Notes: a model not told the origin generated them from the sequence alone. Shown: positions 1 through 64,000, counted from the stretch's first letter. The stretch is DNA of 64,000 nucleotides from an uncultured Acidobacteriota bacterium (GCA_963777605.1 CAVZRV010000028.1:1-64000), one strand, 5' to 3'. A program made the numbers and translations.

Positions 1-415
1 GGACACCTTGGCAAATGCCCGGGACGGGAAAAGGTCGGAGCCACCAGCAGTGTCTCAGCTGAGACTGTCCCAGAAGCCGCCAAACCAGGTCAAACGCCAG
101 ACCAGTGAGCGGAGTGAACAATCGAACCCGTACGAGGGGTTACCCTCACAGGATTTTAGAGGCTGTTGCGTGATCCTGTATGTTATTGAAATATCAATAG
201 AACCAGCGTCAACCCCAAAATTGTGTTTTGGCAGGAGTTGCATTGAAGGTCCTAAGTTCTGTTCTGGTGGCGCGCCTTACTACAAAATCACTTGCATCAC
301 CTGAGGTGTTCAGATTCCAAAGGCACGATCAAAAGCCGGTGAATGAACCGGGCGCCTTGCGTTCCCTGCCGTTTCTGGCTGCACTCGTGAGTGAGGTGTA
401 ATTCCACCGACGACG

Positions 416-781
416 CTAACTCGGTGGGGATTCTCGCTCACTTGAGCCTCTCGACGACTTGCGGACCGCATCTCCGGCGGGCCGGAAAGTCTCAGACCAG
501 GACCAGATACGCCACTCCCCCTCCAAGTATTTCGCTGGCTTCCGGGAGGAGAAGGTCCCGGTGACATACCCATAGAACAGGACCCCCACCATCATTCGCG
601 GTTCGAAGAGCTGGTTGCGACGGCCAGCTCCCTTGTACCGCCGATTGAATGCCTTCAGATCGGGACGATCCCCGGTTTCCGAGATGAAGCAGCCTAAATG
701 ATTTTCCAGCAGCCAGTCCCGAGGAGACGCAGGCAACAAGAGTATCTGGTCGGGTAGATACAGGCGAAACGTCTTCGGCAT
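416..781 (-). pseudogene. IS1182-family transposase, N-terminal remnant
   Basis: MPKTFRLYLPDQILLLPASPRDWLLENHL...PRMMVGVLFYGYVTGTFSSRK resembles the IS1182 N-terminus (DUF772-like) and degenerates after about 90 aa. Possible end sequences at 61-75 (gagactgtcccagaa) and near 910-923. Confidence 0.75.
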
Positions 782-921
782 CTGTGCCCCAGAGCCTCTT
801 GCCCCTAAATCACCGTCCTGCCGCGTAGACTTTTCCGTCTCCACTTCGACCCGACTGACCAGAACTTGCACCTCCGCTTTAGATCGCGGTAGCGCCCATG
901 AAGAATCCTTCGAAACGGAGT

Positions 922-1125
922 CTGGTGAGATTCCCCCAGCCCAAACGCGGTGTCCCCACATTTCTTTGGGGCACGACTCACAAATCATCGAGACGAAAGG
1001 GGGACCCCTATTGCACTTCGGCCTGCAATAACCGATTCTTGGGGGATCGCCCAAAAAATGGGAGAAGGAGTACGAAGCATGATCCGAAAATGGTTTCTTC
1101 CTTTGATTGTCACGGGTGTCGTTAT
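922..1125 (+). repeat. ~200 bp leader plus signal-peptide start, copy 1 (copy 2 at 3042-3246)
   Basis: Aligns by eye with 3042-3246 through the RBS agaaggag and M(I/T)RKWFLPLIVTGVV. Confidence 0.9.
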
Positions 1126-2437
1126 TTGCACTGAGATTTTGGCGGTGAGGGTCAACTTTCCGCAGGTAGCGGACGGTGGCGGAATCTCCACCTCCTTTAC
1201 CCTGATCAATACCGGAAACTCAGACGTTACCGGTATCCTGGCACTCTTGAATCAGAATGGAACGCCGCGCACTCTCCGCTTGAATGGGAAGTCGGCCTCG
1301 TCCTTCCAGGTGACCGTTCCTGGAGGCGGGGGGACGGTGCGTCTGGCCTCCGCGAACGAAGGCTCCGCTCTGGCCGGGTGGGCCTACTTTGAGTCAGATT
1401 CGATCAATGTTCAGGGAGTAGCCACGTTCGACTTACGGGCGTCCGGCGGCGCCTTGATCACGAGCACCGGAATCCTGGGAACGGACGGCATCCGCAAAGC
1501 GGGTTTTCCCGTTGAAGTGATCTCCCCCTCGAGAAACACCGGGGCGGCCATTGCAGCTCTCGGCCAGGACGTAACCGTTCGACTGCATCTGATCGATGAA
1601 AATGGCGTGGAGGTTTCCAGCGTTCTGGACCCTCGGCTCAACCCGCTCCGAGCGAACAACCAGATTGCGGCATTCGTCAACGAGTTGTTCCCGGCGGTCA
1701 GCGGGATCAACAACTTCAGTGGCAGCCTCGTTGTTGAGGTGCTGGGGACTGGTCAAGTGGCCGTCACGAGTCTGGTGTCAAAAGAGTCACTGCTCTCGGC
1801 TGTGCCGGTCGTCGAGTTCAACGCTGTCACCTCGGCAAGGCTGAAAGCCGACTACCAGTTTCAAAGCACCCTGTCGAGTTCCGTCGCCGGCTCGCCCAAT
1901 CTGAACAACGTCGGTTCCAACACATTTGGAAGCAGAATCGTTGATGGAAATCCCCGCACTGTATTGAACTTTTCCCCCAATAACGGCCTGACTCTTTCTC
2001 CCACGGTCGGAGTCATGCCCAATGACACGTACACCATTTCCGTCCTGTTCAGTTTTAATGAGACGTCCGGCTGGAAGAAGATCCTGGATCTCAAGAATGG
2101 AACAGTTGACCGGGGTCTTTTCGTGCTGGATGGGAAACTGGTTTTCTACAACGAAAGTTCCAGTGGGATTGCCGCAAGCGTAAGCCCCGATACTTTTGTG
2201 CAGGTTGTGCTGACGCGTGATTCCGACAAACTCGTCGTTGGCTATGTCGACGGCGTGATGCAATTCTCGTTCACGGACGTCGATAACGAAGCCACGATCA
2301 GCGATCAGAACACGTTGAGGTTCTTTAACAACATTCCAAGCCCCGGGGATACTGCTTCCGGCTCGGTGGCTCGTGTGCGCATCTATGACAATGCAATCTC
2401 GGCGGAGGAAGCTGCTCTGCTCGATCGTGTTCCCTGA
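1079..2437 (+). CDS. Secreted protein: Acidobacteria-type N-terminal domain plus C-terminal LamG-like jellyroll
   Basis: RBS and signal peptide; FPQVADGGG...NTGAAIA...FVNELFP domain; C-terminal VQVVLTRD...GYVDG...VRIYDNAISAEE is typical of LamG-like domains. Confidence 0.75.
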   Translation: MIRKWFLPLIVTGVVICTEILAVRVNFPQVADGGGISTSFTLINTGNSDVTGILALLNQNGTPRTLRLNGKSASSFQVTVPGGGGTVRLASANEGSALAGWAYFESDSINVQGVATFDLRASGGALITSTGILGTDGIRKAGFPVEVISPSRNTGAAIAALGQDVTVRLHLIDENGVEVSSVLDPRLNPLRANNQIAAFVNELFPAVSGINNFSGSLVVEVLGTGQVAVTSLVSKESLLSAVPVVEFNAVTSARLKADYQFQSTLSSSVAGSPNLNNVGSNTFGSRIVDGNPRTVLNFSPNNGLTLSPTVGVMPNDTYTISVLFSFNETSGWKKILDLKNGTVDRGLFVLDGKLVFYNESSSGIAASVSPDTFVQVVLTRDSDKLVVGYVDGVMQFSFTDVDNEATISDQNTLRFFNNIPSPGDTASGSVARVRIYDNAISAEEAALLDRVP

Positions 2438-2459
2438 TGTGACAGGGACCAAGAAGATG

Positions 2460-2506
2460 TGAGAAACGGCCGGCAGTGGAAGCGTTTGCTGTCGGCCGTT
2501 TTTCGT
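2460..2506 (+). terminator. Probable intrinsic terminator
   Basis: Hairpin aaacggccggcag...ctgtcggccgttttt shortly after the stop at 2437. Confidence 0.5.
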
Positions 2507-3041
2507 CATGGGGATGGTCAAGTCCGGCACAACATGGAAAGGCCTTGCGCTCTAGGCTGCCCGCCTTTTCAACCCGAATGTAGTGGAGACTTTGCAAAGC
2601 GCCTGATTGAATCTAAAAGACTTACAACTCATTCAAGCGCTTTCATGACAAATTTGGACCGATGCGAAATCGAACCCGGCGGGCATACCCGCAAAGAAAT
2701 CGAAGCCATTGCCGCTGAAGCCCAGTGGTGCCCGCCCTTGAATTTCAGACTGAGTCCCAATGCTCAAGCAGGCGGCAGGGTTGCTGAGCCACACCTTCGG
2801 GACGCTGTACGATCCACGTGCGCAGTTCACTCCGGGTGTAGCCTCCGGTCGAGGGTTCCTGCACGGTGTTGTTCAACCCCTCGAACGAAAGTGTAATCCC
2901 CGAACGCCTCGGGAACGATCCGAAGAGCCCAAGCCCCGACCACATGTCGCGGCTCGCGTCCCATTTCATCGGTTCGTCACTATGCCCATCACAAGGCGCC
3001 GTCTCGGCCTGGACGGCCGTGGCCTCGACGGCAAAACAGCG

Positions 3042-3246
3042 CCTGGTGAGAGTCCCCCAGGCCCAAGCGCGGTTTCACCCACATTTCTTTGGGGCACACA
3101 TCACAAATCATTGAGACGGAAGGGGGTCTATTGCCCATTCGGCTTGCAATAACCGATTCTTTCAGGATTGCCCAGGCAATGGGAGAAGGAGCACAAAGCA
3201 TGACCCGAAAATGGTTTCTTCCTTTGATTGTCACTGGTGTCGTTAC
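3042..3246 (+). repeat. Leader plus signal-peptide start, copy 2 (orphan, ORF truncated)
   Basis: Diverged copy of 922-1125; similarity stops after GVV. Confidence 0.9.
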
Positions 3247-3408
3247 AAGGATCATTCCAGCTAGATATCAAGGTCGAATCACCGAACCGATGCCCGGCTC
3301 CCGCGGAAACGTCGTTTGCCTCCAAGGCGAAGGAGAGAGTACTGTGTCCTTACTGGAGATCCTAATCGGAGATTCTGCTTCTTTAAATCGGGGTAACAGG
3401 AGGTAGCG

Positions 3409-4260
3409 ATGACAGAGCACTCTATCGGAGAGTTTGGGGATTTTAGAATTCCGCAAGGGCTGGGCAAGAAAATCGCAGTTGTTGTAGTCGTGATCGCCTG
3501 CATCATTGTGTTGGCGGGAAGCACCGGGATAGTCGATGCAGGACAACGAGGCGTCTTGCTGCGTTTTGGGGCCGTGACCGGGGCGATAAAGGGAGAGGGT
3601 CTCTATTTCAAGATCCCTTTCGTTGACGAGGTAGTTCTAATGTCAACCCAGATTCAGAAATACACCGCCCCTGTCGGCTCATCCAGCAAGGACCTGCAGG
3701 TGGTTACCACAGAAGTCACCTTAAACTATCAGTTGAATGCCAGCAAGGTGGGGGAAACTTATCGCGATATGCGGCAGGATTATGAAAGCCGGGTCATTCA
3801 ACCCTACATCCAGGAAGCGGTCAAATCTACCACGGCCAATTTCGACGCCGAGCAGTTGATCACACGAAGACCGCAGGTGAAAGACGAACTTCAAAATTTG
3901 ATGACGGAAAGGTTGGCTCCTCTTGGTATCGAAGTTGTCCAACTCTCCATCACGGACTTTCAGTTCTCGTCAACCTTCCAGGACTCCATCGAGGCAAAGG
4001 TGAAAGCGGTCCAACAGGCTCTGGAGGCAGAAAACGCCTTGAGACGGGTGGAGTTTGAAGCGCAACAGGCAATCACCAGGGCCCAGGCTGAAGCCAAAGG
4101 GCTGGAGCTCCAAAAAGCACAGATAACGGAGGACCTGCTGGAGTTGCGGCGAATCGAGGTCCAGGGACGAGCTGTGGAGAAATGGAACGGGGTGATGCCA
4201 ACGGTGGTCACCAGCGGGGGACCAGTGCCTATGTTGGACGTGTTTGGCGGACGACAGTAG
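3409..4260 (+). CDS. Prohibitin/SPFH (band 7) family protein
   Basis: RBS aggagg; N-terminal TM; GVLLRFG...EGLYFKIPF; SKDLQ; AIEAK-like coiled coil; KWNG. Confidence 0.93.
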   Translation: MTEHSIGEFGDFRIPQGLGKKIAVVVVVIACIIVLAGSTGIVDAGQRGVLLRFGAVTGAIKGEGLYFKIPFVDEVVLMSTQIQKYTAPVGSSSKDLQVVTTEVTLNYQLNASKVGETYRDMRQDYESRVIQPYIQEAVKSTTANFDAEQLITRRPQVKDELQNLMTERLAPLGIEVVQLSITDFQFSSTFQDSIEAKVKAVQQALEAENALRRVEFEAQQAITRAQAEAKGLELQKAQITEDLLELRRIEVQGRAVEKWNGVMPTVVTSGGPVPMLDVFGGRQ

Positions 4261-4306
4261 AGCAATGGTTGCTCTACCGGCAGGGTCGCCGCAACAGGGA
4301 GGGGGG

Positions 4307-4400
4307 GGCTCTGTCAAGTTGTCGAGTCGCCAGACAGCATAGCTGATGATCTGAGGTGAAAACCGGTGGCGGGAGTAACTGGGTTCGGTTGGCATTCTCC
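4307..4400 (-). mobile_element. Internally deleted IS6-family remnant
   Basis: MPTEPSYSRHRFSPQIISYAVW resembles the IS6 transposase N-terminus and joins directly to an IS6-like end ggctctgtcaagtt at 4307. Confidence 0.6.
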
Positions 4401-4409
4401 GATTGTCTG

Positions 4410-4816
4410 CGATGGCCTGACGGGGTCGTGGCATGCAAGAGTACCGGCACACCTCTTGAATGCGCCGCGCGGACTACCTCCTCAATTAGAGTTTGCGACG
4501 GCAGCCGGAACGGGGGCGGTCCTCCGGGAAACCAAAGCGCTTCTTCATAGTAGAGCTTGATACAACTAGCGCCATCCTCAATTAGCGCTGCAACGGATTT
4601 TTCAGGGGTGTGATTAGCTGATTCGTCACCGTCCGGTGTAGGGAGATTGGAGTCTGGGTCGTGAAGATAGTGTGGATAGCGTTCCGCGAAGCCTCCATCC
4701 TCGAATTCGAGTGCCATAAACCCGTCGTCGAGCACGAGCCCGTGGCCGCAATGAAAGAGGCGCGGATGGTGTGAAGCAGCTTCGAATGTTTGATTGGCGT
4801 CCGGACTCGCATTCAA
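4410..4816 (-). pseudogene. Amidohydrolase-family fragment
   Basis: GASCIKLYYEE...VRAAHSRGVPVLLHAT is an internal part of an amidohydrolase barrel; both ends are missing. Confidence 0.6.
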
Positions 4817-4919
4817 CTCAATGACTATTTCTACGGTTCCATCTGTGGTTCTTCCCGCCAGCTCGGGAACAAGTTTCTCCAGAAACCATGCCCCCTGCTC
4901 TCCCCCCGGCCAGCATAAT

Positions 4920-5258
4920 TTCTTTTTCCCATGTCGTCGCAGGGGACCGGAAGAATGTGATCGCAGCGGTAGTCTCTAGTTGGGTGAGCGAGGAGATCCT
5001 GGAAACGGTCGACCACCGGCAACGGGTGTGGACTATTCCCCGGGTCCTGCGGCCCACTTTCGGCGGGACACGACTTTGGTACCAGGCCGAATCCGGACAG
5101 ATCCAGTACTGCACCCACAAGGGACTCACCCGCTCCATGGATGCCTTGGACTGGATCGCTCTGGTGACCTCCCAGAAGAGTGGAGCGTCATCCGCAAGAT
5201 CCTTCAGCACCTGAATCTGTGGGAGCAGTCGCCGCACTCTCCACCGCCGCCCCGTCTG
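4920..5258 (+). mobile_element. IS91/ISCR-like transposase remnant with multiple deletions
   Basis: Patches WVSEEILETVDHRQRVWTIPRVLRPTF, GTRLWYQAESGQIQY, DALDWIALVTS and WSVIRKILQHLNL match the element at 30746-32150. Confidence 0.8.
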
Positions 5259-5326
5259 TCGAGAGAAGTTAGCACCCCAGGTCCCGCCCGGCCGCTATCG
5301 CTCCTGCTGCGCGCAGTACTCCTTGT

Positions 5327-8300
5327 TCAATCGTCCCCGCGACCGGGAATCACCGGAAACGTGCTCAGAGTGGGCACCTCGTCAGGGAAGTCCTTGCCGG
5401 GATCATTGGTTTCCCTCAGGGTCACCGCCGCCACCGGCACATCGCTGTGGACCGTCAGGCTGCCCAGCATCTCCGTGACCCCTTCCACACCCGGGAAGAC
5501 TTCGTTGATAAACCGGGCGTAGTGTTCTCCCGCCGCCAACTCGAGCTGCTTTTCCGCCAGGAGACTGAAGGACTGATCGTAGAGCCTCAGTGTGACCACA
5601 GCCGAGCCCGAACCGGATCCGCCGGGTGGATTGACCAGAGCCAACCCCGTCCGGCGCTCTCCGCTGGAATCGACCACCAGGCTGAAGTCCGCCAGGGGCT
5701 CGGACGCCGGAACACCCGCTTCGTACAGCAGCGTGCCAGTGGGCGTGTCGATCAGTGTGAAAACGGCAGTCCCTCCCACCCGGCTGTCGGCAGTGATCTT
5801 CGCATAGCCCACCTTCAGATTCCCCGTTCCCGGGCTCTGCAGGGAGATCGCTTCCCCCTTCCCCAGTTCCAGCTCGAGCACAGAGGCGGCCTGTCCTGTT
5901 CCCAGGTCCAGAGCCATTGGACTGCCAGAGGAGTCGTAGAGCTCAATTCGAAGCTGGGAGGCTTCTCCCGTGTTTACGAAGATCATGCTGGTTCGCAGTG
6001 CAATCCCCGGGACCGCGCCGTCCGCCGCCTGGGCGAAGTAGAAAACCTTTTCCTCACCAATAGAGGAAGTCTCGCCGTCCGCCCGTCCCGAAATGACGGG
6101 AAAAGCCGTCAGGGTTGGCACCTCATCCGGGAACTCCCGGCTCGGATCGTCGTTTTGCCTAAGCGTCACCGCGGCAATCGGCTGGTCGCTCTCGACTGTG
6201 ACGACCCCCTCCATTTCCGCCGCCCGGGCCGCCTGATCCGGAAAGAGTTCCCGAACGAAGCGGGCCAGGTGTTCGCCCGGCGAAAGGGTCAATTCTCGAG
6301 TTGCTATGGATTCGAACGACTTGTCGTAGAGCCGGAGCGTGACCGAAGCAGCGGCCTGCTGCTGGCCGGTCAGGCGAGGATAGGCCAGAGCCAGGCCCGT
6401 ATCCCGGTTGCCGAGAGAATCCACGAAGAGCGAGAAGTCGGACAAGGTCCGCGCCGCCGGAACTCCGGTTTCGTAGAGCAGGATTCCCTGCTCTGCATCG
6501 GAGCGGCTGAAGATGGCCGTGCCGCCCAAGCCTTCAGCCCCGATCACCCTGGCGTAACCAACCTTCAAAGGGTCGGCCCCCGGGGTCTTAGTCGACAGAG
6601 CTTCGCCCGGTGCCAGGCCGAATTCAAATAGCGACCCACTCCCCAGTCCCTCGAATTCGAGATCCAGAAATCGCCCGTCGGAGTCGGCCAGATCGACCTG
6701 GACCGGACTGACTCCGCCCGCGTTCTCGAAAACCAAACTGGTTTCAAACTGGATGTTTCCCGCAAGACCGTCCCCAAGCTGGGCAAAGTAGAAGGTGCTC
6801 GAATTGATGACCGGTCCGCCAAGGGTTTGGATGACGCCATTGACGCTGAGATCATGATCCCCACGGGATCCGTCGACGAAATGGACTTCGATCCGGTCGT
6901 CGAATAGCTCCGCACCTGTCGTCCCGTCGAAGAGGAATTCGTATAGGTGATCGACCGGGTCGTCCGGAGTAGGGCCGTAGTTGTAGAATCCGCTCACCCG
7001 GACTCCGTTGGCCAGGTAGTAAGTGAGAACGGACGTTCCAGACTGGTTTGGCTGCCGAACCGCCATGGCTGAGGCTTCAGGGGAGCCCGTGCTTGTCTCC
7101 GACAGCAGTTGCCTCGACTCGGCCCACCCCAAAGGCATTTTGTCCTTTAGAAAGCCGAGAATGTACGTCTCCAGAAACGACGGGGTAGTGACATTATCGA
7201 GGATGAGCTCGGCAGCGTCGGTCCTCACTCCACTCAAGCCGGTAGACGCCGTGAGAGGATGAAGAATGGCGGGGACCACGGCGACATTCTTTTCGGTAGA
7301 ATCCAGCTTTCCATTTCCGTCGGAGTCGCCACCGTTTGGTCCTGAATCCTCCAGTTTGTCAGGTATACCGTCCCCGTCGGAGTCCGTTGCACCGAAGGCA
7401 CACCGCGCGAACTCTGAAGTACTGCCGCTGGAATTCGTCACGGTCGCAGTGATCAGGTTCATCCCTGTGAGTTGAATCGATGGGATTCTGAAGTAGACAT
7501 ACGCGTTGCCGACCAAGTTAGTCGACACCGTCCTCTTTCCCAGATACCTTTCTCCCTGGCAGTTGCGATAAAGCTCACTGTCGTAAGCCGCAAAGAATTG
7601 GACTTCGAACTCTTCATTCGCCAGACTGTCCAGCTTAGCCCGCGCCACCACACCCTGTGGGTCAACCGTAACGAATGGTATAGGATCGTTATAGAAGCCG
7701 AATTGGCTGAACTCCAAAGTATTCTGCCCTTCATTGGGCCCGCCATCTTCGTCGTTACGGTCATTCTCCAGCCGAATGCCGTGATTCAGGCTGATCCCCA
7801 TTCCCCAGTTTCCAAAAATCCGGTTTGACAGAATCTGATTCCCTACGGACATCTCAGATTCGATGAGCACACCCAGACGATTTCCAGTAATGGTGTTGCC
7901 GAACGTTGCGTCAGGGCCGCCGATCACGTTGTGCGCAGCCTCTTCCGTAACCATTACACCGTAGTCCGGATAGTCGCGGATCAGGTTTCCCTGGATGTGG
8001 TTGCCGCGCGACTTACCGTTCAGCAGTACCCCTCCGCTGGGGTATCCTTCCAATTGAGGCGGTCGTTGAAAATCGGGGCTGAACGCGACAGTGTTCCCTT
8101 GACCCGGGCTGGCTCCACCAATTAGGTTGTCATTGGCCTTGACAGCAATACCTACCCAGTTTCCGAGGTCACGCCCGGACTGAGGGTCGACTGAATTCGT
8201 GCCAATCAGATTTCCCTGAATCTGGTTGCCCACCGAGGGGGTTGCCTCCCCCTCGCTGATACTGATTCCGATCCCAGTACCTCCAATGATGTTGGGTTTC

Positions 8301-11300
8301 TTACCGCCGATGATATTGCCGGAAGCCTGCAGCACATAAATGCCACTGGCGGAACACATCTTGTTGGAGATGAGCGTTTCACCAGCCGCATCCGTGCAGA
8401 AGAGGTTTCCGTACACTTCGTTTCCAGATGCGCCGGGACCGAAAATCTGGAGGCCGATCGTGAATCCGGCAATCAGGTTCCGATCACGAGAGTCCTCGCC
8501 TCCAATCAAGTTCTCCGGCGCATTGAAGACCCAGACTCCGATTTGGGCCAGGGAGGACTCCGGCTGCCTGATCTCGGAACCCGTGGGATCCACTCCGAGG
8601 TAGTTCCCGGCAACCTGATTGTTGCTTCCCTCGAGGACGATGCCGTGCCGATCGAAAGAGTGAATCGTCAGCCCCCGGACCTCGGAATCAGAGGCGGTCA
8701 GGACAAGTCCATCAGAGCCTTGGCCCGCATTGGTCCCGTCGAGTTCGATCTTCAGCAGGGCGGGAGTGCTCGCCGAAGCCTCCCTGCTTCCCGGTTGAGT
8801 GTAACCATCGATAGAGACCTCGTCGGCGACGTCGGGCAGCGCGCTTTCGGGCCGGATCAGTTGCACCGCATTCTCGGACTGCCCATTCTCGACTTCAATC
8901 TGGAAGTGAATCTCGTCTTTACCCTCGCGGTCATTCGCCTCCTGGATCGCCGCCCGAAGGGTACACTCGCAATCCCCAACGATCCCAGGATTACAGGCCC
9001 CATCACTCCCGTCCGCCTTCTTCCCCGTACTGCAGATTCCGTCGAAAGGCTGTTCTTCCGTCGATTTCCCGGGATCGTAATTCTCATCAGGGTCATCTCC
9101 GGTCGAGTTGACCACATAAGGGTCCTGATCTGCTTCAAGCGAACAGGCGGAGAACTCCGAGGTGTTACCGGCCGCGTCGGTGGCGGTGGCGGTGATGAAC
9201 TTGCCCTCGGGAACGCCCTGGAGGAAGGCCAGGCCGGACCCGTCTTCGACCGTCTGAAGCTCAAAGGAATCAAGAAGTGACTGCCCTTCACCATATCCGG
9301 TTGGGTCGCATGCGTCGTTGGCGAAGATCTGGATGGTGAAAGTAGTGTTCGGCGTGCTGTCCAGGGTCAGGTCGATATCCGTGCTGTTCGGAACCCGGGT
9401 CAGGACGGGAAAATTCTGTTTGTTGTTGGGCCCGGTATCGGCGTCACCCGGGTCGTTCGGGGTGGGGTCGGAAAAGGACCCGATCCCCAAGCCGCGGTTG
9501 GAGTGAATCGAATTGCCCAGGATCTTGTTCCCGTTGCCCGCGTAGGATAGCGAGACGCCCTTCGCCGTTTCGCTCGCCGTTCCGTTGAAGGCGATGATGT
9601 TGCCGGCACCGCCTGTGCCGCCGATTTCGAGGTCCTTGCCTGCGATCACGACCCCGTCCTCACCGTTGCCCAGTTGCGTACTTCCGGTGGTGTTGATCCC
9701 GATGAGGTTACCGACCAGTTTGGTCCCATCTGAAAGCGCCGCCAGACGGACCCCCGCTCCCGTATTTCCGGCGATGACGTTGGCCTGGCCGGGTGAGGTG
9801 CCCCCGATGGTGCATCCGGGATGCCAGGAGTTCTGGATCCCGGTTTGATTGGGAACTGAACGCCCTTGCCCGGGATTCAGGCCGATCGTGTTTGCCAGGA
9901 CCAAGTGAGCACCTCCCGTCGCGGTGCCCGATACCCTGCCGAACTTGATCGCCGTATTGGCAATCCCTGCGAACTGGTTGCCCTGAATCGTGCAGGACTG
10001 AGCCGGGTTTCCGATATCCAAGCCCGATTTTGCCGAAGCCGGAAGGGCTCCCGACTTGTCGGCACCGAAGTAGTTGTTGAGAACCTGAATGCCGGAACTG
10101 GTGGTGCGGATTTCGACTCCCACCCGCGAAAGATTGTGGAACTCGTTATTCCATATCGTGCTGTTGGTCGTATTGATCAGAGTGATGCCGCCGGGGATGG
10201 CCCCCTCGTCTCCGAACCGGCAGCTCTCGATCGTGACATTGGTGACATCCTCGATGTAGATCCCGTAGGTCGCGCCGTTGGCATCCAGGGTGACCTCCCG
10301 GATGGTGCTGTTCGAAGCGTCTTTCAGCCCATATCGAAACAAGTGGAAGGCGGCGCTCTTCTCGCCGGTTTCCGGTGCCCCCCAACGAGCCTTTTCTTTA
10401 CCCTTAATCACCACGCCGTTGCCGTTGATGGTGGTAGGGCCGGGTACCACCAGCGGCGGGATATACGGGGTATCCTGGAATCCCACTCCTATCGCTTCCA
10501 GGGTGATTTCCTTAACCGTTATTTCGATCTGGAATGGGGAATCATTCGGATGGGAGTTGGCGTAGATCAGGGCCCCGCGGATGGTGCATCGGCCGCTTGG
10601 ATTTGACGGCTGCTTGCACTCGTAGTCGCTCCCCGCGTCGTTGACGGTCAGAGTGACCCCGGCTGCCGTCGGCAGGATCGACGATCCCGTCGCGGTCAGG
10701 ACCAGGAGATCGTCAAGGCCGTCGGAGTTGATCCGCAGCGGAAGGACGGCCAGAGATTCCCCGGACCCCAGATAGACGGCTTGGGGCCAAGCCTCTCCGG
10801 GAACCCCGCCGATACCTGAAGCCGAGAGTGGCCCTGCCTCGCCGACGCCGGTCAGAAGGATCCGCAGATCACCCGTCGAAGGGGAGACCAGGGCGAGATC
10901 GTCATGCCGTCCGGTCGATGATTTCAGCCTCGTCAGCCGTGCGGTCGGCCCCCCCTGGAAATTCAACTGAGAATTGAGTCCCTCCGGACGGACTCCAGTG
11001 AACCGACCAGCCAGAACCTTTGGCTCCGTATCGGAACAGTCCAGGATGCGCAGTTCACCTGTGGCTAAGAGCAGAGCCAGTTCCGGCTCGCTCTCGCCGG
11101 CGAAATCCCCCGCGGCGATGGCGGCAACCGGAATGTTGACCGGGTAGACGGTGATTTCCGGAGATTCGACGGCCCGAAGCGAGACCGGCCTGGTGAGCTG
11201 GCGATCACGCCCGGACGCAATCACGATCTCGTTCTCCAAGGCCGCGACGATGTCTATTTCCGGTCCCCGAATCAGGTCTGTCAGGGCGATATCGATGACT

Positions 11301-12067
11301 GCGCCCGGAGGCAACTCGATCTGCTCGGGCTCGTGGCGCAGGGCTCCGCGTGGGCCTTCAAAGACCAGCAGGCGGGCTTCGCCGTCGAGCTCCACTCCAA
11401 CCACGACGTCGGCCAGTCCGTCCCGGCGGTTCACGTCCCCCACGGCCAGGGCCGTCAGCCGACCGGGCAGCTCGATCCGGCGTTGGGGAGCGAAGCTGCC
11501 GTCCCCAAGGCCGGGCAGGAGCACCAGTTCAGTCGACCCCAGGCTGGCAATCAGGACGTCGATTAGACCGTCGGCGTCAAAATCACCCGAATACACCGCA
11601 TCGGGCACCAGGCCGGTCTCGATGACCTGGGCATCGGGAAAAAACGGGCTCTCTTCATCCGACGATGGCCCTGGACTCCCGGCCGTGCGAACCCGCATCC
11701 GCCCCATGACAGCGGGATTTCCACGCTGGAGCGTGAGGAATCCTCCGCCCGTCCGGGCGTAACCGCTGAGGAGATCCGGCGTGCCATCCCCGTCAAAGTC
11801 CGCGGCCGCGATCGATCGCGGGACAGCCGCTCCCGTCTGATGGAGATTTTGGAGCAGGGCACCCCCCTCCGATTCCGGGCTGAGGCGGACATCCACCACG
11901 AGCCCTGCCCCGAATCGAAGCCCTGGAGCCTGGGCGCCAAAGAAGCCGGAAGTGTTCGTCAACGCGTCCGCGTTGCGGATCTGCTGCGACTCGGCTTGGA
12001 GAACCGGGAAGAGGAGGAGGGTTGATGACAACAAGAGACAAAGACTGATGCCGGGCCGGATTCTCAT
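5327..12067 (-). CDS. Giant secreted surface protein: FG-GAP repeats, right-handed beta-helix/CSLREA-like modules, choice-of-anchor U-like domain, two C-terminal Acidobacteria-type domains
   Basis: 2246 aa with signal peptide; DFDGDGTPD and DFDADGLID repeats; CTLRAAIQEAN; GNxIG repeats; NTSEFS; YGPTPDD...FLFDGTTGAE...HFVDGSRGDHDL; duplicated FAQxxDG...TGLAL...ELFP modules. Confidence 0.88.
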   Translation of the reverse strand: MRIRPGISLCLLLSSTLLLFPVLQAESQQIRNADALTNTSGFFGAQAPGLRFGAGLVVDVRLSPESEGGALLQNLHQTGAAVPRSIAAADFDGDGTPDLLSGYARTGGGFLTLQRGNPAVMGRMRVRTAGSPGPSSDEESPFFPDAQVIETGLVPDAVYSGDFDADGLIDVLIASLGSTELVLLPGLGDGSFAPQRRIELPGRLTALAVGDVNRRDGLADVVVGVELDGEARLLVFEGPRGALRHEPEQIELPPGAVIDIALTDLIRGPEIDIVAALENEIVIASGRDRQLTRPVSLRAVESPEITVYPVNIPVAAIAAGDFAGESEPELALLLATGELRILDCSDTEPKVLAGRFTGVRPEGLNSQLNFQGGPTARLTRLKSSTGRHDDLALVSPSTGDLRILLTGVGEAGPLSASGIGGVPGEAWPQAVYLGSGESLAVLPLRINSDGLDDLLVLTATGSSILPTAAGVTLTVNDAGSDYECKQPSNPSGRCTIRGALIYANSHPNDSPFQIEITVKEITLEAIGVGFQDTPYIPPLVVPGPTTINGNGVVIKGKEKARWGAPETGEKSAAFHLFRYGLKDASNSTIREVTLDANGATYGIYIEDVTNVTIESCRFGDEGAIPGGITLINTTNSTIWNNEFHNLSRVGVEIRTTSSGIQVLNNYFGADKSGALPASAKSGLDIGNPAQSCTIQGNQFAGIANTAIKFGRVSGTATGGAHLVLANTIGLNPGQGRSVPNQTGIQNSWHPGCTIGGTSPGQANVIAGNTGAGVRLAALSDGTKLVGNLIGINTTGSTQLGNGEDGVVIAGKDLEIGGTGGAGNIIAFNGTASETAKGVSLSYAGNGNKILGNSIHSNRGLGIGSFSDPTPNDPGDADTGPNNKQNFPVLTRVPNSTDIDLTLDSTPNTTFTIQIFANDACDPTGYGEGQSLLDSFELQTVEDGSGLAFLQGVPEGKFITATATDAAGNTSEFSACSLEADQDPYVVNSTGDDPDENYDPGKSTEEQPFDGICSTGKKADGSDGACNPGIVGDCECTLRAAIQEANDREGKDEIHFQIEVENGQSENAVQLIRPESALPDVADEVSIDGYTQPGSREASASTPALLKIELDGTNAGQGSDGLVLTASDSEVRGLTIHSFDRHGIVLEGSNNQVAGNYLGVDPTGSEIRQPESSLAQIGVWVFNAPENLIGGEDSRDRNLIAGFTIGLQIFGPGASGNEVYGNLFCTDAAGETLISNKMCSASGIYVLQASGNIIGGKKPNIIGGTGIGISISEGEATPSVGNQIQGNLIGTNSVDPQSGRDLGNWVGIAVKANDNLIGGASPGQGNTVAFSPDFQRPPQLEGYPSGGVLLNGKSRGNHIQGNLIRDYPDYGVMVTEEAAHNVIGGPDATFGNTITGNRLGVLIESEMSVGNQILSNRIFGNWGMGISLNHGIRLENDRNDEDGGPNEGQNTLEFSQFGFYNDPIPFVTVDPQGVVARAKLDSLANEEFEVQFFAAYDSELYRNCQGERYLGKRTVSTNLVGNAYVYFRIPSIQLTGMNLITATVTNSSGSTSEFARCAFGATDSDGDGIPDKLEDSGPNGGDSDGNGKLDSTEKNVAVVPAILHPLTASTGLSGVRTDAAELILDNVTTPSFLETYILGFLKDKMPLGWAESRQLLSETSTGSPEASAMAVRQPNQSGTSVLTYYLANGVRVSGFYNYGPTPDDPVDHLYEFLFDGTTGAELFDDRIEVHFVDGSRGDHDLSVNGVIQTLGGPVINSSTFYFAQLGDGLAGNIQFETSLVFENAGGVSPVQVDLADSDGRFLDLEFEGLGSGSLFEFGLAPGEALSTKTPGADPLKVGYARVIGAEGLGGTAIFSRSDAEQGILLYETGVPAARTLSDFSLFVDSLGNRDTGLALAYPRLTGQQQAAASVTLRLYDKSFESIATRELTLSPGEHLARFVRELFPDQAARAAEMEGVVTVESDQPIAAVTLRQNDDPSREFPDEVPTLTAFPVISGRADGETSSIGEEKVFYFAQAADGAVPGIALRTSMIFVNTGEASQLRIELYDSSGSPMALDLGTGQAASVLELELGKGEAISLQSPGTGNLKVGYAKITADSRVGGTAVFTLIDTPTGTLLYEAGVPASEPLADFSLVVDSSGERRTGLALVNPPGGSGSGSAVVTLRLYDQSFSLLAEKQLELAAGEHYARFINEVFPGVEGVTEMLGSLTVHSDVPVAAVTLRETNDPGKDFPDEVPTLSTFPVIPGRGDD

Positions 12068-12631
12068 CTGCTACCTCCAAATCAGATCGTCAGCAATATT
12101 TCCCCGTTTCCGCCGACCTCCTTTCGCAGACTGCACGCCAGCTCGTGAACACTCGTTTGCCCGGCGGAAGATCCTGGAAACTAACCGTAAAGGCATCGCG
12201 GCTGAAAGTAAACACTCACCGCAACAAAGGTGGGATCTTCGGTCGATCGCAGAGTACGCCTCAGAAGTCACCTCACCAGGTAAGGCACCAGACCAGTGAG
12301 CCGAGCGAACAAGAAGATCGGAGTCGCAGAATCGGATTGGTGTTCGCCAGACCTCCAAGAGGCTTCAAGGAAGTCACCAAGTTTGACCAGTCGGGGAGAC
12401 TCAGCGGAGGAGTTCTCGGTCTTTCGGAATGCGGGCGGTCGATTTGAACCTTCAGATAAGAATCTCGTTGCTCCGATAAGGGTCATCGCCGAGCCGGAGA
12501 TCTATCTCGAACCGCTCGAACGCGCTCGACTTCGCCGCACATCAAACCGGGGAGAACGACACTGCTTGCGCATGTGAAACGACGAGCGTGATGCCACGCC
12601 AGGGTGAGCAACACGGGAGACAGTACCCTGG

Positions 12632-13147
12632 TCATCGTCCCTCCGGTTCAGCTTGCGAAAGTCCCATTTGCAGTTCAGGAGGAGAGGACCGATTCAGTGG
12701 CGAATGGATCTCGAGCGTGCATTTCCAGTTCCCCGCCTCGTTTTTGCGCCATGCCGTCAGATACCTGCCCTGAGTCGATCGAGGCGCCGCGTCCGGACCC
12801 GTCATCGAGATCTCATAGGTGCCCACGATGTACCCGATGTCGCCGGCTTTCGAGACCGTCGCTTTCTGCGGTGTCGTCTTCAACGAGAACCCCCGTTGCG
12901 ACCGGTTGTTCGTCACAAACTCGCGGATCGCGTCCTTACCCTCAATCGCCGGCATTCCCGCAGGGATGATCACCGCGTCGTCCGTCCAGTACGAAAACAC
13001 CCGATCCATGTCCCCGGTGCGGACGGATTGAAACCAGGACTTTGCGGTATCGAGCAGGCTCGACTGCTCGGCTTCGACATCCATTCTCGAACCGCAACCC
13101 GCACCCATCAAGATCAAACAGCAAGCAATGCTCAGAAGTTTCCACAT
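12632..13147 (-). CDS. NTF2-like/DUF4440 (YybH-like) lipoprotein
   Basis: RBS ggagga; lipobox-like GAGC; YWTDDAV, GDIGY, GRYLTAWRK...GNWK. Confidence 0.85.
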   Translation of the reverse strand: MWKLLSIACCLILMGAGCGSRMDVEAEQSSLLDTAKSWFQSVRTGDMDRVFSYWTDDAVIIPAGMPAIEGKDAIREFVTNNRSQRGFSLKTTPQKATVSKAGDIGYIVGTYEISMTGPDAAPRSTQGRYLTAWRKNEAGNWKCTLEIHSPLNRSSPPELQMGLSQAEPEGR

Positions 13148-13373
13148 ACTCTCCTCCCAGAATCCCGGGTAGTCACCGAAATGGTCCTGGCTCCCTTATG
13201 GCACTGGATCGACCTCGGCAGTGCGGGAACGACCAAGTTGAGTCGCTCCTCGGCTCAGCGGCAGATTCATGTCGATTGAGCGGGGACACGGAAGCGAGAT
13301 CGAGCGAAGACACCGGCAGCGAAGAACCGGAGGATTCCGACCAGGAGGGCAAGAGAATCAATGAGAGCCGTAG

Positions 13374-13394
13374 TATTACCAATACTGTAATACA
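13374..13394. promoter_or_regulatory. Palindromic operator-like site
   Basis: gtattac-N7-gtaatac, AT-rich within GC-rich surroundings, about 230 bp upstream of the gene starting at 13147. Confidence 0.35.
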
Positions 13395-13535
13395 GAGCAC
13401 AACGAAACGCCAGCTATCCTTCTCGATTCCCGGCCCAGATTGGCGTTCTTGGCGTCTTTGCATTTGAAGCCACCCCGACCCTCCGCGCTGCGGAGATCAT
13501 TCAAAAAGTGAAACTGGTGAAAACCGCCAGATGAG

Positions 13536-13627
13536 CGCGCCAACGGCGCAGGGTCATTTCCAGCCCGGCGGCAACGCCCCGGGAATCGGAGCCAAGACGG
13601 CAATGCAGCACTGAAAGTGCGATTCAG
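13536..13627 (+). repeat. REP-like multi-hairpin element
   Basis: Hairpins gcgccaacggcgc, cccggcggcaacgccccggg, gcactgaaagtgc; a related element lies in opposite orientation at 14013-14099. Confidence 0.55.
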
Positions 13628-13828
13628 TCCCGGTGGCGGACGATTTCAGAAGAACCCGGAAATCAAGAACCCTGGATTGAGAAGGTTCACTTCCGCCGGG
13701 CAAGCTGCCCGGCCGCCATATCAGGCAGGGATGCCTGGATTACTTTCCCTCCAGCTCCGCCGCCGCGCCCTCCGCGGATCATTCAGAGAGTGAAACTGGA
13801 CCTGGCGCTGGAGGCGCCTTGGTTTCAG

Positions 13829-13946
13829 GGGGCTGTTGCAAAACTCCAAAAAGGCCCAATTTAGGTACCACATATAGGGAGGCCGTCCTACTGAACCCAA
13901 GATATGGGGTACGTTTTGCGGTCCAAACGACTTTTGCAACAGCCCC
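13829..13946. mobile_element. MITE with perfect 15-bp terminal inverted repeats
   Basis: ggggctgttgcaaaa...ttttgcaacagcccc; 118 bp, non-coding; flanks tcag/tctg. Confidence 0.85.
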
Positions 13947-14012
13947 TCTGTGGTCCCGGCAAGGCGATCGCGGCCTGTAAGGTCGCGCCGATTCTTCACG
14001 TCCGGAGAGCTG

Positions 14013-14099
14013 TGCCGCCCTTTCAGGGCTGGATTCTTGATGGGGGAACCGTATACCCAGGCAAATGCCTGGGCTGGAAACAGGCCCCCTTCAGGGGCC
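14013..14099 (-). repeat. REP-like multi-hairpin element
   Basis: Hairpins gccctttcagggc, cccaggcaaatgcctggg, gcccccttcaggggc. Confidence 0.55.
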
Positions 14100-14327
14100 C
14101 GCCCGGCGCCGATCCCGTGATCATCACTCATCCACGTCTGGCACCAGACCAGGAACCAGGTTCCAGCCGATAATTGCGTCCCTGGCTCTCCACCGATCGC
14201 CCGAATCTCCGTCCAGACGCATCCAATTCGTCCAGGTTCTTCAACTCATCCCAAATGAAGTTTCAGGTCAGTCGGGCCCCCGGCGGCGCCGGACCATTCA
14301 GAGAGTGAAACTGCCCCGACTGGATTG

Positions 14328-14418
14328 AACCGCAAAGACGCAAAGAGAGCTAAAGAACTCTCTTGTTCAATGCAATCATGCTCTTGGCGAACTTCGCGAA
14401 CTTCGCGGCTTCGCGTTT
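14328..14418. repeat. Inverted pair of ~9-bp periodic repeats (cgcaaaga type)
   Basis: aaccgcaaagacgcaaagagagctaaag...cttggcgaacttcgcgaacttcgcggcttcgcgttt; a related tract is at 13440-13461. Confidence 0.5.
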
Positions 14419-14476
14419 CAAATGTACGACCGGCAATGGCGATGCCGGTCGGCTGCCGCGTTAACCCACGGGAATG

Positions 14477-15286
14477 TCATCGGGATCGCACGTCCCGGAC
14501 AAGGCGAAACCCGAGGCTGAAGCCGTCGTCCTGGGGTCGGTGCGTGTAGCGCGAACCGCTGCGGGCACTGTCCGCCCCGAAGTACCAGCTCCCGCCCCGG
14601 ATCACACGCAGTTCGCCGGTATCCGGCCCCCGGGGATCGCGCACCGCAGCGGTCGGGTATGGCGCATACCAGTCGCTGCACCACTCCCAGACATTGCCGT
14701 GCATGTCATAGAAGCCCCAGGCGTTGGGATGATAACTGCCCACGGGCACGGTGGATTCGAGGTAGGTGCTCAGTGCGCCCCCGTCATAGGGATAACGTCC
14801 GTCGAAATTGGCGTCTGCCGTTGAGAGCGTGCTCCCGGTTGAGAACGGAGTCTGGGTCCCCGCACGGCAGGCGTACTCCCACTCGGCCTCGGTCGGCAGT
14901 CGAAACCGATTTCCCGGCGAGCGCTTTTCCAACTGTCGAATGAACTCCTGAATTCTCTGATAACTGACCTTTTCAACGGGACAACGGGGGCCACAGTCCG
15001 CGAAATTACTGGAATTCTCGCCCATCACCGTAGCCCATTCCTGCTGGGTCACTTCGTACCGCCCCAGGTAGAATCCCTGCGTCAGATGGACCTCGTGGAG
15101 GGTCTCATCCGATCTCCTCTCGGGCTCTTCAAGGGACGTACCCATCAAGAAGGTACCGGGGCGGACGTAAATGAATTCCATCCCGGTCAGCGGTTCCCGC
15201 CACTCCGAAGGGGGTGCAGAAGAACAGGCGATAAGCAACAAACCTGCAGCCAGAGCGAGTGTCAGGCGCAATTGGGACTCCTTCAT
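14477..15286 (-). CDS. Formylglycine-generating enzyme (FGE-sulfatase domain) family lipoprotein
   Basis: GTFLMG, YEVTQ, RLPTEAEWEYACRAG, NAWGFYDMHGNVWEW, RGGSW, GFRLV; lipobox LIAC. Confidence 0.93.
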   Translation of the reverse strand: MKESQLRLTLALAAGLLLIACSSAPPSEWREPLTGMEFIYVRPGTFLMGTSLEEPERRSDETLHEVHLTQGFYLGRYEVTQQEWATVMGENSSNFADCGPRCPVEKVSYQRIQEFIRQLEKRSPGNRFRLPTEAEWEYACRAGTQTPFSTGSTLSTADANFDGRYPYDGGALSTYLESTVPVGSYHPNAWGFYDMHGNVWEWCSDWYAPYPTAAVRDPRGPDTGELRVIRGGSWYFGADSARSGSRYTHRPQDDGFSLGFRLVRDVRSR

Positions 15287-15399
15287 AAGACTAGCTCGAC
15301 GATTTTACCGAACTCGTTATAGTCTGCCCTATGAGCAAGATCGGGTAATATCTTCGTCACTTACTCGGGCCGTCACTGAAATTGGCAACAGGGAAGGCT

Positions 15400-15600
15400 T
15401 TGCCAACCGTATTCTGGATTCTCCCGATGGGTTTCCGGATTGCGTCACAGTGGTTCTCAGCAGGGACGGAGCCTGTCTTTCAGGTTATGTCCGTTACCCT
15501 GATGGCAAGCCGGTCGAGGAAGTCTTCGGGGTTCTTCGAGCGCCGGAGAGAAGAAGGCAATACAAGAACTTCCAAGGAGCGGACGGCCGGTCCGAAGCTC
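15400..15600 (+). pseudogene. Probable carboxypeptidase-regulatory-like domain remnant
   Basis: VVLSRDGACLSGYVRYPDGKPV...ADGR; ends shortly before the motif at 15655. Confidence 0.35.
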
Positions 15601-16058
15601 CCACATCGACTCCCTGGATCTGCACAAGCCTGCCCTTCCCTATATCCGAGAATCAGTCTGTCCCCTTCTCCATCCCAAAAGGTGTCCCGAGTCCGGTCGG
15701 CAAAGCAGTGATTGGCGGTGTAATTCGTCGGGAGTGGCGAAGGCGTTACCGCTGCCGGGCTGGGTGGCCTGAGGAAGCTTTCGCTTCCTTGCCGGGTCGG
15801 TGCCGTTTTGTGTTGGGGTAAAAGCTGAACCCTTCGATTCAGCACTCCAAATGAAGTGTCGTGGCGGCCCTGGGTGGGTGGCTGATTAGATCAGACAACC
15901 TCGGAGTCCATCATCGCTGACCTTAGACCGGCGACCGGCCATGTACAAACACCAGATCCAGGGTCTGCCGGTTCCCTGGACACGGTCGCGTCCCTTGTGC
16001 CTGTCCCACACGGCTGTGGTATTGATAGAGGTTGCAGCGCATAGTCGTTAGGGTTTCT

Positions 16059-17048
16059 ATGGAAGCCATCAACAAACCAGCAGCACCTCCGACGTCAAGA
16101 TGCCCCCTTTGCGGGGCTTCCGACCGGAAGTTGGAGTTTAAGAAAAAAGGATGGCTCTATTGGCGGTGCACGTGTGGTCACGTCTACGTCGATCCGTTGC
16201 CGTCCCCAGCCGAAACTGAGAAGCTCTATGACCAGTCCTACTCCGACCAGCAATTGGAACAATCCCGGGCGTGGTTCGAGGTCCTCGCCCGAAATCGAAC
16301 CGAACTGCTTGAGCAGGAATGGGGACGACGCCCCAGAGGCCGCCTCCTTGATGCGGGTTGCGGGTATGGCTTTTTCCTGAAGGAAGCCCGGAACCGGGGC
16401 TGGACGGTACGGGGCATCGACTACTCTGGGCATCCGCTCGAATATGCTCGGGAGATGTTCGGCTTGGGGATTGTCGCCGAGGAACTTGAAACCGCGTTCT
16501 CCGGGCTTTCCGACGATTCGGTCGATGTGGTCACCTTCTGGCACGTTCTGGAACACTTGGACCGGCCGGGATTGATACTGGACCGGGTAGTCGGAGCCCT
16601 CAAGCCTGGAGGACTTCTGATCCTCAACTCCCCGAACCTGGATTCGATGATCTACCGGCTTGTCGGTCGCCATTGGAACTGGATCTACACTCCCGGGCAT
16701 GTGCAATACTTCTCACTGGACAGCATCCAAAAGGCACTCGAAGCCCGGGGACTGACCGTTCAGCGGCGAGAGACCTGGACGCACGCTCCCAATCTCTTCT
16801 TCCTGGTGGAGGATTCTCTGCTTCTTGCCGTCTGTGACGGTCTGCAGTCTGTCCGCTCGGCTCCGGTGCAAAAGCAGGAGCGGCGCCTGCGAGCCTTCGC
16901 CTATTCGCCGTTTCATCAGCAGGTCATCCAGCTCAGGCTCTTCAAGCCTTTGTACGACCGGGTCTCCGTCCTCGACCGGCGGTTGCGAAAAAGGCATTTG
17001 GGTCACGAATTCCTGCTCGTGGCTCGTAAAGGCGACAAAACAAATTGA
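16059..17048 (+). CDS. Class I SAM-dependent methyltransferase with N-terminal zinc ribbon
   Basis: CPLC...CTC; LLDAGCGYG; DVVTFWHVLEHL; LKPGG. Confidence 0.92.
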   Translation: MEAINKPAAPPTSRCPLCGASDRKLEFKKKGWLYWRCTCGHVYVDPLPSPAETEKLYDQSYSDQQLEQSRAWFEVLARNRTELLEQEWGRRPRGRLLDAGCGYGFFLKEARNRGWTVRGIDYSGHPLEYAREMFGLGIVAEELETAFSGLSDDSVDVVTFWHVLEHLDRPGLILDRVVGALKPGGLLILNSPNLDSMIYRLVGRHWNWIYTPGHVQYFSLDSIQKALEARGLTVQRRETWTHAPNLFFLVEDSLLLAVCDGLQSVRSAPVQKQERRLRAFAYSPFHQQVIQLRLFKPLYDRVSVLDRRLRKRHLGHEFLLVARKGDKTN

Positions 17049-17123
17049 ATTCCTCGGAGCGCTTCACGATACTGTACCAAGGCGACGGATGGGGGAGACC
17101 GCCTTCAAGGGAGAGTTTCTGCG

Positions 17124-17382
17124 ATGCTCGCAGTTCGGATTTCTCTTCTGATGTTTCCCCTGTTGGTTTTTGGGAATGGAGCCGCTCTTTCAGGCGCAAC
17201 TCCATTTCTCGGATTTTGTCTACAATTACGGCCCTGCTGCCAAGCTAACGCTCCAGGCCACTCCAGGATCGGGCCAATCGGGGGAAGTGACGGTTCCTGT
17301 TGGTGGCCAGGTCTCGAAATTCGTGACCGAACTCTGTCCCGAGCTGCGCGAAGAAGGCTTTGGGACAAACTCAGCCTTCTGA
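17124..17382 (+). pseudogene. Remnant of Acidobacteria-type secreted domain protein
   Basis: Signal-like start, then VPVGGQVSKFVTELCP in another frame. Confidence 0.4.
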
Positions 17383-17446
17383 GATCCGATTCAGTTCCTC
17401 AAGGCGAGTTTTCCCGTGTGGGCCGATACGGTCGGAGGGAGCACCT

Positions 17447-18262
17447 ATGAGACGCTACCCGGCTCTTCTTTCTGTTCCTTTCTTCGTAACTCAGCTTTTC
17501 GTGTCTTTTCTCTTGATCCAGTCGGAAGATGCTGTGGCTCAAACGGAGATTTTGGTCCCCCAGGTGGTCGACGGAGAAGACCGGGAGTCTCCGGCGGGCA
17601 CGAGATTCGAGTTTACGACCGAGTTCTTTGTTGAGAATCTGTCCGATCAGTGGATCGCAGTGGGGATGGTTCTGACCACCGATGACGGCGAACCAATGGA
17701 GCGATTTCTGAAGTCAGCTGGGCCGGGAGGTTTCAGCGTGAGTAACGAGGCCCACTTCATTCTCGAGCCGCACGGGTCAACGATTGCTGCCACGATAGGC
17801 GTCGGATTCCCAGGCCTGCGGCAGGTCGGATGGGCCCGGATAACCGCGAACGGCCCAATCGGGTTGGTCACCAATCTCAAGTACTACGAGGCGTCCGGAA
17901 GCAGTCGATACTTGTCCTCCGCAGGAGTCATTGTCGATCCTCCGGCAAAAGCGTTCTCGAGCGTCGTCAGAGTCCTGCCGGGGAACTCGACCGGGATCGC
18001 CATTCTCAATTCTTCTGATTCAGAACCAGCATCCGTGAGCTTCCTGTTGAGGGATCATGACGGCAAGGAGGTTGACTCGGTGACACTTAAGATTCCCGCT
18101 CACGGAAAGATCGCACAATTCCTGGATGAGGAAGGGCTTTTCCCTGGGACGCACCTTCAAGTCGGTTCGCTGTTCATGACGTCAGACGTCCCACTTTCTC
18201 TGATCATCATTCATGTCGAAGGAGAGTCGTGGACGGTCTTTCGTCCGATCGTTCGAGAGTGA
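17447..18262 (+). CDS. Secreted protein consisting of one Acidobacteria-type domain
   Basis: RBS ggaggg; signal peptide; VPQVVDG, VGWARI, STGIAILN, KIAQFLDE..FP, GSL..SDVP. Confidence 0.8.
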   Translation: MRRYPALLSVPFFVTQLFVSFLLIQSEDAVAQTEILVPQVVDGEDRESPAGTRFEFTTEFFVENLSDQWIAVGMVLTTDDGEPMERFLKSAGPGGFSVSNEAHFILEPHGSTIAATIGVGFPGLRQVGWARITANGPIGLVTNLKYYEASGSSRYLSSAGVIVDPPAKAFSSVVRVLPGNSTGIAILNSSDSEPASVSFLLRDHDGKEVDSVTLKIPAHGKIAQFLDEEGLFPGTHLQVGSLFMTSDVPLSLIIIHVEGESWTVFRPIVRE

Positions 18263-18772
18263 ATGCCTCGAGCATTTCTCCTGTCTGTTCCAGGCCCACC
18301 GGTAAACACGATCTCAATCCGGAATCCAGGGGGTTGAAGTCCAACTTCGTTCCAAACCAGACTACACACCCCCTCTGATCGATGAAGGTGGATGGAGGAT
18401 CTACCCGTGGACCACGTTCCACCTTCCTGAGGGCGAATCAAAAAAGAAGAACAATGTCGCCATAAAGAAGAGCCGGAAGGAACTCAGGGAAGAATCGAAA
18501 CCGGACATGCTTCCCCACAGTCGTGGGTAGCGTCGGGTTGGTCTGCTGTGGGTACGCATTTCCGCTTTCGCCTGGACTTCCCTGAGCCTCGTGTGACCCT
18601 TCCGGCCTGGTTGGCTCCGGGTTCTCCTTCAAGACTAAGGTCCGACCGGCCACCTCTCCGACAACTCTTCATGTCCCTGAGTCTGGTCCACGGGACAATG
18701 ATCGTCCAACGAAGGACGGTCGTAGGGGGGCAATTTGCTGGATATCGAGGCCTTTGTGTTCGTGAGGATGGC

Positions 18773-19519
18773 CTATCCAGGAGATTGCCAGGTTCTGATC
18801 GCCTCAATCGGGTGAATCAACATGATGATATTGATTATCAGGCTGTCGTGAATCCAGAGAATCAGGAGCGTTTCGACCACGAGTACGACCACAACCGAGG
18901 CCCAGGCGGGAATCAGGAAAGCAATCAGATAGCCGCTTGCACAGGCGAGAATATCCCCCATCGAGTTGACGATACTGTCCCCGTAGTAGCCGAGTGCGAT
19001 CGTTCCGTCCCGGTACCGCTCGATTACGGTTGGCGTGTTTTCGATAACTTCCCAAAGGCTCTCCAGGCCGACCATAACGACAGCCCGGGTTGCAGCGCTG
19101 GTTGATCGGCCCACAAGTAGCCACAGCAGGGCATAGAACCCGATTCCATGGAGAACATGGGTGAAAGTGTAGGGATCGAGAAAATGCTGGGAATTATGCC
19201 GGCTGTAGATGTCGCCCGACCAGATTCCGAGGTCGCCCGCTTCGCAGAACCACGGCCTCCCCATCAGGTCCAGGATCACAGCTGCAGCCACCAGAATGGC
19301 CAGCGAAACTATCACCTGGCGCAGGGGAAAGATTTTGAAGAGAGAGCTCCGCTTCTGCACGGAAGGATTCTCCCCGGCGGTGTCGCTCGTACCACCTTGA
19401 TCCGGCCTGTGTCGGGAAGCTTCCCCAGATTCTTGCATCATTCTTTGCGTGCGCAGTGGAGCATCGAGTCTACCACCGAGCCGCCGAATGCTCATCCGGG
19501 ACTCGATCAGAAGGGCCAA
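18773..19519 (-). CDS. DUF2585 (UPF0314) membrane protein; true start probably further downstream
   Basis: MGRPWFC, SRHNSQHFLDPYTFTHVLHG, WEVIENTP, GYYGDSIVNS. Confidence 0.9.
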   Translation of the reverse strand: MALLIESRMSIRRLGGRLDAPLRTQRMMQESGEASRHRPDQGGTSDTAGENPSVQKRSSLFKIFPLRQVIVSLAILVAAAVILDLMGRPWFCEAGDLGIWSGDIYSRHNSQHFLDPYTFTHVLHGIGFYALLWLLVGRSTSAATRAVVMVGLESLWEVIENTPTVIERYRDGTIALGYYGDSIVNSMGDILACASGYLIAFLIPAWASVVVVLVVETLLILWIHDSLIINIIMLIHPIEAIRTWQSPG

Positions 19520-19583
19520 TTTGTAGCGTGAAATCGTCCGTGTTGAGGATAATACAGGAACGAGAACGGAGGCTTTCCCTTCA

Positions 19584-19787
19584 TTACTTACCCTGCCGCC
19601 GACACTCCGGAAAACCGGATTCTTCCGGTGCTGGACCTGGAAGGAGGCCTATGTCAAAGCTGAAAGGGACAGGCTGCTTTTCGACTTCGATCGGCAGGTT
19701 TTGTTCGATCCCCTGGTAGACTTGTGGCTGGCCCGACTGAACGGCAAACGCCCATGCAATCAGCAGACCAAGCGCCACGACGTTCAC
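19584..19787 (-). pseudogene. Truncated secreted-protein gene ending at a GGGACAG motif
   Basis: Start overlaps the upstream stop; signal peptide; runs into KQPVPFS, which is the motif at 19666. Confidence 0.5.
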
Positions 19788-21051
19788 TTCTTCTCCTCCG
19801 CCGGCAGGGCAAAAACCACCAGTTTTCCGCTGAACGTGTCGTCATACTTGTTGCCCCCGCCGGCAGCAATCGCTACGTATTGTCTCCCTGATTTGGGTCC
19901 GAGGTAGGTCATCGGAGTGGCCATCCCGCTGGCCGGCAGTTCCGCTTTCCACAACACGCGTCCGGTGTCTTTGTCGAAAGCCCGGAACATGTGGTCATTC
20001 GTCGCCCCGATGAACACCAGGCCGCCTGCGGTCACGATGGCGCCGCCGATATTCGGCGCACCGGTTGGCGGAATCCCCTTTGCCGTCAACTCCTTGTACT
20101 CTCCCAGGGTCACCCGCCAGTTAAACGTGCCCCGATTGAGATCGATGGCCGTGAGGGAACCCCAGGGAGGCTTCTGGCGGGGGAATCGGTTCTTGTCCCA
20201 GAAGAATTCATACCCCAGAGAACGCAATGCGTATCCGATCTCCGAGTTGGGCGGGCGCTCGACCAGCCGGAAGATCCCGCCCACGTCCATCGAGTTGACA
20301 TAGAGCGTATCGGTCTCCGGATCGAAGGCCCCCGTTCCCCAGTCCGAGCCACCGTTGAGCCCGGGAAAGAGGATCGTCGGCTGCTCGGTGATCGGGTTGA
20401 AGACGACGGTGTCCGCATCGGCCCCCTTGGCGATCTCCAGGCACTCAGTTCGAGATTCCGGGGTAACATCCGTGAACTCATCCAGTGACATGGTCTGCCG
20501 GGCAACCGGGGGAGGTAAGACCGGATGGGGCTGCGTCGGCCACGACTTCTCTCCCGGCACGGGAGAAGGGGGAACCGCACGTTCCTCGACTTCGAATAGC
20601 GGCTCGCCGGTTTCCCGGTTCAGCACAAAGACGAATCCTTGCTTGGTCACCTGTGCAACCGCCGGCACGGTTATTCCGTCCCGGACGACCTCGACCAAGG
20701 CGGGCTGAGCCGGCAGGTCCCAGTCCCACAGCTGCTGGCCGGTTTCCGGGTCGAGAGCAAACAGGTGAACGAACGGGGAGGTCACGTAGAGGATCCCGTC
20801 CACCAGGATGGGCGTCGCCTCGAACGCCGATCGCGTGGGATAGACGTCCCCCCGGCTCACTCCCCGTGATCGAAAACCCAGGCAACCTGCAACTGATCAA
20901 TGTTCCGCTTGTTGATCAGCTTCAATGGAGAATACTGCCTTCCGCCCGGATCCCCGCCGTAGTGTTCCCAACCTTGCCCCGCCACCGGAGTGACCCCCAG
21001 GACGGAAGCGACGAGCAAGCCAACTATCGACGATAGGCGAATCGTTCTCAT
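19784..21051 (-). pseudogene. PQQ-dependent (glucose) dehydrogenase, frameshifted and internally deleted
   Basis: WEHYGGD..G.QYSPL; ATPILVDG; QQLW joined directly to DWDLPAQP; KPPWG; ATPMTY; frame change near 20858. Confidence 0.85.
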
Positions 21052-22121
21052 AGGCACCCCGTTCCTCAAACGCCGGGCCACGACGCGTGTCTCGAAAGGC
21101 GGCGTTCCACTCCTCACACGTCATGCTTACCCTGCTCGTGGAATTGCAGTTGCTCCCAAGTCGGAGGAATTCAAGCGAGAATCGTGCATCAAGGGTACCG
21201 TGGGGGCAGCCTCGTTTCCAGAAAATTCCTGTCCTACGAGAGACCAGCACCGATCTTGTTGAACCCTTCAACAATCACGACCATCGAAATAGTGATAACA
21301 GAACGGAATGGCCTCGCATTGTCACCGCCGCTGCGATCATTGCGAATGGCGGACGCGCGCGCTGGATTGGCCTTGGTGTATGTGGTGTTGGAACCTTCTT
21401 CTTCTGGTCTCCTGTGCGTTGAGCGCACAGGCAGTTACGGCACAGGAGCCGTACCGAATTCGAACCAGTGGCGCCACGTTCGATGGGTCACACCCGGCGG
21501 CACCTCTCTCGCTGGCAAGACCAATGCGCTGATGACATTGAAGAAACTCTCATCGGAGGCCGCCGGGATCAGTTCAGTCGCCAGGTGGCCTTCCGAAGCA
21601 CTGTCTCGAATCAACCAACTGGCGTGGGCACGTAAGTGTTGGTCGAAAGCCCGTCAAATCCTGGGAGGGATAATGGTTTCGAGAAGATCCAGGTCAGGGT
21701 ATCGAGTAAAGGGAGCCGTCTTAACTGCCGCAACGTCTATTTCTCTACACCGGATGCCCAATGGGATGTGACTCGCACTGAGCGAATCCATGAACGGGTC
21801 ATGGCGGGAGCCCGATCCGATCCGGATGTTTCCGGGGACTTGGGCCTTTTGAGACAATACTCGCCGCGATTGGCTCATGAGAACCAGCAGGATCAGGGTC
21901 GAGACAACAGGGTTTCGGATCAGCGAAGAGATGAGAAGGACGCTCGTACATCTATTCATTTCGATCTTCATCTTCGGAGCCGCAACCTCGCCCACGAAAC
22001 CTGAGAGTGCCCAACGGCCTGAGCGAGAAGAGAGGCGCCCAAGCTAGGCGTCAGGGCTCACAGCGACTCCACTGCCGCGCCACACGCCCCAAGGCCCTGC
22101 TCGGTTTCGACCTTCGTTTCG

Positions 22122-23096
22122 TTGGCTGGTTCGATGTGTGGATCGATGGGAATGAAGCTGCGGAGACGAAGTCACTATCTCCAGCCTCATCCGCCCCGAG
22201 CAAGCAACTCGGGCGACACGAAACTCGTACGTCGCAAAGTATCGTTGCCGGTTGTCGGTGATTCACACGATAAGGTCGGGGTCAGCATCAAGTTTCTTAC
22301 CGGAGAGGGCAGATTCATGATCGATTGGGCGATCAGAGATCGCGTCCGGCAGAACTTGCTCCGGTCGGAAGGCAAGTTGAAGGCTTCCCTCATGTACAGC
22401 GATGTACCTGTCAGGATGAAGCCGAACACGGTTGCGGATATCGATGAGGAGGTGACGCCCTCCGTTATTCAGATGAAGGGAGAGGACGGAGACGGGCTCA
22501 ACCTGAAATTGCTCATCAACATTCCTCCATTTACAACCTCGAGAACGAAGCCTGACCTACCCCAGGTATCACATCATCCGTCAGATGATCCATGCTTTTG
22601 CCTTGGACGGTCGGGTGACTCAATTGGGCGTCACAGCCTTCAACATCCTGAATGAACGGCGATTGTTTGTGACTGATTTGGCTCCGAAGCTGGATCTGAC
22701 GACATTTCGAGAATCCGTCTTCGATTCCTTCGACTCAAATGTCGTCCGATCGGCTGGCTATTCGATGAAGCGGCGCCAGCGATTTGTCGCAGAGATGCTG
22801 AACCAGGAACTGGAAGCGGGACTAACCTGGACGGGATCGTCTTCATCGGCCCCTCGGTGTTTGGGGACGACAAGAGGCTCTTCGATCTGGTAGATCGGTC
22901 GATCGATAACAAAGGCCGTTTCTACTATGTGCGCTTTCCGGGTGGTCCAAGCCCGTCAGTGGAAGCGGATCCTCTCTCCCGTTTCGTGGAATCCCGAGGA
23001 GGGTCGTTCTTCAACATCCGCAACCCCTACGAAATGGCTCGCTCGGTCAACGGAATCCTGACCTACATCCAACGAGTTCAGGCAAACGTTCCCTGA
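22122..23096 (+). pseudogene. Degraded or frameshifted hypothetical gene
   Basis: Three overlapping + strand ORFs (22122, 22585, 22857) tile the region; no family recognised. Confidence 0.35.
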
Positions 23097-23139
23097 AAAC
23101 CTCTGCTTTGTGCCCATTACGATTTCTCTCCCCGGAAGA

Positions 23140-23217
23140 GGGGACAGACTGGTTTTCGGTGTTTCTCGGAGTCTCTTTGCGAGAGGTACAATTGAGAGCG
23201 AAAAGCAGTCTGTCCCC
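23140..23217. repeat. Empty inverted-repeat element bounded by GGGACAGACT motifs
   Basis: ggggacagactggttttcg...cgaaaagcagtctgtcccc; 18 of 19 positions complementary. Confidence 0.85.
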
Positions 23218-23385
23218 TATAATCCCGCTATCCACCGCTTTCCGGATCGGTGCCCATCGGGAACATCAGGGTCGGCTCCCCGTGACCAATTTGCATCTCC
23301 TCATTCAACAGATGTTGGTGTTTCGCTGACGGTGGCCGCCCAATAGAATTGTCTTGGAGCCAGCTAACAGATTGGAGGCCGGGAA

Positions 23386-24291
23386 ATGACACGAAACCAG
23401 AAGTTCTCGCGACGAACTTTTGGGGGGACGAGTTCGGGGCTGATCTGCGGTGTGGTCGCTGCATCCGCCCTCGGGGTCCAAGGGCCCAGGAGAAGTGAGG
23501 AGACAGTGCTCGATGCTCACATGCACCTCGAGTCCTTCGGGACCTACTGGGAGGGCCTGGAAGATGAGATTGTCGAGCACTACGACTATGCCGGCGTATC
23601 GAAGGGCGTCGTCTTTACCGCGTGGACCCCTTCGAAAGAGTCGAACGACCGGACACTCGCCGCCTGCCGAAAGTACCCGGATCGCTTTATCCCGTTCGGC
23701 CATGTGAGGGCTGAAGACGATTACTGGGAGGCCGAACTGGAGCGCATTGGAGAGCTCGGCTGGAAGGGGATCAAGCTTCACCAGAGCGAGATCAGCCGTG
23801 GACCCGACCTCGAAGAGAAGACCCGGTTGGTTGTGGAGAAAGCCTCCAAGAGCGGAATTCGCATCGTGCTCTTCCACCTTGAGAATCTCGATATGATCGG
23901 CCGGCTTGCCAGGGGTTTTCCGGATATCACCTGGATTATTCCCCACATGGGCTCATCCGAAAAGCTCGACAAGATGAAGGCTTATTGTGAATTGGCCAGG
24001 GAAAGACCCAACGTCTACCTGGACACCTCGGGAGCCCAATACCACCGGTTCGGGCAGCAGATTCAGTGGGCGGGTGTCGAGAAGATCCTTTTCGCCTCCG
24101 ACGGTTTCTGGTTCAGTCCGGCCGTCGAAAAAGCCAAAATCGAGATCCTCCAGCTTCCGACTCCCTTTCAAACTCCGAGGCTGACCGATTCTGAGGTATC
24201 CATGATTCTAGGGGGAAATTCTGACGAGAATCCTGCGGCTGTGACTGCTTCCCGGAATTGCCGAACTCTTGCCAGGCAGACTCCCCAGTGA
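23386..24291 (+). CDS. Amidohydrolase_2 family protein with Tat signal
   Basis: SRRTF; DAHMH; KGIKLH; PHMG; NVYLDTS; KILFASD. Confidence 0.9.
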   Translation: MTRNQKFSRRTFGGTSSGLICGVVAASALGVQGPRRSEETVLDAHMHLESFGTYWEGLEDEIVEHYDYAGVSKGVVFTAWTPSKESNDRTLAACRKYPDRFIPFGHVRAEDDYWEAELERIGELGWKGIKLHQSEISRGPDLEEKTRLVVEKASKSGIRIVLFHLENLDMIGRLARGFPDITWIIPHMGSSEKLDKMKAYCELARERPNVYLDTSGAQYHRFGQQIQWAGVEKILFASDGFWFSPAVEKAKIEILQLPTPFQTPRLTDSEVSMILGGNSDENPAAVTASRNCRTLARQTPQ

Positions 24292-24542
24292 GCAGCGGAG
24301 AAAGGGACAGGCTGCTATCCAGGACTGTCGGCACCGATGTTCGTCGGGCCGTTAAGTCTGCCCAGAAATTCCCCGAGTTGATGGCAATGCAGCAGCATGC
24401 AAATGCTGGCTCTCAATCCGCATCAATCTGGAAACCGGGGTTGATCCCACCGGCATTGCGCGCCTCGTTCCCGCGGGTCCCATCCGTCCCGCAGCGACAC
24501 TCCTGAAATGACAAGTTCGCTTAGACTTGCTAGCCTCACAAG

Positions 24543-25690
24543 GTGACCGTCAAGAGATGGGTGAAGGCTGTCGTGTTGCTCTCCGTTTTCGGCTTCACGC
24601 TCGCCTCTGGCTGGGGAGCCGTGAGGGTCGAAAGAGACCCCGCAGCGGGCTTCCACTGGCCCTATTACCTTTCGATCCCCGCTGCGGTTCGGGAACAGGC
24701 CGAAACAGGCGGTATCGTCCACATCCTCGTGGTTCCAAACAACAGCGGCAAGACATCCAAGGACCTGTCCTACCAGGAAGAGCACCTGGTCAGAGCGATC
24801 GACCAGAACTATGCTCCGCTCGCCGGGGCCGTGGGCACAGTTCTGCTCTGCCCCGTTTTCCCGCGACCCTCTGCGCACTCTCGCCTCTACACCCACGCTT
24901 TGGACCGCGACAGCCTCACGACCGACCTTCACGACCTTGAACGGCTGGACCTCCAACTGATCGCTATGTTCGACCATGCCGCTCAGAGTCTCGAGAGCTC
25001 AGCGGCTGGAAGGTTTGCCGAAGAATACTGATCGTCGGCTTCTCCGCGTCCGGCATGTTCGCCAACCGGTTCACGTTTCTGCATCCCGGCCGCGTTCTGG
25101 CGGCTGCGATCGGGTCTCCCGGCGGCTGGCCCATTGCCCCCGTCGCCGTTTACCACGATCATCAACTTCGATATCCGATCGGCATCGCAGACGTCGAGGA
25201 ACTGATCGGCCGTCCGGTCGACTTGGCTGAACTCCGCAAAGTCCCCCTCCTGATCTTCATGGGTGATCAGGACGAAAACGACTCGGTCGACTACCAGGAT
25301 GGATACGAGAAGCAGGATCGCAAATTGATCGACCGGCTCTTTGGATCCTACCCGGTCGAGCGGTGGGAAGATGCCGAGATTCTGTACCAGTCGGCGGGCT
25401 TGCGGGCCGAATTCAAGCTGTTTCCTGGAATCGCCCACACGATGAGCCCCAGCATGATCCGCGACGTCACTCAATTCCTCACACAGCAACTGAAAAGACA
25501 GAAGAAAAAGGGACAGGCTGTTTCTCAGGTTGCTGGGACACCAGGTTCCCCAAGTTCCCGGACGTACTCGCTCGGAGTTTTCGATCACTCCTCCGGAAAA
25601 GACCAAGTCCGGTCTTCCGGCCGGGATCCGGATCATGAGATCCTACGGAGAGAATGTCACATGGTGCGGTCTCACGGATACTCTGAGTGA
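24543..25690 (+). pseudogene. Secreted alpha/beta hydrolase split by a frameshift near 25020; C-terminus reads through a GGGACAG motif
   Basis: YTHALDR...RLDLQLIAM, then GFSASG nucleophile elbow and FANRF in the second frame; H in GIAHT. May be a sequencing error. Confidence 0.7.
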
Positions 25691-25798
25691 CCTCGTCGGA
25701 AGGCTCACACCGTCTTGTTGGTAGTTAACCTGAACCCTTCTGAACCTCCGCAGTTCAGTCGTTCAGACCGGATATCCGGATCCGGGAGAGGATCGGAA

Positions 25799-28216
25799 AT
25801 GTCTGAAAGAGCCACAATGCAACGGCGACACTTCCTGGGATGCCCGTTGCTGATTGCCCTCGGAACGGGCGCTTCACCTCAAGGTTCCGGCACATCGTCG
25901 AAAGTCGCGAAAAACGCGGCCCTGGAGATTGAAACCGGAAAGCTCAAGGCCAGCTATGACCTTGGAGCGGGTCGATGCAGCCTGCTAACGGCGGCCGGCC
26001 GGCCGCTGCTCCTCAATGCCACCTGCGGCGTGATGCTTGAACGCTCCTGGGTTTTGGCGTCAGATTCTGCCTACGCCCGCCAGGGACGTGTCGAATACTC
26101 CCGAAAAACCGGAATTGAGGGTCCGCAATTGGTCATCGAGTGCAGTGACTCGACCGGGAAGCTGGATCTGGAGACCCGCATCACTTTGCTCGAAGACGAA
26201 GTCGGTGCGGTGTTCGAATTGACGCTGGTCAACTCCTCCTCCCAGGACATCTGGGTGCGGCATGCCGAGCCGTTGCGTGCTTTGCTGGAAGAGCACTCCG
26301 GCTGCTTCTTTGCCGCCGATGGCCACTATTCGAGCGCTTTCTGGGCGCTCACCAACGGCTACCAGTACTATGATCCAGGAGAACTGATCTTCCTGAAGTG
26401 GATCGGACGGCGCAGTATCGAGAGCTTCTGGAATGCGGCTTTTCACGATCCCGAATCCAGGCAGACGCTGGTCGCCGGCTATCTTGAGAACCGCCAGTCG
26501 GAGGGCCGCATCAGTGCCGTCCTGGATGTCCCCTCGGCCTGGAAGGACGGTCAGGCCGCGTTCAGCCTGACCGCGCGTTCGCTCTACAACACCTACTTTT
26601 CTTTGCGGGCGGGCGGCAAGGTGAATTCGGGGCGATTTCTCTTCATGGTCTCGCCTGACGGTTTTTCTGGCCTCGAATCGTTTGCCTCCAAGCAGGGCAG
26701 ACTGCAGGACTACAAGCCGGCAACTCCTTTGAACGGATGGACTTCGTGGGCATATTCCGGCTGGCAGGCCACCGAGGACGAGCACCTCGCCAATGCCCGC
26801 TTCATGGCGGAGCACTTGAAGGCATACGGACTGGAGTGGGTGCAGATCGACGACGGATACCAGAGGGCATTCGGGGATTGGGAAGGCAACGAGCAATATC
26901 CCCACGGCATGAAATGGCTGGCTGGCCAGCTTAGAGCGCTGGGCCTGAAGGCAGGCCTATGGGTGGCTCCCGGCGTGATCGACGAAGGCACTGAAGTTGC
27001 CCGGGACCATCCCGAGTGGCTCATTCGCGATGCTTCGGGAAACCCGCATATCCTGGGCAGTCCACGGGGAAAGTACGCTCTGGACATCACTCATCCGGAA
27101 GCGCGCCGGTGGGTCTACGAACTGTTCCGGCGTATCACGGACGATTGGGGTTACGACTTCATTAAAATTGACTTCGTGGAGTGGAGCCTGCTCGCCGCCG
27201 AGCGTTACTACGATCCCGGAATCGGCAAAGCGGGAGCCTATCGCCTGTTCATGGAGACCGTCCGGTCGGCCATCGGTCCGGACCGGCACATCCTCGACTG
27301 CGGGCCAAGCCCGGTCGTAGTGGGCCTTGTGGACAGCATGCGCATTGAACTCGACCAGGCTCACGACTGGACTCAGTACGCCAGGAACTCCAACAGCACC
27401 GCTCCCGCTGTGGCGCGACGATACTTCTTCAACCGGCGCACCTGGGTGAATGACGCCGACCATATTCAGCTCTGGCGACTGCCCCTCCCACAGGCCCAGG
27501 CTGCAGTCACCATCACCGCTCTGTCGGGGGGCAACATGATCTCCTCGGACCGGCTCGTCAGCCTCCCTCAGGAGAAACTCGAGATCTTGAAGAAGGGCTT
27601 TCCCGCATATGGCGAAGCCGCAAGACCACTGGACCTGTGGGAGAGACCGTTTCCTGAAGTCTTCGCACTTCCCGTGCACACGGAATTCGAACGTTGGTGG
27701 GTTGTGGGGTGCTTCAACTGGGACGAGCGATCGTCGATGCAGCGGGATTTCGATTTGAACTCGCTAGAAAATCTGGGTCTGGATTCGAAGGAGTCCTACC
27801 ACGTCTTCGACTTCTGGACCCAGCAGAATCTTGGCACAGCTGACCCCGGCCGGGCCATGTCATTGAACTCCGAGCCGTCGTCCGTTCGGCTCCTCGCAAT
27901 CCGCAAGAACACCGGCATACCCCAGGTTATCGGGACCGATCGTCATTTCACACAGGGTGCGGTGGAGTTGGAAGGAGTCCGCTGGGAAAGCATTTCTCGG
28001 ACTCTCTCCGGCACGGCACTGGGCGCCCCGGCGATGGAGTGGACCATGGTGGTCCACGTGCCCGAGGGATTCACATGGGATCAGCGGAGTCGCCGGTACC
28101 GTGACTACGCCGGCTTCTCAGTCGCCGCCCCGGCAAAGGGGACTCTGGAGGTTCACTTCGTGTTCGGCGAAGCCGACAGGGTCGATTGGTCGTTGGAATT
28201 CGTCGAGAGCGCCTGA
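25799..28216 (+). CDS. Alpha-galactosidase (GH36/GH27 clan D) with Tat signal
   Basis: QRRHFL; GWTSW; QIDDGYQ; GLWVAP; LDITHP; FIKIDF; MRI..D; NDAD. Confidence 0.88.
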   Translation: MSERATMQRRHFLGCPLLIALGTGASPQGSGTSSKVAKNAALEIETGKLKASYDLGAGRCSLLTAAGRPLLLNATCGVMLERSWVLASDSAYARQGRVEYSRKTGIEGPQLVIECSDSTGKLDLETRITLLEDEVGAVFELTLVNSSSQDIWVRHAEPLRALLEEHSGCFFAADGHYSSAFWALTNGYQYYDPGELIFLKWIGRRSIESFWNAAFHDPESRQTLVAGYLENRQSEGRISAVLDVPSAWKDGQAAFSLTARSLYNTYFSLRAGGKVNSGRFLFMVSPDGFSGLESFASKQGRLQDYKPATPLNGWTSWAYSGWQATEDEHLANARFMAEHLKAYGLEWVQIDDGYQRAFGDWEGNEQYPHGMKWLAGQLRALGLKAGLWVAPGVIDEGTEVARDHPEWLIRDASGNPHILGSPRGKYALDITHPEARRWVYELFRRITDDWGYDFIKIDFVEWSLLAAERYYDPGIGKAGAYRLFMETVRSAIGPDRHILDCGPSPVVVGLVDSMRIELDQAHDWTQYARNSNSTAPAVARRYFFNRRTWVNDADHIQLWRLPLPQAQAAVTITALSGGNMISSDRLVSLPQEKLEILKKGFPAYGEAARPLDLWERPFPEVFALPVHTEFERWWVVGCFNWDERSSMQRDFDLNSLENLGLDSKESYHVFDFWTQQNLGTADPGRAMSLNSEPSSVRLLAIRKNTGIPQVIGTDRHFTQGAVELEGVRWESISRTLSGTALGAPAMEWTMVVHVPEGFTWDQRSRRYRDYAGFSVAAPAKGTLEVHFVFGEADRVDWSLEFVESA

Positions 28217-28400
28217 ATCGACGAGGCCGGGGGCCATATCGAGTGGCTTCCGTCAACAACGACCATCTGGAAAAGTTGGTAGTTGCCCAGAAGCGGCTCT
28301 TCTCTTCAGCGGAGAGCAACCTGCGAAGTAGCGGTGGACCCAGGCATCGCCGGCGTTTGAGGCTGTCGAAAGAGTCTTCCTTGACTCCGAGAAAGTGACC

Positions 28401-30428
28401 CTACTTCTTCTCCAGGAATATGCCCTGAGCCTCCTTGATCGCTGCGGTCGGGCCCACCAGGATAACCCGCTCTCCCGCTTCGATCAGCGTCTCACCTCGA
28501 GGGGCCACGAATTCCTTTCCGCGGATCACCGCGGCAATCACGCACTCGTAGGGGATTTTGATTTCGCGGACACGCATTCCAACCACCCGCGCCGTTTCCT
28601 GAACGGTGACACCCAGGAGACTGGCAACTCCGGTTCCCAACTCGAACAACTGTGCGACACCGGGCCGGTCGAGAAAGTTCTCGACCATGGCCGCGGTCGC
28701 CCAGGGCGAACTGATCGCTAAGATCCCATTTTCCTGCAGAAGATCGATGTAGTCTGGATCCTGGACGATCGCGATGACCTGCTTCATGCCGACTCGCTTG
28801 GCCTGGAGAGCGACGATGAGATTCCGTCCGTCGTCTTCCGACGCGGCGATCGCCACATCGACATTTTCAACCCCTACCTGTTCGAGTAGCCCTTTCTTGG
28901 TTCCGTCACCCTGAAAAATGGGCACGCTGAAGCGCTTCTCCAACAACTGGCAAAGCTCATCCTTTTCCTCGATGAAGGTGATCTTGTGTTCCGCCGCGCG
29001 AAACATCAAACGATACTCGTCCTTCGCCAGGAGCCGCTCAGCAATCGCCCGGCCCTGTTTACCTCCGTCTATGATTAGAACTCGCATACGCGTTCTCCTT
29101 AAGCCATCAATCCAGCGCTTAACTGAATAGAAACTCTCTCCAAGTTTGAGTATCTCAGCCCGATTTGCAGGTCGCATCAGATAGATGACGCTTCCCAGGA
29201 CCGTTAGTCCACCCCCGAGCAGGAAGCTTCGCAACTCCAGAGCCGGAACAAACATCCAGGTCGTCATGACGCCAAGTATCGGAACCAGAGGGAACAGTGC
29301 GACTCGAAAGGGGCGCCGAAGATTTGGCAACCGGCCGTGCAGCGCAATAACCGAAAAATTGACAATGCCGAGTCCCATCAAGTACCCGAAGTCGCTGACG
29401 GAGGCCACAAATTTCACGATTCCGGTGGAGCAGAAAATCACCACGAAAATCGCACAAACGAGCAGTGCGATATGCGGAGTTTGGAAGCGACGGTGTAACT
29501 TCGCGAAGAAGGCCGGAAAATGCCGGTCCCGCCCCAGGGCATAGAGGACTCGGGCGCTGGCTCCCAGGGTCACACTGAAAGCCGAGAGGCTCGCCATCAC
29601 AGTCGCGATGACCGCCGCCCATCGTCCCCACCCTCCAAAAAGATAGTCCGCAACATAAATGAAAGGAACATCACTTTCTGCAAGTTCGTGGGAGGGCACA
29701 ACGGCCATCATGACTCCGACCACGAACACGTAAATCACGGTAGCAACGGCGAGCGTAATCAGGATCGCCCGGGGAATCGTCTTCCCGGGATTGATGATTT
29801 CCTCCGCCGCCACGGTGATGAGTTCGAATCCGACGTAGGAAATGTAGATGAGCGCCATGGCGGGCACGAACGGGGCAATTCCCATCGGGGCGAACGGAGT
29901 CAGGTTCGGGGCCTGGACGTGGAAAAATCCGAGCGCCGCCACCCCGATCAGAATGGCCAACTCGATGAGGTTCATAACTGTGATGACTATCAGCGCTTCC
30001 GACATGCCTCGAACGTTGACCGCGGCGAAAACCACCGTCGTCAAGAGGGCCACCAAAGCGATGTTGGCGTTTTCCCAGAAATAGGCACGAACGGTGAGAG
30101 CGAAGATCAGCGCGTACATGGCACAGGCAAGGGTGTTCCCAACCCAGAAGAACCAACCGGTGAAGAAGGCTAGGGAACGAGGGAGGGTCCGGCTCGCAAA
30201 GGAGTAGCCTCCTCCGGCAAGGGGTATCGCCGCCCCCAGTTCACTGTAGTTGAGCGCCGTAAACACGGTCACGAGACCCATCGCGAGATACGCGAGAATT
30301 CCCAGTGGGCCAACCATTCGAGCCAGTTCCCCAGGCAGGGCGAAGATCCCGGGTCCCATCATGGCGCCGATTCCAATCATGATCGCCATAAAAAGGCCAA
30401 TGTTCCGCTTGAACCCGACGCTTTCCAT
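28401..30428 (-). CDS. APC-family amino acid permease fused to TrkA-N/TrkA-C domains
   Basis: IGAMMGPGIF, ELGAAIPLAGGGY, GFE...AEE, many TMs; then GDGT, DVAIAA..DD..N, IRG...PRGET.IEAG. Confidence 0.9.
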   Translation of the reverse strand: MESVGFKRNIGLFMAIMIGIGAMMGPGIFALPGELARMVGPLGILAYLAMGLVTVFTALNYSELGAAIPLAGGGYSFASRTLPRSLAFFTGWFFWVGNTLACAMYALIFALTVRAYFWENANIALVALLTTVVFAAVNVRGMSEALIVITVMNLIELAILIGVAALGFFHVQAPNLTPFAPMGIAPFVPAMALIYISYVGFELITVAAEEIINPGKTIPRAILITLAVATVIYVFVVGVMMAVVPSHELAESDVPFIYVADYLFGGWGRWAAVIATVMASLSAFSVTLGASARVLYALGRDRHFPAFFAKLHRRFQTPHIALLVCAIFVVIFCSTGIVKFVASVSDFGYLMGLGIVNFSVIALHGRLPNLRRPFRVALFPLVPILGVMTTWMFVPALELRSFLLGGGLTVLGSVIYLMRPANRAEILKLGESFYSVKRWIDGLRRTRMRVLIIDGGKQGRAIAERLLAKDEYRLMFRAAEHKITFIEEKDELCQLLEKRFSVPIFQGDGTKKGLLEQVGVENVDVAIAASEDDGRNLIVALQAKRVGMKQVIAIVQDPDYIDLLQENGILAISSPWATAAMVENFLDRPGVAQLFELGTGVASLLGVTVQETARVVGMRVREIKIPYECVIAAVIRGKEFVAPRGETLIEAGERVILVGPTAAIKEAQGIFLEKK

Positions 30429-30464
30429 GCGGGCTGATCATATCAGCGCCGTGGGCACGACCCA

Positions 30465-30605
30465 AGCGGGATCCCGGCCAAAGGCAAGACGGTCGAAATC
30501 GACGGTCTGACTCTCGTCCGGATGAAGAACGGCAAGAACGCCGAAGAATGGGACTTCTTCGACAATCCGGAGTTCTCTCAACAACCGGGATTGATTCTCC
30601 GCTGA
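30465..30605 (+). pseudogene. Ester cyclase (SnoaL-like) C-terminal fragment
   Basis: GKTVEIDGLTLVRMKNGKNAEEWDFFD, translated by eye. Confidence 0.55.
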
Positions 30606-30745
30606 CGGCCCCGGTCAGAAACGCCACCCTTTGGTTTTGACTTCAGGGGTCTTCAAGTATTTCTCGAAGAACTCCAGGCGGGTCGGGTCGGTGACCGGCT
30701 TGGACTTGAAGGTGGTGCCCAGTTCCATGATCTCCGGTTTTTGAG

Positions 30746-32220
30746 AGATAGGAATTTGCTTTTTCCGGGAGTGAGTCTATTAGAGCGGAAATGGTGAGTA
30801 AATGCTGCAATGAGCGGCAATGAGCGCCTGGATTGAATGTTCAGGCAGGGCGGACAGGAAGGAAGGGGCGTGGGCGCACGTCTCGGGGTTGCGGGGAGCG
30901 TGTGACTCGGTCTTTGAGCCGGAATTGGAGCACGGGGCAGACGCAGGGATATCGGCAGGAGCTGAAAAGCCGCGGCTCTTCAGCCGCGATAGACGGGGAC
31001 GTCGTCCCAGAGGACCGAATCGGTGGAGGCTCGCACCTTCTGAGCCTGGCGGGGAGGCAATGCGGCCAGGAGGGCCTCCAGCTTGTGGGGCAATAGGCGG
31101 GGCGGGGGTGGAGAGCGCGGCGAGTGCTCCGACAGATTAGGTGCTGAAGGATCTTGCGGATGACGCTCCACTGTTCAATGAAGGCAATGATCTGCATCTG
31201 ATTTCCGCAGCGAGGACAAGTCAAGGGATCGACCTCGTAGATCTTCTTGATCCAGTCCAGAGCATCCAGGCAGCGCGTGACACCCTTGTTCGTGCGGTAC
31301 TGGACCTGTCCGGTTTCGGCCCGCTAGAGGAGTCGAGTCCCAGCGAAACTGGGGCGCAGGATATAGGTGGACAATCGTTCCAGAGCCGCCTGATCGTCTC
31401 AATCAATCGGAGGCCCGCAGTACATCTGAAAGCCCGACGGGTGCCAGCAGCGGAGCCGATCGGCGAACTCCCGGCTGAGACGGCGTTGCGAGGTCAGCAG
31501 CTCCAGGACGTGGTGTTGGAACAGCCGCGCGAGCCCCTCCGAGTCCAGCGGGCCGAAGGGCTGAAACTGCTCCTGGCCGATCCCAGACGCCGATGCTGAC
31601 CAGCGAGTGCAGGTGGGGATGGAAATTGAGTTGGTCTCCGTAGGTCTGGATGGCGACGATGGCCCCGGCAGCGGCGGCCCGGTCGAGCGACTGGGTTTGG
31701 GTGTAGTCCTGCAGTGTCTTCCAGGCGCAACGGGCCGGCTCTCCGAGCAGCCGCCGATCCCGCCGGAAGGTGGGACGCAGGACCCGGGGAATGGTCCGCA
31801 CCAGTTGGCGGTGATCGACCGCTTCTAGGATCTCCTCGGTGACCCACTCCACGAAAGCCGCCACGCGCTTGGCCTGGCAGGAAGGGCAGAAATAGCGGGT
31901 CTTGCAGGAGAAGGCCAGTAAGTACTCCTCGCGACAGTGGCCGCCGCGGACGCGAGCAAAGCCGTGGCGGAGGATTCCGCACTCGAGAAAGCGCTCGACC
32001 GTCTTCTCGACGACCGACGAAAGGGCCCGTAGTCTTGCTCGTACAAGGGAGTGTAGGCCTGCCGGAATTCCTCCCAGTAATGTTCCAGGCACTGGTAGAG
32101 CGCACTTTGCTGAGGACGTCTCGGCCGGTAGATCGCAGGTCGTGCCATCACCTAAACAGAACGTCCGAGCAGCACAAATCTGCGAACGATCACTGGGCCC
32201 GATCGGGCTAAAACGCATTC
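30746..32220 (-). mobile_element. IS91/ISCR-like element copy A, transposase pseudogene (~30980-32148)
   Basis: FLECG..HGFAR, FSCKTRYFCPSC zinc domain, HPHLH HUH motif, YEVDPLTCPRC; frameshifts and stops; oriIS-like end AAAAAGCAAATTCCTATCT on the minus strand at 30746-30764. Confidence 0.9.
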
Positions 32221-32274
32221 AACGAGTCAGTTCGGTGGGGCCGCCGCCCGACCATCATCTGGCGACGTTCTAGG

Positions 32275-32410
32275 TCGCCCCATCTCCAACCAGCACGAAA
32301 CCCTCCCAGTAGATGGGGAGGGCGCCATTGCCGAACTTCCCGAGCAGATCGAGTTTGGCTTGGCGGAGGGCTGTGCCTTTGTCCTGGCCGTCGGCGAGGT
32401 GCTCAAGAAG
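32275..32410 (-). pseudogene. CHAT (caspase-like) domain C-terminal fragment
   Basis: EHLADGQDKGTALRQAKLDLL...PIYWEGFVLVGDG on the minus strand. Confidence 0.7.
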
Positions 32411-32444
32411 GGGAGCTGTTACCCAGTACCCCTTCCGTACCTTG

Positions 32445-32696
32445 CTACTTGGCCAGCGGCGTCGGCATCAGGACCATGGCGCTGTCGTCGAGGCCCCAGT
32501 GCTCAACCGCCTTGCCATTCTCGAAGCGAACGAAGTCGTAAACCTCGAAGGTGGCCTCGTTGGCCGCTGCCACCTTCGCGTCGCGGTCGGCCTGACTCTC
32601 CGTTTTCTGGGCCGGGGCCTCGGACGCCGGCGGCTGGCACGCCACCAGGCCCAGAAGCACGAGGCCGAACACCATCGGTCCCTGGATCGTTCGCAT
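32445..32696 (-). pseudogene. Ester cyclase lipoprotein with internal deletion
   Basis: RBS ggagga; lipobox LVAC; N-terminus joined directly to DFVRFENGKAVEHWG. Confidence 0.6.
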
Positions 32697-32751
32697 CGTT
32701 CTCCTCCCTTCCCACCTCTGGCAACTCGCGAAAGGCCCGTGCCAACGCAAG

Positions 32752-33783
32752 CTATTTCTTTCTGCTCAGAAATTGTTCGCAGCGGGTTTTGACGTTGGCT
32801 TCCAGGTTACGGAACCAGAGCTCGTAATCAAAGCGATGGTAGATGCCCGGGGGAAAGCCGCCGACATCCAGCTCATCGGGGACGTCAGTCTCCAGTGCGC
32901 CGGAGTCGGGGTCGACGGTGGCGCCGGCGTAGTGCGGAATTTCACGTTCGATGACGGGGCTGTTGTCGTCGAAAAAGACGGCGCCCAGATTTAGCTCTTT
33001 GCCGGCGGGTGTTGCGTCCGTGGTCCAGGTCAACGGATTGATGCAGAAGGCACCGGGAAGCAGAACGGGCGATCCGGTGGCGCCGGGGGCCTGGGTGTTG
33101 TACGAAATGATGACGCCGGTGTCATCGGCACCTGTGGCGGTTCTCATCCAAGGCGCGGCAGCCAGAATGTCCGGGGTGATTGAGTAGCCGATGAGGTAGG
33201 CTGCGACTAAGCGCTCCTGCAGCTCCGGGTCATCAAAGTACTCCTGCATCAGGGCGATCAGTGCCATGGAGCCCTGACTATGGCCAGCGAGGATGAAGGG
33301 GCGTCCCTCATTCAGATGCTCCAGATAATAGGTGAAGGCGCGAGAAACATCCGAATAGCCGACTTTGAAATATTCATTTTGAAACATGTCCTCTTCGGGG
33401 TTCAGTCTGGCCATGGACATTTGACGATAGTAGGGGGCAAACAGATTGGCCTGGCTCGAATACACACCGGCCTGCGTGGTCATCAGATTCTCGGCGATCG
33501 ACCGCAACGCTTCATCCTGAATGTCCATGTTGGGCGGAGCGTCTGCGGAATAGATGGTGGGATACACATAAAACACATCGATGGGATGGGCGGGGCTCGA
33601 GGATTGCGCGACCCAGGTGGAGGCGTCTTGATAGTCCGGGGTTGCGGCCGCATTGGTCTCGGTTGCTTTTGCCGGAACCGCGGCCGGTCCACACCCGGTT
33701 GTCCAGCAGATCAGGCAGACAAGGAGGCCGGCCATTCCAGCCGTATTGTTCGTGAGCAGTTTCGTCGCAGCACTCGGTTTCAT
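32752..33783 (-). CDS. DUF3089 alpha/beta hydrolase lipoprotein
   Basis: DVFYVYPT, FAPYYRQ, RPFILAGHSQG, LVAAYLIG, CINPLTW, YH..DY. Confidence 0.92.
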   Translation of the reverse strand: MKPSAATKLLTNNTAGMAGLLVCLICWTTGCGPAAVPAKATETNAAATPDYQDASTWVAQSSSPAHPIDVFYVYPTIYSADAPPNMDIQDEALRSIAENLMTTQAGVYSSQANLFAPYYRQMSMARLNPEEDMFQNEYFKVGYSDVSRAFTYYLEHLNEGRPFILAGHSQGSMALIALMQEYFDDPELQERLVAAYLIGYSITPDILAAAPWMRTATGADDTGVIISYNTQAPGATGSPVLLPGAFCINPLTWTTDATPAGKELNLGAVFFDDNSPVIEREIPHYAGATVDPDSGALETDVPDELDVGGFPPGIYHRFDYELWFRNLEANVKTRCEQFLSRKK

Positions 33784-34008
33784 TTCGACCCTTCTTTCGT
33801 AACAGCCACCTCTTCGACGGCCCGAGTAATTTTCAGGGTACCAGAGAAGGTTTCGCAAGGTGCGCAGACCGGGTCAGGACGCGGGTCATTTTGATGCAGA
33901 TCCAAATGACCAGCAGCAGCCCGGCCAAGGGCAGGAGGGCGAGTGCGGTTGTCACGACAGATCCCGGGGGTAGGGGTAGTGGATTCTCTTCTCCGTCCGC
34001 CATGGTAA

Positions 34009-34977
34009 AGATAGGAATTTGCTTTTTCCGGGAGTGAGTCTATTAGAGCGGAAATGGTGAGTAAATGCTGCAATGAGCGGCAATGAGCGCCTGGATTGAA
34101 TGTTCAGGCAGGGCGGACAGGAAGGAAGGGGCGTGGGCGCACGTCTCGGGGTTGCGGGGAGCGTGTGACTCGGTCTTTGAGCCGGAATTGGAGCACGGGG
34201 CAGACGCAGGGATATCGGCAGGAGCTGAAAAGCCGCGGCTCTTCAGCCGCGATAGACGGGGACGTCGTCCCAGAGGACCGAATCGGTGGAGGATCGCACC
34301 TTCTGAGCCTGGCGGGGAGGCAATGCGGCCAGGAGGGCCTCCAGCTTGTGGGGCAATAGGCGGGGCGGGGGTGGAGAGCGCGGCGAGTGCTCCGACAGAT
34401 TCAGGTGCTGAAGGATCTTGCGGATGACGCTCCACTGTTCAATGAAGGCAATGATCTGCATCTGATTTCCGCAGCGAGGACAAGTCAAGGGATCGACCTC
34501 GTAGATCTTCTTGATCCAGTCCAGAGCATCCAGGCAGCGCGTGACACCCTTGTTCGTGCGGTACTGGACCTGTCCGGTTTCGGCCCGCTAGAGGAGTCGA
34601 GTCCCAGCGAAACTGGGGCGCAGGATATAGGTGGACAATCGTTCCAGAGCCGCCTGATCGTCTCAATCAATCGGAGGCCCGCAGTACATCTGAAAGCCCG
34701 ACGGGTGCCAGCAGCGGAGCCGATCGGCGAACTCCCGGCTGAGACGGCGTTGCGAGGTCAGCAGCTCCAGGACGTGGTGTTGGAACAGCCGCGCGAGCCC
34801 CTCCGAGTCCAGCGGGCCGAAGGGCTGAAACTGCTCCTGCCGATCCCAGACGCCGATGCTGACCAGCGAGTGCAGGTGGGGATGGAAATTGAGTTGGTCT
34901 CCGTAGGTCTGGATGGCGACGATGGCCCCGGCAGCGGCGGCCCGGTCGAGCGACTGGGTTTGGGTGCAGTCCTGCAG
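34009..34977 (-). mobile_element. IS91/ISCR-like element copy B, 5'-truncated
   Basis: Near-identical to 30746-31713 including the oriIS-like end; identity stops at gtcctgcag, about 8 bp before a GGGACAGACT motif. Confidence 0.92.
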
Positions 34978-34985
34978 AAGAGATA

Positions 34986-36526
34986 GGGACAGACTCCTTT
35001 TTCATCAATATCAATTGGACGGAACGGGGAACAAGGGGAACTTGTTGAGGCAAAGGAAAAGGGGGCAGCGTTCGAAGAAGAAGAGGGCAACAGGACCGGA
35101 CTGCAGGTGATCCAACCGTCGGAGTCGCCGGGAGAAGATCTCCCGGGTTCCACAGGAGTGAATGGACTGGATGGACGAGCGCCGTGGCAGGATCTGGTCC
35201 AAGCGCCTGGCCGTCTTGACTCAGGGACAAGCCGAAAAGTGCCGGAGGAATTCATCCTGCCTACCGATTGCAGAAAGGTTGTGCAGGTTCAGGAACACGT
35301 TGCCCTAAATGGACGAATCCGGGCAAACGGCTTCCAGAGCCGCTCCGCTTGGGCCGGCACGTACCCGCACGACCTCATCCCGCGGGCTTCTGCTGCCTCC
35401 CTTTTACCACCCTCAACTCCGCGCGTGGCTGCGTTGCTCCCGGACCGAATATAGCGCTCCCCCGAACTGGGCTACCGGATGCCGCCTCCTTCGATAGATC
35501 CCCTCCCTGCGCTTCCGCTCAATCAACCGCCTCACCGCCATCTCCACTCCCAGTGCGATCCCGTCACTGAATACCCGCTCCCGCGTCGACCAACCCGCAG
35601 CCTCCTTCCGCTCGTCCTCCCGCCACTTCGCCTCCAGTCGTTCCCGGTAGCTCTCGTAAGCCCCCTCCGCCGACACCTGTGTGAAAATCTCCTCAATCGG
35701 GATTAACTCCTCGCCTCTCCCGTGAAACCGCTGCCAGGCCGAAGACCACCTCCACTGCTCGGGCCGTTTCACCACGTGCGCCCGCGTCACATTTGTCTCC
35801 ACATACACCAGGCACCGCTCGAGCCCCGTCCGATCCAGCAATTCCAGACTCTTGAACCGGGCTCCCCAGAAATGCCCGCTTCGCCCGTAGGTCCGGTTGT
35901 ACCATTTGGCATACTCCCCGTTGACGTGTTGCATCAGGGCCGACAGGTCGAACAGCTTCCGGTTAAACCACTGCCAGTCGGCCGCAGTCCAGCCGGCCGT
36001 TTTCGTCCGGGCCTGTTCGCCCCACAACAAGAAGGCCCGGTGCTTCAACTCCCGGCGCGACAAACGGCGAAAGCACTCCATCCAGAGGATGAGGTGATAG
36101 TGCGTGCTCATGAGTTCGAACGCGGCGAGGCGGCAGGAGTAAGCACGGACATAGGCGAAGATCAGGTCCTGCAGCTTCTGGCGGGCAACGGCATCTTTGA
36201 AGGGGAAGAAGGACTGGTGGGAAACGACCCGGGTAATGAGGTGATAGAAGGTGGACTCGGGACTCTTGTGACGGGCTCGTCGCATTGCTTCGACTCCTTT
36301 CCGTTTGACGGTGCACAACCGGCGGAGGGCTCCGCCCCCTGTTTCCCATAACGTTTGAGTTCGCAAATGTGCAAGTCGAAGCCGTCTTGAGGCCGAACAA
36401 TCGCTCCCTGCTCGAAGTCGCGAGAATTCATCCGGAGAGTCTTCAAAAGGAGCAAGCCGGCACGAGATTCCTTGAGTTCAGGACACTTGCAAACAACAGC
36501 CTGAGCCAGAAAAACGAGTCTGTCCC
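34986..36526 (-). mobile_element. RAYT element copy 1 bounded by inverted GGGACAGACT motifs
   Basis: 35310-36527 matches 52560-53777 with four substitutions seen by eye. Confidence 0.8.
35413..36285 (-). CDS. REP-associated tyrosine transposase (RAYT, HUH Y1 family)
   Basis: RBS aaaggag; YHLITR; MSTHYHL HUH motif; GHFWGARFKS; YVETNVTRA; PEQWRWSS. Confidence 0.92.
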   Translation of the reverse strand: MRRARHKSPESTFYHLITRVVSHQSFFPFKDAVARQKLQDLIFAYVRAYSCRLAAFELMSTHYHLILWMECFRRLSRRELKHRAFLLWGEQARTKTAGWTAADWQWFNRKLFDLSALMQHVNGEYAKWYNRTYGRSGHFWGARFKSLELLDRTGLERCLVYVETNVTRAHVVKRPEQWRWSSAWQRFHGRGEELIPIEEIFTQVSAEGAYESYRERLEAKWREDERKEAAGWSTRERVFSDGIALGVEMAVRRLIERKRREGIYRRRRHPVAQFGGALYSVREQRSHARS

Positions 36527-36530
36527 TCTT

Positions 36531-36560
36531 GTTGCTGTCCGCACTCGCGCGGACAGCAAC
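36531..36560. repeat. 12-bp perfect hairpin between two motif copies
   Basis: gttgctgtccgc-actcgc-gcggacagcaac; contains ctgtcc/ggacag. Confidence 0.65.
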
Positions 36561-36766
36561 AAAGCAGCAAGGCAGATAACGCACAAGAATCAGCCTGTCC
36601 CCATTTCCTGACCAACGATAATGCGATAGGGCGATTCATTTGGTCAGGCGACAGAATCTCAGGCTGGGTCCATCAAACTAAGGAGCCGCATCTGGTTCCC
36701 ATCAGATCGGTAACCGCTACCTACCAAGGACATCAAAACGCTTGACACGGGAGTAAACTTTGAGAC

Positions 36767-39604
36767 GTGACACAGCACTCAGTCGACAATCATTCTTCCC
36801 CAGGAACAAAGATCGCACTGTTTCGCTCTCTCTTCAGAGGCCGCGAAGATGTCTATCCTCGCGAATTTCACAGCCGAAAAACGGGCAAGTCAGGGTACTC
36901 GCCGGCATGTGGAAATGAGTGGATTCGAGGAGTTTGTGACAAGCCGACGACCAAGTGCAGCCAGTGCTCTCACCAGCGATTCCTGGTCGTCTCAGATGAA
37001 GTGATTCGTTTTCACCTGGAAGGAAACGACGAGCGCGGCCGTGACTTTGTCATCGGCGTTTACCCAATGCTTCGGGATGAGACCTGCTGGTTTCTTGCGG
37101 TGGATTTTGACAAGATTTCATGGAAGGATGACGCACTCGCATTCCTCGAAACCTGCCACGATCTGAAGATTCCAGCTGCTCTGGAGCGCTCTCGCTCGGG
37201 GAAGGGAGCCCACGTCTGGATTTTCTTTGATGCCCCCCTGTGCGCTCCAATTGCACGCTCCCTGGGAACCCACATTCTGACCGAGACTATGGAGCACCGA
37301 CCTGATATCGGGCTGGACTCATACGACCGTCTATTCCCAAATCAGGACACTTTGCCCACTGGCGGCTTCGGGAACCTGATCGCACTCCCCTTGCAGAGGC
37401 GTGCACGGGATCGAGGGAACAGCCTATTCGTTGACGACAGGCTGCAACCCTACAACGATCAGTGGGCCTTCCTCGACCAAGTGCGCAGGCTCCCCTGCTC
37501 CGAAGCCGAGGCGATCGTCGATAAGGCAATGATGAAGGGACGGATTGTTGGTGTCCGACTTGTGCCCGAAGAAGACGAACTCACTCCATGGAGATCCCCT
37601 CCATCCCGCCGGAGCATCGCCCCTCCCGTCACGGGGCCGCTGCCCGGGAAGTTGGAACTGACAATGGGGAACGAACTATTCATCCCAACTGTAGGACTAT
37701 CTCCGAGCCTGCGCAACCGCCTCATCCGTGTCGCAGCCTTTCAGAACCCCGAATTCTATCGGGCCCAGGCAATGCGACTGCCCACCTATAAGAAACCCAG
37801 GGTAATAGGGTGTGCCAGAGAATACTCTCATCATATCGGCATACCGAGAGGGTGTCTTGACGAGATTCAACGTCTGCTGTCCGATCTCGGGATCAAGCTC
37901 AACGTGGTAGATGAACGTAATGCCGGAGAGCGTCTTGACGTAAGTTTCACCGGAAGGTTGCTGCCAGAGCAGAAACTTGCAGCGGATGAACTCCTCAGAT
38001 TTGACACGGGGGTTCTTTCTGCAGCTACTGCATTCGGCAAGACTGTCGTTGGCGCCAACCTTATAGCTCGGCGTAGAGTTAACACGCTCGTTGTCGTTCA
38101 TCGGAGACAACTTCTCGAACAGTGGGTCGAACGTCTCGCGACATTTCTCTCTATACCCAAGTCAGATATTGGGATCGTTGGTGGCGGAAAAAGGGACGCC
38201 AATGGCTGTCTGGATGTAGCCTTGATCCAGAGCCTCATTAGACTCGGGGAAATCGACGACCTGTTGGGCAGGTACGGGCAGGTAATCTTCGACGAGTGCC
38301 ATCACATCCCCGCCCGGAGCTTCGAAGAGGTAGCCCGACAGGCAAAAGCGAAATTCATCCTTGGCCTCTCGGCTACACCGATTCGCAAGGATGGACACCA
38401 CCCGATCATTTTCATGCAGTGCGGCGAAATCCGATACCGTGTCGATGCAAGGAAACAGGCCATTGGCAGACCGTTCGATCACACCGTAATCGTCTGCCCG
38501 ACTGATTTCCGGCCGATTCGACCTGAAGATCCCGATGCTCGACTCAGATTCCAAGACCTTTATGATGAGTTGACCACGGATAATTTGAGAAATCAGGCCA
38601 TTTGCAGAGACATTGTCAAAGCCGTTCGGGAAGGACACTTTCCTTTGGTTCTCACTGAGCGCAAGGAGCATCTCGAAGTTCTGGCCGAGCAACTGACAGG
38701 CAACGTCGATCACTTAATCACGTTCATGGGCGGAATGGGGCAGAAAGCACTTCGCGAAGCCCGTGCGAAGCTTGCATCAATCCCAAGGGAAGAAGCCAGG
38801 GTTCTACTGGCAACCGGGGCATTTATCGGAGAGGGTTTCGATGACGCGCGCCTGGACACCCTTTTTCTGACGCTGCCAATCTCGTGGAAAGGTACCGTCG
38901 CACAGTACTTGGGTCGGCTACACAGACTTCACCGAGACAAACACGAAGTCCGAGTCTACGACTACGCTGATCTGAATGTCCCGATGCTGTCGAGGATGTT
39001 CGATCGTCGGTGCAGGGGATACGAGGCCGCCGGCTATAGAATCCTGCTGCCGGCGAGCGCTCTTTCAGGCTGGCCTGCAGATGTCCCGTTGCCCATCGAC
39101 CCCGAATGGAAGAAAGACTACGCCGCCAGCGTCCGAAGACTGGTCCGCGACGGAGTTGATCGCAAGTTGGCCGATCTTTTCACGTTGGTATCCCCGCCCA
39201 TCCTCACGGCCCAGAATACTGGAGTTTCATCCGAGCGAGCCCGAAGCGCCAGTGAATCTTTCCTTTTTCGCCGATTGGAGACCCTCGATCAGACCAAAGG
39301 TCGCTTCCATATGAACGTCGAAATCCCAATTCAGTTCAACGAACGGGGATCGATGGAAGTGGACTTCCTCTGCAGGGACTTGTCCATTGTGCTGGAGTTG
39401 GACGGAGACCAACATCTTGCGAGTGCCGATGCTTACCGGAGCGATCGCCGTAAAGACTACCTTTTGCAGGAACATGGCTACCTCGTGCTTCGTTTCCTGG
39501 CAAGCGATCTGGGCAGACGACTCGACGACGTTATCGACACGGTTCTCCGAGCGATGGAACATCAAGCGCTGAAGGCAACTCGATCGATGGATGCAATCCA
39601 ATAG
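36767..39604 (+). CDS. AEP primase (TOTE-type) + SF2 DEAD/DEAH helicase + DUF559-like endonuclease fusion
   Basis: LAVDFD, RSRSGKGAHVW, DRLFPNQD; ATAFGKT, DECH, LSATP, GEGFD, QYLGRLHR; EVDF...ELDG..H...DRRKD..LQ..GY.VLRF. Confidence 0.88.
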   Translation: MTQHSVDNHSSPGTKIALFRSLFRGREDVYPREFHSRKTGKSGYSPACGNEWIRGVCDKPTTKCSQCSHQRFLVVSDEVIRFHLEGNDERGRDFVIGVYPMLRDETCWFLAVDFDKISWKDDALAFLETCHDLKIPAALERSRSGKGAHVWIFFDAPLCAPIARSLGTHILTETMEHRPDIGLDSYDRLFPNQDTLPTGGFGNLIALPLQRRARDRGNSLFVDDRLQPYNDQWAFLDQVRRLPCSEAEAIVDKAMMKGRIVGVRLVPEEDELTPWRSPPSRRSIAPPVTGPLPGKLELTMGNELFIPTVGLSPSLRNRLIRVAAFQNPEFYRAQAMRLPTYKKPRVIGCAREYSHHIGIPRGCLDEIQRLLSDLGIKLNVVDERNAGERLDVSFTGRLLPEQKLAADELLRFDTGVLSAATAFGKTVVGANLIARRRVNTLVVVHRRQLLEQWVERLATFLSIPKSDIGIVGGGKRDANGCLDVALIQSLIRLGEIDDLLGRYGQVIFDECHHIPARSFEEVARQAKAKFILGLSATPIRKDGHHPIIFMQCGEIRYRVDARKQAIGRPFDHTVIVCPTDFRPIRPEDPDARLRFQDLYDELTTDNLRNQAICRDIVKAVREGHFPLVLTERKEHLEVLAEQLTGNVDHLITFMGGMGQKALREARAKLASIPREEARVLLATGAFIGEGFDDARLDTLFLTLPISWKGTVAQYLGRLHRLHRDKHEVRVYDYADLNVPMLSRMFDRRCRGYEAAGYRILLPASALSGWPADVPLPIDPEWKKDYAASVRRLVRDGVDRKLADLFTLVSPPILTAQNTGVSSERARSASESFLFRRLETLDQTKGRFHMNVEIPIQFNERGSMEVDFLCRDLSIVLELDGDQHLASADAYRSDRRKDYLLQEHGYLVLRFLASDLGRRLDDVIDTVLRAMEHQALKATRSMDAIQ

Positions 39605-39787
39605 AGTTTCTCTCCAAATCGCAGGTCACGCCCCCGTGCCGCTGGCCTGTCCGGTCTTGGCTGCCTGAATTCCCTGCTCCTCTGGCCTTTCGCTGGATGC
39701 CTTTTGCGACCCGCGTTCCGCATTCGGACGGGCCGAAGAACGATTCCGCTTTTGCACTTCTCCACGTCGTGACCTAAGATTCACAGC

Positions 39788-41116
39788 ATGAATGGTATGC
39801 GTCGTCCAAATCGCCGTCTGTTCCTGAAATCCGTCACTGCTGCTTCCGTCGCCGCGCCCGCCGTTGTGCCACGAATCTGGAGTGCTCCACCGTCAGATCG
39901 CGTGATGCATGCCAGCATCGGCGCCGGTGGAATGGCTCGGGCCGACCTTACCCAGATCTGCAAGGCTGACAACGTTCAACTTGTGGCTGTCGCCGATGTC
40001 GATGCAGGTCGAACCAAGGGACTGAAGGACAAGTGGCCCGATTTACGGATCTATTCAGACTGGCGGGAACTTCTCGACAAAGAGAAAGAACTCGACTCGG
40101 TCAACGTGTCCACTCCCGATCATATGCACGCCCCGATTGGGATGAGCGCGATGGCGAGAGGTTTGAGCGTTTATGGGCAGAAGCCCTTGACTCACGACAT
40201 CCACGAAACCCGACGGCTCACCCTCGAGGCCGCGAAGCGTGGCACTGTCACACAAATGGGAATCCAGATTCACTCTGGACCCGAATATCGTCTTGCGGTG
40301 CAATTGATTCAGGGCAAGGCCATCGGCCTGGTCAAGGAAGTGCACACCTGGAGCAGCAAGAAGTGGGGCGATGATGGCCCCATGCCGCAGCGTACCGACC
40401 CGATTCCGGAGGGATTCGACTGGGACCTCTGGCTGGGCGTCTGTGCCAAGCGTCCCTTCATCGGTAATGCCTGGTACCATCCGGGCAACTGGCGGCGACG
40501 CCTGGATTTCGGAACCGGCACATTCGGCGACATGGGGTGCCACATCTACGACCCGGTCTTCAAATCATTGGCATTGACGGCCCCTTTGACCGTCCGAAGT
40601 GAAGGCGCCGCACCCAATGAGCACTCCTGGGCTACGGATGCAATCGTAGAGTATATCTTCCCAGGAACACCATATTCAGCAGGCCCGACCGTCAAGGTGA
40701 CCTGGTACGATGGCGACCAGCGGCCGCCGTCACCAATCATCGCCCGGGCCGGAGGCAAGCTGCCCGACCAGGGATCAGTCTTTATCGGAACAGAAGGTGT
40801 GATGGTTTTACCTCACATCGACAAGCCGAAACTGCTCCCCGAAGAGGACTTCAGGGATTTCAGAATGCCCGAGGTCGAGGGCTCCAGCCATTGGGTTCAA
40901 TTCGTCGAAGCCGTTCGTGGAAACGGCAAGACTTCGGCTGGCTTCGAGTATTCCGGCCCGTTGACCGAAGCGGTTCTGCTCGGCAGCGTCGCGAGTCGAT
41001 TTCCGAAAACGACTCTAAGCTGGGATGCTGAGAAGATGCAGTTCATCGCCCTGGATGAAGCCGACCAGTTCCTGGCAAAGACTTATCGAAAGGGCTGGGA
41101 AGTCGACGGGCTGTAA
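39788..41116 (+). CDS. Gfo/Idh/MocA oxidoreductase with Tat signal
   Basis: NRRLFLK; IGAGG; STPDHMH; QKPL; DMGCH. Confidence 0.93.
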   Translation: MNGMRRPNRRLFLKSVTAASVAAPAVVPRIWSAPPSDRVMHASIGAGGMARADLTQICKADNVQLVAVADVDAGRTKGLKDKWPDLRIYSDWRELLDKEKELDSVNVSTPDHMHAPIGMSAMARGLSVYGQKPLTHDIHETRRLTLEAAKRGTVTQMGIQIHSGPEYRLAVQLIQGKAIGLVKEVHTWSSKKWGDDGPMPQRTDPIPEGFDWDLWLGVCAKRPFIGNAWYHPGNWRRRLDFGTGTFGDMGCHIYDPVFKSLALTAPLTVRSEGAAPNEHSWATDAIVEYIFPGTPYSAGPTVKVTWYDGDQRPPSPIIARAGGKLPDQGSVFIGTEGVMVLPHIDKPKLLPEEDFRDFRMPEVEGSSHWVQFVEAVRGNGKTSAGFEYSGPLTEAVLLGSVASRFPKTTLSWDAEKMQFIALDEADQFLAKTYRKGWEVDGL

Positions 41117-41142
41117 AACACCCGTGCGGGCACCAATAGCAA

Positions 41143-41355
41143 GGGACAGGCTGGTTTTCAAGTGATGCGACGCTTCAGGGAGGGGAGCAAGGGACAGGCT
41201 GATTTTCGATCAAAGATTCATGAAGCTTTTTTCCAGTTGACGTCGAAGGTCCAGCACCGGCTTGTCCACTTTGGTCTTGGCCGATTACCGATGTCAAGGG
41301 TCGGCTTCGGGTCTGCTAGCGAGGATCACAACTGGTTCAGAAAGAGTCTGTCCCC
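41143..41355. repeat. Inverted-motif element with duplicated left end
   Basis: agcaagggacaggctg at 41138 and 41186; agtctgtcccc at 41345. Confidence 0.8.
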
Positions 41356-41424
41356 TTGTGCTAATGTGCTAATTGCCCCCGGGACGATAGAGACACCGTT
41401 ATGAAATCGTCTTTAGCCTGCTGA

Positions 41425-42666
41425 TTACGGGCGTTCAAGGCGCCGAACCAGCGCAATCAGAGAGAAGACGACCAACACGATGATGCCCAAGGTGACGTAG
41501 AAGCCGCGTCGGCGGTACTCGAGGTCCCGCATGGCCTGATTGCCTGCGGCAAGACCCTTCTCCGCGACAGCCAAACCGTCTGAGACCACCGCTTTCACTT
41601 TGTCGGCGTTAAAAGAGTGCACCTGCTGGCGGGCGAGGACTAGTTCCTGTCTACCCTGCTGAAGATCAAAAAGCGGCCCGCTCACCTCCATACCCGCCTC
41701 TTGCGCCCGCTGCAATATTTTATGGGCCGATTCCATCTGCAGGTTGAGCCCACCGATCGCCTCTGCAATCTGCTGGGCGGTCTCAGTCCCCTTATCGTCT
41801 TGATGGCACTCGGTGCAGACCGCCTTATCTCCGACCAGCATGAAGTCTCCAGTGGCCAGTACGGCGTGATTGCCGTGGCACTGAATGCAGGCATGGAGCC
41901 CCATTGCCGGAAAAACCTGGTGGGGACTATCCTGAAACAACGACTTTTCCTGCTTATGGCACATTCCACAGACGTTCTCCAAGGAATCCACACCGGGGGG
42001 AACCGCTCCGTGGGCCCCGTGGCAACTGTTACAGGTGGGAGCGCTCAGATCACCATCTTGCAGGAGTGCCTGAGCATGCATGCTCTTCTTGTATTCGCTC
42101 ACCTGGTCGGTGGGAATGTCGTACGGCTTCATATACTCCGGGTCGGAATGACAGCGGCCACAGGTGTCCGCCACGTTCGTCGGGTAAACGGGAGCAGTTG
42201 AGTTGGTGACCTCGAGAATGTCGTGAACCGAATGACAACTGATGCAAACCGCAACCTTCTGATCCCCCTTCTTCAATAAGATTCCGTGGCGACTGGTTCG
42301 GTAGGCTGACAGTTGGTCGGTCCGCAATTGGGGATTGTACTTCTTCATGAAGTCTGGAGACGCGTGGCACGAGCCGCAAAACTCAGGAATCGTCTCTCGG
42401 GCTGGGGCACCAACGAACCCCTTGCTTGGACTCATCGCCTGCTCCGGTTCCAAGGCTGTGGGATCCCCACCATGACAGGACCCACAAGTAAGCCCAGCCT
42501 GATTGTGAATATCCGTCGGAAAGAGGTCGGCCGGCCTTTTCAGGTCCCCTTCCAACGCCTGATGGCACTGGAGGCAAGAATCGTCTGGGGCACCGGACCC
42601 TTGCCGTGCAAAGCCCAGGGCCCAAGGCACCCAAATCGCCAAGACCACAACATATCGAATATTCAT
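41425..42666 (-). CDS. Membrane-anchored multiheme cytochrome c (nine CxxCH)
   Basis: CLQCH, CGSCH x2, CISCH, CGRCH, CNSCH, CGMCH, CIQCH, CTECH; signal peptide; C-terminal TM. Confidence 0.92.
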   Translation of the reverse strand: MNIRYVVVLAIWVPWALGFARQGSGAPDDSCLQCHQALEGDLKRPADLFPTDIHNQAGLTCGSCHGGDPTALEPEQAMSPSKGFVGAPARETIPEFCGSCHASPDFMKKYNPQLRTDQLSAYRTSRHGILLKKGDQKVAVCISCHSVHDILEVTNSTAPVYPTNVADTCGRCHSDPEYMKPYDIPTDQVSEYKKSMHAQALLQDGDLSAPTCNSCHGAHGAVPPGVDSLENVCGMCHKQEKSLFQDSPHQVFPAMGLHACIQCHGNHAVLATGDFMLVGDKAVCTECHQDDKGTETAQQIAEAIGGLNLQMESAHKILQRAQEAGMEVSGPLFDLQQGRQELVLARQQVHSFNADKVKAVVSDGLAVAEKGLAAGNQAMRDLEYRRRGFYVTLGIIVLVVFSLIALVRRLERP

Positions 42667-42670
42667 CGGT

Positions 42671-43732
42671 TCAAGTCCAGAGCGCAAAAAGGGTCATCGT
42701 GACGATGTAGAAAACGAGCACTCCACCAATCAGGCTCAGGATCCAGCGAAGTCTCCTCCTCACAAAGAACTTGTCAACGAAGGGAACCAGAATCCAAACG
42801 ATCCCACCCAGCCCAATTGCCGTGACCGCCAGTTTCTCTCCTTCGACCCCAAAAACGTGACCCGGCACGAACTTGAGTGTCTGGAACAAGAACAGGAAAT
42901 ACCACTCGGGCTGGATGTCGGAAGGGGTCGAACCGAAGGGCTGAGCTTTCTCTCCGAGACCCCATGGGAAAAACACAGCCAGAAAGATCAAGAGACCCAT
43001 CAGGCCGTACCATGAAATCAGGTCCCGCAAAAAGACGTTTGGGAAGAACGGCAACGACTTCAGTTGGCGTTTCTCCAGCGAAGGGGGGACACTCATCCCC
43101 TGTTTTTGGATCAAACTCAGGTGAAACATCACTAAAACTGTTGTGAGCGCGGGAAGCACAGCAACATGAAATCCAAAAAAGCGGGTTAAAGTGCCGCTGG
43201 TTACGTCGTCACCGCCCCGAAGAAAGACTACAAGTGCGCCTCCAATGACAGGGAGCGAACCGGCAATTTCCGTCCCAACCCGGGTGGCGAAGAAAGCCAA
43301 CTGGTTCCAGGGCAGCAGGTAGCCGCTGAAACCGAAGCCGAGCAGGAGAAAGAAGAGCATCATACCGCTCAACCAAGTCAATTCTCGGGGTTCCCGATAG
43401 GCCTTCATGAAGTACGTCGTGAACATGTGCAGGAAGGCGACTCCGATCAACAGGTTTGCGGACCAACTATGGATGGAACGGATCAGCCAGCCAAACGTGA
43501 CCTGCGTCATGATGAATCGGACGCTCTCAAAAGCCTCGCCGGCGCTCGGCCGGTAATAGAGTAGGAGCAGAATTCCCGTCACCAGTTGGACGAACAAAAG
43601 GAAAAGAGCCATTCCTCCGAGAAAGTAGGCCCAAGAGAATTGGTGGAGGGGGACCTCCTTTTTCAGAGCGAGATCAGTGAAGTAACCCAGATCGAGGCGC
43701 CTGTCCAGCCACTTCCAAATCTGCCTTAACAT
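42671..43732 (-). CDS. Cytochrome b subunit of a Rieske/cytochrome b complex
   Basis: RSIHSW, FLHM, SGYLLPW, FFGFHV, FHL, QPEWYF. Confidence 0.95.
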
Positions 43733-43740
43733 GGACGAGT

Positions 43741-44226
43741 CTACCCTCTCAGCACGGTAATCTCATTGTCTCTGACCTCGGCCCGATACTTCGTCAGGGG
43801 ACGCGGAGGGGGCCCGCCGGTAGGTACCCCTTCAAGGTTATAGACACCCCCGTGGCATGGGCAGTAAATATCGTGCCGGTCCGGACGGTAATGCACCGTA
43901 CATTGAAGGTGCGTACAAACAGCGGAAAAAGCCTCAAACTTGCCGGCAGGCGTCCGGATAAGGATTGCCGGCTCGGATCCGAATTTGAAGACCCGCCCGG
44001 AGTTGGCCGGCAACTGGTCGACAGTTGTGACGGTAACCTGGTCCGACTGGGACTCCGGCTGTTTCGGCGGGATCAAGTACCGGATTGCCGGGTAAAGAAT
44101 ACTTACAAGTGAAGCTCCGATGGACGTTGCCAGGAGATACTTCAACAAACTCCTGCGCTCACGACCCGATGTGTGGAAATCGACTCCGCTTTTCTCCTCG
44201 TTCTCTCCAGGATGATTGCTCAACAT
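43741..44226 (-). CDS. Rieske 2Fe-2S subunit
   Basis: RRSLL Tat motif; CTHLQC; CPCHGG; GPPPRPL. Confidence 0.95.
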
Positions 44227-44454
44227 GTCTACCCTCTACTGCAGAATATTCCCCAAAAAGTAAACTTTCAAATAATTGGAAAAGGCGAACTGAATCGACT
44301 CTCACACCCCTCTTCAGGGGAACCTCAGGTCGCGACTGTGTTGTCAACAACGCGGCGGACGAGGTCTGATTCAACTGTTCGATTGCCTCATCCCGCGAAT
44401 TATCCGGCACCGTCGCCGATTTTTGGTAGCGCGTCTCTCCGGACCGGTAATTAC

Positions 44455-44560
44455 AATCTGTCCCCCACCTCTCTCCCCGGGCTCCTCCGGGTGCGGAAGA
44501 ACAGCCTGTCCCTTGCTCTGTCTTGCCCTGTGGCACTTTCTCTGCAATTCAGACTGTCCC
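44455..44560 (-). repeat. Three GGGACAG-type motif copies
   Basis: aatctgtccccc (44455), agcctgtccc (44503), agactgtccc (44551). Confidence 0.7.
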
Positions 44561-44726
44561 TTGTCTTGAGTCCATCCTCTTGCGCAATTGTGCGTGATGA
44601 GGTCGGCGTCTCCGGGTTTTTGAATTACCGCCAAGAAGAGTCAAGGGGCGAGGCAGTCGCGCTGATTGGAGGTGGCGCCAACGCAGCAGGACGGCATCTC
44701 AACCGGCTGGGATCTGGCTGCAGCAC

Positions 44727-45785
44727 CTAAAGGCCAAGATAGCGATTTCGGCCGAGAACCAGAGCTTCCAGTTTCCGATCGGCCACTGTTCTCCTCAGCA
44801 TCCAAAGACCACAGTCGGGATGGACCCACGAAATGCGTCCTTCACCCAACGTCCGTTCCGCCAACTCGATGGATCGTGCCACTTGATCTGCGGTTTCGAC
44901 CTGGTTGATCTTGACGTCCACGACACCTATTCCAAGCTGAATATGTTCGTCGACACTCTTTAGCGCCTCCAGATCCTCCAAGGGCCGGTGAGCGAGTTCC
45001 AGAATCAAGTGGTCTGCATGCAGTGAGTTCAGGAAGCCGAGCAGAAGCTTCCACTCACCCTTTTGGACCGTCTGACCGCCGTAGTTGCCGAAACACAGGT
45101 GCACGGCCCGTTTCACTTCAACCCGGTCAAGCACGATATTGATAGCCTGTGCCGCCAAATCCGCATCTGCCGGGTTACCCGTGATGTTGGCTTCATCCAC
45201 CTGAACACAGGCACAGGCCAGCCCCGCAACCTGGTCTGCCAGCACTTCTGCCAAGGCAAGCGTAAGAGCCTCGAAATCGTTGTAGTGATGGTCCAGCAGC
45301 GTTCGGGACAGCATATACGGGCTCGTCACCGTAAATTTAAAAGGACCGCCTGCAACCAAGGCGGCTGTCGAGCAGTCCGCGTACAGGTTGAGCGAACCCT
45401 CTCCCAGTTCGGAACTGACCACGCCAGCAGGCTTAGTGCGGAAACCCATCGCAGCTATTCGGGAAAATGCTTTCCAGTCGGAACGGCCAATCCGAGTCCG
45501 AACTCCGGACATTGAGCCCACAAAGTAGTCGATCATCCCATTGGTGTCGGGATGGTTGACGTCAAAGCGGTAGAGTTCCCCGTCGGTCGGCAGGTCGATG
45601 CCCGCCTGACGCTGGATATCAAAAACGACTCGCATGGCGTCGCGCCGTGACTGATCACTTGGCAGCACCGCCAGCCAGTCCGGCACAGGATAGGATCCCA
45701 CAGTAGTTGTCAGAATTCGTGGGGAAGAAGGAAGTTCCTGCAAATTCACCGTCCGCGCACCCCCTTGTGGCGAGGATTCTATCAT
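44727..45785 (-). CDS. Cobalamin-independent methionine synthase II family protein
   Basis: TTVGSYP, TDGE, QVDE, HLCFGN zinc motif, PDCGL. Confidence 0.9.
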   Translation of the reverse strand: MIESSPQGGARTVNLQELPSSPRILTTTVGSYPVPDWLAVLPSDQSRRDAMRVVFDIQRQAGIDLPTDGELYRFDVNHPDTNGMIDYFVGSMSGVRTRIGRSDWKAFSRIAAMGFRTKPAGVVSSELGEGSLNLYADCSTAALVAGGPFKFTVTSPYMLSRTLLDHHYNDFEALTLALAEVLADQVAGLACACVQVDEANITGNPADADLAAQAINIVLDRVEVKRAVHLCFGNYGGQTVQKGEWKLLLGFLNSLHADHLILELAHRPLEDLEALKSVDEHIQLGIGVVDVKINQVETADQVARSIELAERTLGEGRISWVHPDCGLWMLRRTVADRKLEALVLGRNRYLGL

Positions 45786-45863
45786 CAGACCTTGACTCCG
45801 TCGGCGGGTCCGTTTAGCGTGCTGGCGGGCAGGAGTTTGACAGAAAATGACTTGGAGGGTCCA

Positions 45864-46916
45864 ATGCGGAACCTGTTCATCAATGTCGGTTGGTTCTCAC
45901 TTGTTCTGTACTCATCCGGAATCATGGCGTTCTCCCAGGCGGAGGGAACACTCAGGAAGATTCCGAGAGTCGATGCTCACTGCCACATTTCGGGGCCCGA
46001 ATTGATGGAGGCCTATCTCGCCGTCAGCGACAAGCTCAAGGAGGACCACGGTGGGAAACTGGAGGTCTTTATCAACCTGGACGACTACGAGTCGAAAACA
46101 GGAAGGCTTCAGCCCGGACTGAAGGGAACGGAGTATCTGGACGAAATCGAACACCAATTCGGGGGACGATTTCTCCTGACCCTCAGCGACTATCGGATTT
46201 CGGACGGCCTTCGCTACTCACCCGAGGAACTTGCCGAATGGCAGAACCGAGGGGTCGTCGGCTACAAGATCTGGGTCGGGGTCTCGGCTCTGATTGACGA
46301 CCCCGCTAACGATCCCACCTTCACCAAGATGGAACAACTGGGGATGGTGGGAGCAGGGGTTCACATCGCACAGCCATACCCGACTCGATGGTGTGAGGAC
46401 CCGGTCAAGTTCTGGGAAGCACAGCGCGCCTGGGAACGCGTTCTGGACCGTCATCCCCGGCTTCGCGTCGTTCAGGCTCATATGCTCGACCATTTCAATT
46501 CAGACGAACAACTCGATTACTTGAACTATGTCCTCGAGACCTACCCCAACGTCAACCTCGACCTGGCTGCCCGCTTTCAGCAATTCCATCGGATGGACCG
46601 GGAGAAACTCCGAGCGTTCATGATCCACTATGCCGATCGGATCCTCTTCGGCACCGATATCTCGAAACAGCCGGGCGCCAACGTGGAAGACACCGTCGAA
46701 CGATACCGGCGATGTTTTCAACTTCTCGAAACCGACGAGACCATTATGGGTGGATTTTTCGGCGAAACACCTACCGTCGGACTGGCGCTGCCGGAGGATG
46801 TCCTGGAGAAGATCTACTACAGGAACGCCGTCCGCATCTATCCACGCGTTGGGACGGTTCTGAACAAACTGGGTTACGACGTCGAGGTCGGAACGGAACC
46901 GCATGCGCAACACTAG
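45864..46916 (+). CDS. Secreted amidohydrolase_2 family protein
   Basis: RBS ggaggg; DAHCH; GYK; AHM; DRILFGTD; GLALP..VLEKIY..NA. Confidence 0.88.
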   Translation: MRNLFINVGWFSLVLYSSGIMAFSQAEGTLRKIPRVDAHCHISGPELMEAYLAVSDKLKEDHGGKLEVFINLDDYESKTGRLQPGLKGTEYLDEIEHQFGGRFLLTLSDYRISDGLRYSPEELAEWQNRGVVGYKIWVGVSALIDDPANDPTFTKMEQLGMVGAGVHIAQPYPTRWCEDPVKFWEAQRAWERVLDRHPRLRVVQAHMLDHFNSDEQLDYLNYVLETYPNVNLDLAARFQQFHRMDREKLRAFMIHYADRILFGTDISKQPGANVEDTVERYRRCFQLLETDETIMGGFFGETPTVGLALPEDVLEKIYYRNAVRIYPRVGTVLNKLGYDVEVGTEPHAQH

Positions 46917-48973
46917 TTGGCGCTCCATTCTCCTTTGACGTATCGCCCATACCACGCCAGGTAGCGCTCCAGCCGATCCTTCAGAAATGAGGGAACGCTG
47001 AGGCCATGGTGCTCTCCGGGATATACGACCAGTTCGGTTGTTCTGCCCAGCCGTTTCAAGGCTTCGTAGAGTTGCTCGGAGTTCTGAACCGGGACATTCC
47101 AGTCTTCCTCGCCGCACATGATGAGCGTCGGTGTGACGATCTTCTGAACATGATTAAAGGGCGAAAGCCGCTCCCAAAGCTCACGATTCTCCCAGGGAAG
47201 GCCCAACTCCTTCTCCCACTCGTGCTGGTAGTGGTCGTGTCCGTAGTTGGCCACGTAGAGCACCTCGCTGGCGCCTGAGATCGCCCCCTTGAAACGGTCA
47301 GACTGGGTTATGACATAGTCAGTGAGGATGCCTCCGTAAGACCATCCTCCGACTCCGAGACGTTCCGGGTCCGAGTACCCTTTCTGGATGGCGTAGTCGA
47401 TGCCGGCCATAACATCTTCAAAATCCTTGTGCCCCCAATCCTGGTAGATCCCCATCGAGAACTTCTGCCCATATCCGGAAGAACCGCGAGGATTGACCAG
47501 CACCACGACGTACTCGTTAGCGGCGAAAAGCTGCGCTTCAAAATCGAAACTGAAGTCAAACTGTGACACCGGACCGCCGTGAATACGCAAGAGCGTCGGA
47601 TAGGTCAAGTGCTCGTTGTAATCGGGTGGCAGGTAGATAAACCCTTCAATTTCGGCACCATCTTTGCTCGGGAAATGGACGTTCTCCAACCGGGCAAGCT
47701 TCAACTGGACGAGCACTTTGTCGTTGGCGTGACTGAGCTGCGAGAGACTTCCGGAGGAGAGTGAAAATACTTCGGCAGGAATCTTCGGTTCGCTGTTGAG
47801 GAGCACGATTTGGTCGTCCCCTGCGGAGTGAAATCCCAACACGACCCGGGACCCTGAAGTCAAACGTTCGATCTCGCTGGTCGCAACTGACAACTGAGCC
47901 AACTGACTTTCGCCGCTGTCTTCGACGAGAAACCGAATCGAAGAACCGTCTAAAGAGAAGTGTGGGTTGGATACATTCCGATCAAGCGAAGGGGCCAGCA
48001 CCTGCGCCGAGCCGCCTTGAGAAGGAACTACCGCCAAACGGTTCGTGGCATACCAGATCAAGTCTGGCTGGGTGTCCGTCACGTAACAGATTCGTTTTCC
48101 GTCGGGGCTCCAGGCCGGGCTCGTATCTGAGCCTGGATTGTCCGTGAGCCGAAGCATCGTCTGCCCCTTGTCGGAGTTGTCCGCCGATACGATCCAGATA
48201 TCTGAGTTGGAATTGCTGTCAGGATCCTTCGTTCGATTGCTCACAAAGGCAACGAGCTTGCCGTCCGGACTCCAGGTTGCTTCGGTGTCGTCGTAGTCGC
48301 CGGATGTAATCTGGGTCAGTTCGTGGGATGCGAGATCAAATACGTACAGATGGGTGCGGCGACGGTCAAGGTAACCTATGTAGTCGCGCTTGAACTGAAG
48401 CCGATCGATGACCCACGGGCGCGGTCGCCTTTCCCCGTTCTTCTTGGCATCGCCGCTGTCATCCGGTTCCCCATCCTGGATCGTCAGGAGAATGCGCGCG
48501 CTGTCGGGAGACCAGGCATAGGTTTCGATCCCGTGTTTGACCTCCGTAAGTTGCTGAGCGTCGCCGCCTCTACGGTCGAAAGTCCAAACCTGGGACTTGC
48601 CATCGTTTCGTTCAGCCTTGAACGACAGGTATTTCCCGTCGGGGCTCCACCTCGGTTCACTCGCTGAGTACCCATTTGCCGTCATCCGGATCTCATCCCC
48701 ACCCGCCGCCGGCACCATCGAAATGGCCGTTTCCGTTTTGTTCTCCTTCAGATCCATGGTGGCAACCGTGTACGCAACCCAGTCACCGTCCGGACTCACC
48801 CGTGGATCGCCAACGTCCTTCAGTTCAAAAAGGTCGTCAATTTGTAGATTTCGCGACGTTTCGGCTCGCTCGGCATGAAGCGGAGAATTTAGGAAACCGA
48901 AGATCGCCGAGATCATCAGCATTCCAAGGCACGGATAACGGAGCGGAATACAGGGAGGATAATCACTCTTCAT
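46913..48973 (-). CDS. S9 family peptidase
   Basis: WSPDG propeller repeats; IHGGP; GWSYGG; D in GEEDWNV; H in GEHH. Confidence 0.95.
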   Translation of the reverse strand: MKSDYPPCIPLRYPCLGMLMISAIFGFLNSPLHAERAETSRNLQIDDLFELKDVGDPRVSPDGDWVAYTVATMDLKENKTETAISMVPAAGGDEIRMTANGYSASEPRWSPDGKYLSFKAERNDGKSQVWTFDRRGGDAQQLTEVKHGIETYAWSPDSARILLTIQDGEPDDSGDAKKNGERRPRPWVIDRLQFKRDYIGYLDRRRTHLYVFDLASHELTQITSGDYDDTEATWSPDGKLVAFVSNRTKDPDSNSNSDIWIVSADNSDKGQTMLRLTDNPGSDTSPAWSPDGKRICYVTDTQPDLIWYATNRLAVVPSQGGSAQVLAPSLDRNVSNPHFSLDGSSIRFLVEDSGESQLAQLSVATSEIERLTSGSRVVLGFHSAGDDQIVLLNSEPKIPAEVFSLSSGSLSQLSHANDKVLVQLKLARLENVHFPSKDGAEIEGFIYLPPDYNEHLTYPTLLRIHGGPVSQFDFSFDFEAQLFAANEYVVVLVNPRGSSGYGQKFSMGIYQDWGHKDFEDVMAGIDYAIQKGYSDPERLGVGGWSYGGILTDYVITQSDRFKGAISGASEVLYVANYGHDHYQHEWEKELGLPWENRELWERLSPFNHVQKIVTPTLIMCGEEDWNVPVQNSEQLYEALKRLGRTTELVVYPGEHHGLSVPSFLKDRLERYLAWYGRYVKGEWSAN

Positions 48974-49037
48974 CGTCTACTCCTGATTTGGCGCGCGGAC
49001 CTTCTATGTCCTGATCCGCTTTCCTTTGCCGCGGCGT

Positions 49038-49478
49038 TCACCTCGACGGAGCAGGGAGCATGTTCCGAATTCCGCTCAACCGCCAACCGTCCGGCGTTCG
49101 CTCAGCAATAAAGGTACTCCACATCTTTCGCTCCGGAACACCAGTCTGTCCCTTAATCACATAGCGTGCGTCCGCGACTGCGACAGTCGAACTGATGATG
49201 CGTACCCGTTCAACACTGATCGAACGTTCACCGGGACTTTGTTCGGAGCTTCGCAACATGCCGGCGACAAGCTGCTCGCGCCCGTACCGCCAATCGCCAG
49301 AGGAAACCAACTGGTCGGCATCCTCGGTGAACAGGCTGCGCAAAGCTTCTGTATTTCGTGCCTCACGTGCCTGCACGTATTTCGCAACCAGATCACGAAT
49401 CGCGGACTCATCGCTGGAACCAGCCATCAGCACGCCACATCCAAACAAGAGCAAAACAGAAACCACCGTGGCTTTCAT
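49038..49478 (-). CDS. SgcJ/EcaC-like (DUF4440, NTF2-like) protein
   Basis: Signal peptide; LFTEDAD; AVADARY; GWRL. Confidence 0.8.
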   Translation of the reverse strand: MKATVVSVLLLFGCGVLMAGSSDESAIRDLVAKYVQAREARNTEALRSLFTEDADQLVSSGDWRYGREQLVAGMLRSSEQSPGERSISVERVRIISSTVAVADARYVIKGQTGVPERKMWSTFIAERTPDGWRLSGIRNMLPAPSR

Positions 49479-49563
49479 CGCCTTCCTTCTCCGACCTTGT
49501 TTGCGTCCGGGAACTTCCTTCGACTCGACAAGTCGCTTTCTCGACGCAGACCTAATCAGACAG

Positions 49564-52149
49564 TCAGTCTTCGTCCTCGTCTTCGGAACGAGCCATAACA
49601 AACCCCGCCCGCACAGGAGCCGGCATCGGCTGATCTGCGCCACGTACGGCTCGCCAGATGACCTCGTTGAAAAGCAGGTCATCAGCAGCGTCTTCCTTTG
49701 CAAAGTTGAATTCCAGCTCCTGTCCCCAGGCGGCCGCACTATTTGTCTCAGTCCGGTCAACCTCGACGGGCGCGGCTTTAAAGGGGCGCAGATCCGGTTT
49801 CTCCTGGAAGGCCCCGTACATCGGCGCCGCGGCAGCATCGAATTGGGTCATTGGCGGCAAGCCAAGAACCAGTTCCATGGTGCGCAGCATGCTGGTCGTC
49901 GAATAGAGAGTGGAATCGACGACTCCCCTTTGAGCGTAGGGACTGACCACAAATGCGACAGTACGGTGCGCATCGACGTGATCAGGCCCATTCTGGGCGT
50001 CGTCTTCTACAACAAAGATAGCCGTTCGGTCCCAAAACTTCGACTGCGAGACCGCCTCGACAACCATTCCCAGGGCAAGGTCGTTGTCGGCCACATACGC
50101 CGTGGGAGTCAACGTTCCGGCGGTCACCCCGTGAGTATGATCATTGGGCAGACGAACGATTTGCAGACGGGGCATGTCACCCTCATCCTCGAAACGCTTC
50201 AACTCAGTGATGAAGCGTTCGGCCCGCTTGATATCAGGGTAGTTGAGATCAAAGCTGCGGAACCAGGGGTCGAAGTGTCCTTGAAGCGCCTCCAACTTCG
50301 AAGTAGCGGGAGCTTCGGGAGTCGGCCCATTCTGCACAAACTCCCCGTAGCTACGATAACTTACACCGGCTGCGCGGGCGAGGTCCCACAAGTAACCGCT
50401 CGATGGAAGCGCAATGTCGAACTTCCCTTCACTAGGATATGGGAACTTGCCCGAACGGTTGTGCCCATAGCTCATCGGCCACGCTCTCTCGACAAAGTCA
50501 GTGGCATAGGCTGCCATCGACCATTCGTGCCCGTCGGCACTGACCTCACTCTCGACATAGAAATTGTCGAGCAGCACGAAATCGCGCGCCAGTTTGTGGT
50601 GGTTGGGCGTGACTCTTTCCGGGAACAGACACAGAGATGGGTCGCCGTTGCCTTCCGGCATGTCGCCCAACACCTGATCGTACGTCCGATTCTCCTTCAG
50701 GATGTATATGCAGTAGCGGATCGGGCTGGGTTCGCCCGGACTCCCGGGGATGGGATTGCCGGCTGGCCGGGCGACACTGACTGATGAATCCGGACGAAGT
50801 GGCGTCGAGGCGAGCACGTCGCCTGTCCAACCTGTCAACTCCTGCTGCAGGGTTTTCTCTGGTGGAAGATCGATGATACTCAGCGTTCCCGAAAACAGTC
50901 GCCCGATATACTCGTCGTTCGAGCTGTTGGGAGCCGGCTGTGGCCCGCCCGGGTTGGCCTTGGGTTCCAACCCCTTGCCGTTGGCAATAAGCAACTTCTT
51001 GCCGTCGGGAGTCACACGAACCGATGTCGGATACCAGCCGGTTGGGATGAAACCGAGACTCCGGCTCTTCCCGGGTTGTTCAACATTGAAAACGGCAACT
51101 GCATTGATGTTCGCATTGGCAACAAAGAGCAGGTCCTCGTCGACAGAAAGGGACAGGCTGTTTGGCGTAGCACCTCGAGGAGCATTGGGAAATAGGGTCG
51201 CCCAAAGCGTCTCGACGACACGCCCATCTTTAGTGTCGAAGACGGTAACCGTATTGTCGTTTCCATTGGAGACGAAAAGGTACCTGCCATCCTTGCGAAG
51301 AGCCAATTCGCTCGGATGCTGGCCGGCCGCCCAGTGGCCGAGTACTGTTCCTGTATCGGAGTTGACAACAGCGACTGCACCTTGATTCCAAAGGCTCACG
51401 TAAAGTCGATGGCTACCGGCGTCATAGACACAGTCGTAGGGATACTGGGCATCCGGGTCATTTGGATATAGAGAGGCCTCGGCCCGCTTTTCGGCCGCTG
51501 CGGTATCGAAGTCACTTGACGGAGACACCGGTGCACGACTGGACGCCCCGGCATCAGGCCTTAGAGGAAACACCTCGATCTCTCCGGAAGCCAAATGCAC
51601 TCTTGTGACCAGGCTGTTCAGCAAATTCGCGACGAAAAGAGTCTGTCCCTTTGAGTCAAGAGCCAGTCCAGAAGGCACCCCCTTAAAGGACGGGTCGCGA
51701 AGCGCGATTTTCCTGGCCTCGGTCAGCTTTCCATCGCTGAACCCGAACTCGTAAACGACTTCCTCCCCCGCCCCGCTGGAGTAAAGTCGCCGCCCGTCGG
51801 GAGAGAACTCCAAGCCGTAAAAGGCTTCGCTAACCGGAGTGCGCGCTACAACCAGCGCGGAACTCAAGTCCACCACGACAATCTCGTGCTGTCCATAACC
51901 ACAGTGCAGAATCGCCGCAAAGCGACTGTCTGGATGCACCGCAATGTTAACCGGGAAATCTCCAAGTTGAACGCTATTCCCCACCGGTCTGAGCGACCAC
52001 TGGTTCGGCAACAATACCGACCCGTTCGGTTGAAGCCCAGGCCATAGAACTCTTCTTTGCGCGCTGCATGGCACAAGCGCCAATGAAAGACAGGCCACGA
52101 CAGGCAACAGTTGAGTCAAGATCCTCGACAAATACTGATTTGATCGCAT
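49564..52149 (-). CDS. YncE beta-propeller/alkaline phosphatase-like phosphoesterase
   Basis: LPNQW; IPTGWYP; YILKENRTYDQVLGD; SADGH; LPNDHT; EDDAQNGPDHVDAHR. Confidence 0.93.
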   Translation of the reverse strand: MRSNQYLSRILTQLLPVVACLSLALVPCSAQRRVLWPGLQPNGSVLLPNQWSLRPVGNSVQLGDFPVNIAVHPDSRFAAILHCGYGQHEIVVVDLSSALVVARTPVSEAFYGLEFSPDGRRLYSSGAGEEVVYEFGFSDGKLTEARKIALRDPSFKGVPSGLALDSKGQTLFVANLLNSLVTRVHLASGEIEVFPLRPDAGASSRAPVSPSSDFDTAAAEKRAEASLYPNDPDAQYPYDCVYDAGSHRLYVSLWNQGAVAVVNSDTGTVLGHWAAGQHPSELALRKDGRYLFVSNGNDNTVTVFDTKDGRVVETLWATLFPNAPRGATPNSLSLSVDEDLLFVANANINAVAVFNVEQPGKSRSLGFIPTGWYPTSVRVTPDGKKLLIANGKGLEPKANPGGPQPAPNSSNDEYIGRLFSGTLSIIDLPPEKTLQQELTGWTGDVLASTPLRPDSSVSVARPAGNPIPGSPGEPSPIRYCIYILKENRTYDQVLGDMPEGNGDPSLCLFPERVTPNHHKLARDFVLLDNFYVESEVSADGHEWSMAAYATDFVERAWPMSYGHNRSGKFPYPSEGKFDIALPSSGYLWDLARAAGVSYRSYGEFVQNGPTPEAPATSKLEALQGHFDPWFRSFDLNYPDIKRAERFITELKRFEDEGDMPRLQIVRLPNDHTHGVTAGTLTPTAYVADNDLALGMVVEAVSQSKFWDRTAIFVVEDDAQNGPDHVDAHRTVAFVVSPYAQRGVVDSTLYSTTSMLRTMELVLGLPPMTQFDAAAAPMYGAFQEKPDLRPFKAAPVEVDRTETNSAAAWGQELEFNFAKEDAADDLLFNEVIWRAVRGADQPMPAPVRAGFVMARSEDEDED

Positions 52150-52433
52150 GAGTTCACCAACATTTCACAGGTCCAGCAAGGTTCAAAGTCGGCCAACAAC
52201 TATTCATGGAATCATTGCAGCCAACTCCCGCAGACAAGTCACCGCAGGGGACAGGCTGATCTTGAATGATCTTGAAGATGCTGAGACCATCGCGAATATA
52301 GGGAAGTTCGACCCTCAGATTCCAAGGCCTGTCCAATTCAAATCAACTCGGTTCCCATATCACAAAGTGCGGCAATGAACGCCCCAGCCGGATTCTAAAC
52401 CCGCTGGCAATTCTTCCATAGAAAGAAGTATAG

Positions 52434-53776
52434 GGGACAGACTGTTTCTTGCGCGCTCCCGACCTCCTCTTCTGGCCACTGAGCTCGAAATACAACCACG
52501 AAACAATCGGATTCAAAGAAGAAGAGACGGGCCAAAACCTGGAGGCGTATTGGCCGGTTTGGACGAATCCGGGCAAACGGCTGCCAGAGCCGCTCCGCTT
52601 GGGCCGGCACGTACCCGCACGACCTCATCCCGCGGGCTTCTGCTGCCTCCCTTTTACCACCCTCAACTCCGCGCGTGGCTGCGTTGCTCCCGGACCGAAT
52701 ATAGCGCTCCCCCGAACTGGGCTACCGGATGCCGCCTCCTTCGATAGATCCCCTCCCTGCGCTTCCGCTCAATCAACCGCCTCACCGCCATCTCCACTCC
52801 CAGTGCGATCCCGTCACTGAATACCCGCTCCCGCGTCGACCAACCCGCAGCCTCCTTCCGCTCGTCCTCCCGCCACTTCGCCTCCAGTCGTTCCCGGTAG
52901 CTCTCGTAAGCCCCCTCCGCCGACACCTGTGTGAAAATCTCCTCAATCGGGATTAACTCCTCGCCTCTCCCGTGAAACCGCTGCCAGGCCGAAGACCACC
53001 TCCACTGCTCGGGCCGTTTCACCACGTGCGCCCGCGTCACATTTGTCTCCACATACACCAGGCACCGCTCGAGCCCCGTCCGATCCAGCAGTTCCAGACT
53101 CTTGAACCGGGCTCCCCAGAAATGCCCGCTTCGCCCGTAGGTCCGGTTGTACCATTTGGCATACTCCCCGTTGACGTGTTGCATCAGGGCCGACAGGTCG
53201 AACAGCTTCCGGTTAAACCACTGCCAGTCGGCCGCAGTCCAGCCGGCCGTTTTCGTCCGGGCCTGTTCGCCCCACAACAAGAAGGCCCGGTGCTTCAACT
53301 CCCGGCGCGACAAACGGCGAAAGCACTCCATCCAGAGGATGAGGTGATAGTGCGTGCTCATGAGTTCGAACGCGGCGAGGCGGCAGGAGTAAGCACGGAC
53401 ATAGGCGAAGATCAGGTCCTGCAGCTTCTGGCGGGCAACGGCATCTTTGAAGGGGAAGAAGGACTGGTGGGAAACGACCCGGGTAATGAGGTGATAGAAG
53501 GTGGACTCGGGACTCTTGTGACGGGCTCGTCGCATTGCTTCGACTCCTTTCCGTTTGACGGTGCACAACCGGCGGAGGGCTCCGCCCCCTGTTTCCCATA
53601 ACGTTTGAGTTCGCAAATGTGCGAGTCGAAGCCGTCTTGAGGCCGAACAATCGCTCCCTGCTCGAAGTCGCGAGAATTCATCCGGAGAGTCTTCAAAAGG
53701 AGCAAGCCGGCAGGAGATTCCTTGAGTTCAGGACACTTGCAAACAACAGCCTGAGCCAGAAAAACGAGTCTGTCCC
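52434..53776 (-). mobile_element. RAYT element copy 2 bounded by inverted GGGACAGACT motifs
   Basis: Duplicate of copy 1 over 52560-53777; an extra motif copy lies at 52248. Confidence 0.8.
52663..53535 (-). CDS. REP-associated tyrosine transposase (RAYT), protein identical to copy 1
   Basis: Identical translation in the ORF track. Confidence 0.92.
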   Translation of the reverse strand: MRRARHKSPESTFYHLITRVVSHQSFFPFKDAVARQKLQDLIFAYVRAYSCRLAAFELMSTHYHLILWMECFRRLSRRELKHRAFLLWGEQARTKTAGWTAADWQWFNRKLFDLSALMQHVNGEYAKWYNRTYGRSGHFWGARFKSLELLDRTGLERCLVYVETNVTRAHVVKRPEQWRWSSAWQRFHGRGEELIPIEEIFTQVSAEGAYESYRERLEAKWREDERKEAAGWSTRERVFSDGIALGVEMAVRRLIERKRREGIYRRRRHPVAQFGGALYSVREQRSHARS

Positions 53777-53859
53777 TTTCCGGATCGGATCGAATGGATC
53801 GGATCGGATGGACGAGAGCTCGCGATTAACCAGGTATTGCGACGGATGGCCCCGTCGTC

Positions 53860-54171
53860 GTGAGTGCACTTGACTCTTCGGCACCCCAATGGAAAGCTCG
53901 TGTCAAGGACGGACAGATAACTTTAACCCCAATCAGAGTCGAATGTTACGCGGGCGGAAAGGCGGACGAGTCTCCACGGCGCTTCCGTGTGAAAGGGCAA
54001 TGGGTGGTGGCGGAAGAAGTGATGGACCGCCAACACCAGATGGAGAACCTTCCCGGCTGGCCGCGGGCGGACTATTTCAAGCTCCTCGACGCACGCCGGC
54101 GGGTGTTTCTGGTGAAGCATGACCTGCAGACAGATGAGTGGTTCCTCGTGGAAGCCCCTAAAGATTGTTGA
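53860..54171 (+). CDS. Small conserved hypothetical protein (start uncertain)
   Basis: IRVECYAG.KADESPRRF...DYFK pattern of a small bacterial family. Confidence 0.7.
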   Translation: MSALDSSAPQWKARVKDGQITLTPIRVECYAGGKADESPRRFRVKGQWVVAEEVMDRQHQMENLPGWPRADYFKLLDARRRVFLVKHDLQTDEWFLVEAPKDC

Positions 54172-54704
54172 AAGACCGGATTCATCAATCGCTTCGTCTA
54201 CCAACCGCGGAGCCGGCACATCTTCCATCTTTCAGAAGTTCCCTATTCTTGATTCGTACCCGGCGCTAATAGGTGGCAAGAACATCCACGCGGCGAGTTT
54301 TCCGGTTGGAGTACCGACGTCTCTATGTGTATTTCTGGCGGCTGCTCAGGATCTCGCTCACCGACAACTTGATCCCTAAGTGCCCCGGGATGATCGACAG
54401 GACCAGTGATCCTCGCTATCACAGATTCCACCCATCGGACGGCCGATTTTCCAATCACGTCAGGCATTTGCAACCAGGACTCGATTGTGAAACCCAGTGA
54501 ACCTTGATGGGATCCATTTCAGATCGCGATTTATCCCGTTTCTTGGGCGATTCACCTCTTACGTAAGACGAGCCCCCCCAAACTCCCGCACAGATCTGAT
54601 CCTCTGATCGGGCCAGGTTTGTACTTTTACGAGAGAGGAATGAGATACCTGCTTTTCCGTGAGCGTGAGTTGACACCGACAATCGACAGGTCAAGATATT
54701 CTGA

Positions 54705-55091
54705 ATGGAACAACATTCAGAGAGCCGAGTGCGACTCGTTCACCGAAGGCGGGCAGATGCGAGCAGGGCCCAGAAGCTCGGACCATACCAGATTGAATCG
54801 TTGCTGAGCCCGGAGGAAGAATGGCGGGCGACCGTTTACCGGGTACGCCTGGGTCCCGGTGAGGAGACCCGGTCCAGCTGGCACGAGATTGCCGAGGAGT
54901 TCTACTTCATCCTCGCGGGAACCGGAACAGCAATCCTGGACGGTGAATGCTTTAAGATCGCAGTGGGGGACTTTCTGCGACTGCCTCCCCGAACCCGCCA
55001 CTCCTTCGCTACCGGAGCGGAAGGACTGGAACTCCTGAATTTCCACGTCCCCGGCTGCAGACCGGATCGGGACACCTACTTCGAGGAATGA
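54705..55091 (+). CDS. Cupin domain protein
   Basis: WH..AEEFYFILAGTG...GDFLRLPP.TRH. Confidence 0.85.
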   Translation: MEQHSESRVRLVHRRRADASRAQKLGPYQIESLLSPEEEWRATVYRVRLGPGEETRSSWHEIAEEFYFILAGTGTAILDGECFKIAVGDFLRLPPRTRHSFATGAEGLELLNFHVPGCRPDRDTYFEE

Positions 55092-55249
55092 CGAACAACC
55101 GGAACAACCAGAGCCCTGGAAAAATAGGGGGACAGGCTCGTTGTGCTGAGGTGCTGAGAGAATGGCGGAAATATAGGGAAATTATAGGGGACAGAGTGCT
55201 GCCGAGACGAAACAGTGAACACGAAGCGATGCCAGATGACGGAGGTTCT

Positions 55250-56413
55250 GTGAAGAGTGTCCTGAGTTCAACGGCCTTCGCATTGGTCCTACTAATTGCC
55301 GTAAGCAGTCTCCGACCTGGGATCTTTGTCCCGTCCGTTACTCATGCAGAGCACCTGGCGCCTGAGCCGGTACGTCAAACAGTGGTATACCGCAGTGGGG
55401 AAAATGGATACGACACGTACCGCATACCGGCTCTGACTGTCACTAACCGGGGCACGTTGCTGGCCTTCGCTGAAGGACGCAGGCACAGCCAAAGCGACAC
55501 CGGGGACATTGATTTGCTTCTCAAACGCTCCGAGGATAGCGGGGTAACATGGACGGAGCAACAGGTGGTCTGGGATGATTTCGAAAATGTCTGCGGAAAT
55601 CCTGCCCCGATAGTGGACCGGGACACCGGGACCGTCTGGGTCCTCATGACCTGGAACCGCAGTGAAGACCGTGAGGATCAGATTATCGCCGGAACGAGCG
55701 TGGACACAAGACGCGTTTTTGTGACGTTCTCCGACGACGACGGACACTCCTGGTCTCAGCCGTCGGAGATCACCGATTCGGTCAAGCTTCCGGATTGGAC
55801 TTGGTACGCTACTGGGCCGGGTGCCGGAATCCAGCTTGGACTTGGAAGACATGCAGGCAGGCTGGTGATTCCGTGCGATCACATTGAGAAAGAGTCGAAA
55901 TCCTACTATTCCCACGTTATTTTCTCGGACGATCACGGGCAAAGCTGGCAGCTCGGCGGAAGTTCACCGGAGGACCAGGTCAACGAGTGCCAGGTGGCAG
56001 AACTGAGTAGCGGCCAACTTGTTCTCAATATGAGGAACTATGACCGGACAAAGGCGTGTCGCCAGATCGCGTTCAGCTCCGACGGCGGGAAGACCTGGAC
56101 GGACCAGCAGTTTCAGGATGCACTGGTCGAACCAATTTGCCAGGCTAGCATCCGCAGGGCCGGAGGCAGCCTGCTCTTCTCCAACCCTTCCGATCCCGAG
56201 CACCGAGTAAATCTGACGATCCAGTTGAGCCACGACGACGGCAACTTCTGGGAGGTCCTGTACCGACTGCACCCGGGCCCCAGTGCATACTCGGACCTGG
56301 CCCTGATCTCAGACGACATTGCAGCTTGTCTCTATGAACGGGGCTCTGAAAGTCCTTACGAGGAGATTGCTTTCGCCCGGTTCACGGTCCCTGGCCAGGC
56401 GGAATCGCCATAA
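55250..56413 (+). CDS. Exo-alpha-sialidase (GH33)
   Basis: GTG start after ggagg; YRIP motif; five Asp-boxes (S.D.G..W); NEC; AYS. Confidence 0.92.
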   Translation: MKSVLSSTAFALVLLIAVSSLRPGIFVPSVTHAEHLAPEPVRQTVVYRSGENGYDTYRIPALTVTNRGTLLAFAEGRRHSQSDTGDIDLLLKRSEDSGVTWTEQQVVWDDFENVCGNPAPIVDRDTGTVWVLMTWNRSEDREDQIIAGTSVDTRRVFVTFSDDDGHSWSQPSEITDSVKLPDWTWYATGPGAGIQLGLGRHAGRLVIPCDHIEKESKSYYSHVIFSDDHGQSWQLGGSSPEDQVNECQVAELSSGQLVLNMRNYDRTKACRQIAFSSDGGKTWTDQQFQDALVEPICQASIRRAGGSLLFSNPSDPEHRVNLTIQLSHDDGNFWEVLYRLHPGPSAYSDLALISDDIAACLYERGSESPYEEIAFARFTVPGQAESP

Positions 56414-56659
56414 TTCACCTGATCCATCCAGCCAATCCTTATTCGGGGAAATGTGAAGGGCAATTCCGAACACTTCGGCTCAACTCCCCAAACCAGTCCT
56501 GCCGGGAGGCGGTCGGAGCCATTCCGGTTTCTTCTTGAATTCCAAGAATTCGCTGAAACCCTTGCCACGGCTGGCTTCAGGGAGTCCAGCTCGCTGCTCG
56601 GCTCCTGTCTCTGCGCTCAAAAGAAAAGAATCACCGTCGAGATCAATGCTTCCGATGGT

Positions 56660-56760
56660 TCGCTTAGTCAAGAAGAAAGCCCTCCGATCACGCCTCCGTG
56701 CCAATACACGAGTGTACAGGGCCGTGGTAACCCGCCTCCAAGCGCGCCGGACGGCCGTCA
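56660..56760 (-). pseudogene. Possible degenerate RAYT N-terminal remnant
   Basis: Mixed frames give GRPARLE / ALY.RVLAR.RDRRAFFL, similar to RAYT N-termini. Confidence 0.3.
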
Positions 56761-57008
56761 AATCCTTTCTCGATCTGGCGTTCCGAGGATCAGCTTAGGA
56801 ACTGGTCTTGACTCTTCTTCGGGGCGACTGGCTGCCTGAGCGCGACAGGAATGATTTAGCTGGCAAGCGAGCTGGAACCGGAGGAACGGCATCCCTGGTT
56901 TTGGCCGCCCAGATAGGAACAACGCGTAAGCACGAAGCATACATAAGTCCAAGGACTAAATCGGCGCCTGACCCGGAACTTAATAGCTCAGCCCCCGAGG
57001 AGTAAAGA

Positions 57009-57380
57009 ATGGGAGGCAACCCGGTCATTTGGTTTGAGATCTATGTTCAGGACATGAACCGTGCAAAGAGCTTTTGCGAATCGGTTTTCCAGAAACACCT
57101 CGAACGGCTCGACACACCTGATTTGGAGATGTGGTCGTTCCCGATGAAGACTGGAGAACCGGGAACCGGGGGGGCACTGGTCCAATCCCATGGAGTCTCA
57201 TCCGGGGGTAACAGCACTATCGTTTACTTCCATAGCCCTGATTGTGCAGTCGAGGCTGCCAGAGTGAACAGCGCCGGAGGCCAACTGCACCGTGACAAGA
57301 TGTCAATCGGAAAATACGGCTTCGTGGCGCTCGCCTACGACACGGAGGGGAACATTTTCGGGATCCACTCCATGCAATAG
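57009..57380 (+). CDS. VOC (glyoxalase) family protein
   Basis: RBS gaggag; NPVIWFEIYVQD; DTEGNIFGIHS. Confidence 0.93.
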   Translation: MGGNPVIWFEIYVQDMNRAKSFCESVFQKHLERLDTPDLEMWSFPMKTGEPGTGGALVQSHGVSSGGNSTIVYFHSPDCAVEAARVNSAGGQLHRDKMSIGKYGFVALAYDTEGNIFGIHSMQ

Positions 57381-57420
57381 AGGCGGCCGGTCCGAACCAC
57401 TTGATAGAATGACGATAATC

Positions 57421-57550
57421 AGCCTGTCCCTTTTCCACCTTTTCCACTTGTCGACAGCGAGAATAGGTCTGCATCTTTTCGCTTTTGCCCGGCGGAAACG
57501 AGTCTGCCCTCCTCAGACGACTCAATTCTCCTGGAATATCAGTCTGTCCC
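57421..57550 (-). repeat. GGGACAG-type motif copies
   Basis: atcagcctgtcccttttc (core at 57421), atcagtctgtcccttttc (core at 57541); degenerate copy at 57501. Confidence 0.8.
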
Positions 57551-57740
57551 TTTTCGAGACGTTCGTTCTTGACACGACGCAGCGTTCCCGAGCCTCCGTG
57601 CATCTTCATCCCCGTTTGTCCACTGAATCTCCAATAAATCGAGGAAAACGTAGACTCAACGTCCTAAGCAGTTTAGACTCACAGCGTTTCCTGCGTACCA
57701 ACTCCCCGACAAATTGAGACTTCAACAGAAAGGCAACCGC

Positions 57741-60700
57741 ATGAGGTCCTTGAGAGCTGTTCAAAGCCTGCCCGGTTTCCAACAACTGGTCCATGCCTCC
57801 GCTGGACTCTCGCTTCTGGCATTGACCTTTTCGACGGTTGCTCCTTGCGCATTCGCTGAGACGTCGGGACGATCCAGACCACGGATGGCGACCAACAGAG
57901 ACCACCCGCTCCTTTTCCTTTCAGGGCTGGCGCCAATTGAGTCGATGCCGGGTGCAGTTTCCATGGTGCCGCCCGGATCCCGCGTCGACCGAACTCGTTC
58001 TGTCGCTCCCCGGACTCTTGCCGCAGCCGAATTCAATGGCGATGGCATGCCGGACCTGCTCGTCGGTTACGCTTCCCCGGATGGAGCGTTCGTAACCCTC
58101 TATCCCGGCAACATCGACGCTCTTTTTCCCGCGACTGAGCAGGCTCGAATAAGGGAATTGCGCAGCTCGTCGATCCCCTCGCCTTTTCTGCCCGCCGCCC
58201 GGATGGTACCGATCCCAGTTGACCCGGACTTCCTGGCCACCGGGGACTTCGATGCGGACGGCCACCAGGACTTCGTCGTTGCGAACCGCGCCGAACCCAC
58301 ACTGTACTGGTTCAGAGGAGACAGTCGGGGTGGATTCAGCGAATCGAACGCCTTCGATCTGGAAGGGCTTCCAGACGCACTTCTCGTTTCAGACCTGAAT
58401 CGAAGCGACGGACTGCCCGACATCGCGGTCGCCATCTCCTCCACGAAGTCGGCTGAAATCTGGGTACTGGAAGGTCCTGACGGAGCCTTGCGCTCGACTC
58501 CGGAACGGTTCCTTCTCATGGAGCCAGCCGGCGAACTTTCGGCAGGGAACCTCGACTCGGGATTCCCGCGTCGACCTCGCCGCAGCCTTGCCGGATCGAG
58601 TATTCCTGATCCATGGACGCGACCGGATGCTGTCTGCCGCCCCCGAGGCCCGCAGATCGGTTCAAGCCGCAAGGATCGACGAATACCCCATTCCCGAGGG
58701 GATCCGATCGCTTCTCGCTGGAGAATTCCTGGGTGACCCCCGACAGGAGTTGGCCGTACTGCTCTCGGATTCGACCGTTCGGATCTTTGAATCTTCGGAT
58801 GACGGGTTTCTCATCCCCAGTCGGGATTCGGCTGAATTTGAAGGCCTCCCGGGCGATCGCCTGGTCAAAGGACGGTTCTCGACTCAAGGGCACGAGCAAC
58901 TCCTGACCTGGAGTGCGGACCGGGCGGGAGTCGAAGTGATCCTGCCCGACCAAGAGGCATTTCTCAGCAGAGCATCCGTGGACACCTCCGCGATACCGCT
59001 GCAAGTCCTCCCGATGAGGCTCGACCCGGATGCCTTTTCTGATCTCGTCTTCCTCAGTTCCGACAGCTTGGAGGTCTCCGTCGCGGAAAGCGGTGCCTGC
59101 GCGGCCGGCCCAGCGTTTGTCGTCAACGATCCTGGCATTGAGGCGGATTACTCAAACGACGGCGTCTGCGACGTCGATAACGATCCGTCCAACGGAGAGC
59201 AGTGTACCTTCAGAGGCGCCCTGGCCGAGGGGAGCCGGGGCGGAGAGCCATTCAGCATCAGCTTCGCGACTGCCGGGCCTATCGAGTTTGCCGGAGAAGC
59301 CACGCAGCCGGTCTGCATCGATGGCGAAAGTGGAGTGGAAGGTGAGGGCGGTTTCACCGTATCAGGAGGAAACAGTGTCGTCCGGGGAATTCAGTTTCTT
59401 TCCGGCAGCGGAATCTCGATCCGCGGAGCGAACAATTTTGTCGAAGGAAACCGGCTGGCCGGACGGCGGCATCAACGCATTCAACACTTCGTACGCGACG
59501 ATCGGGGGAGCAACGGATTCGGCCCGAAACGTTGTCGGCTCGGCAGGAATTGCCATTAACTGCACCACGGCCGAAGGGTGCCCGAGCAACCAGATTCTGG
59601 GCAATTTCGTTGGAACGGACGATACCGGGGAGGAGGCCGCCGTACAGTTCGACCCGGGAGCAGGGCGTCCCGGCGTGTTCGTCTACGGCCATGCTCCGGG
59701 CACGATTATCCGGAACAACGTGATCGCCGGATTCAATTTCGACATCTGGGTGAACCGGTCACAGGCTACCCTTATCCAGGGCAATACGATCGGGACCAAT
59801 CGCTCCGGGACCCGGGCCCTCTTCCCCGAGTCGACCTTCGGGGTCAGCCTGACCTGGTCGCAGGACGATCTGGTCGGTGGAACCGGGGCGGACCTCGGCA
59901 ACCTCATCTCTGGACACAACCAGACCACGAACGATCTCCGGAACGAGGCGATCGGAGTCTACATCGGCTTCTCGTCCGGCACAAAGGTCCAGGGCAACAA
60001 GATCGGGACCGATCTTTCCGGGCAGAACGCAATCCCCAACGGGAAGGGCGTCGCGGTGCGTGACCAGGCGGTGCGGACCGACCCGCAAATTGAGCAGAAG
60101 GCGATTCTGATCGGTGGAGAAGGGGAATCCGCAGGCAATCTCCTCTCCGGGAACCTGCGCCATGGGCTCGAGTTGAGCGACCAAATCGGCGACCTCGTAG
60201 ACGGAACCCCCGATGTCCAGATCCTCAACAATTTCATCGGAACAAATTCCGCAGGGACAGCCCAACTCCCCAACGCGAACGACGGCTTGCGAGTCATGGC
60301 GGCGATCCAGGATGTCCAAATCAAGCGGAACACGATCGCCTACAACAGCGGTGCCGGAGTCGGATTCTATAGCTTCGCAAACTCGCCCGGAGTCTCCATC
60401 CTCCAGAATTCGATCCACTCCAATCAGGGTCTGGGAATCGACCTGCCCCGGGCCGGAGTCAACGCGAACGACGACGGTGACTCGGACGGCGGCGCCAATA
60501 ACGGGCAGAACTTCCCGGAGTTGCAGCTTGTAACCGGCAGCGAGATCACCTGGTCGCTCGACAGTCCAGCCGGCACCTACCGAATCGAGTTCTTCTCCAA
60601 CACCGAGTGCGACAGCTCTTCAGTCCCCCCTCACGGGGAAGGTCAGACCTTCATCGGGTTCCAGGAAGAGACCATCACTCCCGGTCAGGTCTTCCAGTTT

Positions 60701-63700
60701 CCCGCCTCGCTGAACCTTGGGGCCGCAATCACGGCCACGGCCACGGCCGTCGTCGATGGGCATCCGACCGACACCTCCGAGTTCTCGGTGTGCAAGGAGC
60801 CGTCTCAGATCGCGATCCCTTCGTGGTGAACTCGCTCGATGACGACGCCGACTCGAACTTGAATGACCAAGTCCTGCTCCACCGGCGGAGAAGTCGAAGA
60901 CGACCTGGGAATCAAGGGGCCGGAGTGCACGCTGCGGGCGGCGATCCAGCAGGCCAACGCCAACTCGGGCAGGGATCGAATCGAGTTCAAGGTCCCGAGC
61001 CGGGAATTCACCGAAGGGATTCTCCTGATCTCGCCGGCCCATGCCCTGCCCCCGATTGTGGATGCCGCGACGATTGACGCCTACTCCCAGATCGGATCAG
61101 GCCAGGGAGCGGGTCGAATCCCGGTCATCGTACTTGACGGCCAGTCGGCTTCCGGTGGCGGCACCGTCAACGGTTTCACGATCACGGGGAGCAATTCGGA
61201 GATATCGGGATTCGCCATCAACGGCTTCAGCGGCTACGGGATTTCGATCAGCGGACCCGGAGGCAACCGCGTTACCGGGAACCTGATCGGCACCGACGCC
61301 GACGGCAAAACCGCAGTCCCCAATCAGGCTGGGGGAATCGAGATCAACAATTCTCCCTCCAATACGATCGGCGGAACCGCGACGCTTTCGGAGCGGCCGC
61401 TTCCTTTCGAGTTGCCCTACTTCGAGTCGAACCTGATCTCCGGAAACACCGCGAGCGGAATCGTGATCGGGGGCCCTGGGGCGATCGAGAACAAGGTACT
61501 CGGCAACCTGATCGGACCGAGTTCAAGTTTCGGCGGCGGGATCGGAAACCGGAGCGGCATTCTGATGTTCGGCAACGCAGCCGGGAACACCGTTGGCCCT
61601 CAGAACACGATCTCAGCGAACTCCAACCACGGCATTCTGATCAACACTGGCTCCCGGGAGAACCAGATCGTAGACAATGCCATAGGCGTCGAAATCGATC
61701 GTTTTGGGAACACGGTTCGACTCGGGAACGGAAAGAATGGTATCCACATCGATAACGCCCGCGCGAATACGATCGGCGGGCTCACGACCGCCGATCGCAA
61801 CCTCATTTCCGGTAATGCCGGCTCCGGCATCGTTCTCGAGAGTGGTGCGACCGAGAACAGAATTCTGGGAAACTTCATCGGGACGGATAGCAGGGGGACC
61901 TTTTCAGAGCCGAATGGGGACCCGGAGAGTTCGAGCCTGGATGTTGGTCACGGCATCCTGGTCGTCAATTCTCCGGCTAACGAAATCGGAGGTCTCGAGG
62001 AAGGCGCCACGAACGTCATCTCCGGTAATCATGGCTATGGGATCGTCATCCGGGGAGCGACGTCGGAGGGGAACCTCGTCCAGGGGAACCACGTGGGTGT
62101 GGATGTCACTGGCACCGCACCTGTGACCTGGACGGATCTCCGGGTGCAAAAGGGGGGCATCCTCATCGGCAGTGAAAATATTGACGTTGATCAGGGGGCT
62201 CCGCGAAACATCATCGGCGGGCATAGATCCGGCGGCCCGGAACCTGCTCTCCGGCAACAAATCCGTCGGGATTTCCATCCGGGGGAAGAGCTCAACCGGA
62301 AACAAAGTGCAGGGAAACTACATCGGAGTGGACGTAACCGGGCGAGCGGCGGTCGTCCTTCCGCTCGGTTCAGAGACCAGCTACTCGCGGCAGTTCGTTG
62401 GACTGGAAGTCTGGGACGCGTCCGGAAATATCATTGGTGGAGGGCCCTTTCCGGAATCCGATTGCGTAAGCCCGTGCAACGTAATCTCCGGTAACGACTT
62501 CATTGGTGTTCAATTCGAGGGATCTACGTCGGGCAACGAGCTATCAGGAAACTTCGTTGGACCTATCGTGGACGGATTTTCCTCACCTCCTGACCCGGGC
62601 GACCACGCTCCCCAGAGAGTCGGCATTGCACTGTACGGGTACGCCTCTAACAAGATCGTCGGGAAGGCGGGCCAAGGAAATCTGATCTCGGGGAACAGGA
62701 ATGAAGGAATCTTCATCAGCAGCGGCGCCGTTTCCAATCGAATTGAAGGCAATCGCGTGGGGACTGACCGGGGTGGCACGGGCGGGATCGGCAATGAAAC
62801 GGCATCAGTATTGAGGCGGTTCCGACAACCGCATCGGAGGTTCACCGTAGCCGACGCAAATACGATTGCCTGGAACCGAATCGGAGTCAATGTCACGAAG
62901 GGCGTTGGCAACTCAATTCGGTTCAACAGCATATTCGGAGAACGAAGATTCCGGGATCCGGCTTGCCGGGGGAAACCAGGGAACGATCCTCCCGAATGTT
63001 CTGTCCGGCGAGTTCCGGGGGACGAGTGTGGGGAACCTTCTTCCGGACCCCTTCCACGGCAGGGGATTCTCGATTTCTACTCCAACCCTCCCTGCCCTGG
63101 GACCGGGGATTGCAGCCGGCAGGGGCGAACTTACGTGGGAAGCCTGCCCTATTCGGCCTGGCGCATCCCGCTTCGATTTTTTCTCCCCGGTTCCGCTGGC
63201 CGCCGGTCAGCAGATCACCGCTACGACGTACAGACGCCGCCAACAGCACTTCCCCGTTTTCGCTTTCGGTGGGAGTCGTGCCGACCAGGACGGCGACGGC
63301 TCCCCGGATTCACTCCCCGGCGAGGGCGAGAACAATCCCCGGCGATTTTCAACCGCGGCGGGGACGTCGGTCATCCACCGATCGCACTGACCTGAACTGG
63401 AGGGAACCCCGATGCGGCCAGTTCGACCTCGCCAACCGGAATTCGCGTCCGGGAGACATCTCCCTCCGGGTCAGCACCGGGACGACCTCCTCTCAGGGAC
63501 TGGCATGTTCAGGCCTCCAGGGACTTTCCCCGGGTGGTTCGGTCACGCTGACCGTCAATCTCGCCGACGGAGTAAAGACGACGACTTGGTACAACTACGG
63601 CCCGACTCCGGACGACCCGACCGAGCACTGGTACGAGTTCCTGTTTGACGGGACGACCGGGGCGGAGTTTCTGGCGGACCGGATCCTGCTCCACTTCGTC

Positions 63701-64000
63701 GACGGCGGGAGGGGCGACCACGACCTGACCGAGAATGGCGTCATCGAGATCTTCGGAGGACCGTCCGCCATCGCCGACCTCTACTTCCCCTTCTTTCAGC
63801 CCGACTCGACCACGTTTGTCGGCGTCGCCGTCTCAAATTTCTCGGAAACCTTGGCGAACCTGAACTTCCGGGCGATGGGGGCGTCCGGGGCCGATCTCGC
63901 ACTGCCCCAGAATCCGGCCTCCCGCCTGCTCGAGCCGGAGACGCAGCTGGCCTCCCTGGCCAGCGAACTCTTCGGGGCTCGCATCCTTTACCAGCCGCTT
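57741..64000 (+). pseudogene. Giant surface protein paralogous to 5327-12067, multiply frameshifted, runs off the window
   Basis: FG-GAP, CTLRAAIQQAN, beta-helix repeats and a choice-of-anchor U-like segment (YGPTPDD...WYEFLFDGTTGAE near 63595) spread over ORFs 57714, 58588, 59030, 60863, 62172 and later fragments. Confidence 0.85.

Follow-up and report, generated by a model that had tools for sequence, protein, structure and literature searches.

A hairpin-less GGGACAG-core repeat as the likely terminal repeat of a RAYT-like gene family in Acidobacteriota

Known systems and their likeness to the locus

In TIRtrons, genes for RAYT-like proteins (TIRYTs) are flanked by inverted repeats that share the sequence GGGGWSAS (Di Nocera 2013, PMC3733652). 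In some species the repeats are described there as dispersed families in 'dimers or clusters'. The same account notes a TIRYT protein group specific to Acidobacteria, and its acidobacterial TIRtrons come from cultured Koribacter, Terriglobus, Acidobacterium and Granulicella (PMC3733652). In the scheme of Quentin et al. (2018, PMC6006769), TIRYT is subclass 2.1 of TnpA-Y1, with the repeat GGGG[AT][CG]A[CG] and proteins described as carrying C-terminal HTH domains. Subclass 2.3 is described by the key motifs NHYH / WE / YVDLNP and by proteins with a median length of 325 aa, in which 55 aa are inserted between beta3 and alphaC and the C-terminal tail is long; genomes carry 3.9 copies each, and REP-like hairpins are lacking (PMC6006769). 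RAYTs are given as typically single-copy in PMC5581495. TIRtron-type elements have been known since 2013 and have been little studied.

Here we analyze 64,000 nt from an uncultured Acidobacteriota bacterium (GCA_963777605.1 CAVZRV010000028.1:1-64000; the window), which holds two copies of a RAYT-like gene and 22 exact matches, counting both strands, to GGGACAGRCT. As in TIRtrons, a RAYT-like Y1 gene is flanked by inverted, non-hairpin repeats. The usual upstream form in most loci, GGGGACAG, fits the published consensus GGGGWSAS. The base before the core is a purine in all 22 window copies, G in 8 and, at variance with GGGGWSAS, A in 14, which gives AGGGACAG. The gene here occurs in several copies, and most of its repeats are arranged in direct arrays. 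Since the motif core and the flanking arrangement were already described as TIRtrons/TIRYTs (PMC3733652, PMC6006769), this is not a new kind of system. Homologous loci were kept from 78 of 90 confirmed stretches in 20 assemblies, and as all 78 come from Acidobacteriota MAGs, none from a cultured species, the family is probably a different subfamily from the published acidobacterial TIRYTs.

The locus also resembles REP/RAYT systems: the fold of the protein is shared, and on either side of the gene lie inverted copies of a repeat that is scattered through extragenic DNA as well; an orthologous gene position in three related genomes, which suggests vertical inheritance, is a further likeness. 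It differs in that the repeat has neither a hairpin nor a GTAG/GTGG foot, and in that the gene is multi-copy. With the IS200/IS605 transposases (TnpA of IS608 and ISDra2) it shares the Y1 HUH catalytic core and multiple, in part near-identical, copies. Unlike those elements, it has no subterminal hairpins and no tnpB, its protein is twice as long, and its ends are inverted on opposite strands rather than being distinct left and right ends on one strand.

The repeat and its place beside the gene

The motif came from a sequence-only reading of the window, which listed 19 sites between genes or at gene ends and counted three more within genes. All 19 coordinates were recovered, and the remaining three matches are at 49143, 51150 and 51640. 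The expectation of 0.25 per 64 kb, estimated in that reading from uniform base frequencies, was about right: 100 dinucleotide-preserving shuffles averaged 0.30 matches and had at most 3, so that none reached 22. The extended pattern proposed there, with purines before the motif and G-N-TT after it, also holds in the per-position base counts over the 22 exact sites. A stands at position -2 in 18 of them, and position +10 holds either G (16) or C (6). All 22 have T at +12, followed by a T-rich stretch at +13 to +15 and, in 13 of them, by C at +16. GGGACAGRCT is thus the core of a unit of about 22-27 bp, AAR-GGGACAG-RCT-S-N-TTTTC. Conservation around the window copies spans only about 22 nt, with no common internal sequence. 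The unit is hairpin-less, as had been read from the sequence: DNA folding of the 22 sites gave energies that average -2.3 kcal/mol and z-scores that average +0.29 relative to shuffles, and the flanks around the core covary weakly, exceeding expectation by no more than +14 percentage points.

With one mismatch allowed, the window has 33 matches against 10.2 expected, so the 11 that match only with a mismatch are about at chance level. Five of these 11 (15998, 17331, 44455, 44551 and 55188) nevertheless retain the full 7-nt core and are intergenic or adjoin exact copies.

Most of the exact copies (19 of 22) are intergenic, gene-terminal or within ORFs that lack support. The copy GGGACAGACT (15655-15664, minus strand) is in the divergent intergenic region between an FGE-sulfatase gene and a methyltransferase gene, and GGGACAGGCT (19666-19675, plus) is between DUF2585 and a PQQ fragment. 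Exact matches at 23141-23150 (plus) and 23207-23216 (minus) are the left and right arms of the sole convergent, REPIN-like pair in the window, whose 94 nt fold with -26.4 kcal/mol (z -7.1). The copy at 24304-24313 (plus) is 12 nt past the stop of an amidohydrolase gene (23386-24291), and that at 25510-25519 (plus) is in an ORF without a family match, upstream of a glycoside hydrolase gene. Another (41143-41152, plus) is 26 nt past the stop of a GFO/IDH/MocA gene and has a direct neighbor 48 nt away (41191-41200, plus); the copy at 41345-41354 (minus) is 70 nt past the stop of a multihaem cytochrome gene. Upstream of the Rieske operon, an exact copy (44503-44512, minus) is the middle of a three-copy direct array with 48-nt spacing, between the degenerate copies GGGACAGATT (44455-44464, minus) and GGGACAGTCT (44551-44560, minus). 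The copy at 55129-55138 (plus) is 37 nt past a cupin stop and also falls in the first codons of the longest sialidase ORF, in which the BNR domain begins at residue 122; the degenerate GGGACAGAGT at 55188-55197 (plus) has TATAG directly before it. The copy at 57421-57430 (minus) is intergenic, before an FG-GAP gene, and has a direct neighbor 120 nt away (57541-57550, minus).

Two of the three copies taken as intragenic are so, both within the Pfam-supported lactonase domain that ORF 49564-52149 encodes, and in its reading frame: one at 51150-51159 (plus), whose reverse complement encodes NSLSLS, and one at 51640-51649 (minus), which encodes KGQTLF. The third (49143-49152, minus) may be intergenic, since its ORF has no family match and lies between two supported genes, for an S9 peptidase and a lactonase-phosphoesterase.

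Both window genes were confirmed to be bracketed by inverted copies. Gene copy 1 (35413-36285, minus; 290 aa from ATG, the longest ORF reaching 36366) has two sense motifs upstream, 75 nt apart (36517-36526 and 36592-36601, minus), and an antisense motif downstream (34986-34995, plus). Its product shows 100% identity to P0002 (290 aa). Gene copy 2 (52663-53535, minus) has a sense motif upstream (53767-53776, minus) and two antisense motifs downstream (52248-52257 and 52434-52443, plus), the latter 219 nt beyond its stop.

The same arrangement is found across many genomes. Of 69 full-length loci, taken from 15 Acidobacteriota assemblies, 62 combine sense copies upstream with antisense copies downstream; the other 7 have copies on the upstream side alone, so that no locus is without the motif. 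Within the 700 nt upstream, 145 cores are in sense and 14 in antisense; within the 780 nt downstream, 12 are in sense and about 162-163 in antisense. On the favored strand this is 3.0 per kb, compared with some 0.2 per kb on each strand well away from the gene. Three non-overlapping control 7-mers of the same composition have 2-13 matches per zone and strand, where the motif has 145 and 162-163. The link between motif and gene family that had been proposed is thereby borne out as orientation-specific bracketing, and it is strongly supported. The 3' part of the unit varies by lineage (TCT, TCC, AGT, ACT/GCT) while the core is constant.

These counts also dispose of the idea that the motif is an artefact, whether of chance or of the composition of purine-rich intergenic DNA. 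The chance-level group of one-mismatch matches and the two exact copies in frame within an intact coding domain would fit such an artefact. It is refuted, however, by the shuffles, by an orientation bias of about 10-14 to 1 at the loci and by the control 7-mers, which are not enriched beside the gene, and its probability is vanishingly small.

The protein and its likely action

The window protein matches Pfam Y1_Tnp (PF01797) with 28.3-28.7 bits against a cut-off of 23, and so do all 20 aligned homologues. In the 20-sequence alignment, H62 and H64 (HYH) are invariant, as are E163 and N165 of Y161-V-E163-x-N165, Y161 being present in at least 90%. By analogy with the Y---N(P) motif given in Table 1 of PMC6006769, Y161 is the putative catalytic tyrosine. 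The AlphaFold model (mean pLDDT 82.8) has as its best PDB match in Foldseek 4er8_A, the TnpA-REP of E. coli (E 1.4e-5, TM-score 0.70 on target); the transposases of ISDra2 and IS608 come next (2xm3, 2ec2, 2f4f and 2a6m). A sequence-profile search of the PDB returned nothing at E up to 0.01, and the score with NCBIfam REP_Tyr_transpos (25.8 bits) is below its cut-off of 80. As modelled, the protein is of the Y1 HUH fold, and its His-u-His and Tyr motifs are conserved. We place the family among the RAYT-like proteins, nearest to the TIRYT type.

Pfam searches at E up to 1 found a C-terminal HTH (Bac_DnaA_C, HTH_23, HTH_28) in 0 of 20 members, which differs from subclass 2.1 as described in PMC6006769. 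The family motifs NHYH (THYH in the window copy), WG and YVELNA are similar but not identical to those given for subclass 2.3. Also to be set beside the published description of subclass 2.3 are a long insertion (about 45 aa after the HUH strand, with helices at residues 77-110 of the AlphaFold model), a long C-terminal tail (about 110 aa, residues ~180-290 of the model) and many copies.

We think it likely that this family of 290-311-aa Y1 HUH proteins in Acidobacteriota has the unit as its cognate inverted repeat, flanking or terminal. Gene and repeats would together form a TIRtron, in which upstream copies are in sense, downstream copies are in antisense, and both often make up direct arrays. 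Y1 HUH enzymes nick and rejoin DNA by means of a tyrosine, and it is from this known behavior that we infer recognition and cleavage at the motif. The protein would recognize the GGGACAG core, probably on one strand, and would nick and rejoin the DNA there through its tyrosine. Such activity could seed and expand the arrays and may at times copy the motif-bounded gene unit. IS200/IS605 elements move by 'peel and paste' of one strand. Here the ends are inverted, with the motif on one strand at the first end of the unit and on the other strand at the second, which does not fit that scheme. The Y1 transposase-DNA complexes among the structural matches all hold a hairpin, whereas the motif has none.

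Duplicated units, arrays and gene-block junctions

The two window genes lie within a repeat of 1218 bp (35310-36527 and 52560-53777, minus strand, 99.67% identical) that ends exactly at the upstream motif, at 36517-36526 in one copy and at 53767-53776 in the other. No motif is present at the 35310/52560 end. Recent duplicates elsewhere (at least 98% identity), namely pairs in CAWGNQ that include the downstream flank, L069/L070 in OY764083 and L044/L045 in OZ244623, have their ends 2-8 nt outside the core on the upstream side and 2-12 nt outside it on the downstream side. Some of the most recent pairs are without a motif at the left end (L028/L029 in CBDCMS, L007/L010 in CAVRSV). In older paralogues (93-97% identity) the homology covers the gene and about 100 nt only, with the motifs outside the conserved unit.

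The unit is also dispersed in intergenic DNA, mostly as direct arrays. Direct pairs make up 341 of the 392 formed by neighbors within 300 nt, while 17 pairs converge and 34 diverge, and the spacing in direct arrays has its mode at 26-27 nt. Densities, measured in genomes that carry the gene, differ between genomes, and in some the strict copies away from the gene are near background (0 in CP070717, 1 in OZ253580). In three species-level genomes, syntenic loci (L071, L021 and L028; 85-89% nucleotide identity) have the gene at one and the same site, which suggests vertical inheritance; the arrays at their matching intergenic sites differ in how many copies they contain and in which direction these point.

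Were the element a plain insertion sequence bounded by short terminal inverted repeats, the scattered copies being decayed ends or MITE-like deletion derivatives of whole insertions, this could explain the multi-copy gene (at least 10 loci in one assembly, 82-100% identity) and the inverted motif copies that bound some units. MITE-like derivatives are expected as convergent pairs. The 17 convergent pairs against 341 direct ones with a spacing mode of 26-27 nt, the conservation of only about 22 nt around the window copies, with no common interior, and the shared site in the three syntenic genomes argue against this explanation, which we hold to be very improbable. The predominance of direct neighbors also sets the arrays apart from the inverted doublets of REPINs.

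Alternatively, the arrays could be host elements, such as sites for a nucleoid or regulatory protein, which the RAYT-like unit only prefers as insertion targets. The DNA just outside recent duplicates often has more motif-like or truncated copies, homology does not extend across the motifs among older paralogues, and the density of the motif at a distance from the gene does not follow the number of gene copies, all in keeping with such an origin. Against it stands the strict order of sense and antisense copies in 62 of 69 loci, which insertion into arrays that run in one direction, as the 341 direct pairs among 392 show them to do, would hardly produce. The duplicated units, moreover, end at a fixed distance from the core, and the window sites have no promoter- or terminator-like structure in DNA folds of the 22 copies and no fixed orientation relative to neighboring genes. 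We regard a host origin of the arrays as unlikely and prefer the cognate-repeat reading.

The sequence-only reading had further proposed that these sites were where the region had been put together or rearranged. That the motif separates unrelated gene blocks is no evidence for this, since any intergenic repeat does so. Block ends lie near a core in 27 of 89 cases against 7.7 expected, a statistic confounded by the intergenic location of both block ends and cores. The claim is weak and is supported by anecdotes. One junction can be demonstrated in the window, where homology to an IS91 fragment stops 8 nt before the core at 34986, and one orthologous slot flanked by motif arrays carries different genes in related genomes.

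A dispersed repeat without a hairpin

In the 64-kb window the motif GGGACAGRCT is matched exactly at 22 sites, 11 on each strand, against a mean of 0.30 in dinucleotide-preserving shuffles, none of which (0/100) reaches 22. This confirms the enrichment that a sequence-only reading had pointed out; the 19 sites listed in that reading were all recovered, and three were added at 49143, 51150 and 51640. When the 22 sites are aligned in register, conservation covers about 22 nt: A-A-R stands 5′ of the 7-nt core GGGACAG, and 3′ of the core come S, N, a T present in 22/22 sites, a T-rich run and a C. Outside this stretch the aligned window sites carry no signal. The core alone occurs 33 times in the window (58% G+C) vs. 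12.6 expected. Allowing one mismatch in the 10-mer also gives 33 matches, vs. 10.2 expected, so that the one-mismatch class alone (n = 11) is about what chance would produce. A scan for degenerate copies with a position weight matrix added two sites only (44551 and 55188), a small gain because the matrix was built from the exact cores. Rfam, at its gathering thresholds, has no match in the window.

Copies were placed on a greedy ORF map with Pfam and NCBIfam support. Twenty of the 22 lie between supported genes, a few nucleotides past stop codons, or in ORFs without a family match. The other two fall within the lactonase domain of ORF 49564–52149, in its reading frame, and encode the ordinary-looking peptides NSLSLS (51150) and KGQTLF (51640). 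Over all 22 copies the strand is mixed relative to the neighboring genes, so the motif is not a promoter-like or terminator-like signal of fixed polarity. Both are exact (51150–51159 and 51640–51649), their flanks match too, and the 861-aa gene appears intact; two copies in one gene compare with a chance expectation of 0.3 for the entire window, and chance, insertion and conversion are candidate origins. Exact copies are confined to 15655–57550. There are none in 1–15654 and 57551–64000, despite intergenic gaps there, and GC content and skew show no shift that would mark 15.6–57.6 kb as an island or set an island boundary by composition.

That the motif has no internal hairpin, as the sequence-only reading had stated, is borne out by folding: averaged over 40-nt segments around all 22 sites, the energy is −2.3 kcal/mol and the z-score +0.29. 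Only one convergent pair, 23141/23207, can form a long hairpin (−26.4 kcal/mol, z −7.1). Pairing of the purine-rich 5′ flank with the T-rich 3′ flank, leaving the core in a loop, looks convincing in individual copies. It was rejected: across 86 and 130 distinct copies, the excess of such pairing over what column composition predicts is 14 percentage points at most, and shuffles fold at least as well as the window sites. A preferred break point inside the motif, of the kind that truncated copies ending in GGGA would indicate, was rejected as well: the enrichment of truncated prefixes near full copies climbs steadily with prefix length, from 1.1x to 6.8x, as expected from degenerate copies, and no specific point is supported.

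Directly outside the copy at 36517–36526 lies a perfect 14-bp hairpin (36529–36562; −17.2 kcal/mol, z −5.3). Within its arms is GCGGACAG, which differs from GGGGACAG by one mismatch; two degenerate copies in close inverted arrangement, or a terminator, could account for it. The octamer TATAGGGR occurs seven times in the window (13873, 15637, 23214, 52297, 52429, 55172 and 55183) vs. 0.8 expected, and three of the seven form the 5′ flank of full motif copies. The TATAGGGA sites at 15637, 52297 and 55172 lie near full copies and may be truncated versions of the motif; a further TATAGGGA, at 13873, has no motif copy nearby.

Oriented cores around a RAYT-like gene family

The window has two RAYT-like genes on its minus strand. 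Pfam Y1_Tnp matches the ORFs 35413–36366 and 52663–53616 (28.3 bits, cut-off 23), and NCBIfam REP_Tyr_transpos matches both weakly (25.8 bits, cut-off 80); the database version of the protein, of 290 aa, begins at an internal ATG. In an alignment of 20 homologues H62-Y-H64 is invariant, and in Y161-V-E-x-N the residues E163 and N165 are invariant and Y161 is kept in at least 90%; conservation extends to a C-terminal REQRS motif. For the AlphaFold model (mean pLDDT 82.8) the best fold match is 4er8_A, the E. coli REP-associated tyrosine transposase with REP hairpin bound (E 1.4e-5, TM-score 0.70 on the target), followed by the ISDra2, IS200 and IS608 transposases. These PDB relatives were found by fold search only, as a sequence-profile search of PDB gave no match. 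No HTH-type Pfam domain was found in the protein tail of any of the 20 members at E up to 1. The full-length family comprises 190 clusters at 50% identity (E up to 1e-30).

Both window genes are bracketed by the motif, as had been noted from the sequence, with copies in sense orientation upstream and antisense downstream of each. A profile scan with the alignment, one genome per species, returned 78 loci from the best 80 of 90 confirmed stretches. All are in metagenome-assembled Acidobacteriota genomes (20 assemblies), and their proteins are 44–57% identical to that of the window over the best aligned segment. One assembly holds at least 10 of these loci, among the best 80 of 90 stretches. The exact 10-mer is common in only some of the 20 assemblies; the 7-nt core with its purine-rich 5′ flank is present in all 20, and the 3′ part of the repeat is lineage-specific (TCT, TCC, AGT or ACT/GCT).

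The orientation of the cores around the gene is the strongest result of this analysis. In 69 full-length loci, the 700 nt upstream of the gene hold 145 sense and 14 antisense cores, and the 780 nt downstream hold 12 sense and 163 antisense cores. This amounts to 3.0 cores per kb on the favored strand; beyond 1 kb from the gene, each strand has about 0.2 per kb. Cores flank the gene on both sides in 62/69 loci and lie upstream only in 7/69, and no locus (0/69) is without them. Three non-overlapping 7-mers of the same composition, used as controls, gave 2–13 matches per zone and strand. Bracketing of the kind found at the two window genes is the architecture of the whole family, and the tie between motif and RAYT-like gene, claimed for the window, extends to the homologous loci. 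Judged from these sequence comparisons, an evolutionary link between motif and gene is very probable. As an overall explanation we consider it likely, with less assurance, that the GGGACAG unit is the cognate flanking repeat of this RAYT-like Y1 HUH family.

Unit ends, arrays and published relatives

In the window the two genes lie in a 1218-bp repeat (35310–36527 and 52560–53777, 99.67% identical), the upstream end of which coincides with the motif copies 36517–36526 and 53767–53776; the opposite end has no motif. Paralogous units within a genome are 82–100% identical, and in the most recent pairs homology begins 2–8 nt before the upstream core and ends 2–12 nt past the downstream core. Both ends lie at the motif in the pairs of the assemblies CAWGNQ (those including the downstream flank), OY764083 (loci L069/L070) and OZ244623 (L044/L045), and one side only in other recent pairs (CBDCMS L028/L029, CAVRSV L007/L010 and the window pair). 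In older pairs (93–97%) homology stops inside the motifs. Some recent duplications, then, have the motif in the role of a terminal inverted repeat, and others do not.

Taking all loci and the window together, 392 pairs of neighboring cores are at most 300 nt apart, namely 341 direct, 17 convergent and 34 divergent, and the spacing of direct pairs peaks at 26–27 nt. In the direct arrays a unit similar in length to the conserved stretch is repeated head to tail, and in this they are unlike REPIN doublets. Strict copies also occur more than 1.5 kb from the gene, at 0 to 0.65 per kb depending on the assembly (132 observed in total vs. 25 expected). The related loci L071, L021 and L028 are syntenic, with 85–89% nucleotide identity and the gene at the identical site, and at matching intergenic sites their arrays vary in how many copies they have and in which direction these point. 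Array turnover therefore goes on around a gene that keeps its position.

In Y1 HUH enzymes such as IS608, ISDra2 and E. coli TnpA-REP, a tyrosine makes a covalent 5′-phosphotyrosine link on single-stranded DNA. By analogy with this chemistry, the protein would recognize the constant GGGACAG core and would nick and rejoin the DNA there, events that would expand the arrays by one unit each time and would occasionally copy a motif-bounded gene unit. Two features do not fit known routes: the enzyme would have no hairpin to hold, and the motif is on opposite strands at the two ends. On the same analogy, we lean slightly toward the motif as the true site of recognition or cleavage by the protein, as the sequence-only reading had proposed.

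The GGGACAG system belongs to a kind already described. As far as the accessible text of these papers goes, RAYT-like genes with inverted repeats in place of REPs were named TIRtrons and TIRYTs, GGGGWSAS is common to many TIRtron repeats, some of these repeats make up dispersed families of moderate abundance, arranged in “dimers or clusters,” and the acidobacterial protein group is the most sharply defined (Di Nocera et al., 2013; PMC3733652). TIRYT was later classed as subclass 2.1, with GGGG[AT][CG]A[CG]; the features listed there for subclass 2.3 (NHYH, WE, YVDLNP; 325 aa; a 55-aa insertion; 3.9 copies per genome; no REP in the account of that subclass) resemble the window family (Quentin et al., 2018; PMC6006769). 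Table 1 of that paper equates subclass 2.1 with the Group 1 of Bertels et al. (2017; PMC5581495), described in portions of the latter as the most IS-like, with associated flanking 16-mers of only modest abundance; across RAYT groups, copy number is given as typically low, 1.3–1.8 per replicon. Keyword searches found no relevant literature on GGGACAG in Acidobacteria and, in the RAYT/REPIN/Acidobacteria and TIRYT/TIRtron literature, no description of the ~300-aa family and its direct arrays. The TIRYT/TIRtron papers listed are comparative-genomic surveys, and no experiment on TIRYT-type elements was found in the text covered.

The window and its 78 related loci make an unusually clear natural data set for such elements. 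In it the 7-nt core is constant and the 3′ parts of the repeat are specific to lineages, cores keep a strict orientation around the gene, direct arrays have a 26–27-nt period, and the repeat is dispersed in some genomes and not in others. The data set defines short oligonucleotide substrates and mutants with which possible hairpin-free DNA recognition by a Y1 HUH enzyme could be probed. For annotation, it accounts for a frequent intergenic repeat in Acidobacteriota MAGs and points to the ~300-aa gene as its partner.

Gene blocks bordered by the motif

The sequence-only reading went further and held that the region was built or reshuffled at these sites. In the extended form of this proposal, the Y1 HUH enzyme would exchange strands at the GGGACAG units, recombination joining copies at different intergenic positions would delete, invert or swap the intervening gene blocks, and motif-bordered slots would behave as exchangeable cassettes. 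If true, this would be integron-like shuffling, with a domesticated tyrosine HUH enzyme recognizing a linear 7-nt core in place of a hairpin. We regard this extended form as improbable. Ends of synteny blocks do fall near motifs, 27/89 being within 60 nt of a core vs. 7.7 expected under uniform placement, but alignment breaks and motifs are both intergenic, and the excess is not taken as support. Three leads are consistent with cassette shuffling and do not prove it. An IS91-like fragment of 970 bp is duplicated (30746–31714 and 34009–34977, 99.6% identity), and homology of the second copy ends 8 nt short of the core at 34986. Bordered by motif arrays, the slot that separates a conserved 624-aa gene from a TPR gene is occupied by a BNR sialidase-like gene in L071 (17259–18413) and by a DsbA-like gene in L021 (17670–18218) and L028 (17408–17965). 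Relative to the latter two loci, L071 also has a deletion of ~350 nt with a single inverted motif copy at the junction.

The IS91-like duplicates flank a DUF3089 esterase-like gene (32752–33858, minus strand). ORF 31403–32218 has a zinc-binding domain and the first 32 positions only of the Y2 transposase profile, so the IS91-like transposase is broken. Divergent from the first RAYT-like gene is a gene of conflict-system type (36767–39604, plus strand), whose 945-aa product combines an AEP-TOTE primase domain (E 7e-96), a ResIII/DEAD helicase and DUF559. A 216-nt direct repeat of 86% identity (913–1124 and 3034–3245), at the 5′ ends of two adjacent plus-strand ORFs, has no relation to the motif. 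The PQQ-dehydrogenase ORF at 19784–20860 (minus strand) matches only positions 290–595 of a 595-position profile and is an N-terminally truncated gene or a pseudogene.
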